A stretch of DNA of 64,000 nt from Chiloscyllium plagiosum (lineage: Eukaryota): contig NC_057718.1 in assembly GCF_004010195.1 (NCBI RefSeq), forward strand, positions 53,627,615-53,691,614, in the 5' to 3' direction. Numbering within the stretch: the stretch's first letter is position 1; the number at the start of each line of letters is the position of its first letter. Shown here piece by piece: positions 1-64,000 of this stretch. The notes beneath the pieces are model-generated. The model worked only from the letters and a program-made list of their open reading frames with translations, had not been told where the DNA came from and made no database searches. The translations under genes were made by a program, and so were the position numbers.

Positions 1-294
1 CTTGACCTACCTGCCTATCTTCTTTTCCACCTATCCACTCCACCCTCCTCTCTGACCTATCACCTTCATCCCCTCCCCTACTCACCTATTGTACTCTATG
101 CTACTTTCTCCCCACCCCCACCCTCCTCTCATTTATCTCTCCACCCTTCAGACTCTTTGCCTGTATTCCTGATGAAGGGCTTTTGCCCGAAACGTCAATT
201 TTACTGCTTCTCGGATGCTGCCTGAACTGCTGTGATTTTCCCGCACCACTGATCCAGAATCTGATTTCCAGCATCTGCAGTCATTGTTTTTACC
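1..294 (+). mobile_element. Penelope-like element 3' UTR/terminus (family A), cut by window start
   Basis: Pyrimidine-rich UTR, hammerhead motif, then GGATGCTGCCTGA...CCAGCATCTGCAGTC tail; the same tail follows the GIY-YIG remnant at 16192-17052. Confidence 0.8.
165..200 (+). ncRNA. Minimal hammerhead ribozyme motif (family A)
   Basis: CTGATGA (169-175), A, GGGC-TTTT-GCCC stem II (177-188), GAAA (189-192), CGTC (193-196); stem I ATTC/AATT imperfect. Confidence 0.8.
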
Positions 295-357
295 TATCTT
301 TCATCCAGCCAATATTCCAAATATCTATCATTTACAAATTGTGCATTTTATTCTACT

Positions 358-510
358 ATGGGTATATGAGTAGGAAGGGTTTAGAGGGATATGGGCCAAG
401 TACTGGCAAACAGAACTAGATTGGGTTAGGATATCTGGTCAGCATGGACGATTTGGACCAAAGGGTCTGTTTCCATGCTGTACATCTTTATGACTCCATG
501 TCTCTATGAC
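358..510 (+). mobile_element. CR1/HER1-like LINE 3' tail
   Basis: RKGLEGYGP coding end, GGACCAAAGGGTCTGTTTCCATGCTGT motif and (CTATGACT)-like terminal repeats shared with other CR1 copies here. Confidence 0.85.
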
Positions 511-1539
511 AAATACCATACCATTGTTTGTGAAGGGATGGAGGAAAATATCAAACAATTACAAAGATATCACTATATTGTCAGTAATGGAGCAGCTACT
601 GGAATCTGCTATCAGAATTAGAGACTGAGAACTTGGGGTTCTGGACTAAGGTCTACTTTTCTCTAACCATCAGTTTTTATTGTACTAGGTCTTTGGGTTA
701 TACTTTAATAAAAAAAAGAGCAATTCTGTGGAGATTTTCATAGCAAAATACTTTTTTAAAAATGTAGTTTTTTTAAATCCTACTCATTTCCACATAAACA
801 CTGTCTGCATAATTTTGTATGATTTTATCCAGAATTAGCTACAATTCCATTGCTGTTTAATGAAGATTTATTCAATTATTTCAGTCTTATGGAGTCAATT
901 TATAAACACACTGTATATTTACAACAATTGAATGAGCAGAAAGCAGTAAATCTTGATCCAATGCATAATAGATTAAATTAAGTGAAGGCTGGCAGAGGTT
1001 TGTTCTGGTCCCTCTAAGTATCCATTATAAATAAATACGGCTGTCTATAGTAACCAAATTATTCCATCCAGAATGATTAATGTCTCTGAGGTACACTAGG
1101 AATGTAAACACAGTATTTTTCATAAGCTCTGTCAGTTTTAATAAGTTGTTTGGCTTTTACTTTCTCACTTAATGACCGTGGTTTTCTAAACAGAAACATT
1201 TCAGAAACTGCATTTTAGGGGAAACCTTCTTCGGCCATTTTTTTAAAGAAGATGATATTAAGGACATCAAGTAGCATTTATATGGTGCTTTTAATTTACT
1301 AAAGCATTCCAATATGATTCATCAAGTTCACCTGATAATATTCGGACTGAGAGCAAAAATATTCATCAAAGGGTAAGGTTATCTTTCCATCTTGAGAGTT
1401 GAGCTGTGTCAGTATTAACATCCATTCCCAAATTAATTTGAGAAACTGGTGGCATATTGCGGTCTTGAACCACAATGTTCTATGGCAGAAAAGTACACCG
1501 ACAGAGCTGTTCGGAAGAGAAAACTAGGATTTTTAAGAA

Positions 1540-3400
1540 GCATCTTAAAAGGAGCCAAAGGTGCAGAGGATGTTGTGGAGGTTTTGAGATGAAATTCCAA
1601 AGCATCAGGCATCAGCAGCTGAAGGCATGGCCAACAATGGTAAAGCTATAAAAATCGGTATTGCTGAAGAGACTGGATGTAAATTCTACATATATCTCAG
1701 AGGGTTGTGCAGGCAGACGAGATTACAGAGAGAGATACAGAGGCCACAACAACACTAAAAACAATGATGAGTAAGGAAACTGAGACACTGTGTGTCTGAG
1801 GCCACATGTTGCTCAGTAAGCTGTGAGATGGGCAAATAAGACTGCTACAAGTGAGGACGCAGCAGCAAACCTTGGGTAGCCTCAGTTTTATGGAGGATAA
1901 AATGTGGGAGGGAGAATGACCAAGAGTACATTGGAAGAGTGAAGCCTATAGTTACCATTAGCCGACAAGCAGATGGAGTCAGGCAATGTCCGAGGTAGAA
2001 ATGAGCATCCTTAGCGATGGTGCAGAAATTAGAGTACAATACAGTGTGGAAACAGGCTCTTCAGCCCAACAAGTCCACAGCGACCCGCCGAAGCGCAACC
2101 CACCCATACCCCTACATTTACCCCTTACCTAACACTACGGGCAATTTAGCATGGCCAATTCACCTAACCTGCACATCTTTGGACTATGGGAGGAAACCAG
2201 AGCATCCGGAGGAAACCCACGCAGACACGGAGAGAACGTGCAAACTCCACACAGTCAGTCACCTGAGGCGGGAATTGAACCCGGGTCTCTGCTGCTGTGA
2301 GGCAGCAGTGCTAACCACTGTGCCACCGTGCCGCCCACCAAATGTGATCACAAGTTTGCCTTAGGGTCAATTTTGACATCATGTTTGCAAAACATCTAGT
2401 TCAGCCTTAGTCCATGTCCCATGAGAACAAGGAAATGAATAGCGATGAAATAGAATTGTAGCATGGACTGATGAGTTCCATTTTCTCAATGATTAAACTG
2501 AACAAAATTTCTGCTTATCCTATGATGGATCTAAAAAAAAGCTACATATTTAATGAAAAGGAAGGAGAATCAAGCAGCTGTCCTATGCTAAAGATAGGTG
2601 TCAGATTAAATGCAAAATTAACATTATGTTTTCTGACGACATTGTCAAAAGTTAGCACAAGGATGAGAACAAAGAATAGTTCTTTGTGCAATGATGCTGG
2701 GGTGGAAAGAGAAGCCATTGCACATGATTCACTGGCTGTGATTAAAGAACTAAAAGTGGAACCTGATTTGAGCAGTTCCATCCAGTTGAATGATAGTCAA
2801 GAGCCATTGAAGATCATGGTGTACTTAAATTTGTCAAAGGCTACACACAGGTCAAGAAGGTTAGGGAGATATACACCTTTCCCAAAGTCACATTGACTTT
2901 GACCTGAACTGTTTTGGTACTGTGGCAAGGGTGGGAATATGATTGGAGATATGCAAATAAGGAGTTTTGGGGAAGACATTAAAAAGCAAAAGGTGGCTGA
3001 AGATGAGGGTGGGTGTTTGCAAATATGGGAGGATCAAAGGTTACTTTTTCAGGAGAGGGGTGTTCATGACCACGGGTCAATATGTGAAGAGAAAGAGCCA
3101 TTAGCAAAGCCAGATAGCTTCAGGACCATTTAAAGAGAGGTGGACAGTCAGAGATTTAGTGAGAATAGGGTTAGGATTAGTTCAGAGAGTGTGGAAGGAG
3201 AGATAGAAGAGAAACCTGAAAAAAGATGCAAACACAGGGCTATGGCAGTGTGAAAGAAAGTTTGGCCAAGTGTAATAGGAGGATGCAGCAGAGGCAGCCA
3301 ATCAACTAGTCTCAATTTTATTGTCAAAAAAGTCATGCGCTCCTCAAAAGCATTGCTGGAGATATCAGTGGAGAGGCAGGCAAGAGGTGTTTACAAGATT
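1540..3400 (-). mobile_element. Old degraded L2-like LINE remnant, interrupted by a SINE
   Basis: Purine-rich + strand with remnant L2-like phrases; resembles the reverse of the L2 3' region; boundaries vague. Confidence 0.4.
2029..2336 (-). mobile_element. HE1-like tRNA-derived SINE (young subfamily)
   Basis: Minus strand begins GGGCGGCACGGTGGCACAGTGGTTAGC (A box), GGTTCAATTCC (B box); near-identical to 15296-15580 and 23672-23994. Confidence 0.9.
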
Positions 3401-4912
3401 AGTGTGCAGTGAAACAAAGAAGACAAAAGATGAATTCAAGAGAATCATAGTGGCACTTATTGTGATTTAAAACAAAATCAGCAGCACAACTTTTAGTTTG
3501 AACATGATAAAATGTTAGTGTGTTAGCCTAATATTGTAATAATACACATAAGCAAAAACTGACAATGTTATTAGCCAAAATAAGCATGCAAAGAATGGAA
3601 GTATTTGAGGGTAAAGGTTACACCTGAAAATGAAACTGAAATCAGTATCCAGCAGTATAGCAGGCCTAGCCTGCTTAAAGATTCTCTTCCTGGATTGAAA
3701 AGATTGAAACTTGAAGCCATGTTCAGCAGCTGTGTAGTCAAACATTTGGAGTTTCCCTCTGCAGATGGATTCAATAGTCAGAGCAGTGTCAGGGATTGAG
3801 TGGAGGTCTCTTTCCTTTGCTGGTTTTTCTGAACACTGCCTGGATTCCAGGCACCTTCTTCTTTCACGAGTGGTATCAGAGAGAAAGCACACCTCTCACA
3901 TGCTTCATAGTTTGTTCAGCTGAGTGTGGTGGCTGGAGTGCACTCACAGGATCTCCTGAAATCTCTGAACACAAAGGTTGCTCACAGTCAGTTAGTTAAA
4001 TAGATTAAAAGCTTAAAAATGGTGACCACTTCACATTTTTAAATTAAGTTTCTATTTTGGTTAATGAGTGATGCTAAGTCTGGTTGAATGGCTCTCATTC
4101 TTTCAGATGTTTGGTGAGATGGGAAGGGATACTCACATCTCTAGGAAAGACACTGTCAATGTGTTTTTCTTTACCCTTGGAACTGTTAATTGAATTTCAA
4201 AAGGTCTCTTCAGATTCTTCTTGAGATAAATGCATTTTGTTCCAATCTCATTTGAATCCACAAGGGATGTTTTGGGCTTCTGAGAGTCATTTTGTAAAAC
4301 TCTTTATGTCTATTTTAAATATATTTTAGCTTTATTTACACTATTAATAATGCAGACTATGTCCTTTTTTCTAGCTGACCATGGAAATCAATTCATATAT
4401 AGGCTAGATATTTTACATCAACATTTGTTTTAGCTCTGTGAACTTGGTACTGTAAATGTGTCAGCAGCATCACAAATATTAACAATCATTTTGATAATGA
4501 AGTTTAATTCTTTCTAAAATTGTATTCATTTCAGCTTATTATTGCAGCTTCCACTTATATTTAGATTTAGCTTATTCCAAATAATTGACCTGCTGTAACA
4601 CAGCTTCACTGACCTCTGGCTCCATCATGTTTAATTAGCTGAGAGCTCACATTAACATTCTGGTGATGTTTAAAACATTCCCTAGCCCGATAATTAGGTT
4701 ACTGATAGTTAAAGACTCACTTGTAACATTGTTTTGAATTTTTAACTGAATTTATAATTCCCAAAATATTACTAAATACCACCAAAATCATCTGATTTCT
4801 GGTTAACATGAATTGGACTTGAATACACATATACACGTATCTGCTCGTCAATAAGGGACAGTCAGGACACAGTCAATCCCCAAGCAGCCCTATATACCAG
4901 ATATTTACCACA

Positions 4913-4940
4913 GATTGGGATTGGGATTGGGATTGGGATT
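4913..4940. repeat. (GATTGG)n microsatellite, four GGG runs
   Basis: GATTGG x4.7 read directly. Confidence 0.9.
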
Positions 4941-5768
4941 TATTTTATTTGGACCTATTTCCAACTGAGATGTCCAAGGATGGATAATCGAATTAATCCT
5001 TAGGCCTCATCGATGTATTCACATGAACTGGTGGTAATGGTTGTCCTCCAGAGTCAGCTTGGGCTAGTGAATGTGTCAATATGCATGTTTCCTTTGGATA
5101 TTGCCTGGTTCAGGCCTACAACTAACATATACAATAAACAGCAGAATCATTGCAGGCACTGAAACACTTGGGCATTAGCTAGAAAATTGGGACAATCACA
5201 TGATTAGAAGCATGGAGATTCTAAACATTCTCATTTTATAGCGCAACAAGATGAGATTCTTGCCAGTGAGAAGGGAGAGATCTATTTTTATACATTAACG
5301 TCTCATTATTAGTTAAATCCATTTCATTTACATACCATTTCCCATTCTCCCTGTTACCAGGATAGAAAGTAGATAATTCCCGACATGGAAGTCAGAGCGG
5401 TTTCCTGGCAACTCTGGCTCTTCCAGACTTCCATCTTGGAGACCAGTCACCAACTTCTCACGGACCCATCCATAGAAGTGACATTGGCATGTACCAGCCT
5501 CATTGCACCCTCATGGCACATCTCCAATCCACTTACAAGATGGAGCTGCATTTTCCATGCTGCACTTGGACTGCAGTTCCACCTTTTATTAGAACACTGC
5601 TGCAAGGAGACTTTGCACATAGGGGTCAGGTGCCCATCTTATGGATTCAACCAGGCTGTATCTCAGGAATCCTCACTTCCTCTTAATGTTCACTCACATT
5701 GCACTTGCTTGGAAACTTACAGCATTCCTGCCTTGACCTATCTTCCCTTTTTGAAATTTGTTCCCTCA

Positions 5769-6128
5769 GGGAAAGGGTGGCTCAGGGGTTAGCACTGCTG
5801 CCTCACAATGCCGAGGACTTGGATTTGATTCCTCCTTCAGGCGACTATCTGTCTGGAGTTTAATATTCTCCCCATGGCTGTGTGGGTTTCTTTCTGGGTG
5901 CTCTGGTTTCCTCCCGCAGTTCAAACATGTGCAGGTTAGCTGGATTGGTCATGCTAAATTGTCCTGCAATGTCCAGGGGTGTGTAAGCTAGGTAAATTAG
6001 CCATGGCAAATAACAGGCTACAGGGCTAGGGTAGAGGAGTGGGTCTGGTTGGGATGCTGTTCAGAGAGTCAGTGTGGACACAATGGGCCAAATGGCCTGG
6101 TTCCCCGCTTTAGGGATTCGATGATTCA
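5769..6128 (+). mobile_element. HE1-like SINE (older copy) in duplication unit 1
   Basis: GGTGGCTCAGGGGTTAGCACTGCTGCCTCAC head, decayed B box, CR1-like tail. Confidence 0.85.
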
Positions 6129-6410
6129 GGCAGAGCATAAAGGCTCACTATACTTTTGTCTTACCCTCACCTTACAACGTAGACATAAAGCCAGGCAGCT
6201 TGTCAAAGTTGTCAGCAGTGATCCGTCATGGTGTGGAATGTTACTTGCATAGCACTAAACTTTTTTGTCAGGTGCCCATCTTATGGATTCAACCAGGCTG
6301 TATCTCAGGAATCCTCACTTCCTCTTAATGTTCACTCACATTGCACTTGCTTGGAAACTTACAGCATTCCTGCCTTGACCTATCTTCCCTTTTTGAAATT
6401 TGTTCCCTCA

Positions 6411-6771
6411 GGGAAAGGGTGGCTCAGGGGTTAGCACTGCTGCCTCACAATGCCGAGGACCTGGATTTGATTCCTCCTTCAGGCGACTATCTGTCTGGAG
6501 TTTACATATTCTCCCCGTGGCTGTGTGGGTTTCTTTCTGGGTGCTCTGGTTTCCTCCCGCAGTTCAAACATGTGCAGGTTAGGTGGATTGGTCATGCTAA
6601 ATTGTCCTGCAATGTCCAGGGGTGTGTAATCTAGGTAAATTAGCCATGGCAAATAACAGGCTACAGGGCTAGGGTAGAGGAGTGGGTCTGGTTGGGGTGC
6701 TGTTCAGAGAGTCAGTGTGGACACAATGGGCCAAATGGCCTGGTTCCCCGCTTTAGGGATTCGATGATTCA
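6411..6771 (+). mobile_element. HE1-like SINE in duplication unit 2
   Basis: Duplicate of 5769-6128. Confidence 0.85.
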
Positions 6772-6906
6772 GGCAGAGCATAAAGGCTCACTATACTTTT
6801 GTCTTACCCTCACCTTACAACGTAGACGTAAAGCCAGGCAGCTTGTCAAGGTTGTCAGCAGTGATCCGTCATGGTGTGGAATGTTACTTGCATAGCACTA
6901 CACTTT

Positions 6907-7410
6907 TTTGTTGGGATTGGAACAGAGGGAGTGGAGGGCTGCACATTATGAGGGCGAGAGGTTGGAGTGGGGGAGGGGTGTAGACAGGTTGAGGCAGACA
7001 GGTTGAGGCAGTTAATGTCTCGGTGGCAGTTGGAAATGAAGAGATCGAGGGCCGGTAATAGGCCAGCACAGGGTGTCCAGGTGGATGGAATTTGTTGGAG
7101 GCCGGCGAAGGGATCCTCGGAGGGTGGGTGGGAGTCAGCTCGGAGGCGGAGGCCCAGAAGAAGTGTTCAACGTCACAACGCATATTGAATTCATTGATGC
7201 ATGGATGGAGGGGGATGAAGGTAAGGCCTTTGCTGAGGACTGATCATTTGTCCTCAAGTGAGGGGTGGTCTGGGGGGGATTCCTGATGAAGGGCTTTAGG
7301 CCAAAATGTTGATTTTCCTGCTCCTCGGATGCTGCCTGACCTGCTGTGCTTTTCCAGTACCATTCTAATTTTTACTCTGATCCCCAGCATCTGCAATCCT
7401 CACTTTCACC
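6907..7410. mobile_element. PLE insertion with inversion: minus-strand ORF fragment joined to plus-strand 3' terminus
   Basis: Minus 6907-7278 encodes SVLSKGLTFIP...EHFF (PLE pre-RT motif); plus 7279-7410 is a family A tail starting ATTCCTGATGA; flanks AGCACTACACTTT (6894-6906) / AGCACTGTACTTT (7412-7424). Confidence 0.75.
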
Positions 7411-7868
7411 CAGCACTGTACTTTGTCAGTCTTACACTCAACCATGTGTCTGCCACATACACAGCAAATGTACTGCATGGCTGTGTCTGAACATTGAAGT
7501 GGAGTAGTCCTCCATCAAGGTTTGGCAGATAACCTTTGATTCGGGAGCCTCAGCACAGGAAAGTGAGGATATTGTCCAGTACCAGTCCAGGGGCTTGGAG
7601 TCACTGTCAGCCCTGTGGTTCAGTATAGGTCCAGTGAAACCAGTCTGGGACGTTGCAGTGGTCAGTCAGAGAGCTGCTCAGAGATCAGTCAGAGGCCCGG
7701 TCACACATCTGCTGGCATCATCCACCCAAGGTGGTCAGTGGGGTGAACAATGGTCAGCGGAAGTTCATGTGAGGAAGCCAGTTGTGCAGATTGAAGGTAG
7801 CAGGCTGGGATGCAGAGAGGATAAAAATGGTGAGGTAGGGAACCTCATCATAAAGAGGAAAGAGAAGT

Positions 7869-7978
7869 GGGCTTTTGTGGTGCAATGGTAATGACTCTAC
7901 CTCTGGACCAGAATGCCTAGTTTGAGGTCCCACCTGCTTTACAGGTACATTATAACATTGTTTGAACAGGTTGATTAA
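7869..7978 (+). mobile_element. Short tRNA-derived SINE-like element
   Basis: GGGCTTTTGTGGTGCAATGGTA head, decayed B box, ends GAACAGGTTGATTA; related copies on minus at 29330-29558 and ~57620-57705. Confidence 0.55.
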
Positions 7979-10900
7979 ACACATCTCTAAGGGAGTGAGA
8001 TGATAGTTCTTTGGAGAATATGGGATACTGTAGTAGTGATCAATAGTGCCAACCAGCCTGGCCTCGATGAGGGGATGGTGCTGCTCAATAGTTCATGTGA
8101 CTAAGGTGTAGAGCCATGGCTCAGATGAAGTTGTAATTCGATGTGGTGTGTGGGAATATGTAAAGGCTCAATCCTAATAGCTTGACTTGGAAGGCCAAGA
8201 AGAAAGGAATATGGAGTGGACAGCCATGATTAACAGACTAGCTCTGCACCAAGAGTGACCTGTATTTCCTTGCATAATCATGCAAATTGTAAATGTACAG
8301 TAGAAATGGAAGATGGCTGCAGTCACACCCAAAGTGGGCAAGTGTTTCAGTCTCTGTCAGCACACGGTCTCTCTTTGTGAATGATATGAAGCCCTCCAAG
8401 GGACAATTGAATGAATCTACAACCTGTACTGCACTTTTGCAGTACAGGTTGTAGACATCTGTAAACATAGCATCCTGCAGGTGAAATACACACACTTTTC
8501 AACTGTGTGGAATGTAAATGCTGAACAAAAGCCATCTACCATGTTATGAGTCATTGCAGATTGAAGATCATCAACTCTGTGAAACAGAAGTAACTGTAGG
8601 TGACCTTAAAAGTGGCAGATGTGGGCCACAACTCACAAAGACAATGCAAGATCTCATTGGCTTCACAGGGGCACAGAATTAATTTTCTTTTACCTCAAAC
8701 GATAAACATTTACCACTTGCTTTTATCTAACATGTCTTTCTTGGGCGATGAAAGGATGAGAGTACAAGGTACTCATACAGATGACCTGACTTGTGTTGCA
8801 TTCTTCAGTGGATAATTCGTATGTCAAAGCTCCATTCAGAGGCATTCTATCGCCCTCCTTGTCAAAGTCTTCCTTTTGCCACAGTATGGAAGAGACACTA
8901 AAGCATCATTTGTGAGTGATCATCAACTTGTCAATGGCTGAATATCCATTTGCACACACCCTTTGGATACAGTTTGTGTGTAAACCATCCACAACTGTTT
9001 GAACCAGCTGCTCTATAAACAGCGCTTAAAGTGAATGTCAGCTTATATGCTTTTCGAAAAATGCAGCAATCCTCAACAATTCTTGTTTTTTTTAAACAGT
9101 GCTTTCTCCATTTCAGTTCACAATTAAAATGCAGAAAAATAAAAAAGACAGTCTTTACAATGTAATCTAATGGCTTAACTTTAACCCAGACATTGATGTG
9201 CCAGAATATAGTATTTCTGCATAATAGTAAGCTGTAATAAGCATCTGTTGGATAATTCGGTACCATATTATTCATGCCTTATTTCCTAGGTTACAAAACA
9301 TATCATAATCATTGTCACACGAGGCAAAATAACATGCTGGAAGCAAGACTTAAAAAATAGATTTTGCTCCACAATGGTTAGGGGGTTTATTGGGGGCAGT
9401 CCATGGAGACCTGTGGAAAGCAAGCATCCCAAGTTTGAAAATGGAGTTCATTTGACTGAGTCACGAAGGGAATGGGATCAGATTGACCAGTGGAGGCGAT
9501 TGGGAGGTCGAGAACAGAGTGAGGGATTTTCTCAGTCATCATCTCTCTGGCTTCTAGGACATATGGCTAAAATGGGCATGGGTTTTTCTGAAGCCATAGG
9601 CTCTCAGAATAAAATAAGGATATTAGTAGTTATTTAAAGGGATTCAAAAAACAAATACGGGTGTGGTGTTGAAAGGTCATAGGAGCAAAGTAACAGCAAC
9701 CCAAAAGGGAACATTAAAAAATGGGAGTTATCATCTTACATTTCACGTGGAGCCTGTAGGTCACTCACAAGAACATATCATCGGAACCTTTCATCTCTGA
9801 CTGACACTCAACTGCCCAAAATGGATGACAGTGTGCAAACTGGTTGAAGTTAGTTACTTTTTTCTCTTCTTAAAGTAAAATGTTTGCAATTTGAGAACCT
9901 GCTAATGGCAACTACAGTGATCATGCTCTCCCAGTTTAGCTTCAATGTGCACTTCATCAGTGGGCCATTTATCCAAAATGCACTTTAAGAATAATAGCCT
10001 CAAGCAATTATGACCATTACATTGTGTGCCCTAATTGTTTCCTTGTCATATCAACTAAGCAAATGTAATCACAGAAATGTACTTAAAAGCATTGCCTGAG
10101 CTTCTTTTATTGTTCTTATATTCCATAAGTAGAAACACTGAACTGTGAGTATGTAAGGACATGGTCTGGTATATGCTAGACTGCCTTTTGTTTGTGGCGT
10201 GGGAGGAGGGGAGGGAATCTATATTTTGGCTCACTGCCAAATTTCTAGTTCCACAATGTAGCATGAAGCATTTGAGTACACACTCTACATTTGGATAAGT
10301 TTACATACTTTTGAGCTCCTTATGGAAAAGATGACAGTGGCCTCCACAGAAAGCTACTGTATGGGGGCAGAACATGAGGCTTCCTTGGAATGGATGAGGG
10401 ACCTCAGGAGTTCCTTCATTATACTTTTATTAACTTTCTGACGTATCTTCACGCAGCTGAGATGGACATCACTGCGACTCGAGTTCTTGTCGCTTTGCTT
10501 CAATGCAAACACAGCCTAGAATGAGATGGCAATTGCAACTTCTTCAGCAGCTTCATCAAGAACAGTAATCTCCAGGAGCTACTGCATAGCCCCCACCGGT
10601 ACAACAGACGAAGGATCCAGCAAGTAGGCCGAGGGGAATGAGGAAACCTCGAATCTACTCTGTCATTTTATTCAATCATCTGAAAGACAGTGTAGGCATC
10701 AAGTGTGGAAGCATATGCACAGGCCAGGCCTCAGCACATTCTCTGCATTTTGCATTTAATCTCTGTGTTGTCCACATTAAACTGCAACGGCTTGGCTGCA
10801 GTCATCATCTCAGTTCAAGGATCCTAAACAACTGCGGTTATCTACAGCCAATGAGTTGATTGCTTGTGAGAGATGAATAATGCCTGGACATTATAACTTC

Positions 10901-11654
10901 TTTCATCCTTGGGATGTCTGAAGACAATGCTCATGCCTCAAGTGGGTGCAATGCAATCACATCAGACAATTAAAATTACACAAGAGTAAACATTTTAAGT
11001 TGAAAGTGAGGATATATTTACAAAGGTGCACAACGACTTATGATGGTGGAGCACCCATGCCACCTAAGTGCTCTCAGTAATTTTTTTATATCCTCCTGTT
11101 TTCTTCATTCATGGAGCCATGCAGATGAAGTATGGGAATTGCCAAATTGATTTACCATTCCACTTCTTAATCATATCGTTGTTATCTGTGAAGCATAGAA
11201 ACATGCTGTTCATAAAAACAACGGAGATCACTATAATGTTTAATTTATGCACCTTTGATGTGATTTGGGCAATGATTTGAAAAGAATGGCTCTTGAACAG
11301 GTTTCTGGGATTTGGAAAGCTCATGACTAAAAGATTGTGTGACTTCATAGGTTTGCCATGCATTCAGCTTTCTGAAATGAATAAAACCTCAATACCCCTA
11401 GCCACCTTCTTACTACCAGCTAAATCATGCACTTCTTTGCACCATTTGGATGTACTCACATAGAGAACATTATCCTGGATTAGGGGCATTCGCTGCTGTT
11501 TATGGGACATTGTCAAGGCAAAATCCACCAAAGGTAAGGATGTTGTGCTGTGGAGGGATTCACAGGTTGGCAACAGATAGAGGAGCAACAGAGAGACCAA
11601 GGTCACGGGACGCACCAGCATTAGCCTTCTAGTGTTTACACACAGGGGCATAGT

Positions 11655-11735
11655 GTCCTTAACCTCTCCGAAGGACAATGTTTCCAAAAGCTAACATTGC
11701 CATGGCAGGTTGTTACAGCCATTTGCAGCCTGGTA
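11655..11735 (+). pseudogene. Possible PIF/Harbinger transposase N-terminal fossil
   Basis: Translates VLNLSEGQCFQKLTLPWQVVTAICSLV, reminiscent of Harbinger transposase N-termini; short and unverified. Confidence 0.3.
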
Positions 11736-12788
11736 GAATTTTATTCACTGCTGGGCCTAGTGATCACTCATAAACTGCTGCCCTGAAAGCCAACTTCACT
11801 TCCATATTTTTCTGACTTTGATTCCTTCCAGGAAACCTCTGGAGACATATTGAGGGTCTCCCTCTCATCTTCTAAGCTAACAATGCCATCTATGACAATT
11901 TTCTTCATACTGCTTCCAGCTTTATTGTACCAAGGATCATATCAAGAGATACCTCATTGACTCCGGGTCCTTTTGTTACCCCGATTTCATTTCAATTTCA
12001 GATTATCAAATCAAACTTACCCAGCTCCTCCAAATGCCAATATATGCTTTGGTCCTTTAAACAGTCAAGTTGGAATCACATCATAGGAATGCACATCATG
12101 TTTTCTCAGTTCAGTTGGTAATGCGACACTTAGAAGTGAGGCACCAAGATTGACACCAGACACTCCCATCTGACACATGGCCTCTTTTCACACTGGTTAC
12201 TACTCACTGCCACACTTATTGCCTTCAACACTGCAACTCATACCTTCGCTTATCAGTAAAATCAATCCCAATTTATTTAAAATGGGGAAAAGGATGGATT
12301 TGAAGTTAATTGGTGAAAGTGAGAAAATAAATTGAAGGGCCAAGATACAGAAGTAGGATAACAATATAGATGCAAAAGTAAAAGCTATTAGAAGTGAACA
12401 AACTTGTACTTCAAAAGCATTCAGGGTAAAATATTACAAAGACAGTTAAAATTCAGAGGAAAAAGTGACTATTAGGTCATTCTTAAAACAGTGCAATGCA
12501 AAAGAAAAATGTTTTGACAGAAAAAGAGAGTGTGGATTGAAGGCTGGAAGATATGATGGGATTGACTCTCAGAGAAGGAGCTTTCCAAGATTGTGAGACA
12601 TGCTGGGAGAACATTAAACTTTATTGGGCTATAGAGTTACAAGTTTTCAAAGGAAAAGCAATGTTTGATGTGAGAGCAAACAGCTGAGAGTTCCATCTGA
12701 AGTCAAAAGAGATGGTGATAATATCAAGAGACAGAGAAGGTGCTTATCCTTTCAGAAGTGTCCATGTGCATACTTGACATTTAAAATT

Positions 12789-12823
12789 ATTCTGAAGAAG
12801 GGCCTGTGCCCGAAACGTCGAAT
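12789..12823 (+). ncRNA. Minimal hammerhead ribozyme motif (family A), intact core
   Basis: CTGAAGA (12792-12798), A, GGGC-CTGT-GCCC, GAAA (12812-12815), CGTC, GAAT. Confidence 0.8.
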
Positions 12824-12880
12824 CTCCTGTTCCCTGGATGCTGCCTGACCTGCTGTGCTGTTCCAGCAATAAAGTTTCAA
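12794..12880 (+). mobile_element. 87-bp solo PLE terminus with perfect 15-bp TSD
   Basis: ATTTAAAATTATTCT at 12779-12793 and 12881-12895 flanks hammerhead plus family A tail ending AATAAAGTTTCAA. Confidence 0.9.
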
Positions 12881-14624
12881 ATTTAAAATTATTCTATAGG
12901 CCTGTAAAAGTAGCTTTAATAATTAATAGGATTACCTTATATTTAACTATATTTATTGTTCTTGTGACAAGTGGCTGAAAGGAAAAGCCAGTTCTGTAAA
13001 CATTGATAAGAAAGCTTTCCATGACAAGTGAATTGAAATTGGTTTTGTGTTAACACAACAAAGGTGATAGCAAAGCCATAGCCTGGTTTATAGTCCATCC
13101 AATTTTCAGATTGTATAATGGGCCACTGATTTACTTTGGGTCATTTTACATTGCTACTAAAGACCAATTTTAACAGACAAATATTTAACTTTTCCTTTAT
13201 CTACTCCCAAAGGTATTAAAGACTCCTGTTAGGAGCACTGAGTAGAGAGTTTCCTTGTCTGCCTAAAAGCATATAAATTGATGATACCTTCCATCATGTT
13301 GCTGATGGTCAAGAGTTCACTGCTGCGGTGCTAATTGCTGAGATTGGATTTGTCCTGTCTTTTGTGTACAGCAGATGCGTCAGCAGATAAATGCCAACGC
13401 AGTAGCTGTGGTATAATTTGTGGATAGCACATACATCAGACATTTTCCAGATTGCCAGGTAAATGTCAATGTTGTGGCTGTAGTATCACAGCTCGCTACG
13501 TTTAAGCTATAGACTGTCCCAATAACTTGGGAAAAATTAAAGATTTGTTAAGAATTGAAAATCCACTCACATATCTTCCTGGTTTCCTTGATTAAAGACA
13601 CTGGCAGCCTTGGGAGTAACCGATGAATGAAGAAACTAATAATGTTTTCTTTTGTATGGTGAGTACTGTATTTCCTCTTATATAGTATTTCATTATAAAA
13701 CGTGATGTAAAAATCTTCCAAGGGTTCAGCAGTAAAATCTAACCTCCAAATATACAATTCAATCTCACTATCTCTCATTGGATAAAATTTTAAACTATAA
13801 AGGTGACACTTGCCGGAGTCCAGCTTCAGATAGAGATTGAGGAACAGTTATGCTATCAAAGCTGGGCTTTGCATAAAATATCAGATTTTCATAGGGAAGC
13901 TCCACAAGCAAAGGACACACAACTCTAAAGAATCTACAGAAGGGGCTCTATTCTTAGAAAATGAGTAGGTTTATTGCACTATAGCAATAAGTACCAACTA
14001 CATTTAGTGAAGCATAATTACTAAGACCTCAAAGAGTTGGTGCAGATACATCTGTTCCCTCCTAAATCTAAACCAGAACTCCTTGTCTCCACCCACAGAC
14101 TGTGTTTCGATAAGACATTAAGGTATCATGAGCAAACCAGTGACGCACTGTACTTTTAAGATTATAGATCATATTAAGACACACAATGTTCCAGGATGAA
14201 CATTTCCATACACCTCAATAGCCTGTTTCAGCCTGAGTTGGCCAGTGATAGAAGTAGCAGTTCCTGTAACTTTGCTGTGTATAAATAAGCACAGTACCCA
14301 GACGATATATAAGTCTGAGGTCTTCTCACAGAGTAAATAGTTAGTGTTGTTAATGAACTTCAAGACATCTGTCTCATCAATAATCCAGTCTTTGTGCCAT
14401 ATGTTACATGGGATAGCATAGAAACACAATTCAAACTATATCATGCTGGCAGTGGCATTTTACCAAGAAACCATGTCAATTAGTCCCCTTGCATCTGAGC
14501 TGGAAGCTTGAGTTCAAGTCCCAATGAATAACTGAACATAGAAGGAACCTTTGTGATGCAAGTTCAACAGATATGTAGTCAGCCTGCCAATCCTTCCAAA
14601 TATTCATCACTGAAGAGAATGTCC

Positions 14625-14790
14625 TTGGATACAGAACTGGCTTGAACATAGATGACAGAGGGTGGTGGTGGAGGGTTGCCTTTCAGATTGGAGGCCTGTG
14701 ACCAGTGGTGTGCCACAAGGATCTGTGTTGGATCCACTGCTTTTTATCATTTCTTTAATTGATTTGGATGTGAACATGGGAGATGTGGAC
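14625..14790 (+). mobile_element. CR1 RT fragment
   Basis: Encodes [19 protein letters not shown]. Confidence 0.85.
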
Positions 14791-14794
14791 TAAG

Positions 14795-16191
14795 AGAGTC
14801 ATAGAGATGTACAGCATGGGAACAGACACTTCAGTCCAACTCGCCCATGCCGACCAAAAATCCTAAACTAATTGAGCACCCTTCCTATATCCCTCTAAAC
14901 CCTTCCTTTTCATATACCCATCCAATTACCTTTTTAATGTTGTAATTGTACCAGCGTCCACCACTTCCTCTGGTAGCTCATTCCATACATACACTACTCA
15001 CTGCATGAGAAAATTACCCTCAGTTCCCTATTAAATGTTTTCCCTCTCAGCCTAAAACTGTGCCCTCCAGTTCTGGACTGCCCCACCCCAGGGAAAAAAC
15101 CTTGTCTATTTATCCTATCCATGCCCATCATAATTTATAAACCTCTATAAGGTCACCCCTCAACCTCCAACGCTCCAGGGGAAAACAGTCCCAGCCTATT
15201 CAGTCTCTCCCTATAGCTCAAACCCTCTAACCTGGCAGCATGCTTGTAAATCTTATATCCCTCTAAACCCTTTCAAGTTTCACAACATCCTTCTTTTTTT
15301 AGATTAGATTACATTACAATGTGGAAACAGGCCCTTTGGCCCAACAAGTCCACACCGACCCGCCGAAGCCCATACCCCTACATTTACCCCTTACCTAACA
15401 CTACGGGCAATTTAGCATGGCCAATTCACTGTGGGAGGAAACCAGAGCATCCAGAGGAAACCCACGCAGACACAGGGAGAACATGCAAACTCCATACAGT
15501 CAGTTGCCTGAGGTGGGAATTGAACCCGGGTCTCTGGCGCTGCGAGGCAGCAGTGCTAACCACTGTGCCACCGTGCCGCCTTCTTATAGGAGGGAGACCA
15601 GAATTGCACACAATATTCCAAAAGTGGCCTGACCAACCTCCAGTACAGCTACAACATGACCACCTAACTCTATTCTCAAGGTTCTAACCAATAAAGGAAA
15701 GCATACCAAATGCCCTCTTCACTATCCTGTCTACCTGAGACTCCACTTTCAAGGAACTATGAACTTGCACTCCAAGGTGTCTTTGTTCAATAACACTTTC
15801 CAGGATCTTAAGTGTATAAGTCCTGCTCTGATTGGCATTTCCAAAATTTAGCACTCACATTTATCTAAATTAAATTCCATTTGTCATTTCTCGGCCTATT
15901 TACCTATCTGATAAAGATCACGCTGTACTCTGAAGTAACCTTCTTTGCTGTCAAGTACATCTCCAATTTTGGTGTCATCTGCAAACTTACTAACTATACC
16001 TCCTATGTTCACATCCAAATCATTTATATAAATGATGAAGGGCAGTGGAGCCAGCACCGATCCTTGTGGCGCACCACTTCAGTCTGAAAAGCAACCTTCC
16101 ACCGATACCCTTGGTCTTCTGTCTTCAAGCCAATTCTATGTACAAATGGCTAATACCTCCTGTATTCCATGTGATCTAACCTTGCTAACCA
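14795..16191 (-). mobile_element. CR1/HER1 LINE 3' part (RT C-terminus and tail), interrupted by SINE
   Basis: Reverse complement of CR1 tail at 14795; GTCATCTGCAAACTT = KFADD on minus near 15975. Confidence 0.9.
15296..15580 (-). mobile_element. HE1-like SINE nested in CR1
   Basis: Same sequence as 2029-2336 with small deletions; CCTTCTT on both flanks. Confidence 0.9.
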
Positions 16192-17052
16192 GGTGAAAGT
16201 GAGAATTACAGATGCTGGAGATTAGAGTTGAGAGTGTGATGCTGGAAAAGCACAGCAGGTCAGGCAACATCCGATGAGCAAGAGAATTGACGGTGGGAAG
16301 GATATGGACAGGTAGAACGGGTCATGAGGGTGGTGCCGAGTTGGAAGGTTAGAACTGGGATAAGGAGGGGGGAAGGGAAGTAAGGAAACTGGTGAAATCC
16401 ACATTGATGCAGTGGGGTTGGAGGGTCCTGAGGCGGAAGATGAGGCATTCTTCTTCCAGGTGTCAGGTAGTTAGGGAGTGATGTTGGAGGATGCCCAGGA
16501 CTTGCATGTCCTTGGTGGAGTGGGAGGGGGAGTTGAAATGTTCAACCATGGGGTGGAGTGGGGGGCTGGTTGGTGCAGGTGTCCCAGAAATGTTCTCTGA
16601 AGCGCTCTGCAAGTAGGCGTCCTGTCTCCCCAGTGTAGAGGAGACCGCATCAAGAGCAATGGATACAGTAAATGACGTGTGTGGAAGTGTGGGTAAAACG
16701 CTGATGGATGCGGAAGGCAAGCCTTGGACAGAGGTGAGGGGGCAGGAGCGGACGCAAGTTTGCAATTCCTGTGGTGGCAGAGGAAGGTGCCGGAAGGGGA
16801 GGGTGGGTTGGTGGGGGGTGTGGACCTGACAAGGGAGTCACAGAGGGAATGGTCTTTGCGGAAAGCAAATTGGGGAAGAGAGGGAAATATACCTCTGGTG
16901 GTGGGATCTGTTTGTAGGTGGTGGAAATGGCAGAGGATGATGCAAAGTATACAGAGATTGGCTGGGTGGAAGGTGAAGGCTAGAGGAGTTCTGTCCTTGT
17001 TGCAGTTGGAGGGGTGGGGTTCAAGGACAGAGGTGCGGGAAGTGGATACAGG
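16192..17052 (-). mobile_element. PLE fragment with GIY-YIG endonuclease remnant and 3' terminus
   Basis: Minus frames give FTHTSTHVIYCIHCS, ETG...AERFREH and HFNSPSHSTKDMQVLGI, followed by family A tail. Confidence 0.85.
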
Positions 17053-17963
17053 ATAGTAAATACTCATTTAGTATCTCCCCCATTTTCTGCGGCTCCACAC
17101 AAAGGCCAACTTGCTGATATTTGAGGGGCCCTATTCTCTCCCTAGTTACCCTTTTGCTCTTAATGTATTTGTAAAAACCCTTTGGATTCTCCTTAACCCT
17201 AGTTGCCAAAGCTATCTCATGTCCCCTTTTTGCCCTCCTGATTTTCCTCTTAAGTATACTCCTACTGCCTTTATACTCTTCTAAGGATTCACTCGATCTA
17301 TCCTGTCTATACCTGACATATGCTTCCTTCTTTCTCCTGAACAAAATCTCAATTTCTTTAGTCATCCAGCATTCCCTATACCTACCAGCCTTTCCTTTCG
17401 CCCTAATGGGAATAAGCTTTCTCTGGATTCACTTTATCTCATTTCTGAAGGCTTCCCATTTTCCAGCCGTCCCTTTACCTGCAAGCATCTGCCCCCTGAA
17501 AGATCTTGCCGAATGCCGTCAAAATCGGCCTTACTCCAATTTAGAACTTCAACTTTTAGATCCTGTCTATTCTTTTCCATTAAGACAAATAGAATGATGG
17601 TCACTGGCCCCAAGGTGCTCCCCCACTGACACCTCAGTCACTTACATTTATTTTCCAAGAGTATTTCAAGTTTTGCACCTTCTCTCGAAAGTACATCCAC
17701 ATACTGAATCAAAAAAAATTTTCTTGTACACACTTAACAAATTCATCTCCATCTAAACCCTTCACATAATGGCAGTCCCAGTCTTTGTTTGGAAAGTTGA
17801 AATCCCCTACCATAACCACCTTATTATTTTTACGGATAACTGAGAACTCCCTACAAATTTGTTTCCCATTTTCGCGCTGACCATTTGAGGGGAGTCTGTA
17901 CTGCAATTTCAATAAGGTAATCATCCCTTTCTTATTTCTCAGTTCCATCCAAATAACTTCCCT
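17053..17963 (-). mobile_element. CR1 ORF2 endonuclease/linker fragment
   Basis: ORFs with VMVGDFNFP and KENPKGFYKYIKSKR...LNEY. Confidence 0.9.
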
Positions 17964-18104
17964 GGATGGGTACATGATTAGGAAGGGTTTAGAGTAATAT
18001 GGACGAAATGATGGCGAATGGGACGAGATTAGTTTAGGTGATCTGGTTGCCATGGATGAGCTTGACCAAAGGGTCTGTTTCTATGCTGTACATCTCAACG
18101 ACTC
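17964..18104 (+). mobile_element. CR1 3' tail
   Basis: Matches 358-510. Confidence 0.8.
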
Positions 18105-18309
18105 GTGTGTTTTGATGCAAAACAAATATCATATCCATACAGCTAATGAAATATTATATGTCCTTACTTCCATAAAAATGTGATATTCATACCACAATAA
18201 AATGTTCATTGTATTTCTTACTTCAGTATCTTTAATGCTGAAATATTAAATCTTCACATACATTTTCATAGACTTTATTATTTATGAGTACTGTCCAATG
18301 CCAAATGTA

Positions 18310-19372
18310 CAGCATAGGAACAGGAATAGGCTTTTCAATTTATTGAGTCTGTTCCACCAGTTAAGACAATCTTGGCTGATGAAATGTTTCAATTCATTTT
18401 ATCCACTTTATCCCCAAAACCCTTTATGTGATGGAAAATCTGAAATCCATCAGTCCTTTCTTCAAACCTACCCAAACATTAAGCTTCCACAGCCCTCTGG
18501 GGTAAATTTTGAAAGGTTTATCTCCCTCTGAGTAAAAACGTTTCTCCTCATCCTGCTCCTAAATGGCATTCTCTTATTTTTAAATGTACTCTCTGATCCT
18601 AGACTCCCCAATCAGAGGAAATCACAATCTATCCTGTTTATCCTTTTAAGTATATCTAAGGTTTCAATGAGATCACCCCTCATTTTTCAAAACTCTAGAG
18701 AATAAAATTGCTCATCATGGGACTGTCCCACCATCCTGGGACCATGCCTGGAGAACCTTCATTGCACTCAGCACTCCAGGTTTGATCTAAAAAAGCTTCT
18801 ATATAATTGCAGGAGTAGTGAAGCAAGACTTCACTACTCCTGCACTTAAATCCTCTTGCAATAAAAGTTTTATTAAATTAGCTTTCCTAATAGCTGACTG
18901 CACTGAGTTCCCTTTGCCCAGCTACACTTTCCAAATCTTTACCCTTTAAAAAATAATCTGTCTATCTGTCCCACTGATCAAAAGTGGATACCTCATATTT
19001 TTCCACATTATATTCCATCTGCCAAGTCCTTAGCCACTCAGTAAGTCTATCTAAATCCTCATGAAACCACTTTATATCTTACTCACAAATTCTCACTTTG
19101 CTTTGTAGCATCTGCAAAATTGTAGATATGAAATTTTGTCCCTACATCCAAATCATCGATATATATTGTGAACATTTGGGTCTCAGTACTTGTGCTACCC
19201 CACTAGACACTGCTGCGAATGTGAGAATGACCCATTCATCCTTACTTTCTGTTTTCTACCCATTAGCCAATATCGAAAACATGCCAGTGCATTACATCTA
19301 ATCCCACATGTCTTTACCTTGTTAACCATTTCTTTGTTGGGGACCTTGTCAAAAGGCTTCTTAAAGTCCAAT
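18310..19372 (-). mobile_element. Older CR1 3' fragment
   Basis: Minus ORF LDFKKPFDKVP...WLMGRKQKVRMNGSFS. Confidence 0.8.
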
Positions 19373-19382
19373 TCTATTACAG

Positions 19383-22300
19383 AAGAACACAAGAACATTA
19401 GAAGTGGAAGTAGAAGCAGGCCATTTAGCCCCTCAAGCCTGCCCCATCAGTCTCAAAACTCTGTAACCTTGGTCTCAGCTCTGCCCTCTGCAACTGGATC
19501 CTTAGCTTTCTGACCCACAAACCACAATCAGTGAAGATAGATAACTGCATATCCTCTACAATAACACACAATACTGTAGCCCCCCAAGGGTGCATCCTCA
19601 GCTCCCTACTGTACTCCCAGTAAACCCATGATTGTGTTGCTAAATTCCAAATGATGACCATCTATAAGTTTGCTGTCAACACCACCGTATTAGGAAGGAT
19701 ATCTAACAATGACAAGTCAAAATATAAAAGGAAGATAGAGGCTTTGGTGACATGGTACAATGAGAACAACCACTCTCTCAATGTCAGCAGGACTGAAGAA
19801 TTGCTCATTGACTTTATCAAGAAAATAAGTAAACACGCCCCCATCCACATCAACGGAACTGAGATCAAGTTCCTTGGAGTGACAATAACCGACAACCTGC
19901 CCTGGTCTTCCCATGTAGTTGCGACGGTCAAAATGGCACAGAAACACCTATTCTTCCTCAGGCAGATCAGGAAATTTGGCATATCCATAAGCACCCTCAC
20001 CAAAGTCTACAGATGTACAACTGAAAGCATACTGTCTGGGTGCATAACAGCCTGGAATGGCAACTGCTGTGCCCAGGCTCATAGGAACCACATAGGGTGG
20101 TTTGCACAGCCTAGGCCATCATGGGAGCCAACCTTCCATCCATGGATTCCACTTACACAGCTCACTGCTGTGGAAAGGCTACCAACATCATCAAAGACCC
20201 ATCATACCTGGTAATGCTCTCCTACAACCTCTTCCATCAGGTAGAAGATACAGAAGCCTGAATACATGCACCAGCAGATTCAGGGACAGCTTCTTCCCGG
20301 CCATTATTAGAATATTGAATGGACTCGAGCTAATTTTGCTAACGTGGATCTCTCTTACCCACCCTGTGCAATGTGCCTCCATCTAAATTTATTGTTCTGT
20401 ACATCCTTGCTTACTATGATCTGCTCATTAACAAAGGTTTCCCTGTACTTTGGTACAAGGGACAATAAATAAATCAAGCCACATTCAGTAACCCAAACCA
20501 TTCAACAAAATCATGATTGATCTGCCCCAGGCCTCAACTTCTCTTTCATGCCAGCTCATCATAGGCCTCAACTCTGTGATATTTCAAAAATCCACCTACT
20601 TCCTCTTTAAATACTTGCAGTGATCTAGCACTCACAGCACTCTGGGGTAGACAATTCTTGTACATTCTGAGAGAAGAAATTCTTTCATATCTCAGTAGTA
20701 AATGATTGTTCCTTTATTATGTAACTATATTCCTTGTTCACAATCTCCAACTAGTGGAAACATCTTTTCCGTATCTGCGCTGTCAAAGCCACACAGAATC
20801 TTGCATGTTTCAATAAAATCACCCCCTATTCTTCTAAATTCTAATGAAAACGTTCTAACCTGTTAAATCTTTCTTGCAAAGTCAACTCCTTCATCCCAGG
20901 AATCAGAATAGTGAATCTGTTTTGAACTGCCTCCTACCATTCTTTCTTAAAGACAGGGATTAAAACTGTACACAGTCCTCCACATGCAGTATCACCAACA
21001 CCCTATGCAACTGGAAAACCACTGTCCTATTTCTGAACTCCAACCCTCAAGAAACACAGGCCAAAATTCCATTTACCTTCATAATTGTTTGTTGCACCTG
21101 CCTGCTAACTTTTCATTTTTCATGCATAAGAAGATGTAGATTCCTCTGCGTTGCACTTTGTTTGAAGTTTCCCTCCATTTATAAACTAGTCTGTCTTTTG
21201 ATTTTTCCTATCAAAGTGCATGAGCACATTTTCCTGCATTAAATGCCACCTGCCAAGTTTCTGTCCACTCACTCAAACTGTCCCTTGAAGATTCTATATG
21301 TCCTCAGTTGAACATGCCCACTCCCACCTTATCTTTGTACTATCAGCAAATGTGGATATATTACATTCTGCCACCTCTTCCAAATCATTAAGATAGAGAA
21401 TAAATATTTGAAACCCTCAGAATGATGCTAACAACAGTCCATTCACTAAGTCCTTCAAACCTGAAAAGACCATTAATCAGATACATCTATCCACTCCCTT
21501 TTACCAAAAATCTTCAATGAATTTATTAAATACAATTTGCCAATCACAAATTTATGCCCAATCTGATCATTAGTAGCAAAATGTCTACTTACCACATCTT
21601 TTATAACAGATTCTATTATTTTCCCTACGACTGGTATAAAACTAACAGATCTGTAGATCACTGATTTCTCATTAGTTTTCTTCTTAAATAGCTGGTTGAC
21701 ATTTGCTAGCTTCCAATCTGCGGGAATCGTTCCAGAATCTATAAAAGTTTGAAGATGATCATCAATGCAATAATTATCTTTATAGCTACCTCCTTCAATA
21801 CTCTCATATATAAGCTATCAGGTCTCGGGTTGTCTCACCTTTCATCCTATTAATTTTCCCACTACAAATTGCTTACTAGTACTCTTTTTATCAATTTCTC
21901 ATTTACCTCAGTCACTTGAATCTTTAATTCTGGGCGATTTCTTGTATCTTTCTCAGTTAAAATGGACAAAAATCCACCATTAAGCTTTTCTGCCATTTAG
22001 CTACTCCCTGTTTTACATCCTTCTGACTCGTCATGTAATGGACTCGTATTTGTCTCAGCCAAGCATTTCCTTTCTATACATCTGTTGAAACTTCTACAGT
22101 CCATTTTTAATGTTTTTCTGCTAGATAGCAAACATATTCTATTTTCCCTTTCCTGATCAATTTTTGATCTTTCCTTGCTGCATTCTTTAAAACCTTTCAA
22201 TCTTCAAAATTTGTGACTATTTCTGGCAACTTTAGAAAACTTTACTTCTAATTTTATGCTACCCTGAACTTCCTTTATCAGCCATGATTAACTGACATTT

Positions 22301-23560
22301 TTTGAGCTTTTGCACATTGAAGAAATGTATGGTTGTTGTAAGCTATTTAATTGTTCTTTAAAGACTAACCATTGCCTGCATACAGTCTGCCTTTAATATA
22401 TAGTTTGAATCCACCTCAACCAATTTGTGAGTCACACTTTCAAATTTTCCCTTATTCAAATGCAATACCCTTTCTTCAGATTGAACCAGCTCACTTTCTA
22501 GCACAAGGCAAAATTTGATAACATTGCTGTCCCTCATCACTAAAGGTTTGTTTCACAAAAAGATTATTAATTATGCACGAAAACAGAAAATCCTACAGAA
22601 ACTCAGCATCTGCTGAAAGAGAAAAAGCTGTGTTACTGTTTTGAGCCTGGTATGACTTTTTCAGAACTGAATGAGGATTATTAATTAGTCTTTATTATTC
22701 GGTATATAATACGGAAGTTAAAATAGCCTAACCTGTAGTCAGCTCCTCAATATACTGCTCTAGAAAACCATCCCTAACATTGTTTAGAAACTTATCCTCC
22801 ACAACTTTAGTGCTCAATTGATTTACCCAGTCTATATGCAGATTGAAGTCGCCTATGCTAACTCTGTTGTCCATGCAAACTAATTTCCTGATTGATACCA
22901 TATCCATGCTACCACTACTAATTGGTGGCCTACAAATAACTCTGACCAATATCTGCTCCCCATTACTGTTTCTGCACTGCATTCAATAGATGCTATATAT
23001 CATTCTTGCAATCTGAGATCATTCTGTACAAATATGCTGATCCTCAATATTATTATCAGCATAATTCCACTTCCAATTCCAAAGTAGAGTGTTTGGACTT
23101 GAAATGTTAACTCTGTATCTCTCTTCATAGATGCTGTCAGATCTGCTTAGTTTCTCCAGCATTTTCTGTTTTTATTTCAGATTTCCAAACCACGGTATAT
23201 TACCTTTATTTGCATCATTTTCCTTTGTGTCTACCCTTCCTATTTTGCAAACATTCTTGAATATTCAGTATCCAGTCCTGGTCCACATGCAACCATGTCT
23301 CTCTGATTGCAACTTAATCATATCCATTTACTTCTACATATGCCTAGAGATCATTGACCTTGTTGCAAATACTGCATGTAATGAAGTAAAGAACCCTTTA
23401 CTTTGTCTTTTTGACATCATTCAGCATTGGAAGCAGACTCAAATCTTTATATCTCTTGTCTTCTATGTTTGCTTGCAGCTTTTTTCCTTCCTGTTATCAG
23501 CTTATCTCTCTTCCAATTTGGGTTATCCTCACCCATGAAAATCTAGGTTAGATCCACCCC
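19383..23560 (-). mobile_element. Old CR1 with most of ORF2 (decayed), interrupted by Rex1/Babar and small PLE tails
   Basis: 3' end at 19383 resumes at ~20497; minus ORFs YRSVSFIPVVGKIIESVIKD and IGDFNLHIDW. Confidence 0.75.
19450..20476 (+). mobile_element. Rex1/Babar LINE 3' fragment
   Basis: [33 protein letters not shown]; homologous to 41220-42271. Confidence 0.85.
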
Positions 23561-23671
23561 AACAGCACAAGTCTCCCTGTGAACATTTCAGGCACAATCC
23601 CATTCAGTTTGTAAGTCTCCCCTATCATTTTTTAATACTTTCGTAGAATGTGAGCATTGCTGGCCGGTCCC

Positions 23672-23994
23672 TAGATTAGATTAGATTAGATTAGATTACA
23701 GTCTGGAAACAGGCCCTTCGGCCCAACAAGTCCACACCGACCCGCCGAAGCGAAACCCACCCATACCCCTACATTTACCCCTTACCTAACACTACGGGCA
23801 ATTTAGTATGGCCAATTCACCTGACCCTGCACATCTTTGGACTGTGGGAGGAAACCGGAGCACCCGGAGGAAACCCACGCAGACACGGGGAGAACGTGCA
23901 AACTCCACACAGTCAGTCGCCTGAGGCGGGAATTGAACCCGGGTCTCAGGCGCTGTGAGGCAGCAGTGCTAACCACTGTGCCACCGTGCCGCCC
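23672..23994 (-). mobile_element. Full-length young HE1-like SINE with (TCTAA)n tail
   Basis: (TAGAT)5 at left end, intact A/B boxes, many CpGs retained. Confidence 0.92.
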
Positions 23995-24054
23995 ACAACT
24001 TGCCCTTGAGAAAGTGGTGGTGAGCTGCTTTCTTAAACTGCTGCAACCCACATG

Positions 24055-24254
24055 GTGAAAGTGAGTACTGCAGATGCTGGAGATTAGAGTTAAGAGTGTG
24101 GTGCTGGAATAGCACAGCAGGTCAGGCAGCATCCAAGGAGCAGGAAAATCAATGTTTCAGGCAAAAGCCCTTTATCAGGCTTTTGCCCAAAATGTCAATT
24201 CTCCTGCTCCTCCGATGCTGTCTGACCAGCTGTGCTTTTCCAGCACCACACTCT
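24055..24254. mobile_element. Fold-back pair of PLE family A termini
   Basis: Minus tail 24055-24179 joined to plus tail 24178-24254; flanks TGCTGCAACCCACATG (24039-24054) / TGCTGTAATCCACATG (24256-24271), 14/16. Confidence 0.85.
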
Positions 24255-27200
24255 TTGCTGTAATCCACATGCTGTCAGCAGATGCACAATGTTGCTGTGG
24301 AGACAATTCTAGGATTTTCACCCAGTGGTACTGGAGGGATGGTGATATGTTTTGAAAGCAGGATGCTCAGTAGTTTAGAGGGGAATTTGCAGCTGGTGGC
24401 ATTCCCTAAGACTCAATGCATCAGGAAGCTAATGCTCTCCCTCCTGCATGATTTCTCCAGTCACACGTTCAATCAGTCAGTCCTCCTATTCGAATTCTCA
24501 TTGGCAAGTTGTATCAGGAATAATTCTGAGTTGACTACTTTTGATGTCCTGCTTTTTAATTTTGTTCTTAACTCACTGAAATTTGCTTTCAGGACCATTA
24601 TCCATCTTCTTATTTATGTCGTTAACACTTCAGTCTGTAGCTCCTCACTACCACCAGAGAGGCAACGCATCACAATAGATTTAGTTGTTTAATGCCAAGA
24701 AATGTCTGTCTTTTCTCTGACTATATCTGGTTGTGTCTCTTCAAATAATACTTAGCAATATATGTTGATTCAAAGCTTATGTTACTATAGTTCTTAATTT
24801 GTTTTTGTCGATTACTGCATATCAGAGTTAATTTGTTCAGTGCAACCTTCTTCGGTATTGATCTATACCACATGTTTGTCTAATGAAAATGAAAGCCTTT
24901 AGAGATGCCTTTTCAGTGATGCAAATCAATGCCTGCTGTTTCAAAGCAGCATACACGTTGTGCTTAGAAATTCTGTGACTGTGTACCTTTTTGGTTTTAT
25001 TTTTAATGATGCCTGTAATCAATCAACTGAAAATCAAACAATACATAATACCGCTAAAGAAACAAGTTTTAGATATTTGCAGTTGATATACTTTGGTAAA
25101 TCGCTTCAATATTATGATGCACAATTCTGAAATAATTCTGGCTTTTAGATATTCTAGCTTCTCCTGCGGGTTATGTTTAACCAGAAAATCAATGTGGATG
25201 ATAAATATTACTCAGACGTGTTGCGTCTACAAAATGTTTGTCAAAGTTAGTCCTCAACTATCTATGCTTATTGAAAATTGCTAAGGCCTTGACAATTCAT
25301 AAGCAAACATTGTACAAATATGATAATACTTAGCAACTAATGTCCTGGGTTGTTTGAGCTACACAAGGTGAGTCAGAGCCCTGTGCATAATTTGTGAGTG
25401 TTGCTGGGTTTCCTTCTGGGAAAGGCCAAGCACAACAAATTCTAGGAGACTAATGGGTTGAAAATGGGAAACAGAGGGTAAATGACTTGGCAGAAAATGT
25501 GGCAGAATTGCACAAGACATCCAGCAAGGCCAATCTCGATGTTAAGAACAACTCGTATCTTGCAATTCCGTTTCAGATGTCAGGGCAGTATCCTTGCTGG
25601 GCATGGAGAATGGCCTATTAAAGTGGATTATTTCATGTTAACTTCATTGACTTTATTAACAGCACATCTCAACTGATCAAAATGCAACTCCTTATCCAAC
25701 AACAATACTTGACTTGGAAGTCAGAGCAGGTACTCCGTGACTTCAGCTCACGACTCCCTGTGATTAACCTCTTTGTTACTCACCAAGCAACAGCACCTCA
25801 CAACACAAGCCATGGGCACCAGGCGCAAGCATCCCTTGTCAATGGACAATGTTATATTTGCCAATCCCTCAGGATCCTCATGATACCCTTCCAATCAACT
25901 TGGAAGATGCTAAGCAAGCATATGCCTGCAATACAGCAACTAGCACTGAAAGGCTGCTGCAAGTTTGGCCAGAGACAGCAAGAGATCTCGCTAGGCCACC
26001 CTGTGAGAAACCTTGCAAGAAACTTGATTAAACTGACACTAGGCCAGAATATGGAAGATTCCACTCAGAAAGACAAATTGCCTCATTAATTCACTTCAAA
26101 CTATGAATATGTCAGGTTTTGATGCAACAGTACAAATATTTTTAATTATAAATAATGCACAAACAATTATGGCAATTAAAATATAAGGTAAATTCCAGGT
26201 TTAGCTTCTGTTTTTCCATCCATTCACTTTAGAGTTTGAGATTATTCCTCATTTGAACCAATACTTCAAAGTTTGTTGGAGGGGAATGTGCTTTCTTCTT
26301 CCAAACTATGCACTTTATGTCCTCCACAAGCCCAATGTGGCCAGTAGATACCCAAAATTTACCCATTATGGAGTAACTGGAAGCTGTTTCTAATTCAGAT
26401 TATGTTTCTTGAGTATTCTGGTCAGGTCAAAGACTGGGGTCACAGAGATTTGAGGTGAAGTTAATCAGAAGTTTTAGAAAATGAGTATTTGCACTTTTCA
26501 CATTCACAAGCTTCATTTCCTTGTCATAATACTGGTCACAAGTTTAAGATAAAATGTTACATTGACACTCCCTATATAATCACATACAATTGGATTTTGC
26601 TAGGTAAACAGTTACTTGTCACTTGCCTGTTGATGAACTGAACAAGTCATTCAACATACTTTCCAAAAAAATTTGCTTGTTTTACTTGGTATTTGAAATT
26701 CATAAAATTCAAAGTCAGAATTGAAACATTAACAATGGTATAACCTACACACCACCACTACAAAATTATGTTTACCCAATAAATTGTCTTCTGTATCTTT
26801 TAATAGATTGCTAAAATATTTATTTCACAGTGTTCATCCTGTCTTTCAAAGCCCAAGTATCAAGTAAAATATTCTACCTAAGGATAAAGGTGCACTCATG
26901 CATTCTGAGAATGTGTCCCTTGCAGACTTGTCCTGCATCCATTACACGGTTCTTGATTTGAAATAGAAGGATGTATCACTTTGTATTTGAGAATTTTTTG
27001 CTTTATGCAACGTGATTTAAAATAAACAAAGCTTTGAATCATCAATGGTTTATTTCATTTTAAAGAGGTTCCATTTAAAATATTAACAACTTTTCTATTC
27101 TGCCACTATCTGTTGAACAAGGTCTGTGATCAGCAACACCAATGGTTTCTTTGCTTTTCTTTTTAGCTGTTAACAAAGATTGTTTATTGAAAATGCTTTC

Positions 27201-27639
27201 AATTTTCCTCAATTAAAAGGTTGAAAATTCGATTAATAACTTCTTTGTTTCTGAAGCAGTTTTGAGGATTAAGGGGATTTTTTTCAAAATGATAACTGGG
27301 AAGCTGTGTAAATTTTTGTTTTGTCAATGGAAATGTTTATGAAACATGGACTAATCTAGCTATAGTATTAATAATGCATGGATTACATTCAGGCAGATGT
27401 TCAATTCTGTGTTCCTTTCCAAAGTCATCAAATGTGATCTCCACTCCTAAACCCATTCCCATCTTTCCCAAATACACTGTTTGAATCATTCTAATCCTGA
27501 TCCTGCTAATGCATATAAACTGTCCTGAGAAAAGTACAAAAAACAAACACTGTGCCAGTGACCAAGAAAAAAGATTATCCTCAGAGCAATCTCCTTCTCA
27601 ATTCTTCAATACAATCAAATACCCCATCCTCCATCAAAA

Positions 27640-28290
27640 CCTCTTCTCTATTATCCAGTTCAGTTAGACTGTACTTCATGACACCATCTGCAAACATGCT
27701 CGCAGATTCCAAATGCACAATGATGACTCCCAGCTCTATTAGTCCACCAACTCATTAGATCTTTCCGATGCCTTGGTGTCATTGGATTAGTTGCATAAGA
27801 TCCAGACATAAACGAACCATGAACTCTTCCAGTTATAAATCAGGAAGATCAGTGCCATTGTCTTTAGCCCTATAGACTATGAAACTCTAAATCCTCAGCA
27901 TTAATTCCAACACTTCCCCACAGTCATTGTCTCACATTACCATCTTATTCAACAATGTTCTGAGCTTCTAACCTCAAATACTCACCACTGCAAAGACATC
28001 TGCTGCCAGGTATGTCTCTTTGTCTTCATCAGGTCCAGCTCTACCATAACTGCAACCTGTAAGTAAGATCATGTCTTTGTCAGTTTCAGAGTTGACTATT
28101 TTGATGTTCTCCTGGCCCATCACCCAACCTTTCTGCTCTATAAACTTTAGGTAATTATTAATTGTGCTGCTTGAATCCTATACCACACCAAGCCCTCCAT
28201 ACAAACATTCTCATCCCTAATTTGACTCCAGCATCTCAAATTTAAAATTTGCATCCTCATGTTAAAATCCCTCCACAGTCTTTTGACCAA
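27640..28290 (+). mobile_element. L2-like LINE 3' remnant
   Basis: HVFVSFRVDYFDVLLA and FKICILMLKSLH resemble the L2 ORF2 C-terminus. Confidence 0.6.
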
Positions 28291-29329
28291 ATAACCTGCA
28301 TGACTGTGGTCAATAGAATAAATGCATTTCATGCTCTGTATGTTCAGTGTCAAATTTTACAGTGTAACATTTGTTGTCTATGCTCTGCATTACACATAGT
28401 ATAAAGCCAACTGTGCGTGCTATAATATTCTCTGTTGGAGAAACAGGCCGAGTAAGGTCATCCAGCACACCAAACCCCCTCAGTAGTTTCAACTTATTTA
28501 AATCCTTCACCATCAAAGACTGCAGCTTCATCCTATGGTGCTTCATTCCTCATTATTACATTAGAAGTACAGATTGCCTCAAATAGAGTTGCTGTTGCAA
28601 TTGTTTAACTTCAACAATACTGGATGACCAATAGATTCTCCAACTGTGATGAGAACAAACAAGACCTAACCACACTTTCCCATTTATGTAATCATCTGAC
28701 CTTCTGCCAAGGTATGACAAATGATTGGGGCATACCCAAGGAATTTCCAAAATTCAGTTAGAACAGCAAAGTTTGCATAAACTATTATTTGGTGAAAAAG
28801 AAAGTGGTTGGTTTGGTGAATTGGTGCCAATGGTGGCAGCTTGCCCTTTAGCAGCATGTAATGGAAATCTGGATATCTGCTATTCATTGTTCACCAGTCA
28901 CTAAGTGAATTAGTACAATTCATCTTCCATATTTACAAACAAGAAAACAACTTAACACTGGAGCAATCCAATAAAATAAAAATCAGTCACATTCTTAATA
29001 AATTATGTGTTTGTGATTTGAAAAAAAGACATTATTTTGAATTTATTTTGCTCAATTTACCCTGAAGAAATTAGAATGTTAAAGCAAGTCGTGAATAAAA
29101 TCAAGTAATATTGATACTATATCAACTGTCCGAACAACTGATATTTTTAAAACTCTCAATAAAGAATCCCCATGCCATCCTTCTGTCACTCTGTATTTTG
29201 TTCCCAAATATTTTTGTTATATTTCCAAAATACAGATTTCAAACTAACAGAAAAAGTTTAAAATCAGTGTTGACTTTGAGTGGAAGAGCACAATTCACCA
29301 TTAATGAGGATGCACGTCAGGGACATTTT

Positions 29330-29558
29330 CTAATCAGCCTGTTCAAGGATATTGCTGCACACCTCCAGAGTAAATAGCACTTCAACCTGGGTCTCTTGCC
29401 TCAAAGATGGAGACACTTTTACTTTGCCACAAGAGCCCTGAAATGATGCATCATAACTTTTTATATTTAACCTATTTTTCTAATCAACCTATTCAGACAT
29501 GTTATTACACACCTCAGGAGCAGGTGGGACTTGAACTCAGGTCCTCCTGGTCCAGGGG
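29330..29558 (-). mobile_element. Two tandem short SINE-like copies
   Basis: Both begin CTAATCA(G/A)CCT(G/A)TTCA on +, the reverse of the end of 7869-7978. Confidence 0.55.
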
Positions 29559-29559
29559 G

Positions 29560-31390
29560 TATGGACATGAGAAGAAAGCAGAGAGTAGGGATAAAAGAGT
29601 CCTTCTCAGATGGCAGCCAGTGAAAAGTAGTGTTCCGCAAGGCTCAGTGTTGGGACCACAACGTTTCACTTTATACTATTACAACGCGGGGTAAACCCAC
29701 CTGCTAATTTAAACCAGCAACACAGAAAAGATTTACCCCATGCGGTAATCTGTGAAATCTCGAGAGGCAAAGAACTGTCCCAAAAGTCACTATTTAAGGT
29801 AAAAATTAACAACTTTATTTGTTAAATTTGAACAGAGAATAATTAACTAACAACTATTTACAACTCATTTATCTAAATCTATCTTTTACCTTCCCCTCTA
29901 TAACACTGGTCCAATAAAACATCCGATTAAGATATACAAAAAAATTCAAATTTCAAAACCAGCCAGCTGTCGAATCTTCTCTTTGTATTTTCGTCTGTAG
30001 ATTTGCTCTCCAGGTCGGTGTCGGTGTCGATGGTTTTTTCTGCGCAAACTCCTTCTCTAGACAGGTACCTCTCAGAGAGTTCTTACTGGCCGCCTACATC
30101 TGTTGGTCTTTTGGAAGTTCTCTTTGCCGCTCTGACTAACTGTTCAAACTGTCTGATACTTATACTCCAAAACATCAGATCGTTTCATTGGTTTTAATAT
30201 TGTCAAAATACCAAATTCAAATTTGATTGGAGTTTGATATCTTGGGGCATAATTTAAACTGATTGGCAGAATTTGAGTTTGTTTTTGTCTCATAGCAACT
30301 AAGCCAGTGCTAGCTGTTCTGACGAAGTGTTACATTGTTACCTTGTTCTGGACTCTCTGTGCCTCTCTAGTTTTCAACTCTTTTAAAAATGCAGTACCCC
30401 TTACACCCTCATGACAATACGGTAATAAACTAGGTGAAGGAACTGAGGGCTTTCTGGCTAAATTTGCAGACGATGCAAAGATAGATAGAGGGACAGGTAG
30501 CATGGAGGAGGCAGGGAAGCTGCAGAAGGATTTGGACAGATTAAGAGAGTGAGCAAAGAAGTGGCAGATGGAGTACAACATGGGAAAGTATGAGGTCATG
30601 CACTTTGTTAGGAAGAATAGAGGCATGGACTATTTTCTAAATGAGGAGAAAATTAGAAGGCTGAAGTGCGAAGAGACTTGGGAGTCCTAGTTCAGGATTC
30701 TCTCGAGGTAAACTTGCTGGTTCAGTTAGTAGTTAAAAAGGCAAATACAATTATGACATTTCTTTTGAGAGGACTTGAATATAAAAGCAGGGATGTACTT
30801 CTAAACCTATATGAGGCTCTAATCACACCATATTTGGAGTATTGTGTTCAGTTTTGGGCTTCATATCTCAGGAAGGATATATTGGACGTGGAGCATGTTC
30901 AGAGAAGGCTCATGAGAATGGTCCCAGGAATGAAAAGCTTAACATATAAGCAATGTTTGAGGACTCTGGGTTTACATTTGATGGAATTTAGAAGGATGAG
31001 GGGGGATTCAATTGAGACATACAGAATACTGATTGGTCTGGACAGAGTAGATGTTGGGAAATTGTTTCCTTTGTTAGGAGAGACTAGGACCCGAGGGCAT
31101 AACCTTAGAGTAAAGGGAAGATCTTTTAGAACAGAGATAAGAAGAAACTTCTTCAGCCAGAGAGTGGTGAATCTATGGAATTCATTGTCACAGAAGGCTG
31201 TGGAGGCCAGGTCATTGAGTGTATTTAAGACTGAGATAGATAGGTTCTTGAGTATCAAGGGGACCAAGGGTTATGGGGAGAAAGTGGGAGAATGGTGCTG
31301 AGAAACTTACCAGCCATGATTGAATGGCGGAGCAGACCTGATGGGCTGAATGGCCTAATTTCTGCTCTTATGTCTTATGGTCTAATGGTC
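29560..31390 (+). mobile_element. CR1 RT-to-3' end, interrupted by solo LTR
   Basis: SVPQGSVLGPQRFTLY | GNKLGEGTEGFLAKFADD reads through across the insert; 211-aa C-terminal ORF; TCTTATGG-type tail. Confidence 0.92.
29677..30416 (-). mobile_element. 740-bp solo LTR (Gypsy- or ERV-like)
   Basis: 4-bp TSD ATAC (29673-29676, 30417-30420); minus strand starts TGTCATG and ends GTAATA (CA decayed); AATAAA on minus near 29815. Confidence 0.75.
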
Positions 31391-32182
31391 ACTACTGATG
31401 TGCCACATATATGAAAAGCTAATTTATTTCATGTGCTGAGTGACTGTTAAACAACAGGTTATTTGTCCTGACGATAACAAATTAACATTAAACTTTGAAC
31501 TCTTTTGACAGACTAGGGTGGGCGATGGAAATTGGAATTGTTTCTGAGTCTTGAACTATCCCCTGGATGGGGAACAGAATTCATTCATTAATTTTACAGA
31601 TACAACCCCTGAATTGCAATAAGAAGCACGTTTTGTGGTTAATTCACAGCCACTGGTCAGCAACGTTGGAGGGTCAAATGAAATGTATCCCTAAAGTCAC
31701 CCTTTGTTTCTCTGCAGAAGAAGAGAGAAGACAGTCCCTGAGCTTTGGGCTGAATCGCTGTACTTCTTAATATCTCAAGGGAGCCTGGGACCTATGATAG
31801 GACCTCATTTTCTGACAGCAACCCTGAAGTAAAGCTCGAGGCTAAGAGGGAAGCAGGGGAAGTGACTTGTTTTAGCCAAGATGTAGTTGAAGGAGACAAA
31901 GCAAATCTTGATTGAAATAACAGCCACTGTCAGAAGGACAAGTGTTGTTGGAACAGAAGAGTGGAATGGGAGAGTGTGTACAATGACCTTGTATGTCCTG
32001 GCAAGGCGAGAATAATCCCCATGCTTTCGGCCTGTTGGTTTTCATTCTTCACTTCCAAGGAGTCTCAGGATGCAAGCTGCTCCAAAGTTTGCATAAGATC
32101 TTACTGACCCCTCAGATTGGCTCAGAACAACAGTGCTGCTGAGGACTAATACATGCACTTTCTAATGGCATTTATAGTGTCG

Positions 32183-32495
32183 TAGAGTCATAGAATCAAA
32201 CAGCACGGAAACAGACCCTTCAGTCCAACTCATCCATGCTGACCAGGTTTCCCAAACGAAACTAGTCCCATTTGCTGTGTTTATCCCATACACTTCTAAG
32301 CCTTTCCTATTCATGTACCTGTCCACTTCCATTTACCATGCCCTCTGGCTATTCATTCCACATTTGAACCAACTCTGTGAAAAAGTTGCTCCTCAGGTCC
32401 CTTTTAAATTTTACTTCTCTCACTTTAAAAAGATGCCTTCTAGTTTTGAACTGGAGGGAAGAGATCTTTGCTATTCACCTTATCCATGCCCCTCA
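32183..32495 (-). mobile_element. CR1 3' fragment
   Basis: Reverse of CR1 tail (GGAAACAGACCCTTCAGTCCAAC). Confidence 0.8.
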
Positions 32496-33153
32496 ATGGC
32501 CAAGTCATCCTTTCACCATTCACCCTTTTATTGATCTGAGGAAATGTCCTCTGGCAGCCATTACTGGCTTCCCAGTGTGTACCAGCCTCCTTCACTTGGA
32601 GTGCATCTGACAGAATGGACACATCCATGTGTGCCTCCATGGAAATCTCAGCAGGCCATTACAAGCTCTTAATGAGCTCTTTAAACAACTTAGTTGGCCT
32701 CATTTGAGAATTGGACAGATTTGCCCTTCTCTGCCTTTAGGACACTGCCCAATGGAAGGCACAGCATCAGGAAGCTGTATGTAACTGGTGCAATATTTTC
32801 AGACCCATTCCCATCTCCAGCAGGACCTGCAAAGATAACCCCCCTCAGTGTCTTTCCAGCACTTTTGTTTCAAATTTCCAACATCCACAATGTTTGCCTT
32901 TGAGCAGGATCTGTTTTCTCTTTAGTTGCATGTTCACAGGTTTGGCCAGAGAATATTCTAGAAACTATGCGATTGCAATTGAAGCACAACTAAACTTGTC
33001 AACTGCAGTAAAACTGTGATAAGGGAGCTGAATCACCATTGCTTGCCACGTATACATTACAAGTAACAGAATCAATCAGTTAAGGAGACAGTGGAGGAAA
33101 TACTTTGTCAAAAGACCTGTTTTACTGAAAAAGTCCAGCAATTATTATTACTC

Positions 33154-33545
33154 GGTGGCAGCCTTGGTTCTGTCGTCGCACTCTCTCCTCTGATTCTGAA
33201 AGATGTATTTTCAAGCCTCTCTCCAGAGACTGGAACATATAATTCAGGTTGACATTCCAGTGCAGCAATCTTATATATGTTATTCAAAACTAAAAATCTT
33301 CTCTCACCTCTCAAGTGGATATGAAAGATCCCATTGCACGATTTGAAAATATGAAAATTCTCCCAGGCTCTTGCTTAGCATGAGTTTCTCAATCCAGTGT
33401 CTCTGAAACATTTTATCCAGTCATTTATCTTATTTCTATTTATAGGGTTTTCGTAGGTGGAAATTTGCTGCGTTCTCTCACTACATTATAACAGTAACAC
33501 TGCACTGACTGCGAAGCATTTTAAAATTTGCTTGAGGCCATAAAG
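33154..33545 (+). mobile_element. Ancient Deu-domain-like SINE
   Basis: tRNA-like head then CTCTCAAGTGGATATGAAAGATCCCATTGCAC core; a similar copy at ~42440-42790. Confidence 0.55.
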
Positions 33546-35523
33546 GAAGGTAAATCTTTTCCTTTCTCAATGTACAAAAACAAATCCAATGATTGGTGAG
33601 TATTGGCAAGGATATTGCCAGACTGGAAAATTTTGGTAATGTTGGGATTTTGCAGGGGTGGCCCAACTCCCGACGAAGCTGTCAGTGGGGAGGCGGTCCA
33701 TAGGGAGAATGGTGGCCCTGCTTCCACGTAAAAGCTAGTTGATAGGATGAAGCAAGATTCACTGTGGCAGAATGCCAAGATAGAGGAGGGGCGGGGAGGG
33801 GTATGAGTAGTAGACTTAGTCAAATTCAGGCTGGCTGGCCCTCCCGGTGTATGAGGGACCTTGGGGCTGCGTTTGAGAAGGGGGAAGGGTTGAAGGGGCT
33901 ACTGTGATCTTGGAGTTGGAGAGGCTGCCTCCTCAGGACAGAGAGAACCACAAAAGAGGACTCTCTCTGCCCTTTTGCCCAATGCCAGCCTGTATAATTA
34001 AAGCTGCTCAGCTTCCATCATGGCGCGGCAGTTCCAAAGAAGAATCACACTGCATTCGAAATGTTAACTCTGTTTCTCTCTCCACAGATGCTGCCACACC
34101 TGCTGAGTTTTGCCTGTATCCTCTGCGATGGTGTTGTCATCTCCCTACAGAGTGTAAAATCATGACAGGTTGAACATGGGGCCTTTGAAAGGCCAGTAGA
34201 TGAGTCCTTCAGGGCCTCAATAGTCCCGAGTGGACAGACCGCCTTTCCCTGTTAAATCTCATTAAGTTCATGGCTGGGGAGGGGGACAGTGGGAAGACCT
34301 CATGTTTGCATCGACAAGGCCCCTATCCTGGTTTAAAACTTGCCAGTGAGTGAACAAAAAATCCAGCCCAACAAAAACTGGATAAGCTAAAGTTATTTTC
34401 TTCAAAACTTTGTGGTGTATTTAATTATGAGGGCTTAGCTATGTTGAATTAGAAAATCGTGTTCCCTGTGGTTGAAAAATTCATCACTGGAATGCACAGA
34501 TTTAGAGTAAGTGGTAGGAAAGCTAAAGGGGATTAAAGGGGAAGTACCTTCACCCAGAGGGTGATGTGGATCTGGAACTCATTAGCTGAAAGGTTGTGTG
34601 TGTAACATCACCAGGATTTGGTTATGCCCTCAAGCTGCTGTGACCTGCATGGCTGCAGACCAAGAGAGGACAACATAAGGAGGTTGGATAGCTCTTTGTC
34701 AGTTAGTGTCAATACGATGGGCCATAGTTTTGGTAAAATTCTCTGTTGACAATTGACCATACTTTGTTGATTACAGTAGATCTCATCTGAACAATTGAGT
34801 TCATTGTCAAATATCACATAGTCGTCTACCAACTGTCAACTATTTTACAATGATCAGATGACCACAAAACATTTGCAAATGGATGACACCATGCTTCTTT
34901 AAATCCACATGCCATCTCAAACTTCTTATTCCTTATCATTACCTTCATCCCTCTTATATTATTCCCATTGCCATCCCCATTCTCACCATCTCTCCCTCTC
35001 TACTAACCTTTCTCTCTAACGTAATCCAATTCTCATCCTCGGGTCCTCCCCTCCCACGCATTCCCTACAGGAAATCACATCTGTAGACCTCTCAGGAATT
35101 CTTTTCAATTCCTTAATGAGCAGACAACCATCATTGTTAATTTGGCTACCATGTACAAATAGACTATGTAAATATTTGCTGTAAAAGAGGAAGTCCAGGA
35201 AATAGGGAATGGTATTCAAAGAACCCGTACAAGAATTGACCTAAAATGGAGCAGTAAAATCACCATAGTCCTGCAGGACAATAGGGCTGCTCATTAAAGA
35301 GAGACAACTCATGGTTTAACCTGTGAGTCACCACTCCTCAGGTGGGGAGAGTGATTAGATTAGATTACTTACAATGTGGAAACAATGTGGTTGAGAAGGA
35401 GAATCTTTCATGGTGACCTCAGCTGGGGTGGGAATTGAACCCACATTGATGGAATCATGCTGCATGGTGAATTAGTGTACTGGAATGCACACTAACAAGA
35501 TACATTACAAACTAAAGATCCAA

Positions 35524-36060
35524 GGGCTGGATTATGTGAGAGTAGGCTCCCCTCACCCCGGTGTAAATTTTGAGGATGAGCCCGTCTCCATTTAGCCACC
35601 CACCACTGTATTTTCTTTGGGTGACAGAATTTTGCTTAACATGAAATGGAAACCCGCTCTGTCTCCAGACTTATTACAGCTACTAATCAATTGGAAGTCA
35701 GCAGCTCTGCACACTGGCAATGTTAAACAAGAACAGCAGCTGCAGTTGGTGCTGGTAGGTAGGTTAGGTGGAAGTGTTCAGCAATAGAGCTGGAGACTAA
35801 GGTAATTTCAAGATCACTCAGCAAGGAGGGATAGAATTCTTTTTGAATAGAGCAGTGGGGAGACAGAGCTATGGAAATAAGGGATGGTGATGGTGATAGT
35901 GGAGCCTCTGATTTAGTCATTGGGGCTGGGAAAGAGATATTCCCTCCTTTCAGTTGCCAAGGTTGGATAGACTGAGCAGTTGACATCCTGCCAAGGCATG
36001 GCACCCTAATTTTATCAATTCACTCTTCTCATCCATGCATGGGTCATAAAATTTCAGTCC
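35524..36060. mobile_element. Possible non-autonomous DNA transposon (MITE-like)
   Basis: Imperfect terminal inverted repeats GGGCTGGATT / AATTTCAGTCC; a similar end AAAATCCAGCCC near 34358-34369. Confidence 0.35.
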
Positions 36061-36346
36061 AAGAGTTTACTGCTGACATGATGCAGAAGTGATCACTGGT
36101 ACTAAGAAGTCACTACAGGCATGGATAAGTGATCTTGCATTCAATATGCCATTTCAAATGCAGAAGCATCTTTGCATTTCAGTTTATTGCCTGTCTGAAT
36201 TGGTATTCATAACATTAAAATCTATGAACATATTAATTAAACATGAACAGATGTTGATCCACAGCAACACAAGGACAGATTAGGACATGCTGATGACACA
36301 TCCACACATGGGAGAATTACCTGGCCATACTGAATTTGAATCGTAC

Positions 36347-36492
36347 TGAAAAGAGAGATATGTTGCTGAAGGTTCTTATTTTCCATTTACCAGGACAAAT
36401 GCAAGAATATCAATCACAGCAGTTTATTGTATTCTTGCTTGTGTCCTGATGAGTGGAAGATGGAAAGCTTCAGGAACATGTCTCCCTTTTCA
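36347..36492. repeat. 63-bp inverted repeat of old PLE termini with decayed hammerheads (family D)
   Basis: Arms 36347-36409 and 36430-36492, 50/63 identical; right arm TGTC-CTGATGA-GTGGAAGATG-GAAAGCTTC. Confidence 0.75.
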
Positions 36493-36667
36493 AAAAGATT
36501 TAACACATGAGAATGATACCACCTCAGAGTTCATCTGCCAGCTAGCAAGAATACATCCAACTACATGGGCTTGCCTAGGCTTTGAACTATTCCAAGAATG
36601 ATCTCCTCTAGGAATGTTGTTGACGGTGAGGTTCTTAGGAATAGTATAATCTGTGGAATCAGAATTT

Positions 36668-39468
36668 ATAGAGTGGTCAAGTCCTATGGCGTGGAGACAG
36701 GCCCTTTGCCCCGTACTGGCCCATGCTGACCAAAATGTCCATCCACACTAACACCATTTCCCTGCACTTAACCTATATCCTTCTGAGCCTTTCCTATCCA
36801 TGTTTTTGTCTAAATGCCTTTTAGATGTGATTAATGTACCAGAACAACTTCCGCCAGCAGCTCATTCCATATGTATACCACCCTCTTTTAAAAAAGTTAC
36901 CCCTCAGGTTCCCTTTTATTCTCTCTCCTCTATACTTAAACTGATGTCCTCTGGTGCTCAATTGCCCCAGGTAAAAGACTGAGTGCATTCACCCTATCCA
37001 TGCCTCTCGAGATCTTATGCACTTCTATAAGATCCTTCCTCAGTCTCTTACGCTCTAAAGAAAAATGTCCTAGCTTGTTCAACCTCTCCTTATAACTCAG
37101 ACCATTGAGTCCAGGCAACATCCTTGTAAATTTCTTCTGCGCTCTTTCAAGTTAAATAGCATCCTTCCTATACCAAGGTGAGCAAAACTGAACACAATAC
37201 TCCAAATATGGCCTCACCAATGTCCTGTACAACTGCAACATAACTCCTCAGCTTCTATACTCAATGCCCTGACTAATGTAGGCCAGTGTGCCAAAAGCCT
37301 TCTTCACTGCCCTGTCTACCTGGGACTCCACTTTCAGAGAACTGTGCACCTGAACTCCAAGGCCCTACTGTTCCACCACACTTCCCAGGATTTTCTTTGC
37401 AACCCTTCTTGAATAAGAGCACAACATTTACTACCCTCCAGTCTTCCAAGCCCTCACCTGCGGTTAACGGTGATGCAAAAATATCAGCCAAGGCCTCCAC
37501 AATTTCTTCTCTCACCTCTAGTAGTGTTCTTGGATATATCCAGTCAGTACCAGGAGATTCATACATTCTAATATATCCAACACCTCCTCTACTGCGAGCT
37601 AAATTGTCCCCAAGATATGACCACTGACTTCCCTAAGTTCCCAATTTTCCATGTCTTTCTCCACAGTAAACACAGAGAAGGAACTTTCATTGAGGACCTC
37701 GCCCATCTCCTGCGGTTCTACACATACATGTCCACTTTGGTCCTTGACAGGCGTTATTCTCTCTCTAGTTATTCTTTTTTTCTTTAATATACTTAAAGAA
37801 CCTCTTTGGATTTACCCTAAGCTTCTCAGCCAAGGCTATCTCATACCCCCTTTTCACCTTCCTCATTTCCTTCTTCAGTAACTCCTGCAACTCCAATATT
37901 ATCTCCAGGGATTTCCTTGACCCCAGCTGCCTGTACCTGAGCCATGCCTCCATCTTTTTTCTGGTCAAAGTCGTAGTATCTCTTGTCATCCAGGGTTCCC
38001 TATTCCTGCCAACCTTGCCCTTCACTCTCACAGGAACATATAGACTTTGAACTCGAGCTATCTCATTTTTAAAGGTCTCATACCTGCCGGAGGACCCTGT
38101 GCCTGCAAACTACTCCAATTAACCCCTGCAATCTAATTCCATCAAAATTTGCCTTGCCCCAATTTAGAACTTCAACCTGTGGACCAGTTTTATCCCTCCC
38201 AATAACTATCTTAAAATTGCTGTTCCCAAAGTGTTCCCCCATTGTCACCTCCATCACTTGTCCTGCCCTATTTCCAAAGAGTAGGTTATGTTTTGCCCCT
38301 TCCTGAATAGGACCCTCTGAGCACTGCTTGAGGAAACTTTCCTGACCATACCAAATTCCACCCAAACTAAGCCCTTAGTGCTATAGTAGTCCAAGTCCAT
38401 ATTAGGAAATTAAAATCCCCTATTATGACAACCCTACTGCTCCTGCAAGTATCCCCAATCTCTCCCTGCATATTTGTTCCTCTAACTCCCGTTGACTATT
38501 ACAGGGCTATAGTAAAACTCCAATAACATCACCATTACCTTCTTATTTCTTCGCTCCACCCATAGAGCTTCACTGGATGATTCTTCAGTTATTTCATCTG
38601 ATTGCTGCTGTGATACTCTCCTTAATCAAAAATGCAACTCCCCCTATCCTCTTTCCACCACCTTTATCCTGCCAAAAACACCTGTACCCTGGCACATTAA
38701 GCTGCCAGTCCTGCCCCTCCCTTAACCATGTTTCTCTAATGGCTATAATATCCAAGTCCCACGTACCGATCCATGCCCTGAGTTCATTGGCTTTAGCTGT
38801 CAGCCTCTTGCATTGAAGTAAATGCAATTTAATCTAACAGGCATTCCTTGCTCCCTGTCATGTTCCAGCCTGATCCGTCTCTTCACTTTACTATTTCTGA
38901 TTACTGTATCTCCTTCCAGCCTCGCACTTGCCTCCCTGCTGTTGAGGATCCCACTCCCTGTGCCAATCTAGTTTAAACCCTCCCTTGTATTATTAGCAAA
39001 CCTGGCTACCAAGATATTGTTCTCCCTCCTGTTCAGAAGCATCCTGTCCCTCTTGAGCAGGTCACCTCTGCCCAGAAAACATCCCAATGATCTAAAAATC
39101 TGAATCGCTGTTCCCTGCACCAATTCTTTAGCCACACACTCATTTGCCATATCCTCCTGTTTTTACCCTCACTAGCACGTGGCACTGGAAGTAATCTGGA
39201 GATTACCACCAATGAGGTCCTGGTTTTTAACTTTTTTCCTAGCCCTCTATAATCTCTCTGCAGGACCTCATCTTTATTCTTATCTGTCATTTGTGCCAGC
39301 GTGCACAATGCCTTCTGGCTGCTCACCCACCTCCTTGAAAACATTCTGCAGCCGCTCTGAGACATCCTGGGCGGTGGCACCCGGGAGGCAACAGACCACC
39401 CTGGATTCCCATTTGCTACCACAGAATCTTCTGTCTGTCCCCGTCACTATTGAATCTCCTATCACTAA
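36668..39468 (-). mobile_element. CR1 with ORF1 esterase, ORF2 endonuclease and 3' end; RT core largely deleted
   Basis: IGDSIVTGTDRRFCG (SGNH esterase), IIAIRETWL...GGVAFLIK (endonuclease), tail at 36668; jump near 37365. Confidence 0.88.
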
Positions 39469-39980
39469 AGTTCTGAATCTCCGAAAATTAGTACTGACGG
39501 TTTATGATTGTTTAAAGTCTTGTCCTCTTTGGATGCATCCTTACCACACTGATAATATTCTTTAGGATAGAGGGGAAGAATGATCAAAATAGGTTGATGA
39601 TACTTGTGGTAGATTTGATGATTTCTGCAACACAAAATGTTCATTTTATTTTCAGAAATACTAGCCCTACTGATGGCACCCAAACTAAGACAAGGTTGGC
39701 AAGCTGGGAGAAGGTATAAAATTGGGTGGTGGGATATGGACATCATGCTTATTGCCAACCCACCTTGGCTGGGATTTTATCATTGGTGGGGCAAGGTGGA
39801 AGTCAAGCAGATTGTCTACCCTTGGTCCAACTGAGGTCCTTAAGTAACCAATTAATGACCCCTCAATGAGGGCAGAAGGAAGCCCTTAATAAGCGTGTTT
39901 GGGAACAAGGGTTTCCCTCCTGTTCCGGTAGTCTGTGTTAAACAGATGGTCCCAAATAGCCATCTCTCCCCCTCACCACA

Positions 39981-42271
39981 ACCTTTGCCACATGCGACTT
40001 CAATCAAGCCAATTTACGGAAGGTGTTTCCCAAGTACCATCAGAACATTACCTGCCCCATCAGGGGCCCAAACATTTTAGACCACTGTTACACCACTGTG
40101 AAGGATGCTTATCGCTCCATCCCCCGCCCTCATTTCAGGAACTCTGACCACAATGCAGTGTTTCTTCTCCAGGCTTATAGGCAAAAGCTCAAGCAGGAGA
40201 CCCCTTGCAGATACAGGTCCAGTGCTGGTTGGAGGAGGCAGAGGATCAACTCCGGTGATGTCTGGAATCGGCTGGCTGGGCCATGTTCAAACAGTCCGCA
40301 GGTACCTTGGATGAGTACACCACCACCGTCACAGACTTTATCAGCAAGTGTGTGGAGGACTGCATACCGAGGACATTAATCCGGGTGTTCCCCAACAGGA
40401 AATCCTGGATGAATCAGGACATACGGAACATGCTAAAAACCAGGCATGAGGCCTTCAGATCAGGAGACCCACTCAAGTATAAGGAATCCAAGTATGACTT
40501 TCTCAGAGCCATTAAGACAGCCAAGGACCAATACTGATCCAAACTACAGACCCAGACAGACACTCAGTGACTATGGCAAGGACTGAATGACATCACAGGT
40601 TCTAAAAAGAGACAGTGCAAGATAGCAGACTATCACATATACCTCCCAGATTCTGCTTATTTTGAGCAGAATTGCGGCAGAGAGGTAACACCTTTTCCGA
40701 CAAGTCCTTACGAACCTATCCGAACAGTCACTGCATCAGAGGTCAGATCAGTTTTCCTTCGTGTGAATCCAAGGAAAGCAATGGGACCAGACTGAGTTCC
40801 AGGCCGTGCACTCAGAGCATGCACAGATCAACTGGCAGAGGTCTTCTCAGACATCTTCACCCTCTCCCTGCAGCAGGCCACTGTCCCTGCCTATTTCAAG
40901 AGGGCCAACAGCATCCCTGTGCCTAAGAAAGCTCATACAGCATGTCTCAATGACTATCGCCCAGTGGCCCTAACTTCAGTGGCCGTGAAGTGCTTTGAAT
41001 GGCTGGTGATGGCATTAATTAAATCCAGCCTCCCCACTACCCTTGACCCAATTTGCCTATCGGACCAACAGATACATGTCAGATGCCATATCACTTGCCC
41101 TTCACTCCTCCCTGGAACATCTTGACACCAATAACAGCTATGTAAGAATCCCACTCATTGACTACAGTTCAGCCTTCAACACTATTGTCCCCTTGAGACT
41201 GACTACTAAACTTAGCGATCTCAGACTAAGCCCCACTCTCTGCAACTGGATCCTTAGTTTCCTGACCCAATTGGCCACAATCAGTGAAGACTGGGGACAA
41301 TATTTCATCGTCACTAACACTCAACACTGGAGCCCCCCAGGGATGCGTACTTAGCCCCCTACTGTACTCACTGTATACCCATGACTGCGTCACCAAATAC
41401 CAGACTAAAGCCATTTACAAGTTCGCTGATGATACCAACATAGTTGGTCGAATCTCAGATGGCGACGAAACAGACTACAGACAGGAGACGGAAGACCTGG
41501 AAAAATGATGCACTGAGAACAACCTAGCTCTCAATGCTGGCAAAACCAAAGGAACTCATTATTGACTTTCGGCGGGATGTTACTCATGCCCCCCTACACT
41601 TTAACAGCACAGAGGTGGAACAAGTGCAGAGTGTCAAGCTCTTGGGAGTGGTCATCCACAACAAGCTTTCTTGGACTCTTCATGTAGACGCACTGGTTAC
41701 AAAGACCCAACAACCTCTCTTCTTCCACAGGCAGCTGAGAAAATTTGGCATGATGGCGAATATCCTTGCCAACTTTTATAGGTGCATCATCGAGAACATT
41801 CTGTTTGGATGTATCACTACCGGGTATGGCAACTGTACCATTCAAAATCGGAGACTGTTGCAGAGAGTGGTGAACGCAGCCCAGACAATCACAAAGGCCA
41901 ACTTTCCACCTACAGAATCCATCTACCAGGCCCGCTGTCAAGGAAAGGCCACCAGCATTCTCAAAGATCCATCCCACCCTGGCAATGCTTTTCTACAACC
42001 TCTACCACTGGGGGAAAAGGTACAGAAGCCTGAACACAAGCACCAGTCAGTTTCGAAACAGTTTCTACCCTAATGTTGTTAGAATACTAAATGGACTCAC
42101 AAACTCTTAACATTTGCATGTACCTGTGTTTTTGTTTTTGCTGCTGTTTACTTATTATTTACTATCTATGCTACTTTACTCTGTGATCTGCCTGTATTGC
42201 ACACAAGACAAAGCTTTTCACTGTGCCTCGGTACACGTTAACAATAAATTCATTTCAATTCAATTCAATTC
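39981..42271 (+). mobile_element. Rex1/Babar LINE, 5'-truncated, frameshifted
   Basis: [52 protein letters not shown] and (TTCAA)n tail. Confidence 0.92.
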
Positions 42272-43139
42272 ACCAACCCACTCCCTCACCAATGTCTGCC
42301 AGCCATGCCATAGGAATTCCCTCTGCCACTTAGCTCAGTGTCTGTCTCCAGTGACAATCATCATACAGGACTGCATACAGTCCCAATGGTTATCACTGGT
42401 TTGAGTAGTGCTGCTGGCTATTTTGTTGATTACTATCAGTTTTGACTCTGTGGTACTGATTTTACCTCAGAGGATCACAGATTTAGCTTCCAATTCAACG
42501 GGTGGAGCACATGGTCTGGGCTGATATTTCAATGCAGGACTAAGAGAGTGCTGCCCTATTAGAGGTGCTATCCTTCAAATAAGCCATTAACTCAAAACCC
42601 TGTGTGCTCTAATAAATGAATTTAAACCATCCTGTGACATGATGCAAAACAAAGCAATACAAACCTCCTGCTGTCTCCTTTCTCTATTTTACAACAGTGA
42701 TTATGGTGCAAAACTATTTAATTGACTGTGAAATGCTTTGAGGTGCCCTGAGGTTGTGGAATGCACCAAATACATCCCACTGTTATTCTGCAGTGCACTC
42801 TGGGAGGAGGAATAGGCAAGACATATCAATAGCAAAACTCGAAGCTAAGTAAAATTGATTTGGTGATTTAAGGTAATTGGCAATAGAACCAGAGGGAAGA
42901 GGAGGAGAAATTGATTATATAGCAAGTGTGTCATGTTCTGGAACACACTGACTAAAAGGATGGTGGAAACAGATTCAGCAGAAACATTTGAAAGAGAACT
43001 GGGGATGTATTTAATGGAGAAAAGCATGCAGAACTTTGAGAGAAGCAATATTGAAGGCTAAAACACTTCAAAAGACCTGACAGAGGTATAAGGTACCAAA
43101 TATCCTCTATCTGTACAGTTTGATTATATGTTTCAATTT

Positions 43140-43425
43140 TGAAATGTTAACAGTTACAGTTAACCTGAGAATGTAACTTTTAAAAAAAGTTTTGTGATTT
43201 ACATATGAAAGAAGTGAAACTATCATGGTCATTCTAACAGATGAGAGACTTAACAAACAATCAATGTATAATTTCAGTTACATCACACTGTAAACTTTTA
43301 TTATAAATTCTGTGTCTTACAATTCTGTACTCCACAACCATCTGATGAAGGATCAGCGCTCCGAAAGCTAGTGCTTCCGATTAAACCTGTTGGACTATAA
43401 CCTGGTATTGTGTGATTTTCAACTT
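43140..43425 (+). mobile_element. PLE-type 3' terminus (family B)
   Basis: Hammerhead then TAAACCTGTTGGACTATAACCTGG...TGTGATTTT tail, shared with 53110-53237. Confidence 0.65.
43339..43373 (+). ncRNA. Minimal hammerhead motif (family B)
   Basis: CAT-CTGATGA-A-GGATC-AGC-GCTCC-GAAA-GCTA-GTG; one stem II mismatch. Confidence 0.7.
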
Positions 43426-43879
43426 CAAACAAATTTGTGAGACACGATTTTCCTCGCACAAAAATTGACTATCCCGAATCAATTTTAGATTGTGAAGGAG
43501 CAAAAATGGCCTTTAATAGAGTGATATATACTTCTCATCAGATGTGGGAGTTGAAAGAGAGTTTAAGGGTTACTGCGGATAAAATCTGCCGTAAATGCTG
43601 TTGGCTGCGAATCTTATCAGATCGAATGGATCGGTTGGAGAGTCAGTTAGAAGCAATGAGGAATTTGCAACAGTAACAGTATGTGATGGATGGCAGTTAT
43701 AGGAAGGGGGGAAAGTCTCAAATACAGTCACACAGATGGGTTAACTCCAGGAAAGGTAAGAGAGGTAGGCAGCTCGTGCAGGAGTCTTTTGTGGATATAC
43801 CGATTTCAAGGTTTGTGTGAAAATTTGTAGTCGGGTGCTCGTTGTTGTGGTTCTGTTTGCCAAGCTGGGGATTTGTGTT

Positions 43880-43919
43880 GCAGACGTTTCTTCCCCTGTC
43901 TAGGTGACATCCTCAGTGC
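43880..43919 (-). ncRNA. Hammerhead motif (family C), minus copy
   Basis: GCA-CTGAGGA-T-GTCACCT-AGAC-AGGGGAA-GAAA-CGTC-TGC; stem II closing pair broken. Confidence 0.65.
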
Positions 43920-43967
43920 TTGGGAGCCTCCTGTGAAGCGCTTCTGTGACCTTTCCTCCACCATTTG

Positions 43968-44526
43968 NNNNNNNNNNNNNNNNNNNNNNNNNNNNNNNNN
44001 NNNNNNNNNNNNNNNNNNNNNNNNNNNNNNNNNNNNNNNNNNNNNNNNNNNNNNNNNNNNNNNNNNNNNNNNNNNNNNNNNNNNNNNNNNNNNNNNNNNN
44101 NNNNNNNNNNNNNNNNNNNNNNNNNNNNNNNNNNNNNNNNNNNNNNNNNNNNNNNNNNNNNNNNNNNNNNNNNNNNNNNNNNNNNNNNNNNNNNNNNNNN
44201 NNNNNNNNNNNNNNNNNNNNNNNNNNNNNNNNNNNNNNNNNNNNNNNNNNNNNNNNNNNNNNNNNNNNNNNNNNNNNNNNNNNNNNNNNNNNNNNNNNNN
44301 NNNNNNNNNNNNNNNNNNNNNNNNNNNNNNNNNNNNNNNNNNNNNNNNNNNNNNNNNNNNNNNNNNNNNNNNNNNNNNNNNNNNNNNNNNNNNNNNNNNN
44401 NNNNNNNNNNNNNNNNNNNNNNNNNNNNNNNNNNNNNNNNNNNNNNNNNNNNNNNNNNNNNNNNNNNNNNNNNNNNNNNNNNNNNNNNNNNNNNNNNNNN
44501 NNNNNNNNNNNNNNNNNNNNNNNNNN
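43968..44526. other. Assembly gap (559 N)
   Basis: Run of N. Confidence 1.
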
Positions 44527-44605
44527 GACAACCAGAAGCGGCAGATTCAAACCACTACAAAGGCCGGAGGAAAGATCACAGAAGCGCTTCACAGGAGGCT
44601 CCCAA

Positions 44606-44645
44606 GCACTGAGGATGTCACCTAGACAGGGGACGAAACATCTGC
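44606..44645 (+). ncRNA. Hammerhead motif (family C), plus copy
   Basis: GCA-CTGAGGA-T-GTCACCT-AGAC-AGGGGAC-GAAA-CATC-TGC; stems I and II pair, ACGT changed to ACAT. Confidence 0.7.
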
Positions 44646-44911
44646 AACACAAATTCCCAGCTCAGCAAACAGAACCACAACAATGTACCCATTTCAAACA
44701 GGTATGCTGTTTTGGAAAATGTAGGGAGTGATGGATTCTCAGGGGTTTGTAGCACAAACAGCCAAGTTTCTGGTATTGAGACTGGCTCTAATGCAACGAG
44801 GGCTACATTGGGTTCCAAGAGATCAATTGTGTTACGGGACTCTCTAGTGCAAAGTATAGACAGACGTTTCTGTGGCCAGTATCGAAAAAGCTTCCCGCGT
44901 GCCAGGAGGTA

Positions 44912-45837
44912 CAGTTAGTAAGTTTGCAGATGACACCAAAATTGGAGGTGTAATGGACAGCGAAGAGGGTTACCTCAGATTATAATAGGATCTTGATCAG
45001 ATGGGCCAATGGGCTGAGAAGTAGCAGATGGAGTTTAATTCACATAAATGCGAGGTGCTGCTGCATTTTGGGAAAGTAAATCTTAGCAGGACTTATACAC
45101 TTAATGGTAAGGTCCTGGGAGTGTTGCTGAACAAAGAGACCTTGGAGTGCAGGTTCATAGCTTCTTGAAACTGGAGTTGCAGATAGATAGGATAGTGAAG
45201 AAGGTGTTTGGTATGCTTTCCTTTATTGGTCAGAGTATTGAGTACAGGAATTGGGAGGTCATGTTGCGGCTGTACAGGACATTAGTTAGGCCGCTGTTGG
45301 AATATTGCGTGCAATTCTGGTCTCCTTCCTATTGGAAAGATGTTGTGAAGCTTGAAAGGGTTCAGAAAGGATGTTGCCAGGGTTGGAGGGTTTGAGCTAT
45401 AAGGACAGATTGAACAGGCTGGGGCTGTTTTCTCTGGAACGTGGAAGACTGAGGGGTGACCTTATAGAGGTTTACAAAATTATGAGGGGCATGGATAGGG
45501 TAAATCGGCAAAGTCTTTTCCCTGGGGTTGGGGAGTCCAGAACTAGAGGGCATAGGTTTAGGATGAGAGGGGAAACATATAAAAGAGACCTACGGGACAA
45601 CTTTTTCACACAGAGGGTGGTACGTGTATGGAATGAGCTGCCAGAAGTGGTGGAGGCTGGTACAATTGCCACATTTAAGAGGCATTTGGATAGGTATATG
45701 AATAGGAAGGGTTTGGAGGGATATGGGCCGGTTGCTGGCAGGTGGGACTAGATTGGGTTGGGATATCTGGTCAACATGGACGGGTTGGACCGAAGGGTCT
45801 GTTTCCATGCTGTACATCTCTATGACTCTATGACTCT
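44912..45837 (+). mobile_element. CR1/HER1 3' part
   Basis: SKFADDTKIGG, YCVQFWSP, NFFTQRVVRVWNELP, (CTATGACT)n tail. Confidence 0.92.
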
Positions 45838-47638
45838 GAATCCTACCTTTTGTAATCACCTCCAACAATTTACCCACATCTGATATCAGACTCACTGGTC
45901 TCTTGTTCCCTGATTTCTTCTTACAACCTTTCATAGACAAAGGTACAACATTTGTCATCCTCCAGTCAGCACCCACAGTTATAGATGATGCTTGCCAGTT
46001 TTGTTTTGAATTGCTTTATTAGTGGCAGGAGCCTCCACAAGTAGCTCTGATATAAAGCTCCTTTGGTTTGACTGCTGCTGCCACGATGTGATCATACTGA
46101 GGACATAGATAGAGCTCGATCAGTCCTCATAGCAGTGAAAAGCAATCTTTTACTCTACATCACATACAGTACGTAAGTGGTAGAAGGAAGCATTCATAGA
46201 ATATCACAGGCTTGGTCCGAGATCAATGTATCAGCAGACATCGCTGATGACATTATTCCTGACAAGATGTATCTATTATCTTACAATTGCCTTCCATTCT
46301 CATGTTGCTCCATTTTCAACTATTATTAATTTCTCCAGAAGAAGCCACATTTGGATTTTATCTCATCTCTTTGCTTATTGTGTGTCTTTCACACATCCAG
46401 TGTAAGGGAAAGATAAAACTGTTATTGTCCTACCAGACCAATTATTCGAGATGGACGACAGCTGGTGGTTTAACCTGAGGGTCACCATGTGTCAGGTGAA
46501 AGGAGGGATTGAGATGGAGAGTTCTTCATGGTAACCTCAGCCAGTGCAGTACTTCATGAAAAGCTAAAGTCCCGTACAAAGAGAATGATTTTCCACAAGA
46601 CCTAGCTTGCTTTGTTTGACACTTTTTTTTGGACTTTTGCAACTCATCCACCAAAATTGCCGAGGGCGAACTGGAAGATCCCCAGAAATTCACCTGGATA
46701 ATTAATGACTGCAAGGCTTTCAGAGAAAGAGAAGGAGGTGGCTAACTTCTGTATGCTATCATTAATACAAAGCAGGAGCAGACCCTTGGGTCTAGAATTG
46801 CTGGGAGGCACTCACAAAGAACATTATTTTTATCTATTATTAAGCTGCATAATTAATAAGCATTAATCAGGTCCACACAACATGCTTTAGTGGTTTTATT
46901 AAAATTTGAAAAACACACCTTGGAAGTCAATTGATGAACACTATTATGATCGTCATTTTTATTTTCAAAATTAGCCATCAAATTCTGTCTAAATAGGTAT
47001 TTCCTTCAGTTTTATAATTATCCACGCCAGCTTCAGTTATTTCTGTCTGACAGGCAGCAGAAAAAAAAGTCTCATTTGCAACGTGAAGTTAATGAAAATT
47101 AGTTTCAGTAGGTGTTTCCCAAAGGCTTCTCCTGAGGCCAAATGTATTTGCCAGCCTAGCAGTTTGTGCATTGCATACATTCATATCGGCTGATGACATG
47201 GTGGTGCTTCACAGTTCACTTTTACCGAATTAAATTGCAAATGGCCCCTTCATGTGAAACGGAATGACAAGGCTCAGGTTCACTTAATGTTTAAAAATAA
47301 ATTTTCCATTGTTTGCAGTCCCCGCAAAAATAGCTATAGAGGTGAAAGATTTGACAGGCTGGGTTCAAGCTGCACCTCACGCAGCTCCTGCCAAAATGAA
47401 ATATCTTGGTTTTATCTTGTTGTCTGATTCCACTCACTGCTTTAGTTGGTAATCTTTTTGTGCGTCTCTTGATCTTATTTGCAATGCATCCTCGATGTGA
47501 ATACCAAGTGTTTCAAGTCACTGTGGATTTCAACAACCAACTGATGCAGTAATGCTGAAAGAAAAACTGGCTTTTGACGAGTACAGTTGATGGGTTTTAA
47601 TTAGAAATATTTTGCCATTTATATCAGGCAACCGTGAC

Positions 47639-47656
47639 ATCACCATCTGGTGGCAA
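47639..47656 (-). promoter_or_regulatory. Candidate CTCF site
   Basis: Minus strand TTGCCACCAGATGGTGAT is close to the CTCF core CCACCAGGTGGCG, in non-repetitive DNA. Confidence 0.4.
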
Positions 47657-48920
47657 AAAGTTGCTAATGATCTTTGCAAGGAAGGTAAATAGTTACTTTA
47701 TAAACTGGGAGGTTGTGCCTGAAATGCAGAAAAATAATTAATGCCAGATAGAAAATTGGATTTTGTCCCTCTGTGTAAGGTGTCTGAGGTTTTATTTGAA
47801 ATTAGATGCTACAAATGGTCTTATGAAATGCTAGCTATGAAATTCAATGTCCAATGAAAATGGAATTTAAATGTAATATATTAGGGAAAGTGTATAACAT
47901 ACCATCAATATATCAATTATTTGTTTATATATTGATTCACATAAAAATTAAGAACTCCACAATGATTTGCAAAGACAGCCTCAAGATTTTGCTCAATAGG
48001 TTTTCTGCACAGAGGTGCCTCATTTTAAATATCTGGATAAACAAACGTTATCCTCAGGAAAAAAGAAGTCCATTCTTATAAAAATAAAACAATAAATTCG
48101 GCAGAATCAGCAGCACTCCAGTTTAGGCGATGATGTATGCATGTGAGTCGTGAGCAGAGCATCGCCAGAATCTCTAGCAGCTCCAAAATTATCTGCAATC
48201 TGAATCATAGATGTATCCTGACCCTGCCGTTGTTGGCCATGTCACATGGACTCAGGATATTACTTGGGTCAGGTCAGTGTTGAAACCATGTTTCCCTTTG
48301 TGGGAGAATCTAGAACTAGGTATCATAGTTTAAAAGTAAGGGATGGCTCATTTAAGACAGAGACAGGGGACAAAAGATTCTCTCAGAAGTTGAGAGGTTT
48401 TGAATTCCCTTCCCCAAAGAGCAATGTAGAATGTTAAATATTTGTGACGCCGAGGTAGATAAATTCTGGTTTAGCCAGGGAATGAGAAATTATTGGAGGT
48501 ACACAGAAATGATTGAGGGTAAAATCTGATCAGCTATAATCTGAATGATGGAACAAGCTTGAAGGGTTGAGAAGTCTACTTTTATTTCTCATTTGTATGT
48601 CTGCCCATGTAGAAGGCTGCTGATTAAGAGGCAGCTTCTACATTCAGCAACCAATTAAAGATGCTGGGTAGGTTCCCGAGGTATGATGAACAAAGCTCTG
48701 GACGGTTAGCAGCCCCCCAACACCCCACCCCCACCCTCCGCTAAGGCTAAATGTCACAGAGTCAGCCAGGGAACCTAAAATTTAGGAGGCTTCTAGACCA
48801 TTGCTCATGGCTGAGATCTTCTTATCCCAGAGACTCCCATCATGAAGAGATTGAGAGAAGGCATCAACAACTATAATAAGACCTGCCTCCAGTTACTGCT
48901 GTGCTCTGACCGCAGTAGAG

Positions 48921-48996
48921 TCAAGAGTGTGGCGCTAGAAAAGCACAGCAGGTCAGGCAGCATCCGAGGACCTGGAGAATCAACGTTTCATGCAAA
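48921..48996 (-). mobile_element. 76-bp PLE family A tail truncated inside hammerhead stem II
   Basis: GAAAAGCACAGCAGGTCAGGCAGCATCC...ACGTTTCATGCAAA; AGTAGAG on both flanks (48914-48920, 48997-49003). Confidence 0.75.
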
Positions 48997-49294
48997 AGTA
49001 GAGGTTATTCCAATGAATGAAGTGGCCTAGTGGCATCAACAAATGAGCTTCAGTTAGTTCCTTAACTGGCAAGTGTCTACCCACCATTATTGGACAAATA
49101 GTCACTGCCACATTGATCCTGCTTCCAGCATTGTGCTCAGAGATAGGAACACGCTACAGACACTATATTCACATTTTTCTCCTGGTCTCACCCCTAATGG
49201 CACCTCTGTGGGTTGATAAAATTCCACAACATCCAGTGCTACACCGAATGTAACTCTAGTGATACTGTACTTCACACATCATCAAATTTTAATC

Positions 49295-49680
49295 AAAGAA
49301 GAAAGTGCTGGAGAAACTCACAAGATTTGAAAACAGCCATGGACAGAGTTGCTATTTCCAGTCCAAATATTCTTTGTTGGAACTGAAGACAGGTGGAAAA
49401 GCCCTATGGTCTTTTGTTGAAAGGGAAGGAGAGGTACATGGAGGAGAAGTAGGTCAGGGAAAGGCCGCAGACTGAGCGGAGGTGTTCTGCAATGTTACCA
49501 CCCAGTCCGTAAGCTTGACCATGACCTTCCGAATGCTTGCCATTCCAAAACCCCATCGTGTACTCTTGCTCACATTTCAGTCCTAGGCCTGCTGTGGTTT
49601 TCCAGTGAGGCCCAATGCAAACTTGAGGAACAGCACTTCAGTTTCTAAATGCGTACTTTACAGTGTTCTAGACTGTGAGT
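49295..49680. mobile_element. Old PLE remnant (inverted tail plus GIY-YIG C-terminus)
   Basis: Plus frame AHISVLGLLWFSSEAQCKLEEQHFSF near 49570-49645; minus-oriented tail at 49295-49390. Confidence 0.6.
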
Positions 49681-51439
49681 AGCTGGGCTGGAATCATACC
49701 TTGTCTTCTCTGAAATCTTTACCACTCCTTTAATCTTGTTTCAGCTTTGATCAGTTATTTCCCTTAACTTCAACCAAGATCTGCCTCTCTGTTCATGCCC
49801 CCTTCCCTCCTTTTCAACAGCTTCAAATCCATGACTGTGAAAATCTATGGAGTCGATGATGATGATCTTTCAATTAATGGTACTGTGCAGACAGCTGCTG
49901 CTCTGCAAGTTGATAGTAGGCCATATATTCTGTAGCTCCTCATGTGCTTCTCAGACCAGCGTGAACAGGGCCTGATCGAGGCTTTTGCCCGCCACTCCTC
50001 TTCGAGTTGTTGAACTCTCCTGTGTCTATTCTCTTGTGCAACTGTCTTTGGATGTTGTACTTCCTCAGACTGTGTTTCAATAATAATTAAACTGGGGATA
50101 AGAATAAAAGCTAAAGAATCACATTTCTACCTCTCTTTAGATCTGAAAAAGAGTCATGGCGCGCGAACATTAATTCCAATTCTCTCTCTGCACATGCTGC
50201 CAGACTTTGTGAGTTTTTCCTAGCACTGTTTTTTTACTTCTGCTCTCAAACATCTGCAGTTCGTTAATTTTAATCAAACAGAAATTGACTTAAGATCAGC
50301 TTCACGGTGATCCGTGGCCAACTGGAATAGATGGAAATCAGAGACTCTTATCTGAATTTCAGACGTGTTCTCCCTGTGAGCACTGTTCCATGCTGGGAAT
50401 GCCGGATTGTAGGTTTACTCAGAATGAATTATTCAAGATATGCAAAACCTATTGTTCAAAAGGGCAACAGTGTGTCGTGAAGCTGCTCTTTGGAAACTGG
50501 CTGGTACCGATCTGAAATTTCCAGCACTGTTTATATGGGCACTCAGAGCCATTAATCAAGGTACCAATTTAGAGATTGAAAGGAACATTTCTATCACTAT
50601 ATTCCTCCTCCTTTACTGTGTTTTCTTTTTGTATTTTTGACTATTTCCAGCCTTGAATATTTGAAATGGTAAGTGTGAAATGGGAGTGACCACAGAGAAC
50701 ATAAAAACAGAAAGTAATGGAGAAACTCAGCCGGTCCGGCAGCATCTGTGGACAGGCCCGTTTTGAAGTTGACCAACAGGAGGGGTACCATCTGCAGATC
50801 TTGCCAATGACACCAATGAGAAACATTTGCAGAGGCCAGATCTGACATTAATTGTGGCTTGACCAGATCGTTCTTAAAATCGTCCATAGGGAAGTTGAAA
50901 CAACAGGGCTAAAAGTGGATAAGACCCAAAACCTGGTGCAATGATCACAATGTGCAATTGACACACTGCTGATGGACACCCCCAAACCCCCCCCAAACCC
51001 CCTACACACACCCCTCCCCAAACCCCACCCCTGACTGAGAATTGCAGGAGAGGTTTGTGGAAGATTAAGCTAACATACAATAATTAAAGCAAACTTTCAT
51101 CTTTTAAAGGAGAATTGTATCCTGGCTACAATAGATGCACATAAAAAAATACAGCTGAGGAGCAGCAGTAGAAGGTTCAGCCCCTTGAGCCTGTTCTGCT
51201 GTTCAATAATATCCTGAATGTTTCCATTCCCAATTCCACATTCCTGCCTAGCCCAATAATCCTTCACCTGTGTACTCAGCAAGAAACTATTTACCTGCAT
51301 CTTCAAAATATTCACTCTGATTCCATACCTTTTCAAGAAGAGAGCTTAAAAGATAATACATTTCACTTCACTGCTATTTTAAATGGCTGATCTCTGATTT
51401 TTAAAGTGATCCCTAGTTGTTAATTCCCCAAAAGACAAA

Positions 51440-52665
51440 TCATTTTGGTTTTATGGCAATATTGCGTTAATAGCAAACTTTACACGTTCTGCGATTGCAG
51501 TAGCAGCATGAAACAGCTAGCTTCACCTGTTGCTCAAATGTTTGTGATAGCTTACCCTTTCAGCATGATCCGAGGTAGGCAGGGCACTTTTCAGGACAAT
51601 GAGTGACTTCCTAAGGGCCTTCCATGAGTTAGGATGACATGCAGAGAGAAATGATCTGATCAGGGCAGCCAATATCCTGCAGGATACTCCCAATTTCACT
51701 AACAGCTCTGCATGGTGAACAAACGGTTCAGGCCCTATTTATGGCCAATCTTATAACCCGTGGAACTGTAGGAAACTCAATGTGTACACTGACTAGAGAA
51801 TTTAGGTTTTCATTAGCTATCTTCCTGGGCTGATTTTTCAACTAGAACACCAAGGAAAGGAAGCTCATTTCTGTGTACCATTTCAAAAGCGAAATGAGCA
51901 GGATGGTGTCCAGTCAAATTCACTATATCCTTCCAGGACATTTATCTCAGACGTTTCAACAATAGATGCTGATAGCTGTTTCACGCTGATAAAATGCACT
52001 GGCAACTCAGTTCAAACCAGAAATGACATTCTGCCTGTCACACAAATTGGTAATATGCTGTATGAACTTCAATGATCTCAAGTATGTCAGCCATTCATCC
52101 CAAAGACTGGAGGATCATATCAAACAGCATATCCATTTAGCTGTTTGCAACAAGCAGAGAACTAACCAGATCCAAACCAGCTGCACTTGCAAAAGTTACA
52201 ATTCAATATCCAACATTAGATGGAATTCTGCAAATCAACAGAATGTGCAAGGTATATTCTGACAATCAATTTGGGGTTATATGTCTTGCTCACATTATGG
52301 TGCACTTGTACCTACTGAAAATGACATATTAATATGCATGGCCTTGTTATTTGTAGATGGAAAGAGCATGTACCTGTTTCAAAATAGGTGACAACTATTT
52401 GTGGGTTCATTTTCCAGGGCAAAGTCCTGACTGGAATAATCTGCTTGGTGGGAAACTTAAGCAAAGCCTGGCTACTTAATATGAATCAGAATTAATGGAT
52501 GTGTAATTGATGATACGCCTCTACCAAACACAGTCTATTTGCCATCGAATTAGCATTTTCCTTTCATGCAGTATAAATGTTGGGTTTCTCCTTAAATTTA
52601 CATTCTTGCAACATATCCTGAAGAGTTCAAGATGGAAACCTTTGACAAAATGTTTTTTCAGCAAT
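51440..52665. mobile_element. Ancient PLE fossil with inverted halves (family D)
   Basis: Minus ~51440-51770: PEKCPAYL...SQTFEQQVKLAVS; plus ~51940-52665: DILPVTQIGNMLYELQ, KYVSHSSQRLEDHIKQH (GIY-YIG-like), ending in decayed hammerhead CTGAAGA at 52618. Confidence 0.65.
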
Positions 52666-53150
52666 GCTGAAGTTCTATACGACCATATGAAGATTTTTTT
52701 AAAAACCTTTGGTTCTTTAGCCAATTTCTTTAAATTTATATCCTCCAATTATAGATTATTTTGCCATTGGAAGAAATTTCTCCTTCTTTGCTTTGTCACA
52801 GTCCTTTTGCCTTTCAACATATCTATTGAGTTTTCTTGTGATCTTCTTACTCAAAGGACAATAATTCCAGTCTCTTTAGTTTCTCAATGTGTCTAAAATC
52901 TGACATCCCTAGTATCATTTTAGTCAATCTGATCCCCCCCCGCTCTCCCCAGTGGTTAACAAGGGGCAAGCAAATTGACCTTATAAAAAAAGTAGCAATC
53001 AATCCAGCAATTAAGATAAGATATGCAAATCAACAACTCTGAAATTTTGTCAGGAACAAGATCTTAGATAACATTATCGACAGTTAGGGAGGTACGAATG
53101 GTTTGTGTTTGTTTGATTGTTTATTGTGTCTTATAACCATGCTCCAGATC

Positions 53151-53185
53151 TACCTGATGAAGGATCAGCAATCCGAAAGCTAGAG
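53151..53185 (+). ncRNA. Minimal hammerhead motif (family B) in PLE-type tail 53110-53237
   Basis: CTGATGA (53154-53160), A, GGAT-CAGCA-ATCC, GAAA, GCTA; stem I imperfect. Confidence 0.7.
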
Positions 53186-53337
53186 CTTCCAAATAAATCA
53201 GTTGGACCATAATTTGGTGTTGTGTGATTTTAAACTTATTTCAAAATAGACATCATGAATTCTGCCTTTTACAAAATTTGCTTTCTAGACCCACAAACGT
53301 GGTTTCTAAAAATATCTTTCAAACTTAAGCTTTGCAA

Positions 53338-53896
53338 GTATAGGACATTGTATAAGTCACTTTTGGAATATTGCGTGCAATTCATGGTCTCCCTCATATA
53401 GGAAGGATGTTGTGAAACTTGAAAAGGTTCAGAAAAGATTTACAAGGATGTTGCCAGGGTTGGAGGGTTTGAACTGTAAGGAGAGGTTGAATAGACTGGG
53501 GCTGTTTCCCCTGGAGTGTTGGAGGCTGAAGGGTGACCTTATAGAGATTTATTAAATCAGGATGGGTATGGATAGGGTAAATAGACAAGAGTCCCTGACT
53601 TGAGGGAGTCCAGAACTAAAAGGCATAGGTTTAGGGTAAGCGGGAAAAAAAATTAAAAGTGATCTAAGGAGCAACATTTTCATGCAAAAGGTGGTGAATG
53701 TATGGATTGAGCTGCAAGAAGAAGTGGTAGAGGCTGGTATAATTACAACAGTTAAAAGGCATCTGGATGGGTACATGAGTAGGAAGGGTTTGGAGGCAGA
53801 TAGGACTAGATTAGTTTAGGATACCTGGTCAGCATGGACGGGTTGGACCAAAGGGTCTGCTTCCGTGCTGTACATCTTTATGACTCTATGACTCTA
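53338..53896 (+). mobile_element. CR1/HER1 3' part
   Basis: Homologous to 45270-45837 including tail. Confidence 0.9.
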
Positions 53897-56800
53897 AGTC
53901 AGTTTACACAACTCTTAAGAGTTGATGCCTGCAAATGCTTCCTCTAATTTAAAGAAGTGCTGAGACAAAGACACTTTATCTTTCTCAGAAATTATATGCG
54001 ACTGAGAGTACAATTGCCTTGAACTAGTTGTTTGAATGTCAAATTTTTCTTTAGGCAGATTTGAAGATTGTGCTTAAATGTAAAGTATAATTGTTATGGT
54101 AAAACTATCTTTAATTGAATTTATGGATAACACTCCTTAGTTGGGTACAGTTTTGAATATTTATTTCTGTTAGATTAGTCACTAGAGAGATATTTACATG
54201 TGAATTGACCATCTTTAATTACTCCATCCTCTGTGTTTTGGCACTCATTGCTATAACACAGCCCAGAATTGATTTTGATCAGCAATTTGATAATCCCAAA
54301 CTTATCCCTCAAGAAGATAATAATATCCTGGAATTATTCAGTTAGAATTGTAGATGCTGATAATGGTTAACTTACATTAGTTGTTTTTGCTATAATATGG
54401 TTATAGATGAATTGACAGAATTGTGCACGTCTGAAAACTCCTAGGAAGAAGGATACTTTAGTAATTCCAAGCCAATAGCAAGGAATGCCCACTAAATTCC
54501 TTTAGTAACCTAAAATCTCTCTCAGTTGAGGTTTTAGTTTAACAATAAATTCAGCTGATATACCTGTATCGGAGGGGTACTGATAGTTGAACCATTAACA
54601 GCTACAATGTTTCACTCATGAACTAAACACTATTTTATAAAAATTTACATAATTTTCTGGATTTTGTGTTTTATAACTTATAAATATATGGAACCCATAC
54701 ACTCCTTTAAACAACCTTTCCCATCCTCAGAGATGTATGTGCATTAGGACCAGCAATTTCAAAACTTGACTTTTTTTCTATTGCCTCTTCTCATTCTTCG
54801 TCCCAAAGCTTCTCCGTGTTCAATTTTACCAATCATCCTGAAAATTGTGATTATCCTCCTTACAGTCTGCTACACCTTACCATCTGCAAACTTTGAAGTT
54901 TTGCCTATTATACCCATGAATATGCATCCAAAAGAGCAGTGGTCCTCATTCTCCATGGGACACCACCATACTTCTGCCTCCAATCTAAAAAATAACTGTT
55001 CCCATTTACAGTCTGTGTTCTGTACCTTGGTCAATTTCTTATCCAGCTTTGCTGCTTTAATCTCATGGGCTGTAGAGGATGTGCTGAAACAGTATTCAGC
55101 AGCCTGTAATAGTCATAAATGAGGGAGCTGCCACTCAAATTTATGTGACATCTAGTCCATCAAGCATCCTTACTGAGATAACAATCAATATGCCCTCGAG
55201 AGAGAGAGCGGGGTCAGACTGTCAAAACAGCACCAGATATAGCTGACTTAGGTGCAGGCCCAGCACATGAACACCATTAGGAGATCAAATGTCACAGAAG
55301 GCTGCTATGGAAACCATGAAGTCAGACAGCTCACATACTCATCCTGCCAATACAGAAGCATTCTGGAAAAGTAATAAGTTAGGTACCATACTTCACAAAG
55401 AAATCATTAATGCTTTCATTGTGGTGAAACAGATTGAGAAAATCACAAGAACACAATTGCGTGGGTAAAATTCCTGCTTTAAGATTATTTGTACAATGTG
55501 CCTAAAATTTATACAGTCTTGTGTAGAATAATGTAAAGCACAAAATATGGCTTACCGGCCATAAGTGTGTAAGTAAAGTAAGATGTAGCAGAGTGATTAG
55601 GGTGTGATTTTAGAATGTGATTTCATATGTCCTGATATATCGCAAGGCTGGGTTGCACTACTGCTTCTGCAATTGCATCCTTATTATAATTATCAACAAT
55701 CGTACTGACATGCCTTTGGGATTCAGCCTTTCTTACTTCATAATGAGACCTCCTTGCAGTGTTAGACAGTATGTGGCAGATGGTAATGATACTTCGGGCC
55801 CTTGGGGTTAGACTGTAATGCATCTTCTAATCTGTCCAGAAACTGCAAGTACTGTTCAAATTCCCAATAGTATACTCTATAATCATCCTGGTTGTACCAT
55901 AAGCTTATTGTATCTTGTTACAACCAAGGAAGGAAAGGTCAAATGCTTCCCCTTTTTCACTCTTCTTTGATTGGCAACTACAGGTATTTTTGTTTGAAAA
56001 TAATATATTTGCTGATTCAAATCAGTACATAACTGTTCACATGCTGTGGTCACAAAATAACTAGTCAGACAAATTTTCTTGAACCAGAAGGAGACTAGTT
56101 TTATTAAACTTGGACCAATCCAAGTAAAGTAATAAGATACACATTAACTTTCCCTCTCATGCACACAGACACAAACAACAGTGTACAGAGTGGACAAGGG
56201 TACCACATACAACTCCATCAAAAACAAAGAGAATTCATGATCTGTGACTTGACAGACTTCATGTTGAATTTGATCACGTCGACTTTTCTGATATATGTTT
56301 ATATATGTTTGTGTGTGTGTGTGACTGAATTGGTTGTTCTTCTCACAACTGTGGAATGGAGGAAGTCCTTTCTTTAAAATCTCTACCTGTTTCACATGGA
56401 GAAAGAATCAACAATAGCAGGAAGGGCTCAAACCATTTTAAAAGTTCTGTAATCAAATTGTCTGACAGGTATCTCTATACAATCATACCACAGGGTTCAT
56501 CTTAAAAATGATTGCCAATGGGGATTGCACATTCAGCACAGAACATCCAAAACTAAGAGTATTCTTGGATTTCTCAATTTGTTTTGCAGCAAAAGGCATC
56601 AGAGTTATAGCTTAACAATCATTTGTTTTTCCACTTTTAGTGGAATTGAGTTGTCTGCAAGATCCTCATATTGCAAAAGATATAAATAAGCTTGAAATGA
56701 TCCAATGACACTCTATGTAATTCTGCACACATAACTATAGGCAACACACCAGTGTGACGTCCTTGATTAAAGTTTGGAATGGGGATCACTACAGCATTGT

Positions 56801-58412
56801 GACCTTATTCAACAAAGTACAGAATGGAGTGGTGAGAATTAGCAGAATCATATACCTGGTGTCCTCTGGCAATGACATAACATCAAGTATTCTCACAAGT
56901 TACACTTCCTTGGAAAGAAACAGTCTTTGTATCAATAAGCCTTCTTTCCAAGGACAATCTCACAATGGAACAAGCTGACAACAGAAATAGTCACAGCCAC
57001 ATCACTTGAATTCTTCACACCTATCTTCAATTTATTTCCATTGTCAGAACTTTCATTGTCAGAACTACCATGTCAAATCTGGACTAACTCACTCTAACCA
57101 TATAAACATTAGTTAAATCCAAATATTAGTCTGTGAATGCCAATACAACTGAAGCAGAAATGGTGTGGAGAAAGATTTTAGAAGGGGCCCCACTTAGTTT
57201 CTCAGCTGCTTGTCTAGTTCTTCTGAGCATGTGCTTAAAACACATAAAAGCCTGGTGTTGCAATTTGACTCCAATGCACAATGCATTGGTTTATATGAAC
57301 TAAAATATACAAAGGTGATGGCTTATCATGTTACCTTCATTCTCCAACTGACAGAAATTCAACCTTTCAAAGAAGCCTGCATGTCCTGGAAGAACCTTCA
57401 ACATTCAGGAGCACCTATTCCAGGGTGGATGTGTGGGGCACAAGTCTACAAAATCCACCAAAGACAACAAACTCCTGAGAAGAGTGAAAGAACTCCATAT
57501 GACCTGCAATTAGCAAGATACCTGTGGTAAGCATTGAAGGTATTCAACTGCTGGAAATGATGGAAAGCTAAATGCTTAGACAATGGGACCCTGGTCGATT
57601 ATTTTTATTCAATTTGTAGGATACACTTCTGGAGCAGATAAGTCTTGAACCCAAGCCTGCTGGCCCAGAGGAAGGGACATTACAGCTGCACTACAACAGC
57701 CCTTTTGAAACCAACTTCTGTGGACTTGCATTTGCAGGGCATGTGCATATGGTTCTGGTTTACAATCAGAATATATTCTTATCCTTCAGCAGTTCGAACC
57801 GCTCACAGACCTTCGACACTGGACTTATTTCTGGGGATGTAAGTGAAGAGGCAGTAGACAGGTGTTTAGAGGCAAAAGAAGCTCTGCATTGATTTAAGGT
57901 ATGAAAGATAATTATAATACAAGAAATAAATAATTCAATAAATTGAGGAACTTAACACCATTAAAATATAGATGAACAATAGTACTATAAAATGTACTAT
58001 TAATTAGATTACCACTATTAGAACCTTATCCTACTGACACACAGTGTTTAATTTCAGACTCTTTAATCAGGCTTCCTATCCTTGGGTCCCAATGCAGTGT
58101 CACCACCCACCTTTCCGTCCCTGCCAGCTAGGTTGGAACTTTGGTGTCTTGGGAGTTTATGCTCAACAGTCAGAAATGTAGTGTTGAAGTGCACCTGGCT
58201 TGCAGTACCCAAACCCTGGATGAAGACTTCAGACTGCCTAGGTTCTTCAGTTTGGGCTGAGTCAGCTGATGCGGTAAGATGCGTATTGGATCCACAGGGT
58301 AAGTACATGGTTTTCTTTACTTTCTGCTGGTTTGGTGGGCCTGGCTTTCATCTCAGGTTGTGTCTGAGGACTTATGGTGTCAATCGGGTCGGTTGTTTCT
58401 CAGGGTTGTCAG

Positions 58413-58570
58413 AGAGTCATAAAGATGTACTGCACAGAAACAGACCCTTTAGGCCAACTCATCCATGTTGACCAGATATCCCAAATTAATCTAGTCCCAT
58501 TTGCTAGCACTTAGTACATATCCCTCTAAACCCTTCCGAGTCATATATCCATCCAGATGGCTTTAAATGT
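58413..58570 (-). mobile_element. CR1 3' tail
   Basis: Reverse of CR1 tail. Confidence 0.8.
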
Positions 58571-58898
58571 TGTTGGTCGTTAGTTTTGCTGGCTGTGGTC
58601 GGTTGCTACGGTTCTTGCCGCCGGTTCTCTTGGTTTGAAACAGGCCAAGTCTAGAAGCTTCTGTTTGGATAGTATTGGTTGTCTTCACTGTCTTGGATGC
58701 CTTTGTTCTGATCAGGCCCTTGGTTCAGCTTCCATGTTCTCAGTTCAGCCTCTGTAGTTCTTAGGTCCAAAGCTGCTCTCGGGGGGCAGCTGCTTGTGCA
58801 GAAGCTTGGTGTTGATAAATGCCAACCTCAGGTGAGATTGGCACTGGCAGTTAGATCTTGATGTTCTCTTCTGAAGTTAATTAGCCTTCTGATAATTA

Positions 58899-59063
58899 TG
58901 AGGAAGTGAGGACTGCAGATGCTGAAGACCAGAGTCGAGTGTTTGGTGCTGGAAAAGCACAGTAGGTCAGGCAGCATCAGAGGAAGAGTTTATACCCGAA
59001 ACTTCGACTCTCCTGCTCCTTGGATGCTGCCTGACTAGTTGTGCTTTTTCAGCACCACACTCC
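58899..59063. mobile_element. Fold-back pair of PLE family A termini
   Basis: Minus arm to ~58984, plus arm from ~58989 (TATACCCGAAAC); flanks TTCTGATAATTA / TTCCGATAATTA. Confidence 0.8.
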
Positions 59064-59334
59064 AGTTTCCGATAATTAGAATATGTGTGAGTGAGTTTTG
59101 ATCAAGGCTGAACGTCAGTATCTCTGTAGGCCCCATACTGTCTGCACTGAGTATTGCCAGGTATAAAAGCTGCCTCGGGCTACAGTCAGTTAGTTTTGGT
59201 CAATTGTTCTTTTAGAAAGGAGGTATAAATTGGGATTCCAGGCTAAACAGTAGTCCCAGGCAGCAATCTCCATTCTGCTGATTGTGTTGCATATTTCCCA
59301 TAGAATCTGTATTGAACCTGGATTGAAAACAAAA

Positions 59335-60228
59335 AATGCTGGCGATTATACACTTAATGATAAGGTCGTGGGCAGTGTTGCTGAACAAAGAGACCTTGGA
59401 GCGCAGGTTCATAATTCCTTGAAAGTGGAGTAGATAGTGGTAGGTAAGCAGGAAGCAGGTAGATTGGATAGTGAAAAAAGCATTGTTGACAGTAACAGGT
59501 AAATTGTTATGCAGTTAACCAGGAAATCAACTACTAACTCTGGTACAGGCTGGAAAGCAGATAGCTAGGATAGTGAAGAAGGCGTTTGGTATGCTTTCCT
59601 TTATTGGTCAGAACATTGAGTATAGGAATTGGGAAGTCATGTTGTAGCTGTACAGAACATTTGTTAGGCCACTTTTGGAATATTGTGTGCAATTCTGGTC
59701 TCCCTCCTATTGGAAGGATATTGTGAAACTTGAAAGGGTTCAGAAAAGATTTTCAAGGGTGTTGCCAGGGTTGCAGGATTTGAACTGTAGGGCGAGGCTG
59801 AATAGGCTGGGACTGTTTTCCCTGAAATGTTGGAGGCTGAGGCTGACCTTATACAGGTTTCTAAAATCATGAGGAATATGGATAGGATAAATAAACAAAG
59901 TCTTTTCCCTGGGATGGGGGAGTCCAGAACTAGAGGGCATAGGTTTAGGATGAGAGGGTAATGATTTAAAAGGGGTCTAAGGGGCAACTTTTCCACGCAG
60001 AAGGTGATGCATGTATGAAATGAGCTGCCAGAGGAAGTGGTGGAGGCTGGTACAATTACAGTATTTAAAAGGATCGGGATGGGTATATGATTAGGAAGGG
60101 TTTAGAGGGATATGGGTTAAGTGCTGGCAAGTGGCATTAAATTAATTTAGAACACCTGGTTGGCATGGACAAGTTGGATGAGTTGAAACAGAATGATCTG
60201 TTTCCGTGCTTTACGTTTCTATGATTCT
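59335..60228 (+). mobile_element. CR1/HER1 3' part with a foreign 70-bp insert
   Basis: Homologous to 45090-45837; insert at 59483-59552. Confidence 0.9.
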
Positions 60229-60232
60229 ATTA

Positions 60233-60373
60233 TAGCAGGTCAGGCAGCATCCATGGAGATAAAGCAAGTTAACGTTTGAGTCGAGATGACTCTTCATCAA
60301 AGCTCCATCAGGCTCTTCATCTAGATTCAAAATATTGGTTTGCTTTCTATCCGTGGATGCTGCCTGACCTGCT
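60233..60373. mobile_element. Fold-back pair of PLE-type termini (family E), decayed hammerhead
   Basis: AGCAGGTCAGGCAGCATCC...GGATGCTGCCTGACCTGCT inverted arms; minus TTGATGA-A-GAGTC-ATCTC-GACTC-AAACGTT. Confidence 0.7.
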
Positions 60374-63055
60374 CAGTCCCAGCTGTCCTCTTTATCTTTT
60401 AACAGTTCTGAAAAGTCCAGAGTTTCATTCAGCACTTTAAATATTGGGGAGTTGTGCTCAATCCTACAGGTGAGACTTGAAACTGGGCTTTCTGGCCCAG
60501 GGACCTGAGTTTAACCTGGCTTCCAGGCTTGACCAATTGAAGTTACAATTGGAAAACATAATTAATTTTGAATCGATTATGCGCTGGACTGAAATTGCAA
60601 CATAGGCATCATGACAGAGCTCCTTGAATAAACTGCATTACTTACCTTCCTGATATATCAGTGTGTAGCAAACTGACTGACCCTGTAGATGTCCTCAATA
60701 ATTACATGAGACACAGATATGCAGGAAAATTGAAGGCTGTTTTGATCTGGACAATACTGAATGGGACCCTATTTGAAGGTTAAGCAGATAACACTGTTTT
60801 GGTAATCCTCAATCTCAGTTTTTTGGAAGTCATTTAATTCCCTAGTCAAAGCTTCCTGTCAGATGGCTTACCAATGGAAGAATGTGGTCAATAACAAGAA
60901 AAGTTTGCATTTATATAGCACTGCTGTTATACTGGGATATCCTAAGCTGCTTGTAGAATTTGTCCTTATACCCCTAAAGGATTACATTTCTGCAGCTCTA
61001 TAACTAATACAAAGTGTTGTTAGTATCAAGTCAAAGTTATAGGTTAACTTTTGGGATTTAGTCTGCCTGAAACAGGGAACCATGCTGGGTACATTGAGTT
61101 CCATGACATGGTAGACTGCCATTGCTGGCTGTTTCTGGTGCTTTGTAGACACACAATCTAAAATGTGCACCGAATGCAGTCTGTACCAGAGTTTGTAGTT
61201 GATTTCCTGGTTAACTGCATAACAGTTTACCTGTTACTGCCAACAAGCTGTATGGTGCAGTGATATCTTATTGATATGGATGGGAGGAAAAAACTGCACA
61301 TGCAATATAATAAATAGCTTTGTAATGTGGTGCACTTTCTCCTTGTGTCAATGATAACAAATTAAGCTTGCCTTATGCACATAACCAGTGTAGTAGTACA
61401 CTGAAGTCTTTTACCCTTGAACAAATTGTTACAGTTTCATACATGGAAAGGAAATGTGGCAAATAATGAACCACTTACCGTAATGAATTGGGGATATTGC
61501 TCTCTGCCCTTTAATTTCCATTCCGTTGTTCCAGCATGAATTTCTATATCAGGCAAATTAAATCAAAGTTAAGCCCACATGGGTTTGAAACTTGATCTGA
61601 ATGTAGAAGTGCGTTTGCATGCAAGAAAGACCACACTTTGATTTTTATTTGAAGAAATCCAATTTTGCTCTCCATTCCCAACCCCACATCATTTTCCTTT
61701 GGCTTTTTTGCATGGACTGTGAGTGCCTATTGGGAAAAAAAAAACAAAGATGTGCCTCTGCTGAAGTTGGGTTCCTCATTTAAAATGGGGGACAAAAATT
61801 AGGTTTCTGTCCACTCTCCATTTTGGTTTTCGGGGCTTTGGAAGCCCAAGAAATTTTATGAAGAAGGTAGAAAACGTGCTAGCGGGTATGGAACAGTCTG
61901 GAAAGCAAGTGTGGAGTATCTTCATACTTCCAGATATTCAATATATGGCATTTAATTGTAATGCAGACATGTCCAAATGCAATAATTAAGACAGGGAGCT
62001 GTCCTGTAAATGTAAGTTCACCCCTAAATTGACCAACAATGTGCATTTGTTCATTTGTATTATGATACTTCTATAGTGGTGAATTGAATGAATTATGTTA
62101 CAAAGTGCCCTGTCAGCTTACGCTGTCATCCTCTCTACTGTGATTTACACAGTTCACAGCTGATTTTTAAAAAGGTTTTTGATGCTTGAGAAATCATTTA
62201 AAAATAATTTAGCAATCTGCTTCATTACAAAGATTGCCATCCCTCTGCTTCGAAACTGAGAAGAGCAGCTGCTGTTCTATGCTTTTCAGAGAGTAGACTG
62301 TTGTTTGGGCAGCTGTGGTTATTACAAATACTTCACCAAAACTTCAAACACTAATCAGCTTTCTCACAGTAAGTGTTACCTTCTTCTGAAAATAAACGTC
62401 AATATCAAGAAGTTGTCATGACAGATTGTCCTTTTGACAGATGTGCATTCTGGTTGTTGTCTCAAGATAATAGGATTGAAAATTATACAAAGTTGGTTTC
62501 ACACGTCAGATTGTATTTTTTTTTTCAGAATCAATTATATGAAAACTGTTTTTGTAGATGATAAAAGGTTTCTTTTTGCCCTCCCTTCAACAAAATATAA
62601 TGCAGAATATTTCTCATCAACATTATCTGCAATCTGAAGACGGTAGACAGTGCACATCTGGTGAGTGACTATGGGGGGAATAAGGATGGCATGAAGTAAC
62701 ACAAAGGATCTGATGGGATATGGTGGATACAGGAGTAGCAACATGGGCTGACATTGTGGTGAGGGCTAGGTAAAGGAGGAAGGGATTAGGTTTTGGGTGG
62801 CCTTGAGACATTGTTATGAGCTGCAATTTCTTTGGTTTCGGAAACTAAGGTGGGTCATCTCCCCATTCCACCTTCTACAAGTGCCATCATCATGTACTGA
62901 TCATACTGTCAAAAGACAAAAATAGTGTTAATGTTACACCTGCCATTTGTAAAGTATGAAAGTGCCCTCATCAGGTTTCCCCAAGCCCAGAGGAACTCTC
63001 CTTTGATTTCAGAATGTTACACCCTAACAGTCAAACCCATAAAATGGTCCCTTAA

Positions 63056-63523
63056 TAGACAATAGACAATAGACAATAGGTGCAGGAGTAGGCCATTCTG
63101 CCCTTCGAGTCTGCACCACCATTCAATATGATCATGGCTGATTATCCTTAATCAATATCCTGTTCCTGCCTTATCTCCATAACCCTTGATTCCACTATCC
63201 TTGAGAGCTTTATTCAACTCTTTCTTAAATGAATCCAGAGACTGGGCCTCCACTGCCCTCTGGGGCAGAGCATTCCACACAGCCACCACTCTCTGGGTGA
63301 AGAAGTTTCTCCTAAATGGTCTACCCCGTATTTTTAAGCTGTGTCCTCTGGTTCGGCACTCACCCATCAGCGGAAACATGTTTCCTGCCTCCAGAGTGTC
63401 CAATCCTTTAATAATCTTATATGTCTCAATCGGATCCCCTCTCAGTCTTCTAAACTCAAGAGTATACAACCCCAATCGCTCCAGTCTTTCAGCGTAAGGT
63501 AGTCCCGCCATTCCAGGAATTGA
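63056..63523 (-). mobile_element. Young 5'-truncated CR1 with (TGTCTAT)n tail
   Basis: Minus ORF RLRGDPIETYKI...NFFTQRVVAVWNALP; CCTTAA on both flanks. Confidence 0.9.
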
Positions 63524-63817
63524 CCTTAAGGAATGGGAGGGCAAATTCTACCAGTTCCTTGTCATGTTTTAGTATTATAATAGTTCTATAAATGTACATT
63601 TTTGCTCTTTTAGTTGAATGCACCATCCCAAAAGAAACAAAATGATGGGGAATTCTAGTTGGAGAATTAAACAGTGTCTGTATTGTCCTATTTCCCAAAG
63701 GGAGCCCAGAATCAGAAATTAAGGCTTTAACAGTGACCACCTTCATGTCCCTCTTTACATATTGGTGTCATGAAAATTAAATGTTGAAGACCTCACAGCA
63801 TGATTTATATTTACTCA

Positions 63818-64000
63818 AGACAAGGATGTTGCCAGGGTTTGAGCTAGGGGAGAGGCTGAATGGGCTGGAGGTGTTTTCTCTGGAGCATTGGAGGCTGAGG
63901 GGTGACCTTATAGAGGTTTATAAAGTCATGAGGGGTGTGGTTAAGGTAAATAGACAAGGTCTTTTGCCTGAATTGGGGGAGTTCAGAATTAGAGGGCATA
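63818..64000 (+). mobile_element. CR1 fragment cut by window end
   Basis: RLRGDLIEVYKVMRG. Confidence 0.85.

Follow-up and report, generated by a model that had tools for sequence, protein, structure and literature searches.

Type I minimal hammerhead ribozymes in Penelope-like pseudo-LTRs of the shark Chiloscyllium plagiosum, and short insertions that probably copy capped, uncleaved sense RNA

According to the available part of PMC4209133, metazoan Penelope-like elements (PLEs) carry minimal hammerhead ribozymes with a CUGANGA/GAAA core, an extra base after A9, a G10.1-C11.1 pair, a palindromic 15.2-16.2 and a short helix I, mostly as solo copies from truncated PLEs. The motifs described here from the shark Chiloscyllium plagiosum are the same in these respects, except that in one of their five families (D) A9 runs directly into a 2-bp stem II without the extra base; sharks, start sites and the extra G reported below are not treated in that part of the paper. 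Endonuclease-bearing PLEs, in the accessible portions of PMC8557442 and PMC3846280, likewise share with our families 5' truncation, partial tandems, an adjacent inverted copy, target duplications, a 30-40 bp tail at a single end and a start site in the pseudo-LTR, and the rotifer elements have a putative TATA and Inr like those found here. Family C matches the Poseidon element PAc of Anolis carolinensis, in which the ORF opens where stem II begins, the cut falling inside the ORF; this anole PLE extends both strands, starts reverse transcription (RT) at two internal sites, giving an optional tail, and uses unprocessed RNA as template (PMC11167929). The accessible sections of that study do not state that the ORF stop codon also lies in the ribozyme, as it does in family C, and contain no analysis of 5' junctions or caps and no assignment of the two start sites to the arms of inverted pairs. 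Non-LTR retrozymes (bioRxiv 10.64898/2026.07.22.740005, available text) also have type I hammerheads derived from PLE pseudo-LTRs, with one cartilaginous fish represented, but they are tandem repeats, whereas the 64-kb window analysed here has only solo or inverted copies, with a few tandem dimers elsewhere in the genome. A search for 'hammerhead ribozyme' in the shark literature gave none among the matches listed.

The window, a stretch of 64,000 nt (GCF_004010195.1, NC_057718.1, 53,627,615-53,691,614, forward strand), was searched with a strict descriptor requiring the core, G10.1-C11.1, a palindromic stem III and U16.1-H17. Four matches were found (169, 12792, 43342 and 53154), whereas 100 shuffles of the window gave 0.03 on average and never more than 1. 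Across 140 evenly spaced genome samples, 76 matches occur in 1,342,616 non-N bases and none in each of 5 shuffles, so that the density in the window (4 in 63 kb) is ordinary and the window is no special local concentration. Every site named in a preliminary description of this DNA is present: CUGANGA...GAAA with the stems described at 169, 12792, 36446, 43342, 44609, 52618 and 53154 (+) and at 43916 (-), decayed copies at 7283, 24.17 kb and 60.28 kb, and traces at 22.65, 23.10, 34.04 and 50.14 kb. Within the window, complete cores are confined to copies of A and B, none being found in C, D or E. Additional copies were found at 16197-17079 (-), 48917-48998 (-) and, as a pair, at 58903-59059. 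The features are listed below; coordinates at 22.6, 50.1 and 52.6 kb and all target duplications are by-eye estimates.

1..296 (+): family A copy with 3' UTR, hammerhead and long tail; core intact, C3 at 169, C17 at 196, first stem I pair gone
7279..7405 (+): family A stub starting at -4, the inferred transcription start, behind a run of G foreign to the family; CpGs in the core decayed
12790..12881 (+): family A stub, second subfamily, short 3' end; intact core 12792-12819, flanked by a 14-bp direct repeat (by eye)
16197..17079 (-): old family A copy with a remnant of the GIY-YIG-side ORF (42% identity, E 8e-34)
22580..22680, approximate (-): E-related terminus, decayed (by eye)
23094..23187 (+): E-related terminus, truncated within stem II
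24059..24252: family A head-to-head pair, 24059-24179 (-) with long tail and 24178-24252 (+) with short end; target duplication ~15 bp
34058..34111 (+): E-related terminus whose truncation point is the GAAA box
36331..36503: family D head-to-head pair, 36331-36413 (-) and 36431-36503 (+); plus-arm core at 36446 with G at A13, start at about -15 to -17
43153..43425 (+): family B copy with 3' UTR, hammerhead at 43342 and short 3' end; TATA-like box at -40, core intact, stem II degraded
43807..44683: family C (putatively Poseidon-type) pair in inverted orientation, with an assembly gap (N 43968-44526) between the arms; the hammerheads have one defect apiece, 43916 (-) being without C11.1 and 44609 (+) without the stem III palindrome, and both contain the ORF stop codon plus the ATG of the next ORF
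48917..48998 (-): family A stub, truncated within stem II
50140..50262 (+): E-related terminus, decayed
52570..52670, approximate (+): D-like terminus with decayed stems, core 52618-52638 and a TATA-like box at -46; no BLAST match to two D references
53142..53237 (+): family B copy whose core, at 53154, is intact
58903..59059: family A head-to-head pair, long minus arm and short plus arm; target duplication ~12 bp
60234..60376: family E head-to-head pair; -4 is the first position of the minus arm (60234-60304), which follows a G and has a core lacking C3 and G12

All five families are dispersed repeats. One 30-nt word of family A has 21,120 exact copies in the genome and its reversed control none, and extrapolation from the samples gives ~1-2 x 10^5 core-intact motifs genome-wide, compared with 4,000 for coelacanth and 9,000 for Xenopus, both obtained with a different descriptor (PMC4209133, available part). 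An Rfam search of the window at E<=5 matched no hammerhead model and assembly gaps sit within inverted pairs, as might be expected of chance matches or assembly artefacts; the shuffle counts, the word counts and the ties to PLE ORFs rule out this reading, which we consider next to impossible.

CUGANGA, GAAA and the UH at the cleavage site are intact in typical copies of A, B, C and E and in one D copy. The G10.1-C11.1 pair closes helix II in all five families, D having mostly lost it via CpG decay, and an extra unpaired base separates A9 from 10.1 in 76/76 sample matches and in the E loci. A palindrome replaces helix III (ACGU in A, C and E; AGCU in B; AAGCUU in D), with self-duplex energies of -1.7 to -4.3 kcal/mol by folding; the window C copy at 44609 has lost it. 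Stem II has 5 bp in typical B copies and is degraded in both B copies of the window. In one A subfamily, folding of the 40 nt counted from -4 yields stems I and II. PLE minimal hammerheads are reported to act as dimers through self-complementary stem III palindromes, and Lunse et al. reportedly described PLE hammerhead dimers in 2017. On dimer folding, the active dimer is not the minimum-energy form for most families, and minimum-energy homodimers mostly pair via stem II or extended stems.

At core columns the commonest letter occurs in 97-116 of 118 copies and CpG columns are decayed, and a core more conserved than its flank across copies, a check proposed in the preliminary description, was not seen. 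To say that the ribozyme was kept here is an overstatement: core and CpG positions of the genomic copies erode as in dead insertions, which makes this comparison the wrong test. Selection acts on source elements. The picture of five families with unrelated stem II hairpins also needs correction, since A and E have a downstream tail in common and are therefore not unrelated.

The proposal that several PLE lineages of differing ages are present was upheld, with A, B and C tied to PLE proteins and identity of the best other copies to the window copy varying by family (C 96-98%, A 93-97%, B 89-99%, E 88-94%, D 70-91%). Upstream of the A and B hammerheads lies the end of a GIY-YIG endonuclease, 29% identical between the two families, and a CX4CX2C linker is present in three of their loci (L013, L014, L051). 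A CX2-5CxxC linker before the endonuclease marks the Neptune/Nematis clades (PMC8557442, accessible portion), in which A and B are placed by this linker rather than by a tree. Family C is a whole RT-plus-endonuclease element between two hammerheads (L149, L152, L164). Its protein relatives carry PF00078 and PF26215, direct Pfam matches being weak and below cut-off, and its N-terminus aligns from residue 1 to a fluke PLE protein (46% over 185 aa). It has no CX2-5CxxC linker, and its ORF begins in the hammerhead as that of PAc does; these features, rather than a tree, place it as a probable member of the Penelope/Poseidon clade. Both the start and the stop codon of its ORF lie within the ribozyme. 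The accessible part of PMC13725137 holds nothing on PLE start codons. The three whole C units measure 2,487, 2,442 and 2,236 nt, and with indels in all three the unit length modulo 3 is uninformative. In D and E, tblastn (E<=0.01, 50 loci) found no ORF remnant joined to the hammerhead; an E remnant was recognised by eye. Two 3' ends were seen in A, B and C. Judged from sequence, these data support the identification of the motifs as PLE minimal hammerheads of several lineages and ages.

We anchored 272 A-type copies and scored 207, 11 having been dropped for N or edge and 54 for low identity. Their 5' ends lie between -12 and +12 in 131 of the 207, with 52 at -5 to -2; a further 13 lie between -63 and -14, and 36 beyond -66. 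Genome-wide, the base preceding the A word is the family's C in 15,396 cases, G in 3,444 and A or T in 2,280, so that G makes up 60% of the 5,724 non-C cases against 26% expected. In the sample, G precedes 9/17 copies starting at -4 (6/8 of the solo ones), 1/16 at -3, 2/12 at -5 and 25/97 downstream. For family B the start position was fixed beforehand at -8, on the basis of the distance to the TATA-like box, an initiator-like site and a handful of copies in the sample; 1,302 copies begin at this position, with G in 83 among the first 100 listed. A subfamily with a templated G was considered and rejected, as the 20/20 A and 20/20 B G-preceded copies fetched have no family upstream sequence in common. 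By our own reading, the inverted arm could supply the G in at most 5/20 A and 8/20 B of these copies, and discounting such cases leaves ~53% (A) and ~75% (B). TATA-like boxes lie ~31 nt upstream of the edge in A, B, E and D. The D start site is a prediction, and most D loci were chosen for length. Among 76 long and 22 short copies of family C, drawn from partly biased loci, no 5' pile-up is seen at the hammerhead.

A non-templated G also occurs at the 5' junctions of full-length L1-made insertions, where it is taken to reflect the copied mRNA cap (PMC11702581, available part). L1 belongs to a different enzyme class, and here internal priming close to the 5' end would leave just 90-130 nt to copy before the cap. 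The extra G is likely a record of the cap in the present families also, and the copied RNA is therefore suggested to be a capped, uncut sense transcript, although an uncapped end could also yield the G, through a C added by terminal transferase or through a preference at the junction. A literature search, mostly outside subscription journals, found nothing on Penelope with a non-templated G and cap, and a looser search on non-templated G gave none on PLEs among the matches listed. Overall, we consider it probable that these are type I minimal hammerheads in PLE pseudo-LTRs and that the short G-preceded copies were made by RT of capped, uncleaved sense RNA to the cap. It is unlikely, by comparison, that RT stalled on a longer RNA at the folded hammerhead or a bound protein, the G coming from terminal transferase or junction microhomology: the edge does coincide with the outer stem I pair in the A subfamily folding from -4, many ends lie inside the ribozyme (0 to +12) and some Gs are readable from the inverted arm, but the B edge at -8 is five bases beyond a 3-bp stem I with TATA spacing and G unchanged, the G excess is limited to one position, and 36/207 copies read through.

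Cleavage itself has left little trace. Only 4/207 A-type ends are at the cleavage site (+28), and no fossil cleavage peak was found there in the scored A-type copies or in genome-wide word counts; the +28 pattern occurs 575 times and the +27 control 336 times, a ratio that we do not interpret, as the control is polluted by one-base deletions. Among 20 fetched +28 matches we read 13 as inverted-arm junctions, 2 as mutations or deletions and 5 as clean starts, and clean cleavage-site starts amount to at most ~1.4% of an estimated 1e5 tails, although a small cleaved fraction may exist among the copies. These figures speak against ribozyme cleavage, circularisation and rolling-circle RT, tentatively proposed by Cervera and de la Pena (2014), as the main route. 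Long copies do span the hammerhead, and tandem two-hammerhead units exist elsewhere in the genome (L225, 334 nt apart; L215, 226 nt apart), with none in the window; moreover, the C unit consists wholly of coding sequence and its start and stop overlap in the ribozyme, so that circle ligation would restore the ORF split by cleavage, and C has no 5' pile-up. However, a circle has no 5' end and therefore cannot yield the sharp, G-marked edge of A and B, and anole PLE insertion in vitro was unaffected by ribozyme mutants (PMC11167929, accessible sections). We regard this route as improbable.

An inverted partner accompanies 88/207 A-type copies. Among 41 pairs, 38 combine a long 3' end on one arm with a short one on the other, a target duplication with 8 or more matches accompanies 30 (shuffled mean 1.5, max 5), and both arms stop within -8 to +12 in 24; many junctions use palindromic microhomology. 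The frequency of inverted partners and the microhomology would agree with self-priming on an antisense template, which Arkhipova et al. (2013, PMC3846280, available part) favour while leaving template sense open. Here, in contrast, the G footprint points to capped sense RNA, the extra G lying 5' of the sense strand; both arms often stop near the same edge; and the arms' 3' ends mostly differ, a pattern to be expected from two separate primers, each with its own start site. Antisense self-priming is thus, in our view, even less probable than the circular route.

Returning to capped sense RNA as the template, we propose that the pseudo-LTR contains a polymerase II promoter, with the TATA-like box and an initiator-like start. 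The RNA would begin at stem I or immediately ahead of it (-4 in A and E, -8 in B, and a predicted -15 in D), making the hammerhead the first element of the mRNA. This promoter reading is perhaps not general, because the characterised promoter of Drosophila Penelope lacks a TATA box and is internal (PMC2377424). If the anole PLE in vitro is a guide, the RT-endonuclease would nick both strands, and each nick would prime at either of two internal positions (~+90 and ~+126 in A); the two cDNAs would reach the cap, copy it as an extra base and then join head to head, longer copies perhaps arising by priming in a read-through 3' pseudo-LTR. By itself the ribozyme would be unable to close stem III, and cutting would require a dimer or the assistance of a protein. 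Since cleavage would strip the cap (A, B) or part the AUG from the ORF at codon 10 (C), the ribozyme is more likely a processing or off-switch step than a maker of templates. One of two raw RNA runs from one sample gave reads and the other none; the informative set came mostly from passively transcribed stubs (94% of reads continue into unlike sequence), and in it no useful start or end pile-ups were seen, with none at starts on C.

The ribozymes are of a known kind, and by themselves would contribute no more than families from a shark and an unusually large number of copies. What these insertions offer is mechanism, as PLE replication, the template strand, the head-to-head arrangement with its one-sided tail and the role of the hammerhead are stated to be open in the accessible parts of PMC3846280, PMC8557442 and PMC11167929. 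For two unrelated families, thousands of natural junctions point to the RNA start base, and they show that the templates which became integrated had seldom been cut; the start bases give exact predictions for CAGE and for in vitro assays that compare capped with uncapped RNA. We judge the chances about even that short PLE insertions in this genome are a fossil 5'-RACE, in which Neptune-type mRNA is capped with the hammerhead first, and two fixed internal sites of the capped, uncut sense RNA are used by a dimeric RT-endonuclease to prime the two nicked strands, whose cap ends it then unites head to head. If so, the question of sense versus antisense template would be settled, the one-sided tail and the inverted partner would be explained, and the ribozyme would be a decapping off-switch or, in Poseidon, one that beheads the ORF.

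The hammerhead motifs that the preliminary description had listed for five families (A–E) at the termini of Penelope-like elements (PLEs) were all located in the window sequence. A strict descriptor (CUGANGA/GAAA core, G10.1-C11.1, palindromic stem III and U16.1-H17) recovered intact cores there at 169, 12792, 43342 and 53154 (average in 100 shuffles, 0.03), every window copy of C, D and E has a core or stem defect, and no Rfam hammerhead model matched the window at E<=5. The contig that carries the window is 106 Mb long, and the assembly 3.56 Gb. The genome-wide descriptor check that had been suggested, made on 140 evenly spaced 10-kb pieces (1,342,616 non-N bases, hereafter the sample), yielded 76 cores, against zero in each of five shuffles; at least two stem I pairs are present in 70 of these cores and at least three in 27. 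With 63 cores per Mb in the window and 57 per Mb in the sample, the hammerhead density of the window is ordinary for this genome. Extrapolation gives a total of ~190,000 cores; the sample overshoots, predicting 33,000 occurrences of one exact word that was counted 21,120 times, and 1-2 x 10^5 is therefore a fair range. All five families are dispersed repeats, with first-look candidate totals (3,065 A, 3,399 B, 1,072 C, 190 D and 867 E) that are not to be taken as copy numbers. The core and CpG positions are decayed in genomic copies, and recurring variants retain the core and differ in their stems. The surroundings of the B copy at 43342 recur on another contig (loci L031/L032; G000 C9, C13); identity is 99% across the 226-nt query, and the alignment extends for ~1.1 kb with flanks. 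Other repeats in the window are:

5625-6162 / 6267-6805: tandem duplicate, 99-100% identity, spacing 642-643 nt; a recent duplication or an assembly artefact
358-505; 14.8-15.8, 17.9-18.1, 37.0-37.4, 45.1-45.8, 53.3-53.9, 58.4-58.6 and 59.5-60.2 kb: many fragments of an abundant family, which we take to resemble CR1-type LINE ends
2.0-2.3, 6.4-6.5, 15.3-15.6 and 23.7-24.0 kb: a second, young family, 84-100% identity, presumably SINE-like

The proposal that these hammerheads belong to several PLE lineages is supported by coding links for three families. A GIY-YIG endonuclease end with a CX4CX2C linker, of the type that marks Neptune/Nematis elements (PMC8557442), lies upstream of A and B hammerheads, and C forms whole units of 2.2-2.5 kb between two hammerheads (loci L149, L152 and L164), in which this linker is absent. 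E is related to A, since both have a common tail downstream of the hammerhead. A tblastn scan of 50 loci detected no ORF remnant joined to a D or E hammerhead; D has an anatomy like that of the other families (promoter-like boxes, palindromic stem III and an inverted pair) and no extra base after A9. Further E-related lineages with other stem I/II pairs and an identical core occur at L207, L231, L244, L246, L277 and L298, and are the closest fit for the traces in the window (23.10, 34.04 and 50.14 kb). Two loci, L051 and L052, have an A tail fused straight onto a B 3' UTR at nearly the same position, in what is either a chimera or a nested unit. Internal deletion has produced tandem units whose two hammerheads lie 226-334 nt from each other (L225, minus strand 7408/7742; L215, minus strand 7551/7777; L123); these are retrozyme-like dimers.

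In family C, the start ATG of the ORF consists of A9 and the next two bases of the hammerhead, the place described for the ORF start of anole Poseidon (PMC11167929). The ORF's own stop codon sits in loop II of the hammerhead, 8 nt past the position of this ATG, so that start, stop and ribozyme overlap, and the predicted cut would land in codon 10. Direct Pfam matches to the C protein are weak and under the cut-off; its relatives have PF00078 and PF26215, the nearest named ones being bamboo shark records (88-93% identity). In the pair P0001/P0004, one such bamboo shark record terminates at the very stop codon that C has inside its ribozyme, and the zebra shark relative continues past it in the same frame. 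The N-terminus at L149 aligns from residue 1 with a liver fluke PLE protein (P0014; 46%, E 5e-46), a likeness that may reflect horizontal transfer. Stretches of the C endonuclease appear in bamboo shark predicted proteins (MAP3K7, NT5DC1 and EYA3-like isoforms; P0002, P0007 and P0020), through exonisation or mis-annotation.

We located the 5' ends of 272 A/E-type copies in the sample by anchoring on the tail, without use of the ribozyme; with 11 excluded because of N or edge and 54 because of low identity, 207 were scored. Positions are counted from core base C3, with cleavage after C17 (+28). The ends of 131 copies fall at -12 to +12. Their outer limit is sharp, 52 of them lying at -5 to -2, and the variable N7 may produce some of those near +5 as alignment effects. 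Thirteen others lie at -63 to -14, 36 past -66 and 27 at +15 to +36, four of these exactly at the cleavage site. An inverted partner is present in 88 of the 207.

An extra G marks these starts. Genome-wide, an exact 30-nt A word beginning at -4 is preceded by C, the family's own base, in 15,396 cases, by G in 3,444 and by A or T in 2,280; G thus accounts for 60% of the non-C cases, against 26% expected by base composition. In the sample the excess is limited to -4 (9/17, compared with 1/16 at -3, 2/12 at -5 and 25/97 downstream). A T-rich box ~31 nt before -4 is common to all ten A references, between which the intervening sequence differs, and clear TATA-like boxes lie at -40 in B, -35 in E and -46 in D. 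For B, box spacing, a handful of sample copies and an initiator-like site pointed to a start at -8, which was picked ahead of the genome-wide search; 1,302 copies begin there, with G preceding 83 among the first 100 matches listed. All 40 fetched G-preceded copies of A and B lack the family upstream sequence. Read by eye, the G could derive from an inverted arm in at most 5/20 A and 8/20 B copies, and discounting these leaves G shares of ~53% and ~75%. The window holds two instances, at 7279 and 60304. In full-length L1-made insertions, a G added at the 5' junction has been ascribed to the mRNA cap (PMC11702581); the genomic copies suggest that the G of A and B likewise records a cap.

Starts at the cleavage site are few. 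The +28 pattern has 575 matches and a +27 control 336; among 20 fetched +28 matches, read by eye, 13 are inverted-arm junctions, mutation or deletion accounts for 2, and 5 are clean starts. Even with all 575 counted, about 1.4% of the tails (estimated total, 114,000) begin there, so integrated templates were seldom cut. This rarity does not prove the ribozyme inactive, as cut, uncapped RNA may be destroyed.

Head-to-head copies have a regular form. Among 41 scored pairs, two of which have an arm in common, 38 combine a long (+112 to +144) with a short (+62 to +96) 3' end. Target duplications with 8 or more matches accompany 30 pairs (shuffles averaged 1.5 and never exceeded 5), and in 24 neither 5' end falls outside -8 to +12. 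Two 3' ends likewise occur in B and C, and the lone N gap of the window (43968-44526), between inverted C arms, probably hides the centre of one fold-back insertion. Inverted partners and one-sided tails are already known PLE features (PMC8557442, PMC3846280), and the anole PLE enzyme, a predicted dimer, has two internal start sites from which it extends both strands, without requiring ribozyme cleavage in vitro (PMC11167929). In the most economical model, each nicked strand would prime on sense RNA at one of two sites, both cDNAs reaching the cap. PMC3846280 instead favours antisense self-priming, with a Discussion that is undecided.

In one of the A subfamilies, hammerhead stems I and II form when the 40 nt starting at -4 are folded. 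Because stem III is only a 4-6-nt palindrome (self-duplex -1.7 to -4.3 kcal/mol), the monomer should be inactive; a Schistosoma motif was inactive as a monomer and its dimers were cleaved weakly (PMC4209133), and one of nine Xenopus dimers was cleaved (bioRxiv 10.64898/2026.07.22.740005). A cut in A would take off the cap and ~32 nt, and a cut in C would separate the AUG from the ORF. We infer that the ribozyme serves processing or damping. Family C may instead follow a circular route, which is in keeping with the lack of a 5' pile-up at its hammerhead and would restore its ORF. In one raw single-cell RNA run (X21), C-like reads span the whole element with strand bias (~4-5 to 1 on L152, most 90-95% alike; library direction unrecorded) and A reads come mostly from passively transcribed short copies; neither RNA starts nor cuts are visible in either set.

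The ribozymes and elements themselves are of a known kind (PMC4209133). No account of the cap-like G, seen in two families, or of the pairing of long and short arms was found in the literature searched, which took in supplements only in part. Read from genomic copies, these two features make open questions of PLE replication testable.

Follow-up and report, generated by a model that had tools for sequence, protein, structure and literature searches.

Insertion and target-site duplication

The analysed window was a 64-kb stretch (64,000 nucleotides) of the Chiloscyllium plagiosum contig NC_057718.1. Positions are counted from its first base, and the insertion is described on the forward (+) strand. 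A 15-mer at 12779–12793 (+) is repeated exactly at 12881–12895 (+), can be extended on neither side, and encloses 87 bases (12794–12880). It was found only at these two places in the window, even with up to two mismatches allowed; the chance of a given 15-mer of such composition at a given place is about 8e-9. The left flank of the insert had one match in the assembly, i.e. it is single-copy. The insert and its perfect 15-bp target-site duplication, as claimed in an earlier note on this DNA, are real.

The last two bases of the left duplication (12792–12793, +) are shared by target and element, and double as C3 and U4, the CT that opens the hammerhead core. That this CT lies inside the duplication had been proposed before and stands. 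The likeness then seen between ATTCT at the duplication end and the element is weaker: the exact overlap is just 2 nt, and a longer match requires a 1-nt gap. The copy starts 4 nt short of the modal 5′ boundary of its family and is without the extra G described below. Downstream of the hammerhead, the remainder of the pLTR piece (12824–12880, +) carries AATAAA at 12868–12873 and stops without the 38-nt tail, at the more upstream of the two 3′ end points of the family; 42 of the 43 tail-less copies sampled extend further at the 3′ end, by one element base or more.

Older relatives, both solo and head-to-head, were observed elsewhere in the window (164–245, 7279–7357, 16222–16292, 24102–24245, 48934–48989, and 58947–59054; 77–94% identity over matched parts). 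At 60234–60373, two short inverted mid-pLTR matches surround a more distant hammerhead-like repeat, which probably belongs to another, older family.

Hammerhead motif

A minimal type I hammerhead was located at 12792–12823 (+) by core and fold analysis, using the motif features given in the available text of PMC4209133. The core (12792–12798) is followed by an extra base before helix II (12799), helix II of 4 bp (12800–12811), the second core strand (12812–12815), and a palindromic zero-loop helix III (12815–12818). The cut is predicted after 12819, and 12820–12823 form the 3′ strand of helix I, whose natural partner is absent in the window copy. In place of the missing 5′ strand, the remaining pairs are U.G and U-A followed by two mismatches, whereas the parent pairs 4 bp. 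When helices I and II were forced, the energy was −7.1 kcal/mol for the parent and −3.3 kcal/mol for the window copy. A single unit lies between the duplications, and no second one was found near the insert. An active hammerhead requires helix I, helix II, and a dimeric helix III that are able to form, which the window copy does not offer. Its ribozyme is incomplete, half of helix I being lost, and is predicted to be inactive. The hammerhead core at 12792–12819 (+) is real, but the motif makes up just about 30 of the 87 bases of what had earlier been described as a ribozyme-only insertion.

The insert folded no better than its shuffled versions (z −0.24), and an Rfam scan of the window at gathering thresholds matched no family. 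A second match to the loose hammerhead core pattern (52618–52639) was within chance expectation. Among the older copies in the divergence comparison, the older subfamilies have a mismatched third helix I pair, and the young family has the full 4-bp helix.

Parent element

When the insert was searched against its own genome, 40 scored copies were obtained (96–100% identity), and its last 24 bases had 19,796 exact genome matches. Upstream, longer copies reach the final part of an ORF that encodes a CX4CX2C motif and a GIY-YIG domain. The exact hammerhead core lies 156 nt behind the stop codon of this ORF, together with the exact 3′ 24-mer and on the same strand, in 5 of 20 ORF-bearing loci (L157, L161, L164, L167, and L168); L156 has the core alone. 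The motif C-X4-C-X2-C was present in 20/20 translated ORF-bearing loci, and the ORF matched PF01541 above the cut-off (E 4e-6 to 4e-5). A CX2-5CxxC motif upstream of GIY-YIG is given as the mark of endonuclease-positive (EN+) Penelope-like elements (PLEs) of the Neptune/Nematis type in the available text of PMC8557442, and the layout is, as read from the sequence, that of such an element. The parent pLTR also contains a minimal type I hammerhead with the features listed in PMC4209133. The optional tail and inverted copies expected of a PLE pLTR were both found, in 55 tailed arms out of 100 and in 23 head-to-head pairs.

All 87 bases of the insert are parent pLTR, with no foreign head or tail. 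By its sequence, the insert belongs to a young GIY-YIG Penelope-like element, as the end of its terminal repeat (pLTR) that carries the hammerhead. The suggestion that Penelope-like machinery had made it is supported by the same-strand position of its sequence, 156 nt behind the GIY-YIG ORF.

A search for reverse transcriptase (RT) families in two partial parent ORFs gave no match. The ORF-bearing loci were all partial, and a full-length parent was not found. Locus L111 looked tandem and was considered as such a parent, and was rejected: it held captured host DNA and no ORF. At L111:2880–5900, two direct pLTRs plus an inverted tailed arm enclose about 2.5 kb of DNA foreign to the element, including an exon-like stretch. 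This composite is flanked by a 14-bp duplication, the first ~160 nt of its non-element DNA also follow a pLTR in L063, and it looks like host-DNA capture of the kind described in the available part of PMC3846280.

End points of the copies

Two samples were drawn, both from one chromosome. Sample 1 comprised all of the first 100 matches on contig C1, picked by the 3′ 24-mer alone. Sample 2 comprised 75 new sites among the first 100 matches ending exactly at the boundary A (see below), with 85 arms (52 inverted and 33 solo).

In sample 1, 52 of 100 arms had their 5′ end 0–7 nt upstream of C3 (28 of them at 3 or 4 nt), 17 ended within 10 nt downstream of C3, 16 further downstream, and 15 further upstream. 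The end rate per nt was 0.35%, then 2.2%, then 15% in the 8-nt zone, and then about 1%. When counted per locus cluster, the longest arm ended in this zone in 44/72. Eleven arms reached 5–7 nt upstream, slightly above what chance extension from one fixed base would give. Genome-wide, 2,374 copies match up to the A located 4 nt upstream of C3 and not one base beyond, and the 24-mer just upstream of this boundary has 5,368 matches (~27% of those for the 3′ 24-mer). The lengths are thus not the continuum that the earlier note had set against its own reading; the ends are discrete.

These counts bear on ordinary random 5′ truncation of copying begun at the element 3′ end, which is common among PLE insertions (PMC8557442, available text). 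The range of lengths is in its favour, with 33/100 arms ending inside the stub and 15 extending upstream. Nevertheless, it is very unlikely: the rise of the end rate from 0.35% to 15% per nt and its return to about 1% already largely refute it, and the G excess at one base (see below) counts against it as well.

The 3′ ends of sample 1 were bimodal: 43 lay at the site used by the window copy, 55 carried a tail of 33–46 nt, and 2 ran into the element body (n = 100). The two sites are ~38 nt apart. Among the arms were 23 head-to-head pairs, 40 solos, and 5 tandem arms, and a further 9 had an inverted partner in which the exact 24-mer was missing. Exactly one arm was tailed in 23/23 head-to-head pairs (~1e-7 if the arms were independent), and 18 of the pairs had a 12–17-bp duplication. 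Tail-less solos that start near the boundary, like the window copy, made up 11 of the 100 arms, which by extrapolation gives ~2,000 tail-less solos genome-wide.

Target and element overlapped by 2–5 nt in 10 of the 13 solos with a duplication of at least 8 bp and no extra bases, as against 18% expected (p 6e-6); 8 more solos with such duplications carried extra bases. Microhomology-guided 5′ joining, first suggested from the window copy, is therefore a trend of the family. A family-wide preference for ATT targets was not seen among the duplications of the unbiased sample 1; the top hits of the own-genome search are biased by the query.

A solo pLTR could also be a relic of recombination or deletion in a longer insertion, as was proposed for duplication-less solo pLTRs in a rotifer (PMC3846280, available text). 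Such an origin is hardly credible for this insert, where a perfect duplication abuts both ends and divergence is almost nil, and thousands of copies have the same two ends.

For 18 of the 52 inverted arms of sample 2, both partners extended to the same A and met there as a perfect palindrome. Another common junction was observed in 11/52 (L173, L191–L193, L195, L205, L223, L231, L238, L240, and L242), in which the partner ends 52 nt further in, where 5 nt of the palindrome-centre sequence are repeated. From its sequence, this shared junction is best read as a recurrent microhomology skip or deletion.

The 5′ edge

The edge A lies in a pyrimidine-A-N-W-pyrimidine context, which resembles the initiator (Inr) consensus. 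A TTAT motif starts 28–32 nt upstream of it in 13 of 14 representative upstream regions, most of which are from older subfamilies; such a distance is usual for a TATA box. The motif is only a weak match to TATA, particularly in the young family, and something other than promoter function could account for its conservation.

A G preceded the boundary A in 19 of the 33 solos of sample 2, and in 15/25 after 8 solos with element-derived upstream bases (element snippets, recognised by eye) were set aside. Where target and element did not overlap, the count was 12/16. The signal was weak in sample 1 (2 of 8 host-flanked solos). Pooled, G was found in 17/33 host-flanked solos compared to a 26% background (p 0.002), and at other break points, used as a control, in 3/23 (Fisher p 0.003 against 17/33). 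A clean single extra G between duplication and element was present in just 2 copies. An extra 5′ G in full-length L1 insertions has been read as the mRNA cap (PMC11702581, available text), and the Penelope transcription start lies within the pLTR (PMC2377424, available text). The sharp 5′ edge thus likely marks the capped start of the element RNA, and the boundary would be a Pol II start with an Inr-like A and a TATA-like motif ~30 nt upstream. In Drosophila Penelope, the start is placed 46 nt plus an intron upstream of the ribozyme (available parts of PMC2377424 and PMC4209133); it is further from the ribozyme, and so the layout seen here is not general.

Ribozyme cleavage was considered as the maker of the 5′ end and rejected, since the predicted cut falls 26 nt inside the insert, 28 nt beyond C3, and just 1 of 100 arms ended within 1 nt of it. 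Ribozyme cleavage plays no part in setting the ends. An intron ending at helix I, as in Drosophila Penelope, was rejected as well, with no AG before the boundary in 14 upstream regions. No leader common to the short copies was found. In the older relative near 7279 in the window, the boundary A is likewise the first base, and a G stands before it.

With the same parent and the same internal starts, the RT might instead stall on, or drop off, a longer RNA at the protein-bound or structured edge of the ribozyme. The boundary does coincide with the first base of hammerhead helix I, and the anole PLE protein assists the folding of its ribozyme (PMC11167929). We consider such a stall improbable, since the RT would copy the 3′ strand of helix I first and the helix should already be open at the boundary base. 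Moreover, neither the G excess nor a conserved motif at TATA spacing is predicted by it.

Age of the insertion and the SINE question

Outside the selection pattern, 47 of 65 comparable arms were identical to the window copy over 65 nt, in line with the youth that the earlier note had assigned to the insertion. Divergence was ~0.5% without the misaligned arm L050, which gives 14/33 mismatches. The identical arms included 37/51 short and 10/14 long ones. Among the 51 short arms, no variant marking a clade of short copies was found, with low power in a family that is ~0.5% diverged; one substitution was common to two short arms, and all others were single. A SINE head bearing its own promoter (tRNA, 5S, or 7SL derived) was absent from the 87 bases, all of which are pLTR, and from the Rfam results for the window.

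The insert had been put forward as a ribozyme-only, SINE-like element, and a short non-autonomous family, its copies transcribed and re-copied by the PLE enzyme, would fit the fixed ends and the high copy number. The ratio of short to longer copies is at least ~3 to 1. The Penelope promoter is internal and TATA-less (PMC2377424, available text), so a stub could retain some activity, and if a master stub were identical to the parent, no diagnostic variants would be expected. Against such a family stand the equal identity of short and long arms without a short-copy clade, the lack of any foreign head or tail, and the absence of the conserved upstream motif from the stubs. By analogy with the anole element, the stubs would also lack the ORF stretch for RT binding, and the ribozyme of the window copy is incomplete. 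This explanation is judged quite unlikely, and the SINE-like reading is not supported. The insert is most probably neither an element of its own nor a ribozyme-only SINE. The stubs would be dead, if the anole element is a guide, being without the upstream promoter motif and without the ORF sequence downstream of the RT start site.

Proposed mechanism

The window insertion is a real, recent, and ordinary member of an abundant class, and its origin is assigned by class, since its own start is 4 nt short and lacks the extra G. The best explanation of the class, which we hold to be probable, is a run-off (strong-stop-like) cDNA from an internal RT start near the RNA 5′ end, joined by microhomology. 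Transcription would begin in the upstream pLTR, with the A that lies 4 nt before C3 as its first base, and the enzyme would bind near the ORF start on its own RNA. Both target strands would be nicked with a 9–17-nt stagger, and reverse transcription would be primed internally, either ~93 or ~130 nt away from the RNA start, so that the cDNA would run off the capped RNA 5′ end after that distance. A solo would result from joining of the cDNA to the other target end, leaving a promoterless stub; a head-to-head pair would result when both nicked strands are extended, one per start site, and the two cDNAs are joined. For the window copy, a run-off after ~93 nt, 2-nt microhomology joining to the other target strand, and slight trimming may be envisaged.

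In the anole PLE, both target strands are extended by the protein, its two internal start sites delimit the tail, 172 nt of the ORF are needed on the template, and ribozyme cleavage is dispensable (PMC11167929). The two start sites, the two-strand extension, and the need for the ORF have been shown for the anole element only. By analogy, the two 3′ ends seen here may correspond to the two RT start sites shown in vitro for that element, and in a pair each nicked strand would have been extended from a different one of these sites. For this family, the start site, the cap, and the order of events are inferred from the sequences of the copies. Self-priming, proposed for palindromes in PMC3846280 (available text), could also give palindromes.

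More tentatively, and with doubt prevailing, the stubs may be aborted strong-stop intermediates of the normal Penelope cycle, in which a dimeric enzyme would prime both target strands at two fixed sites near the RNA 5′ end and run to the cap. To copy the rest, it would have to switch to the RNA 3′ end, where the ribozyme region is repeated, as retroviruses do. If true, such jumps would explain the regeneration of pseudo-LTRs and partial tandems, which PMC2377424 names as unexplained.

Implications

Under the run-off explanation, thousands of near-identical recent products record in vivo where a Penelope enzyme starts and stops. Three predictions follow from the class that are testable in the existing in vitro PLE system: the exact base at which transcription starts, a G derived from the cap, and the use of a single RT start site on each target strand. 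The class also bears on a question still open, the formation of pseudo-LTRs and inverted ends in PLEs, and it is a warning that fixed ends and a high copy number do not make a SINE. Dispersed single and opposite-strand PLE hammerheads, tails, and inverted pLTRs are already published (available texts of PMC4209133, PMC3846280, and PMC8557442). For PLEs, a fixed 5′ edge, a cap G or G excess, a strict one-tail rule, or a strong-stop model was not found in a literature search that covered mainly open journals.

Comparison with known systems

Cervera and De la Pena 2014 (PMC4209133) described minimal type I hammerheads in the pLTRs of metazoan PLEs, dispersed singly or as opposite-strand pairs. The present motif is alike in sequence, including the core, the extra base before helix II, G10.1-C11.1, the palindromic zero-loop helix III, and the 4-bp helix I of the parent. 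It is also alike in dispersal, the published motifs being mostly single or 100–700 bp apart on opposite strands. That paper, in its available part, ascribes single motifs to truncated PLEs, whereas here the 5′ ends pile up at one point with a G excess.

The anole Poseidon element PAc (Frangieh et al. 2024, PMC11167929) is similar in its two end points delimiting a 30–40-nt tail, in the use of both strands, and in the dispensability of cleavage. PAc prefers ATT, and the duplication of the window copy begins with ATT, although the duplications of sample 1 are not generally ATT-initial. The parent differs from PAc by its CX4CX2C linker of the Neptune/Nematis type. In the PAc study, no strand difference in the RT start site was seen, in contrast to one site per strand in 23/23 genomic pairs here.

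Insertions of EN+ PLEs (Arkhipova et al. 2013, PMC3846280; Craig et al. 2021, PMC8557442) resemble the present ones in head-to-head arms, a tail at one end, and 5′ microhomology, and TATA/Inr-like motifs were likewise noted in a pLTR. In their available parts, these papers favour self-priming or endonuclease resolution for palindromes plus tail; the units here are ~93 and 130 nt long with a fixed 5′ edge. The Schistosoma hammerhead SINEs (reviewed in PMC6765202; available text) are also short, dispersed, hammerhead-bearing retroposed repeats. They have an apparent Pol III promoter of their own ahead of the ribozyme, whereas the insert here is nothing but parent pLTR.

Non-LTR retrozymes (bioRxiv 10.64898/2026.07.22.740005; available text), with a published PLE origin for the tandem ones, share a non-coding, pLTR-derived sequence, a type I hammerhead, and dispersed monomers with the class studied here. 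They need at least two tandem ribozyme units with complete hammerheads, whereas the window copy is a single incomplete unit. A tandem hammerhead derivative of the same family, amplified and non-coding, with units of ~224 and 320 bp, was observed at L018, L023, L078, L103, and L121–L150. In this derivative, the sequence passes abruptly from the beginning of the element body to the pLTR, by one junction in 20 loci and by another in 7; the loci were chosen by a body-segment search, and the counts are not frequencies. The tandem derivative fits the definition of a non-LTR retrozyme better than the window insert does.

Retroviral minus-strand strong-stop DNA is tRNA-primed near the RNA 5′ end and runs off at the cap. 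The model proposed here is similar, and differs in that the primer would be nicked target DNA, integration would be direct, and strand transfer is inferred at most.
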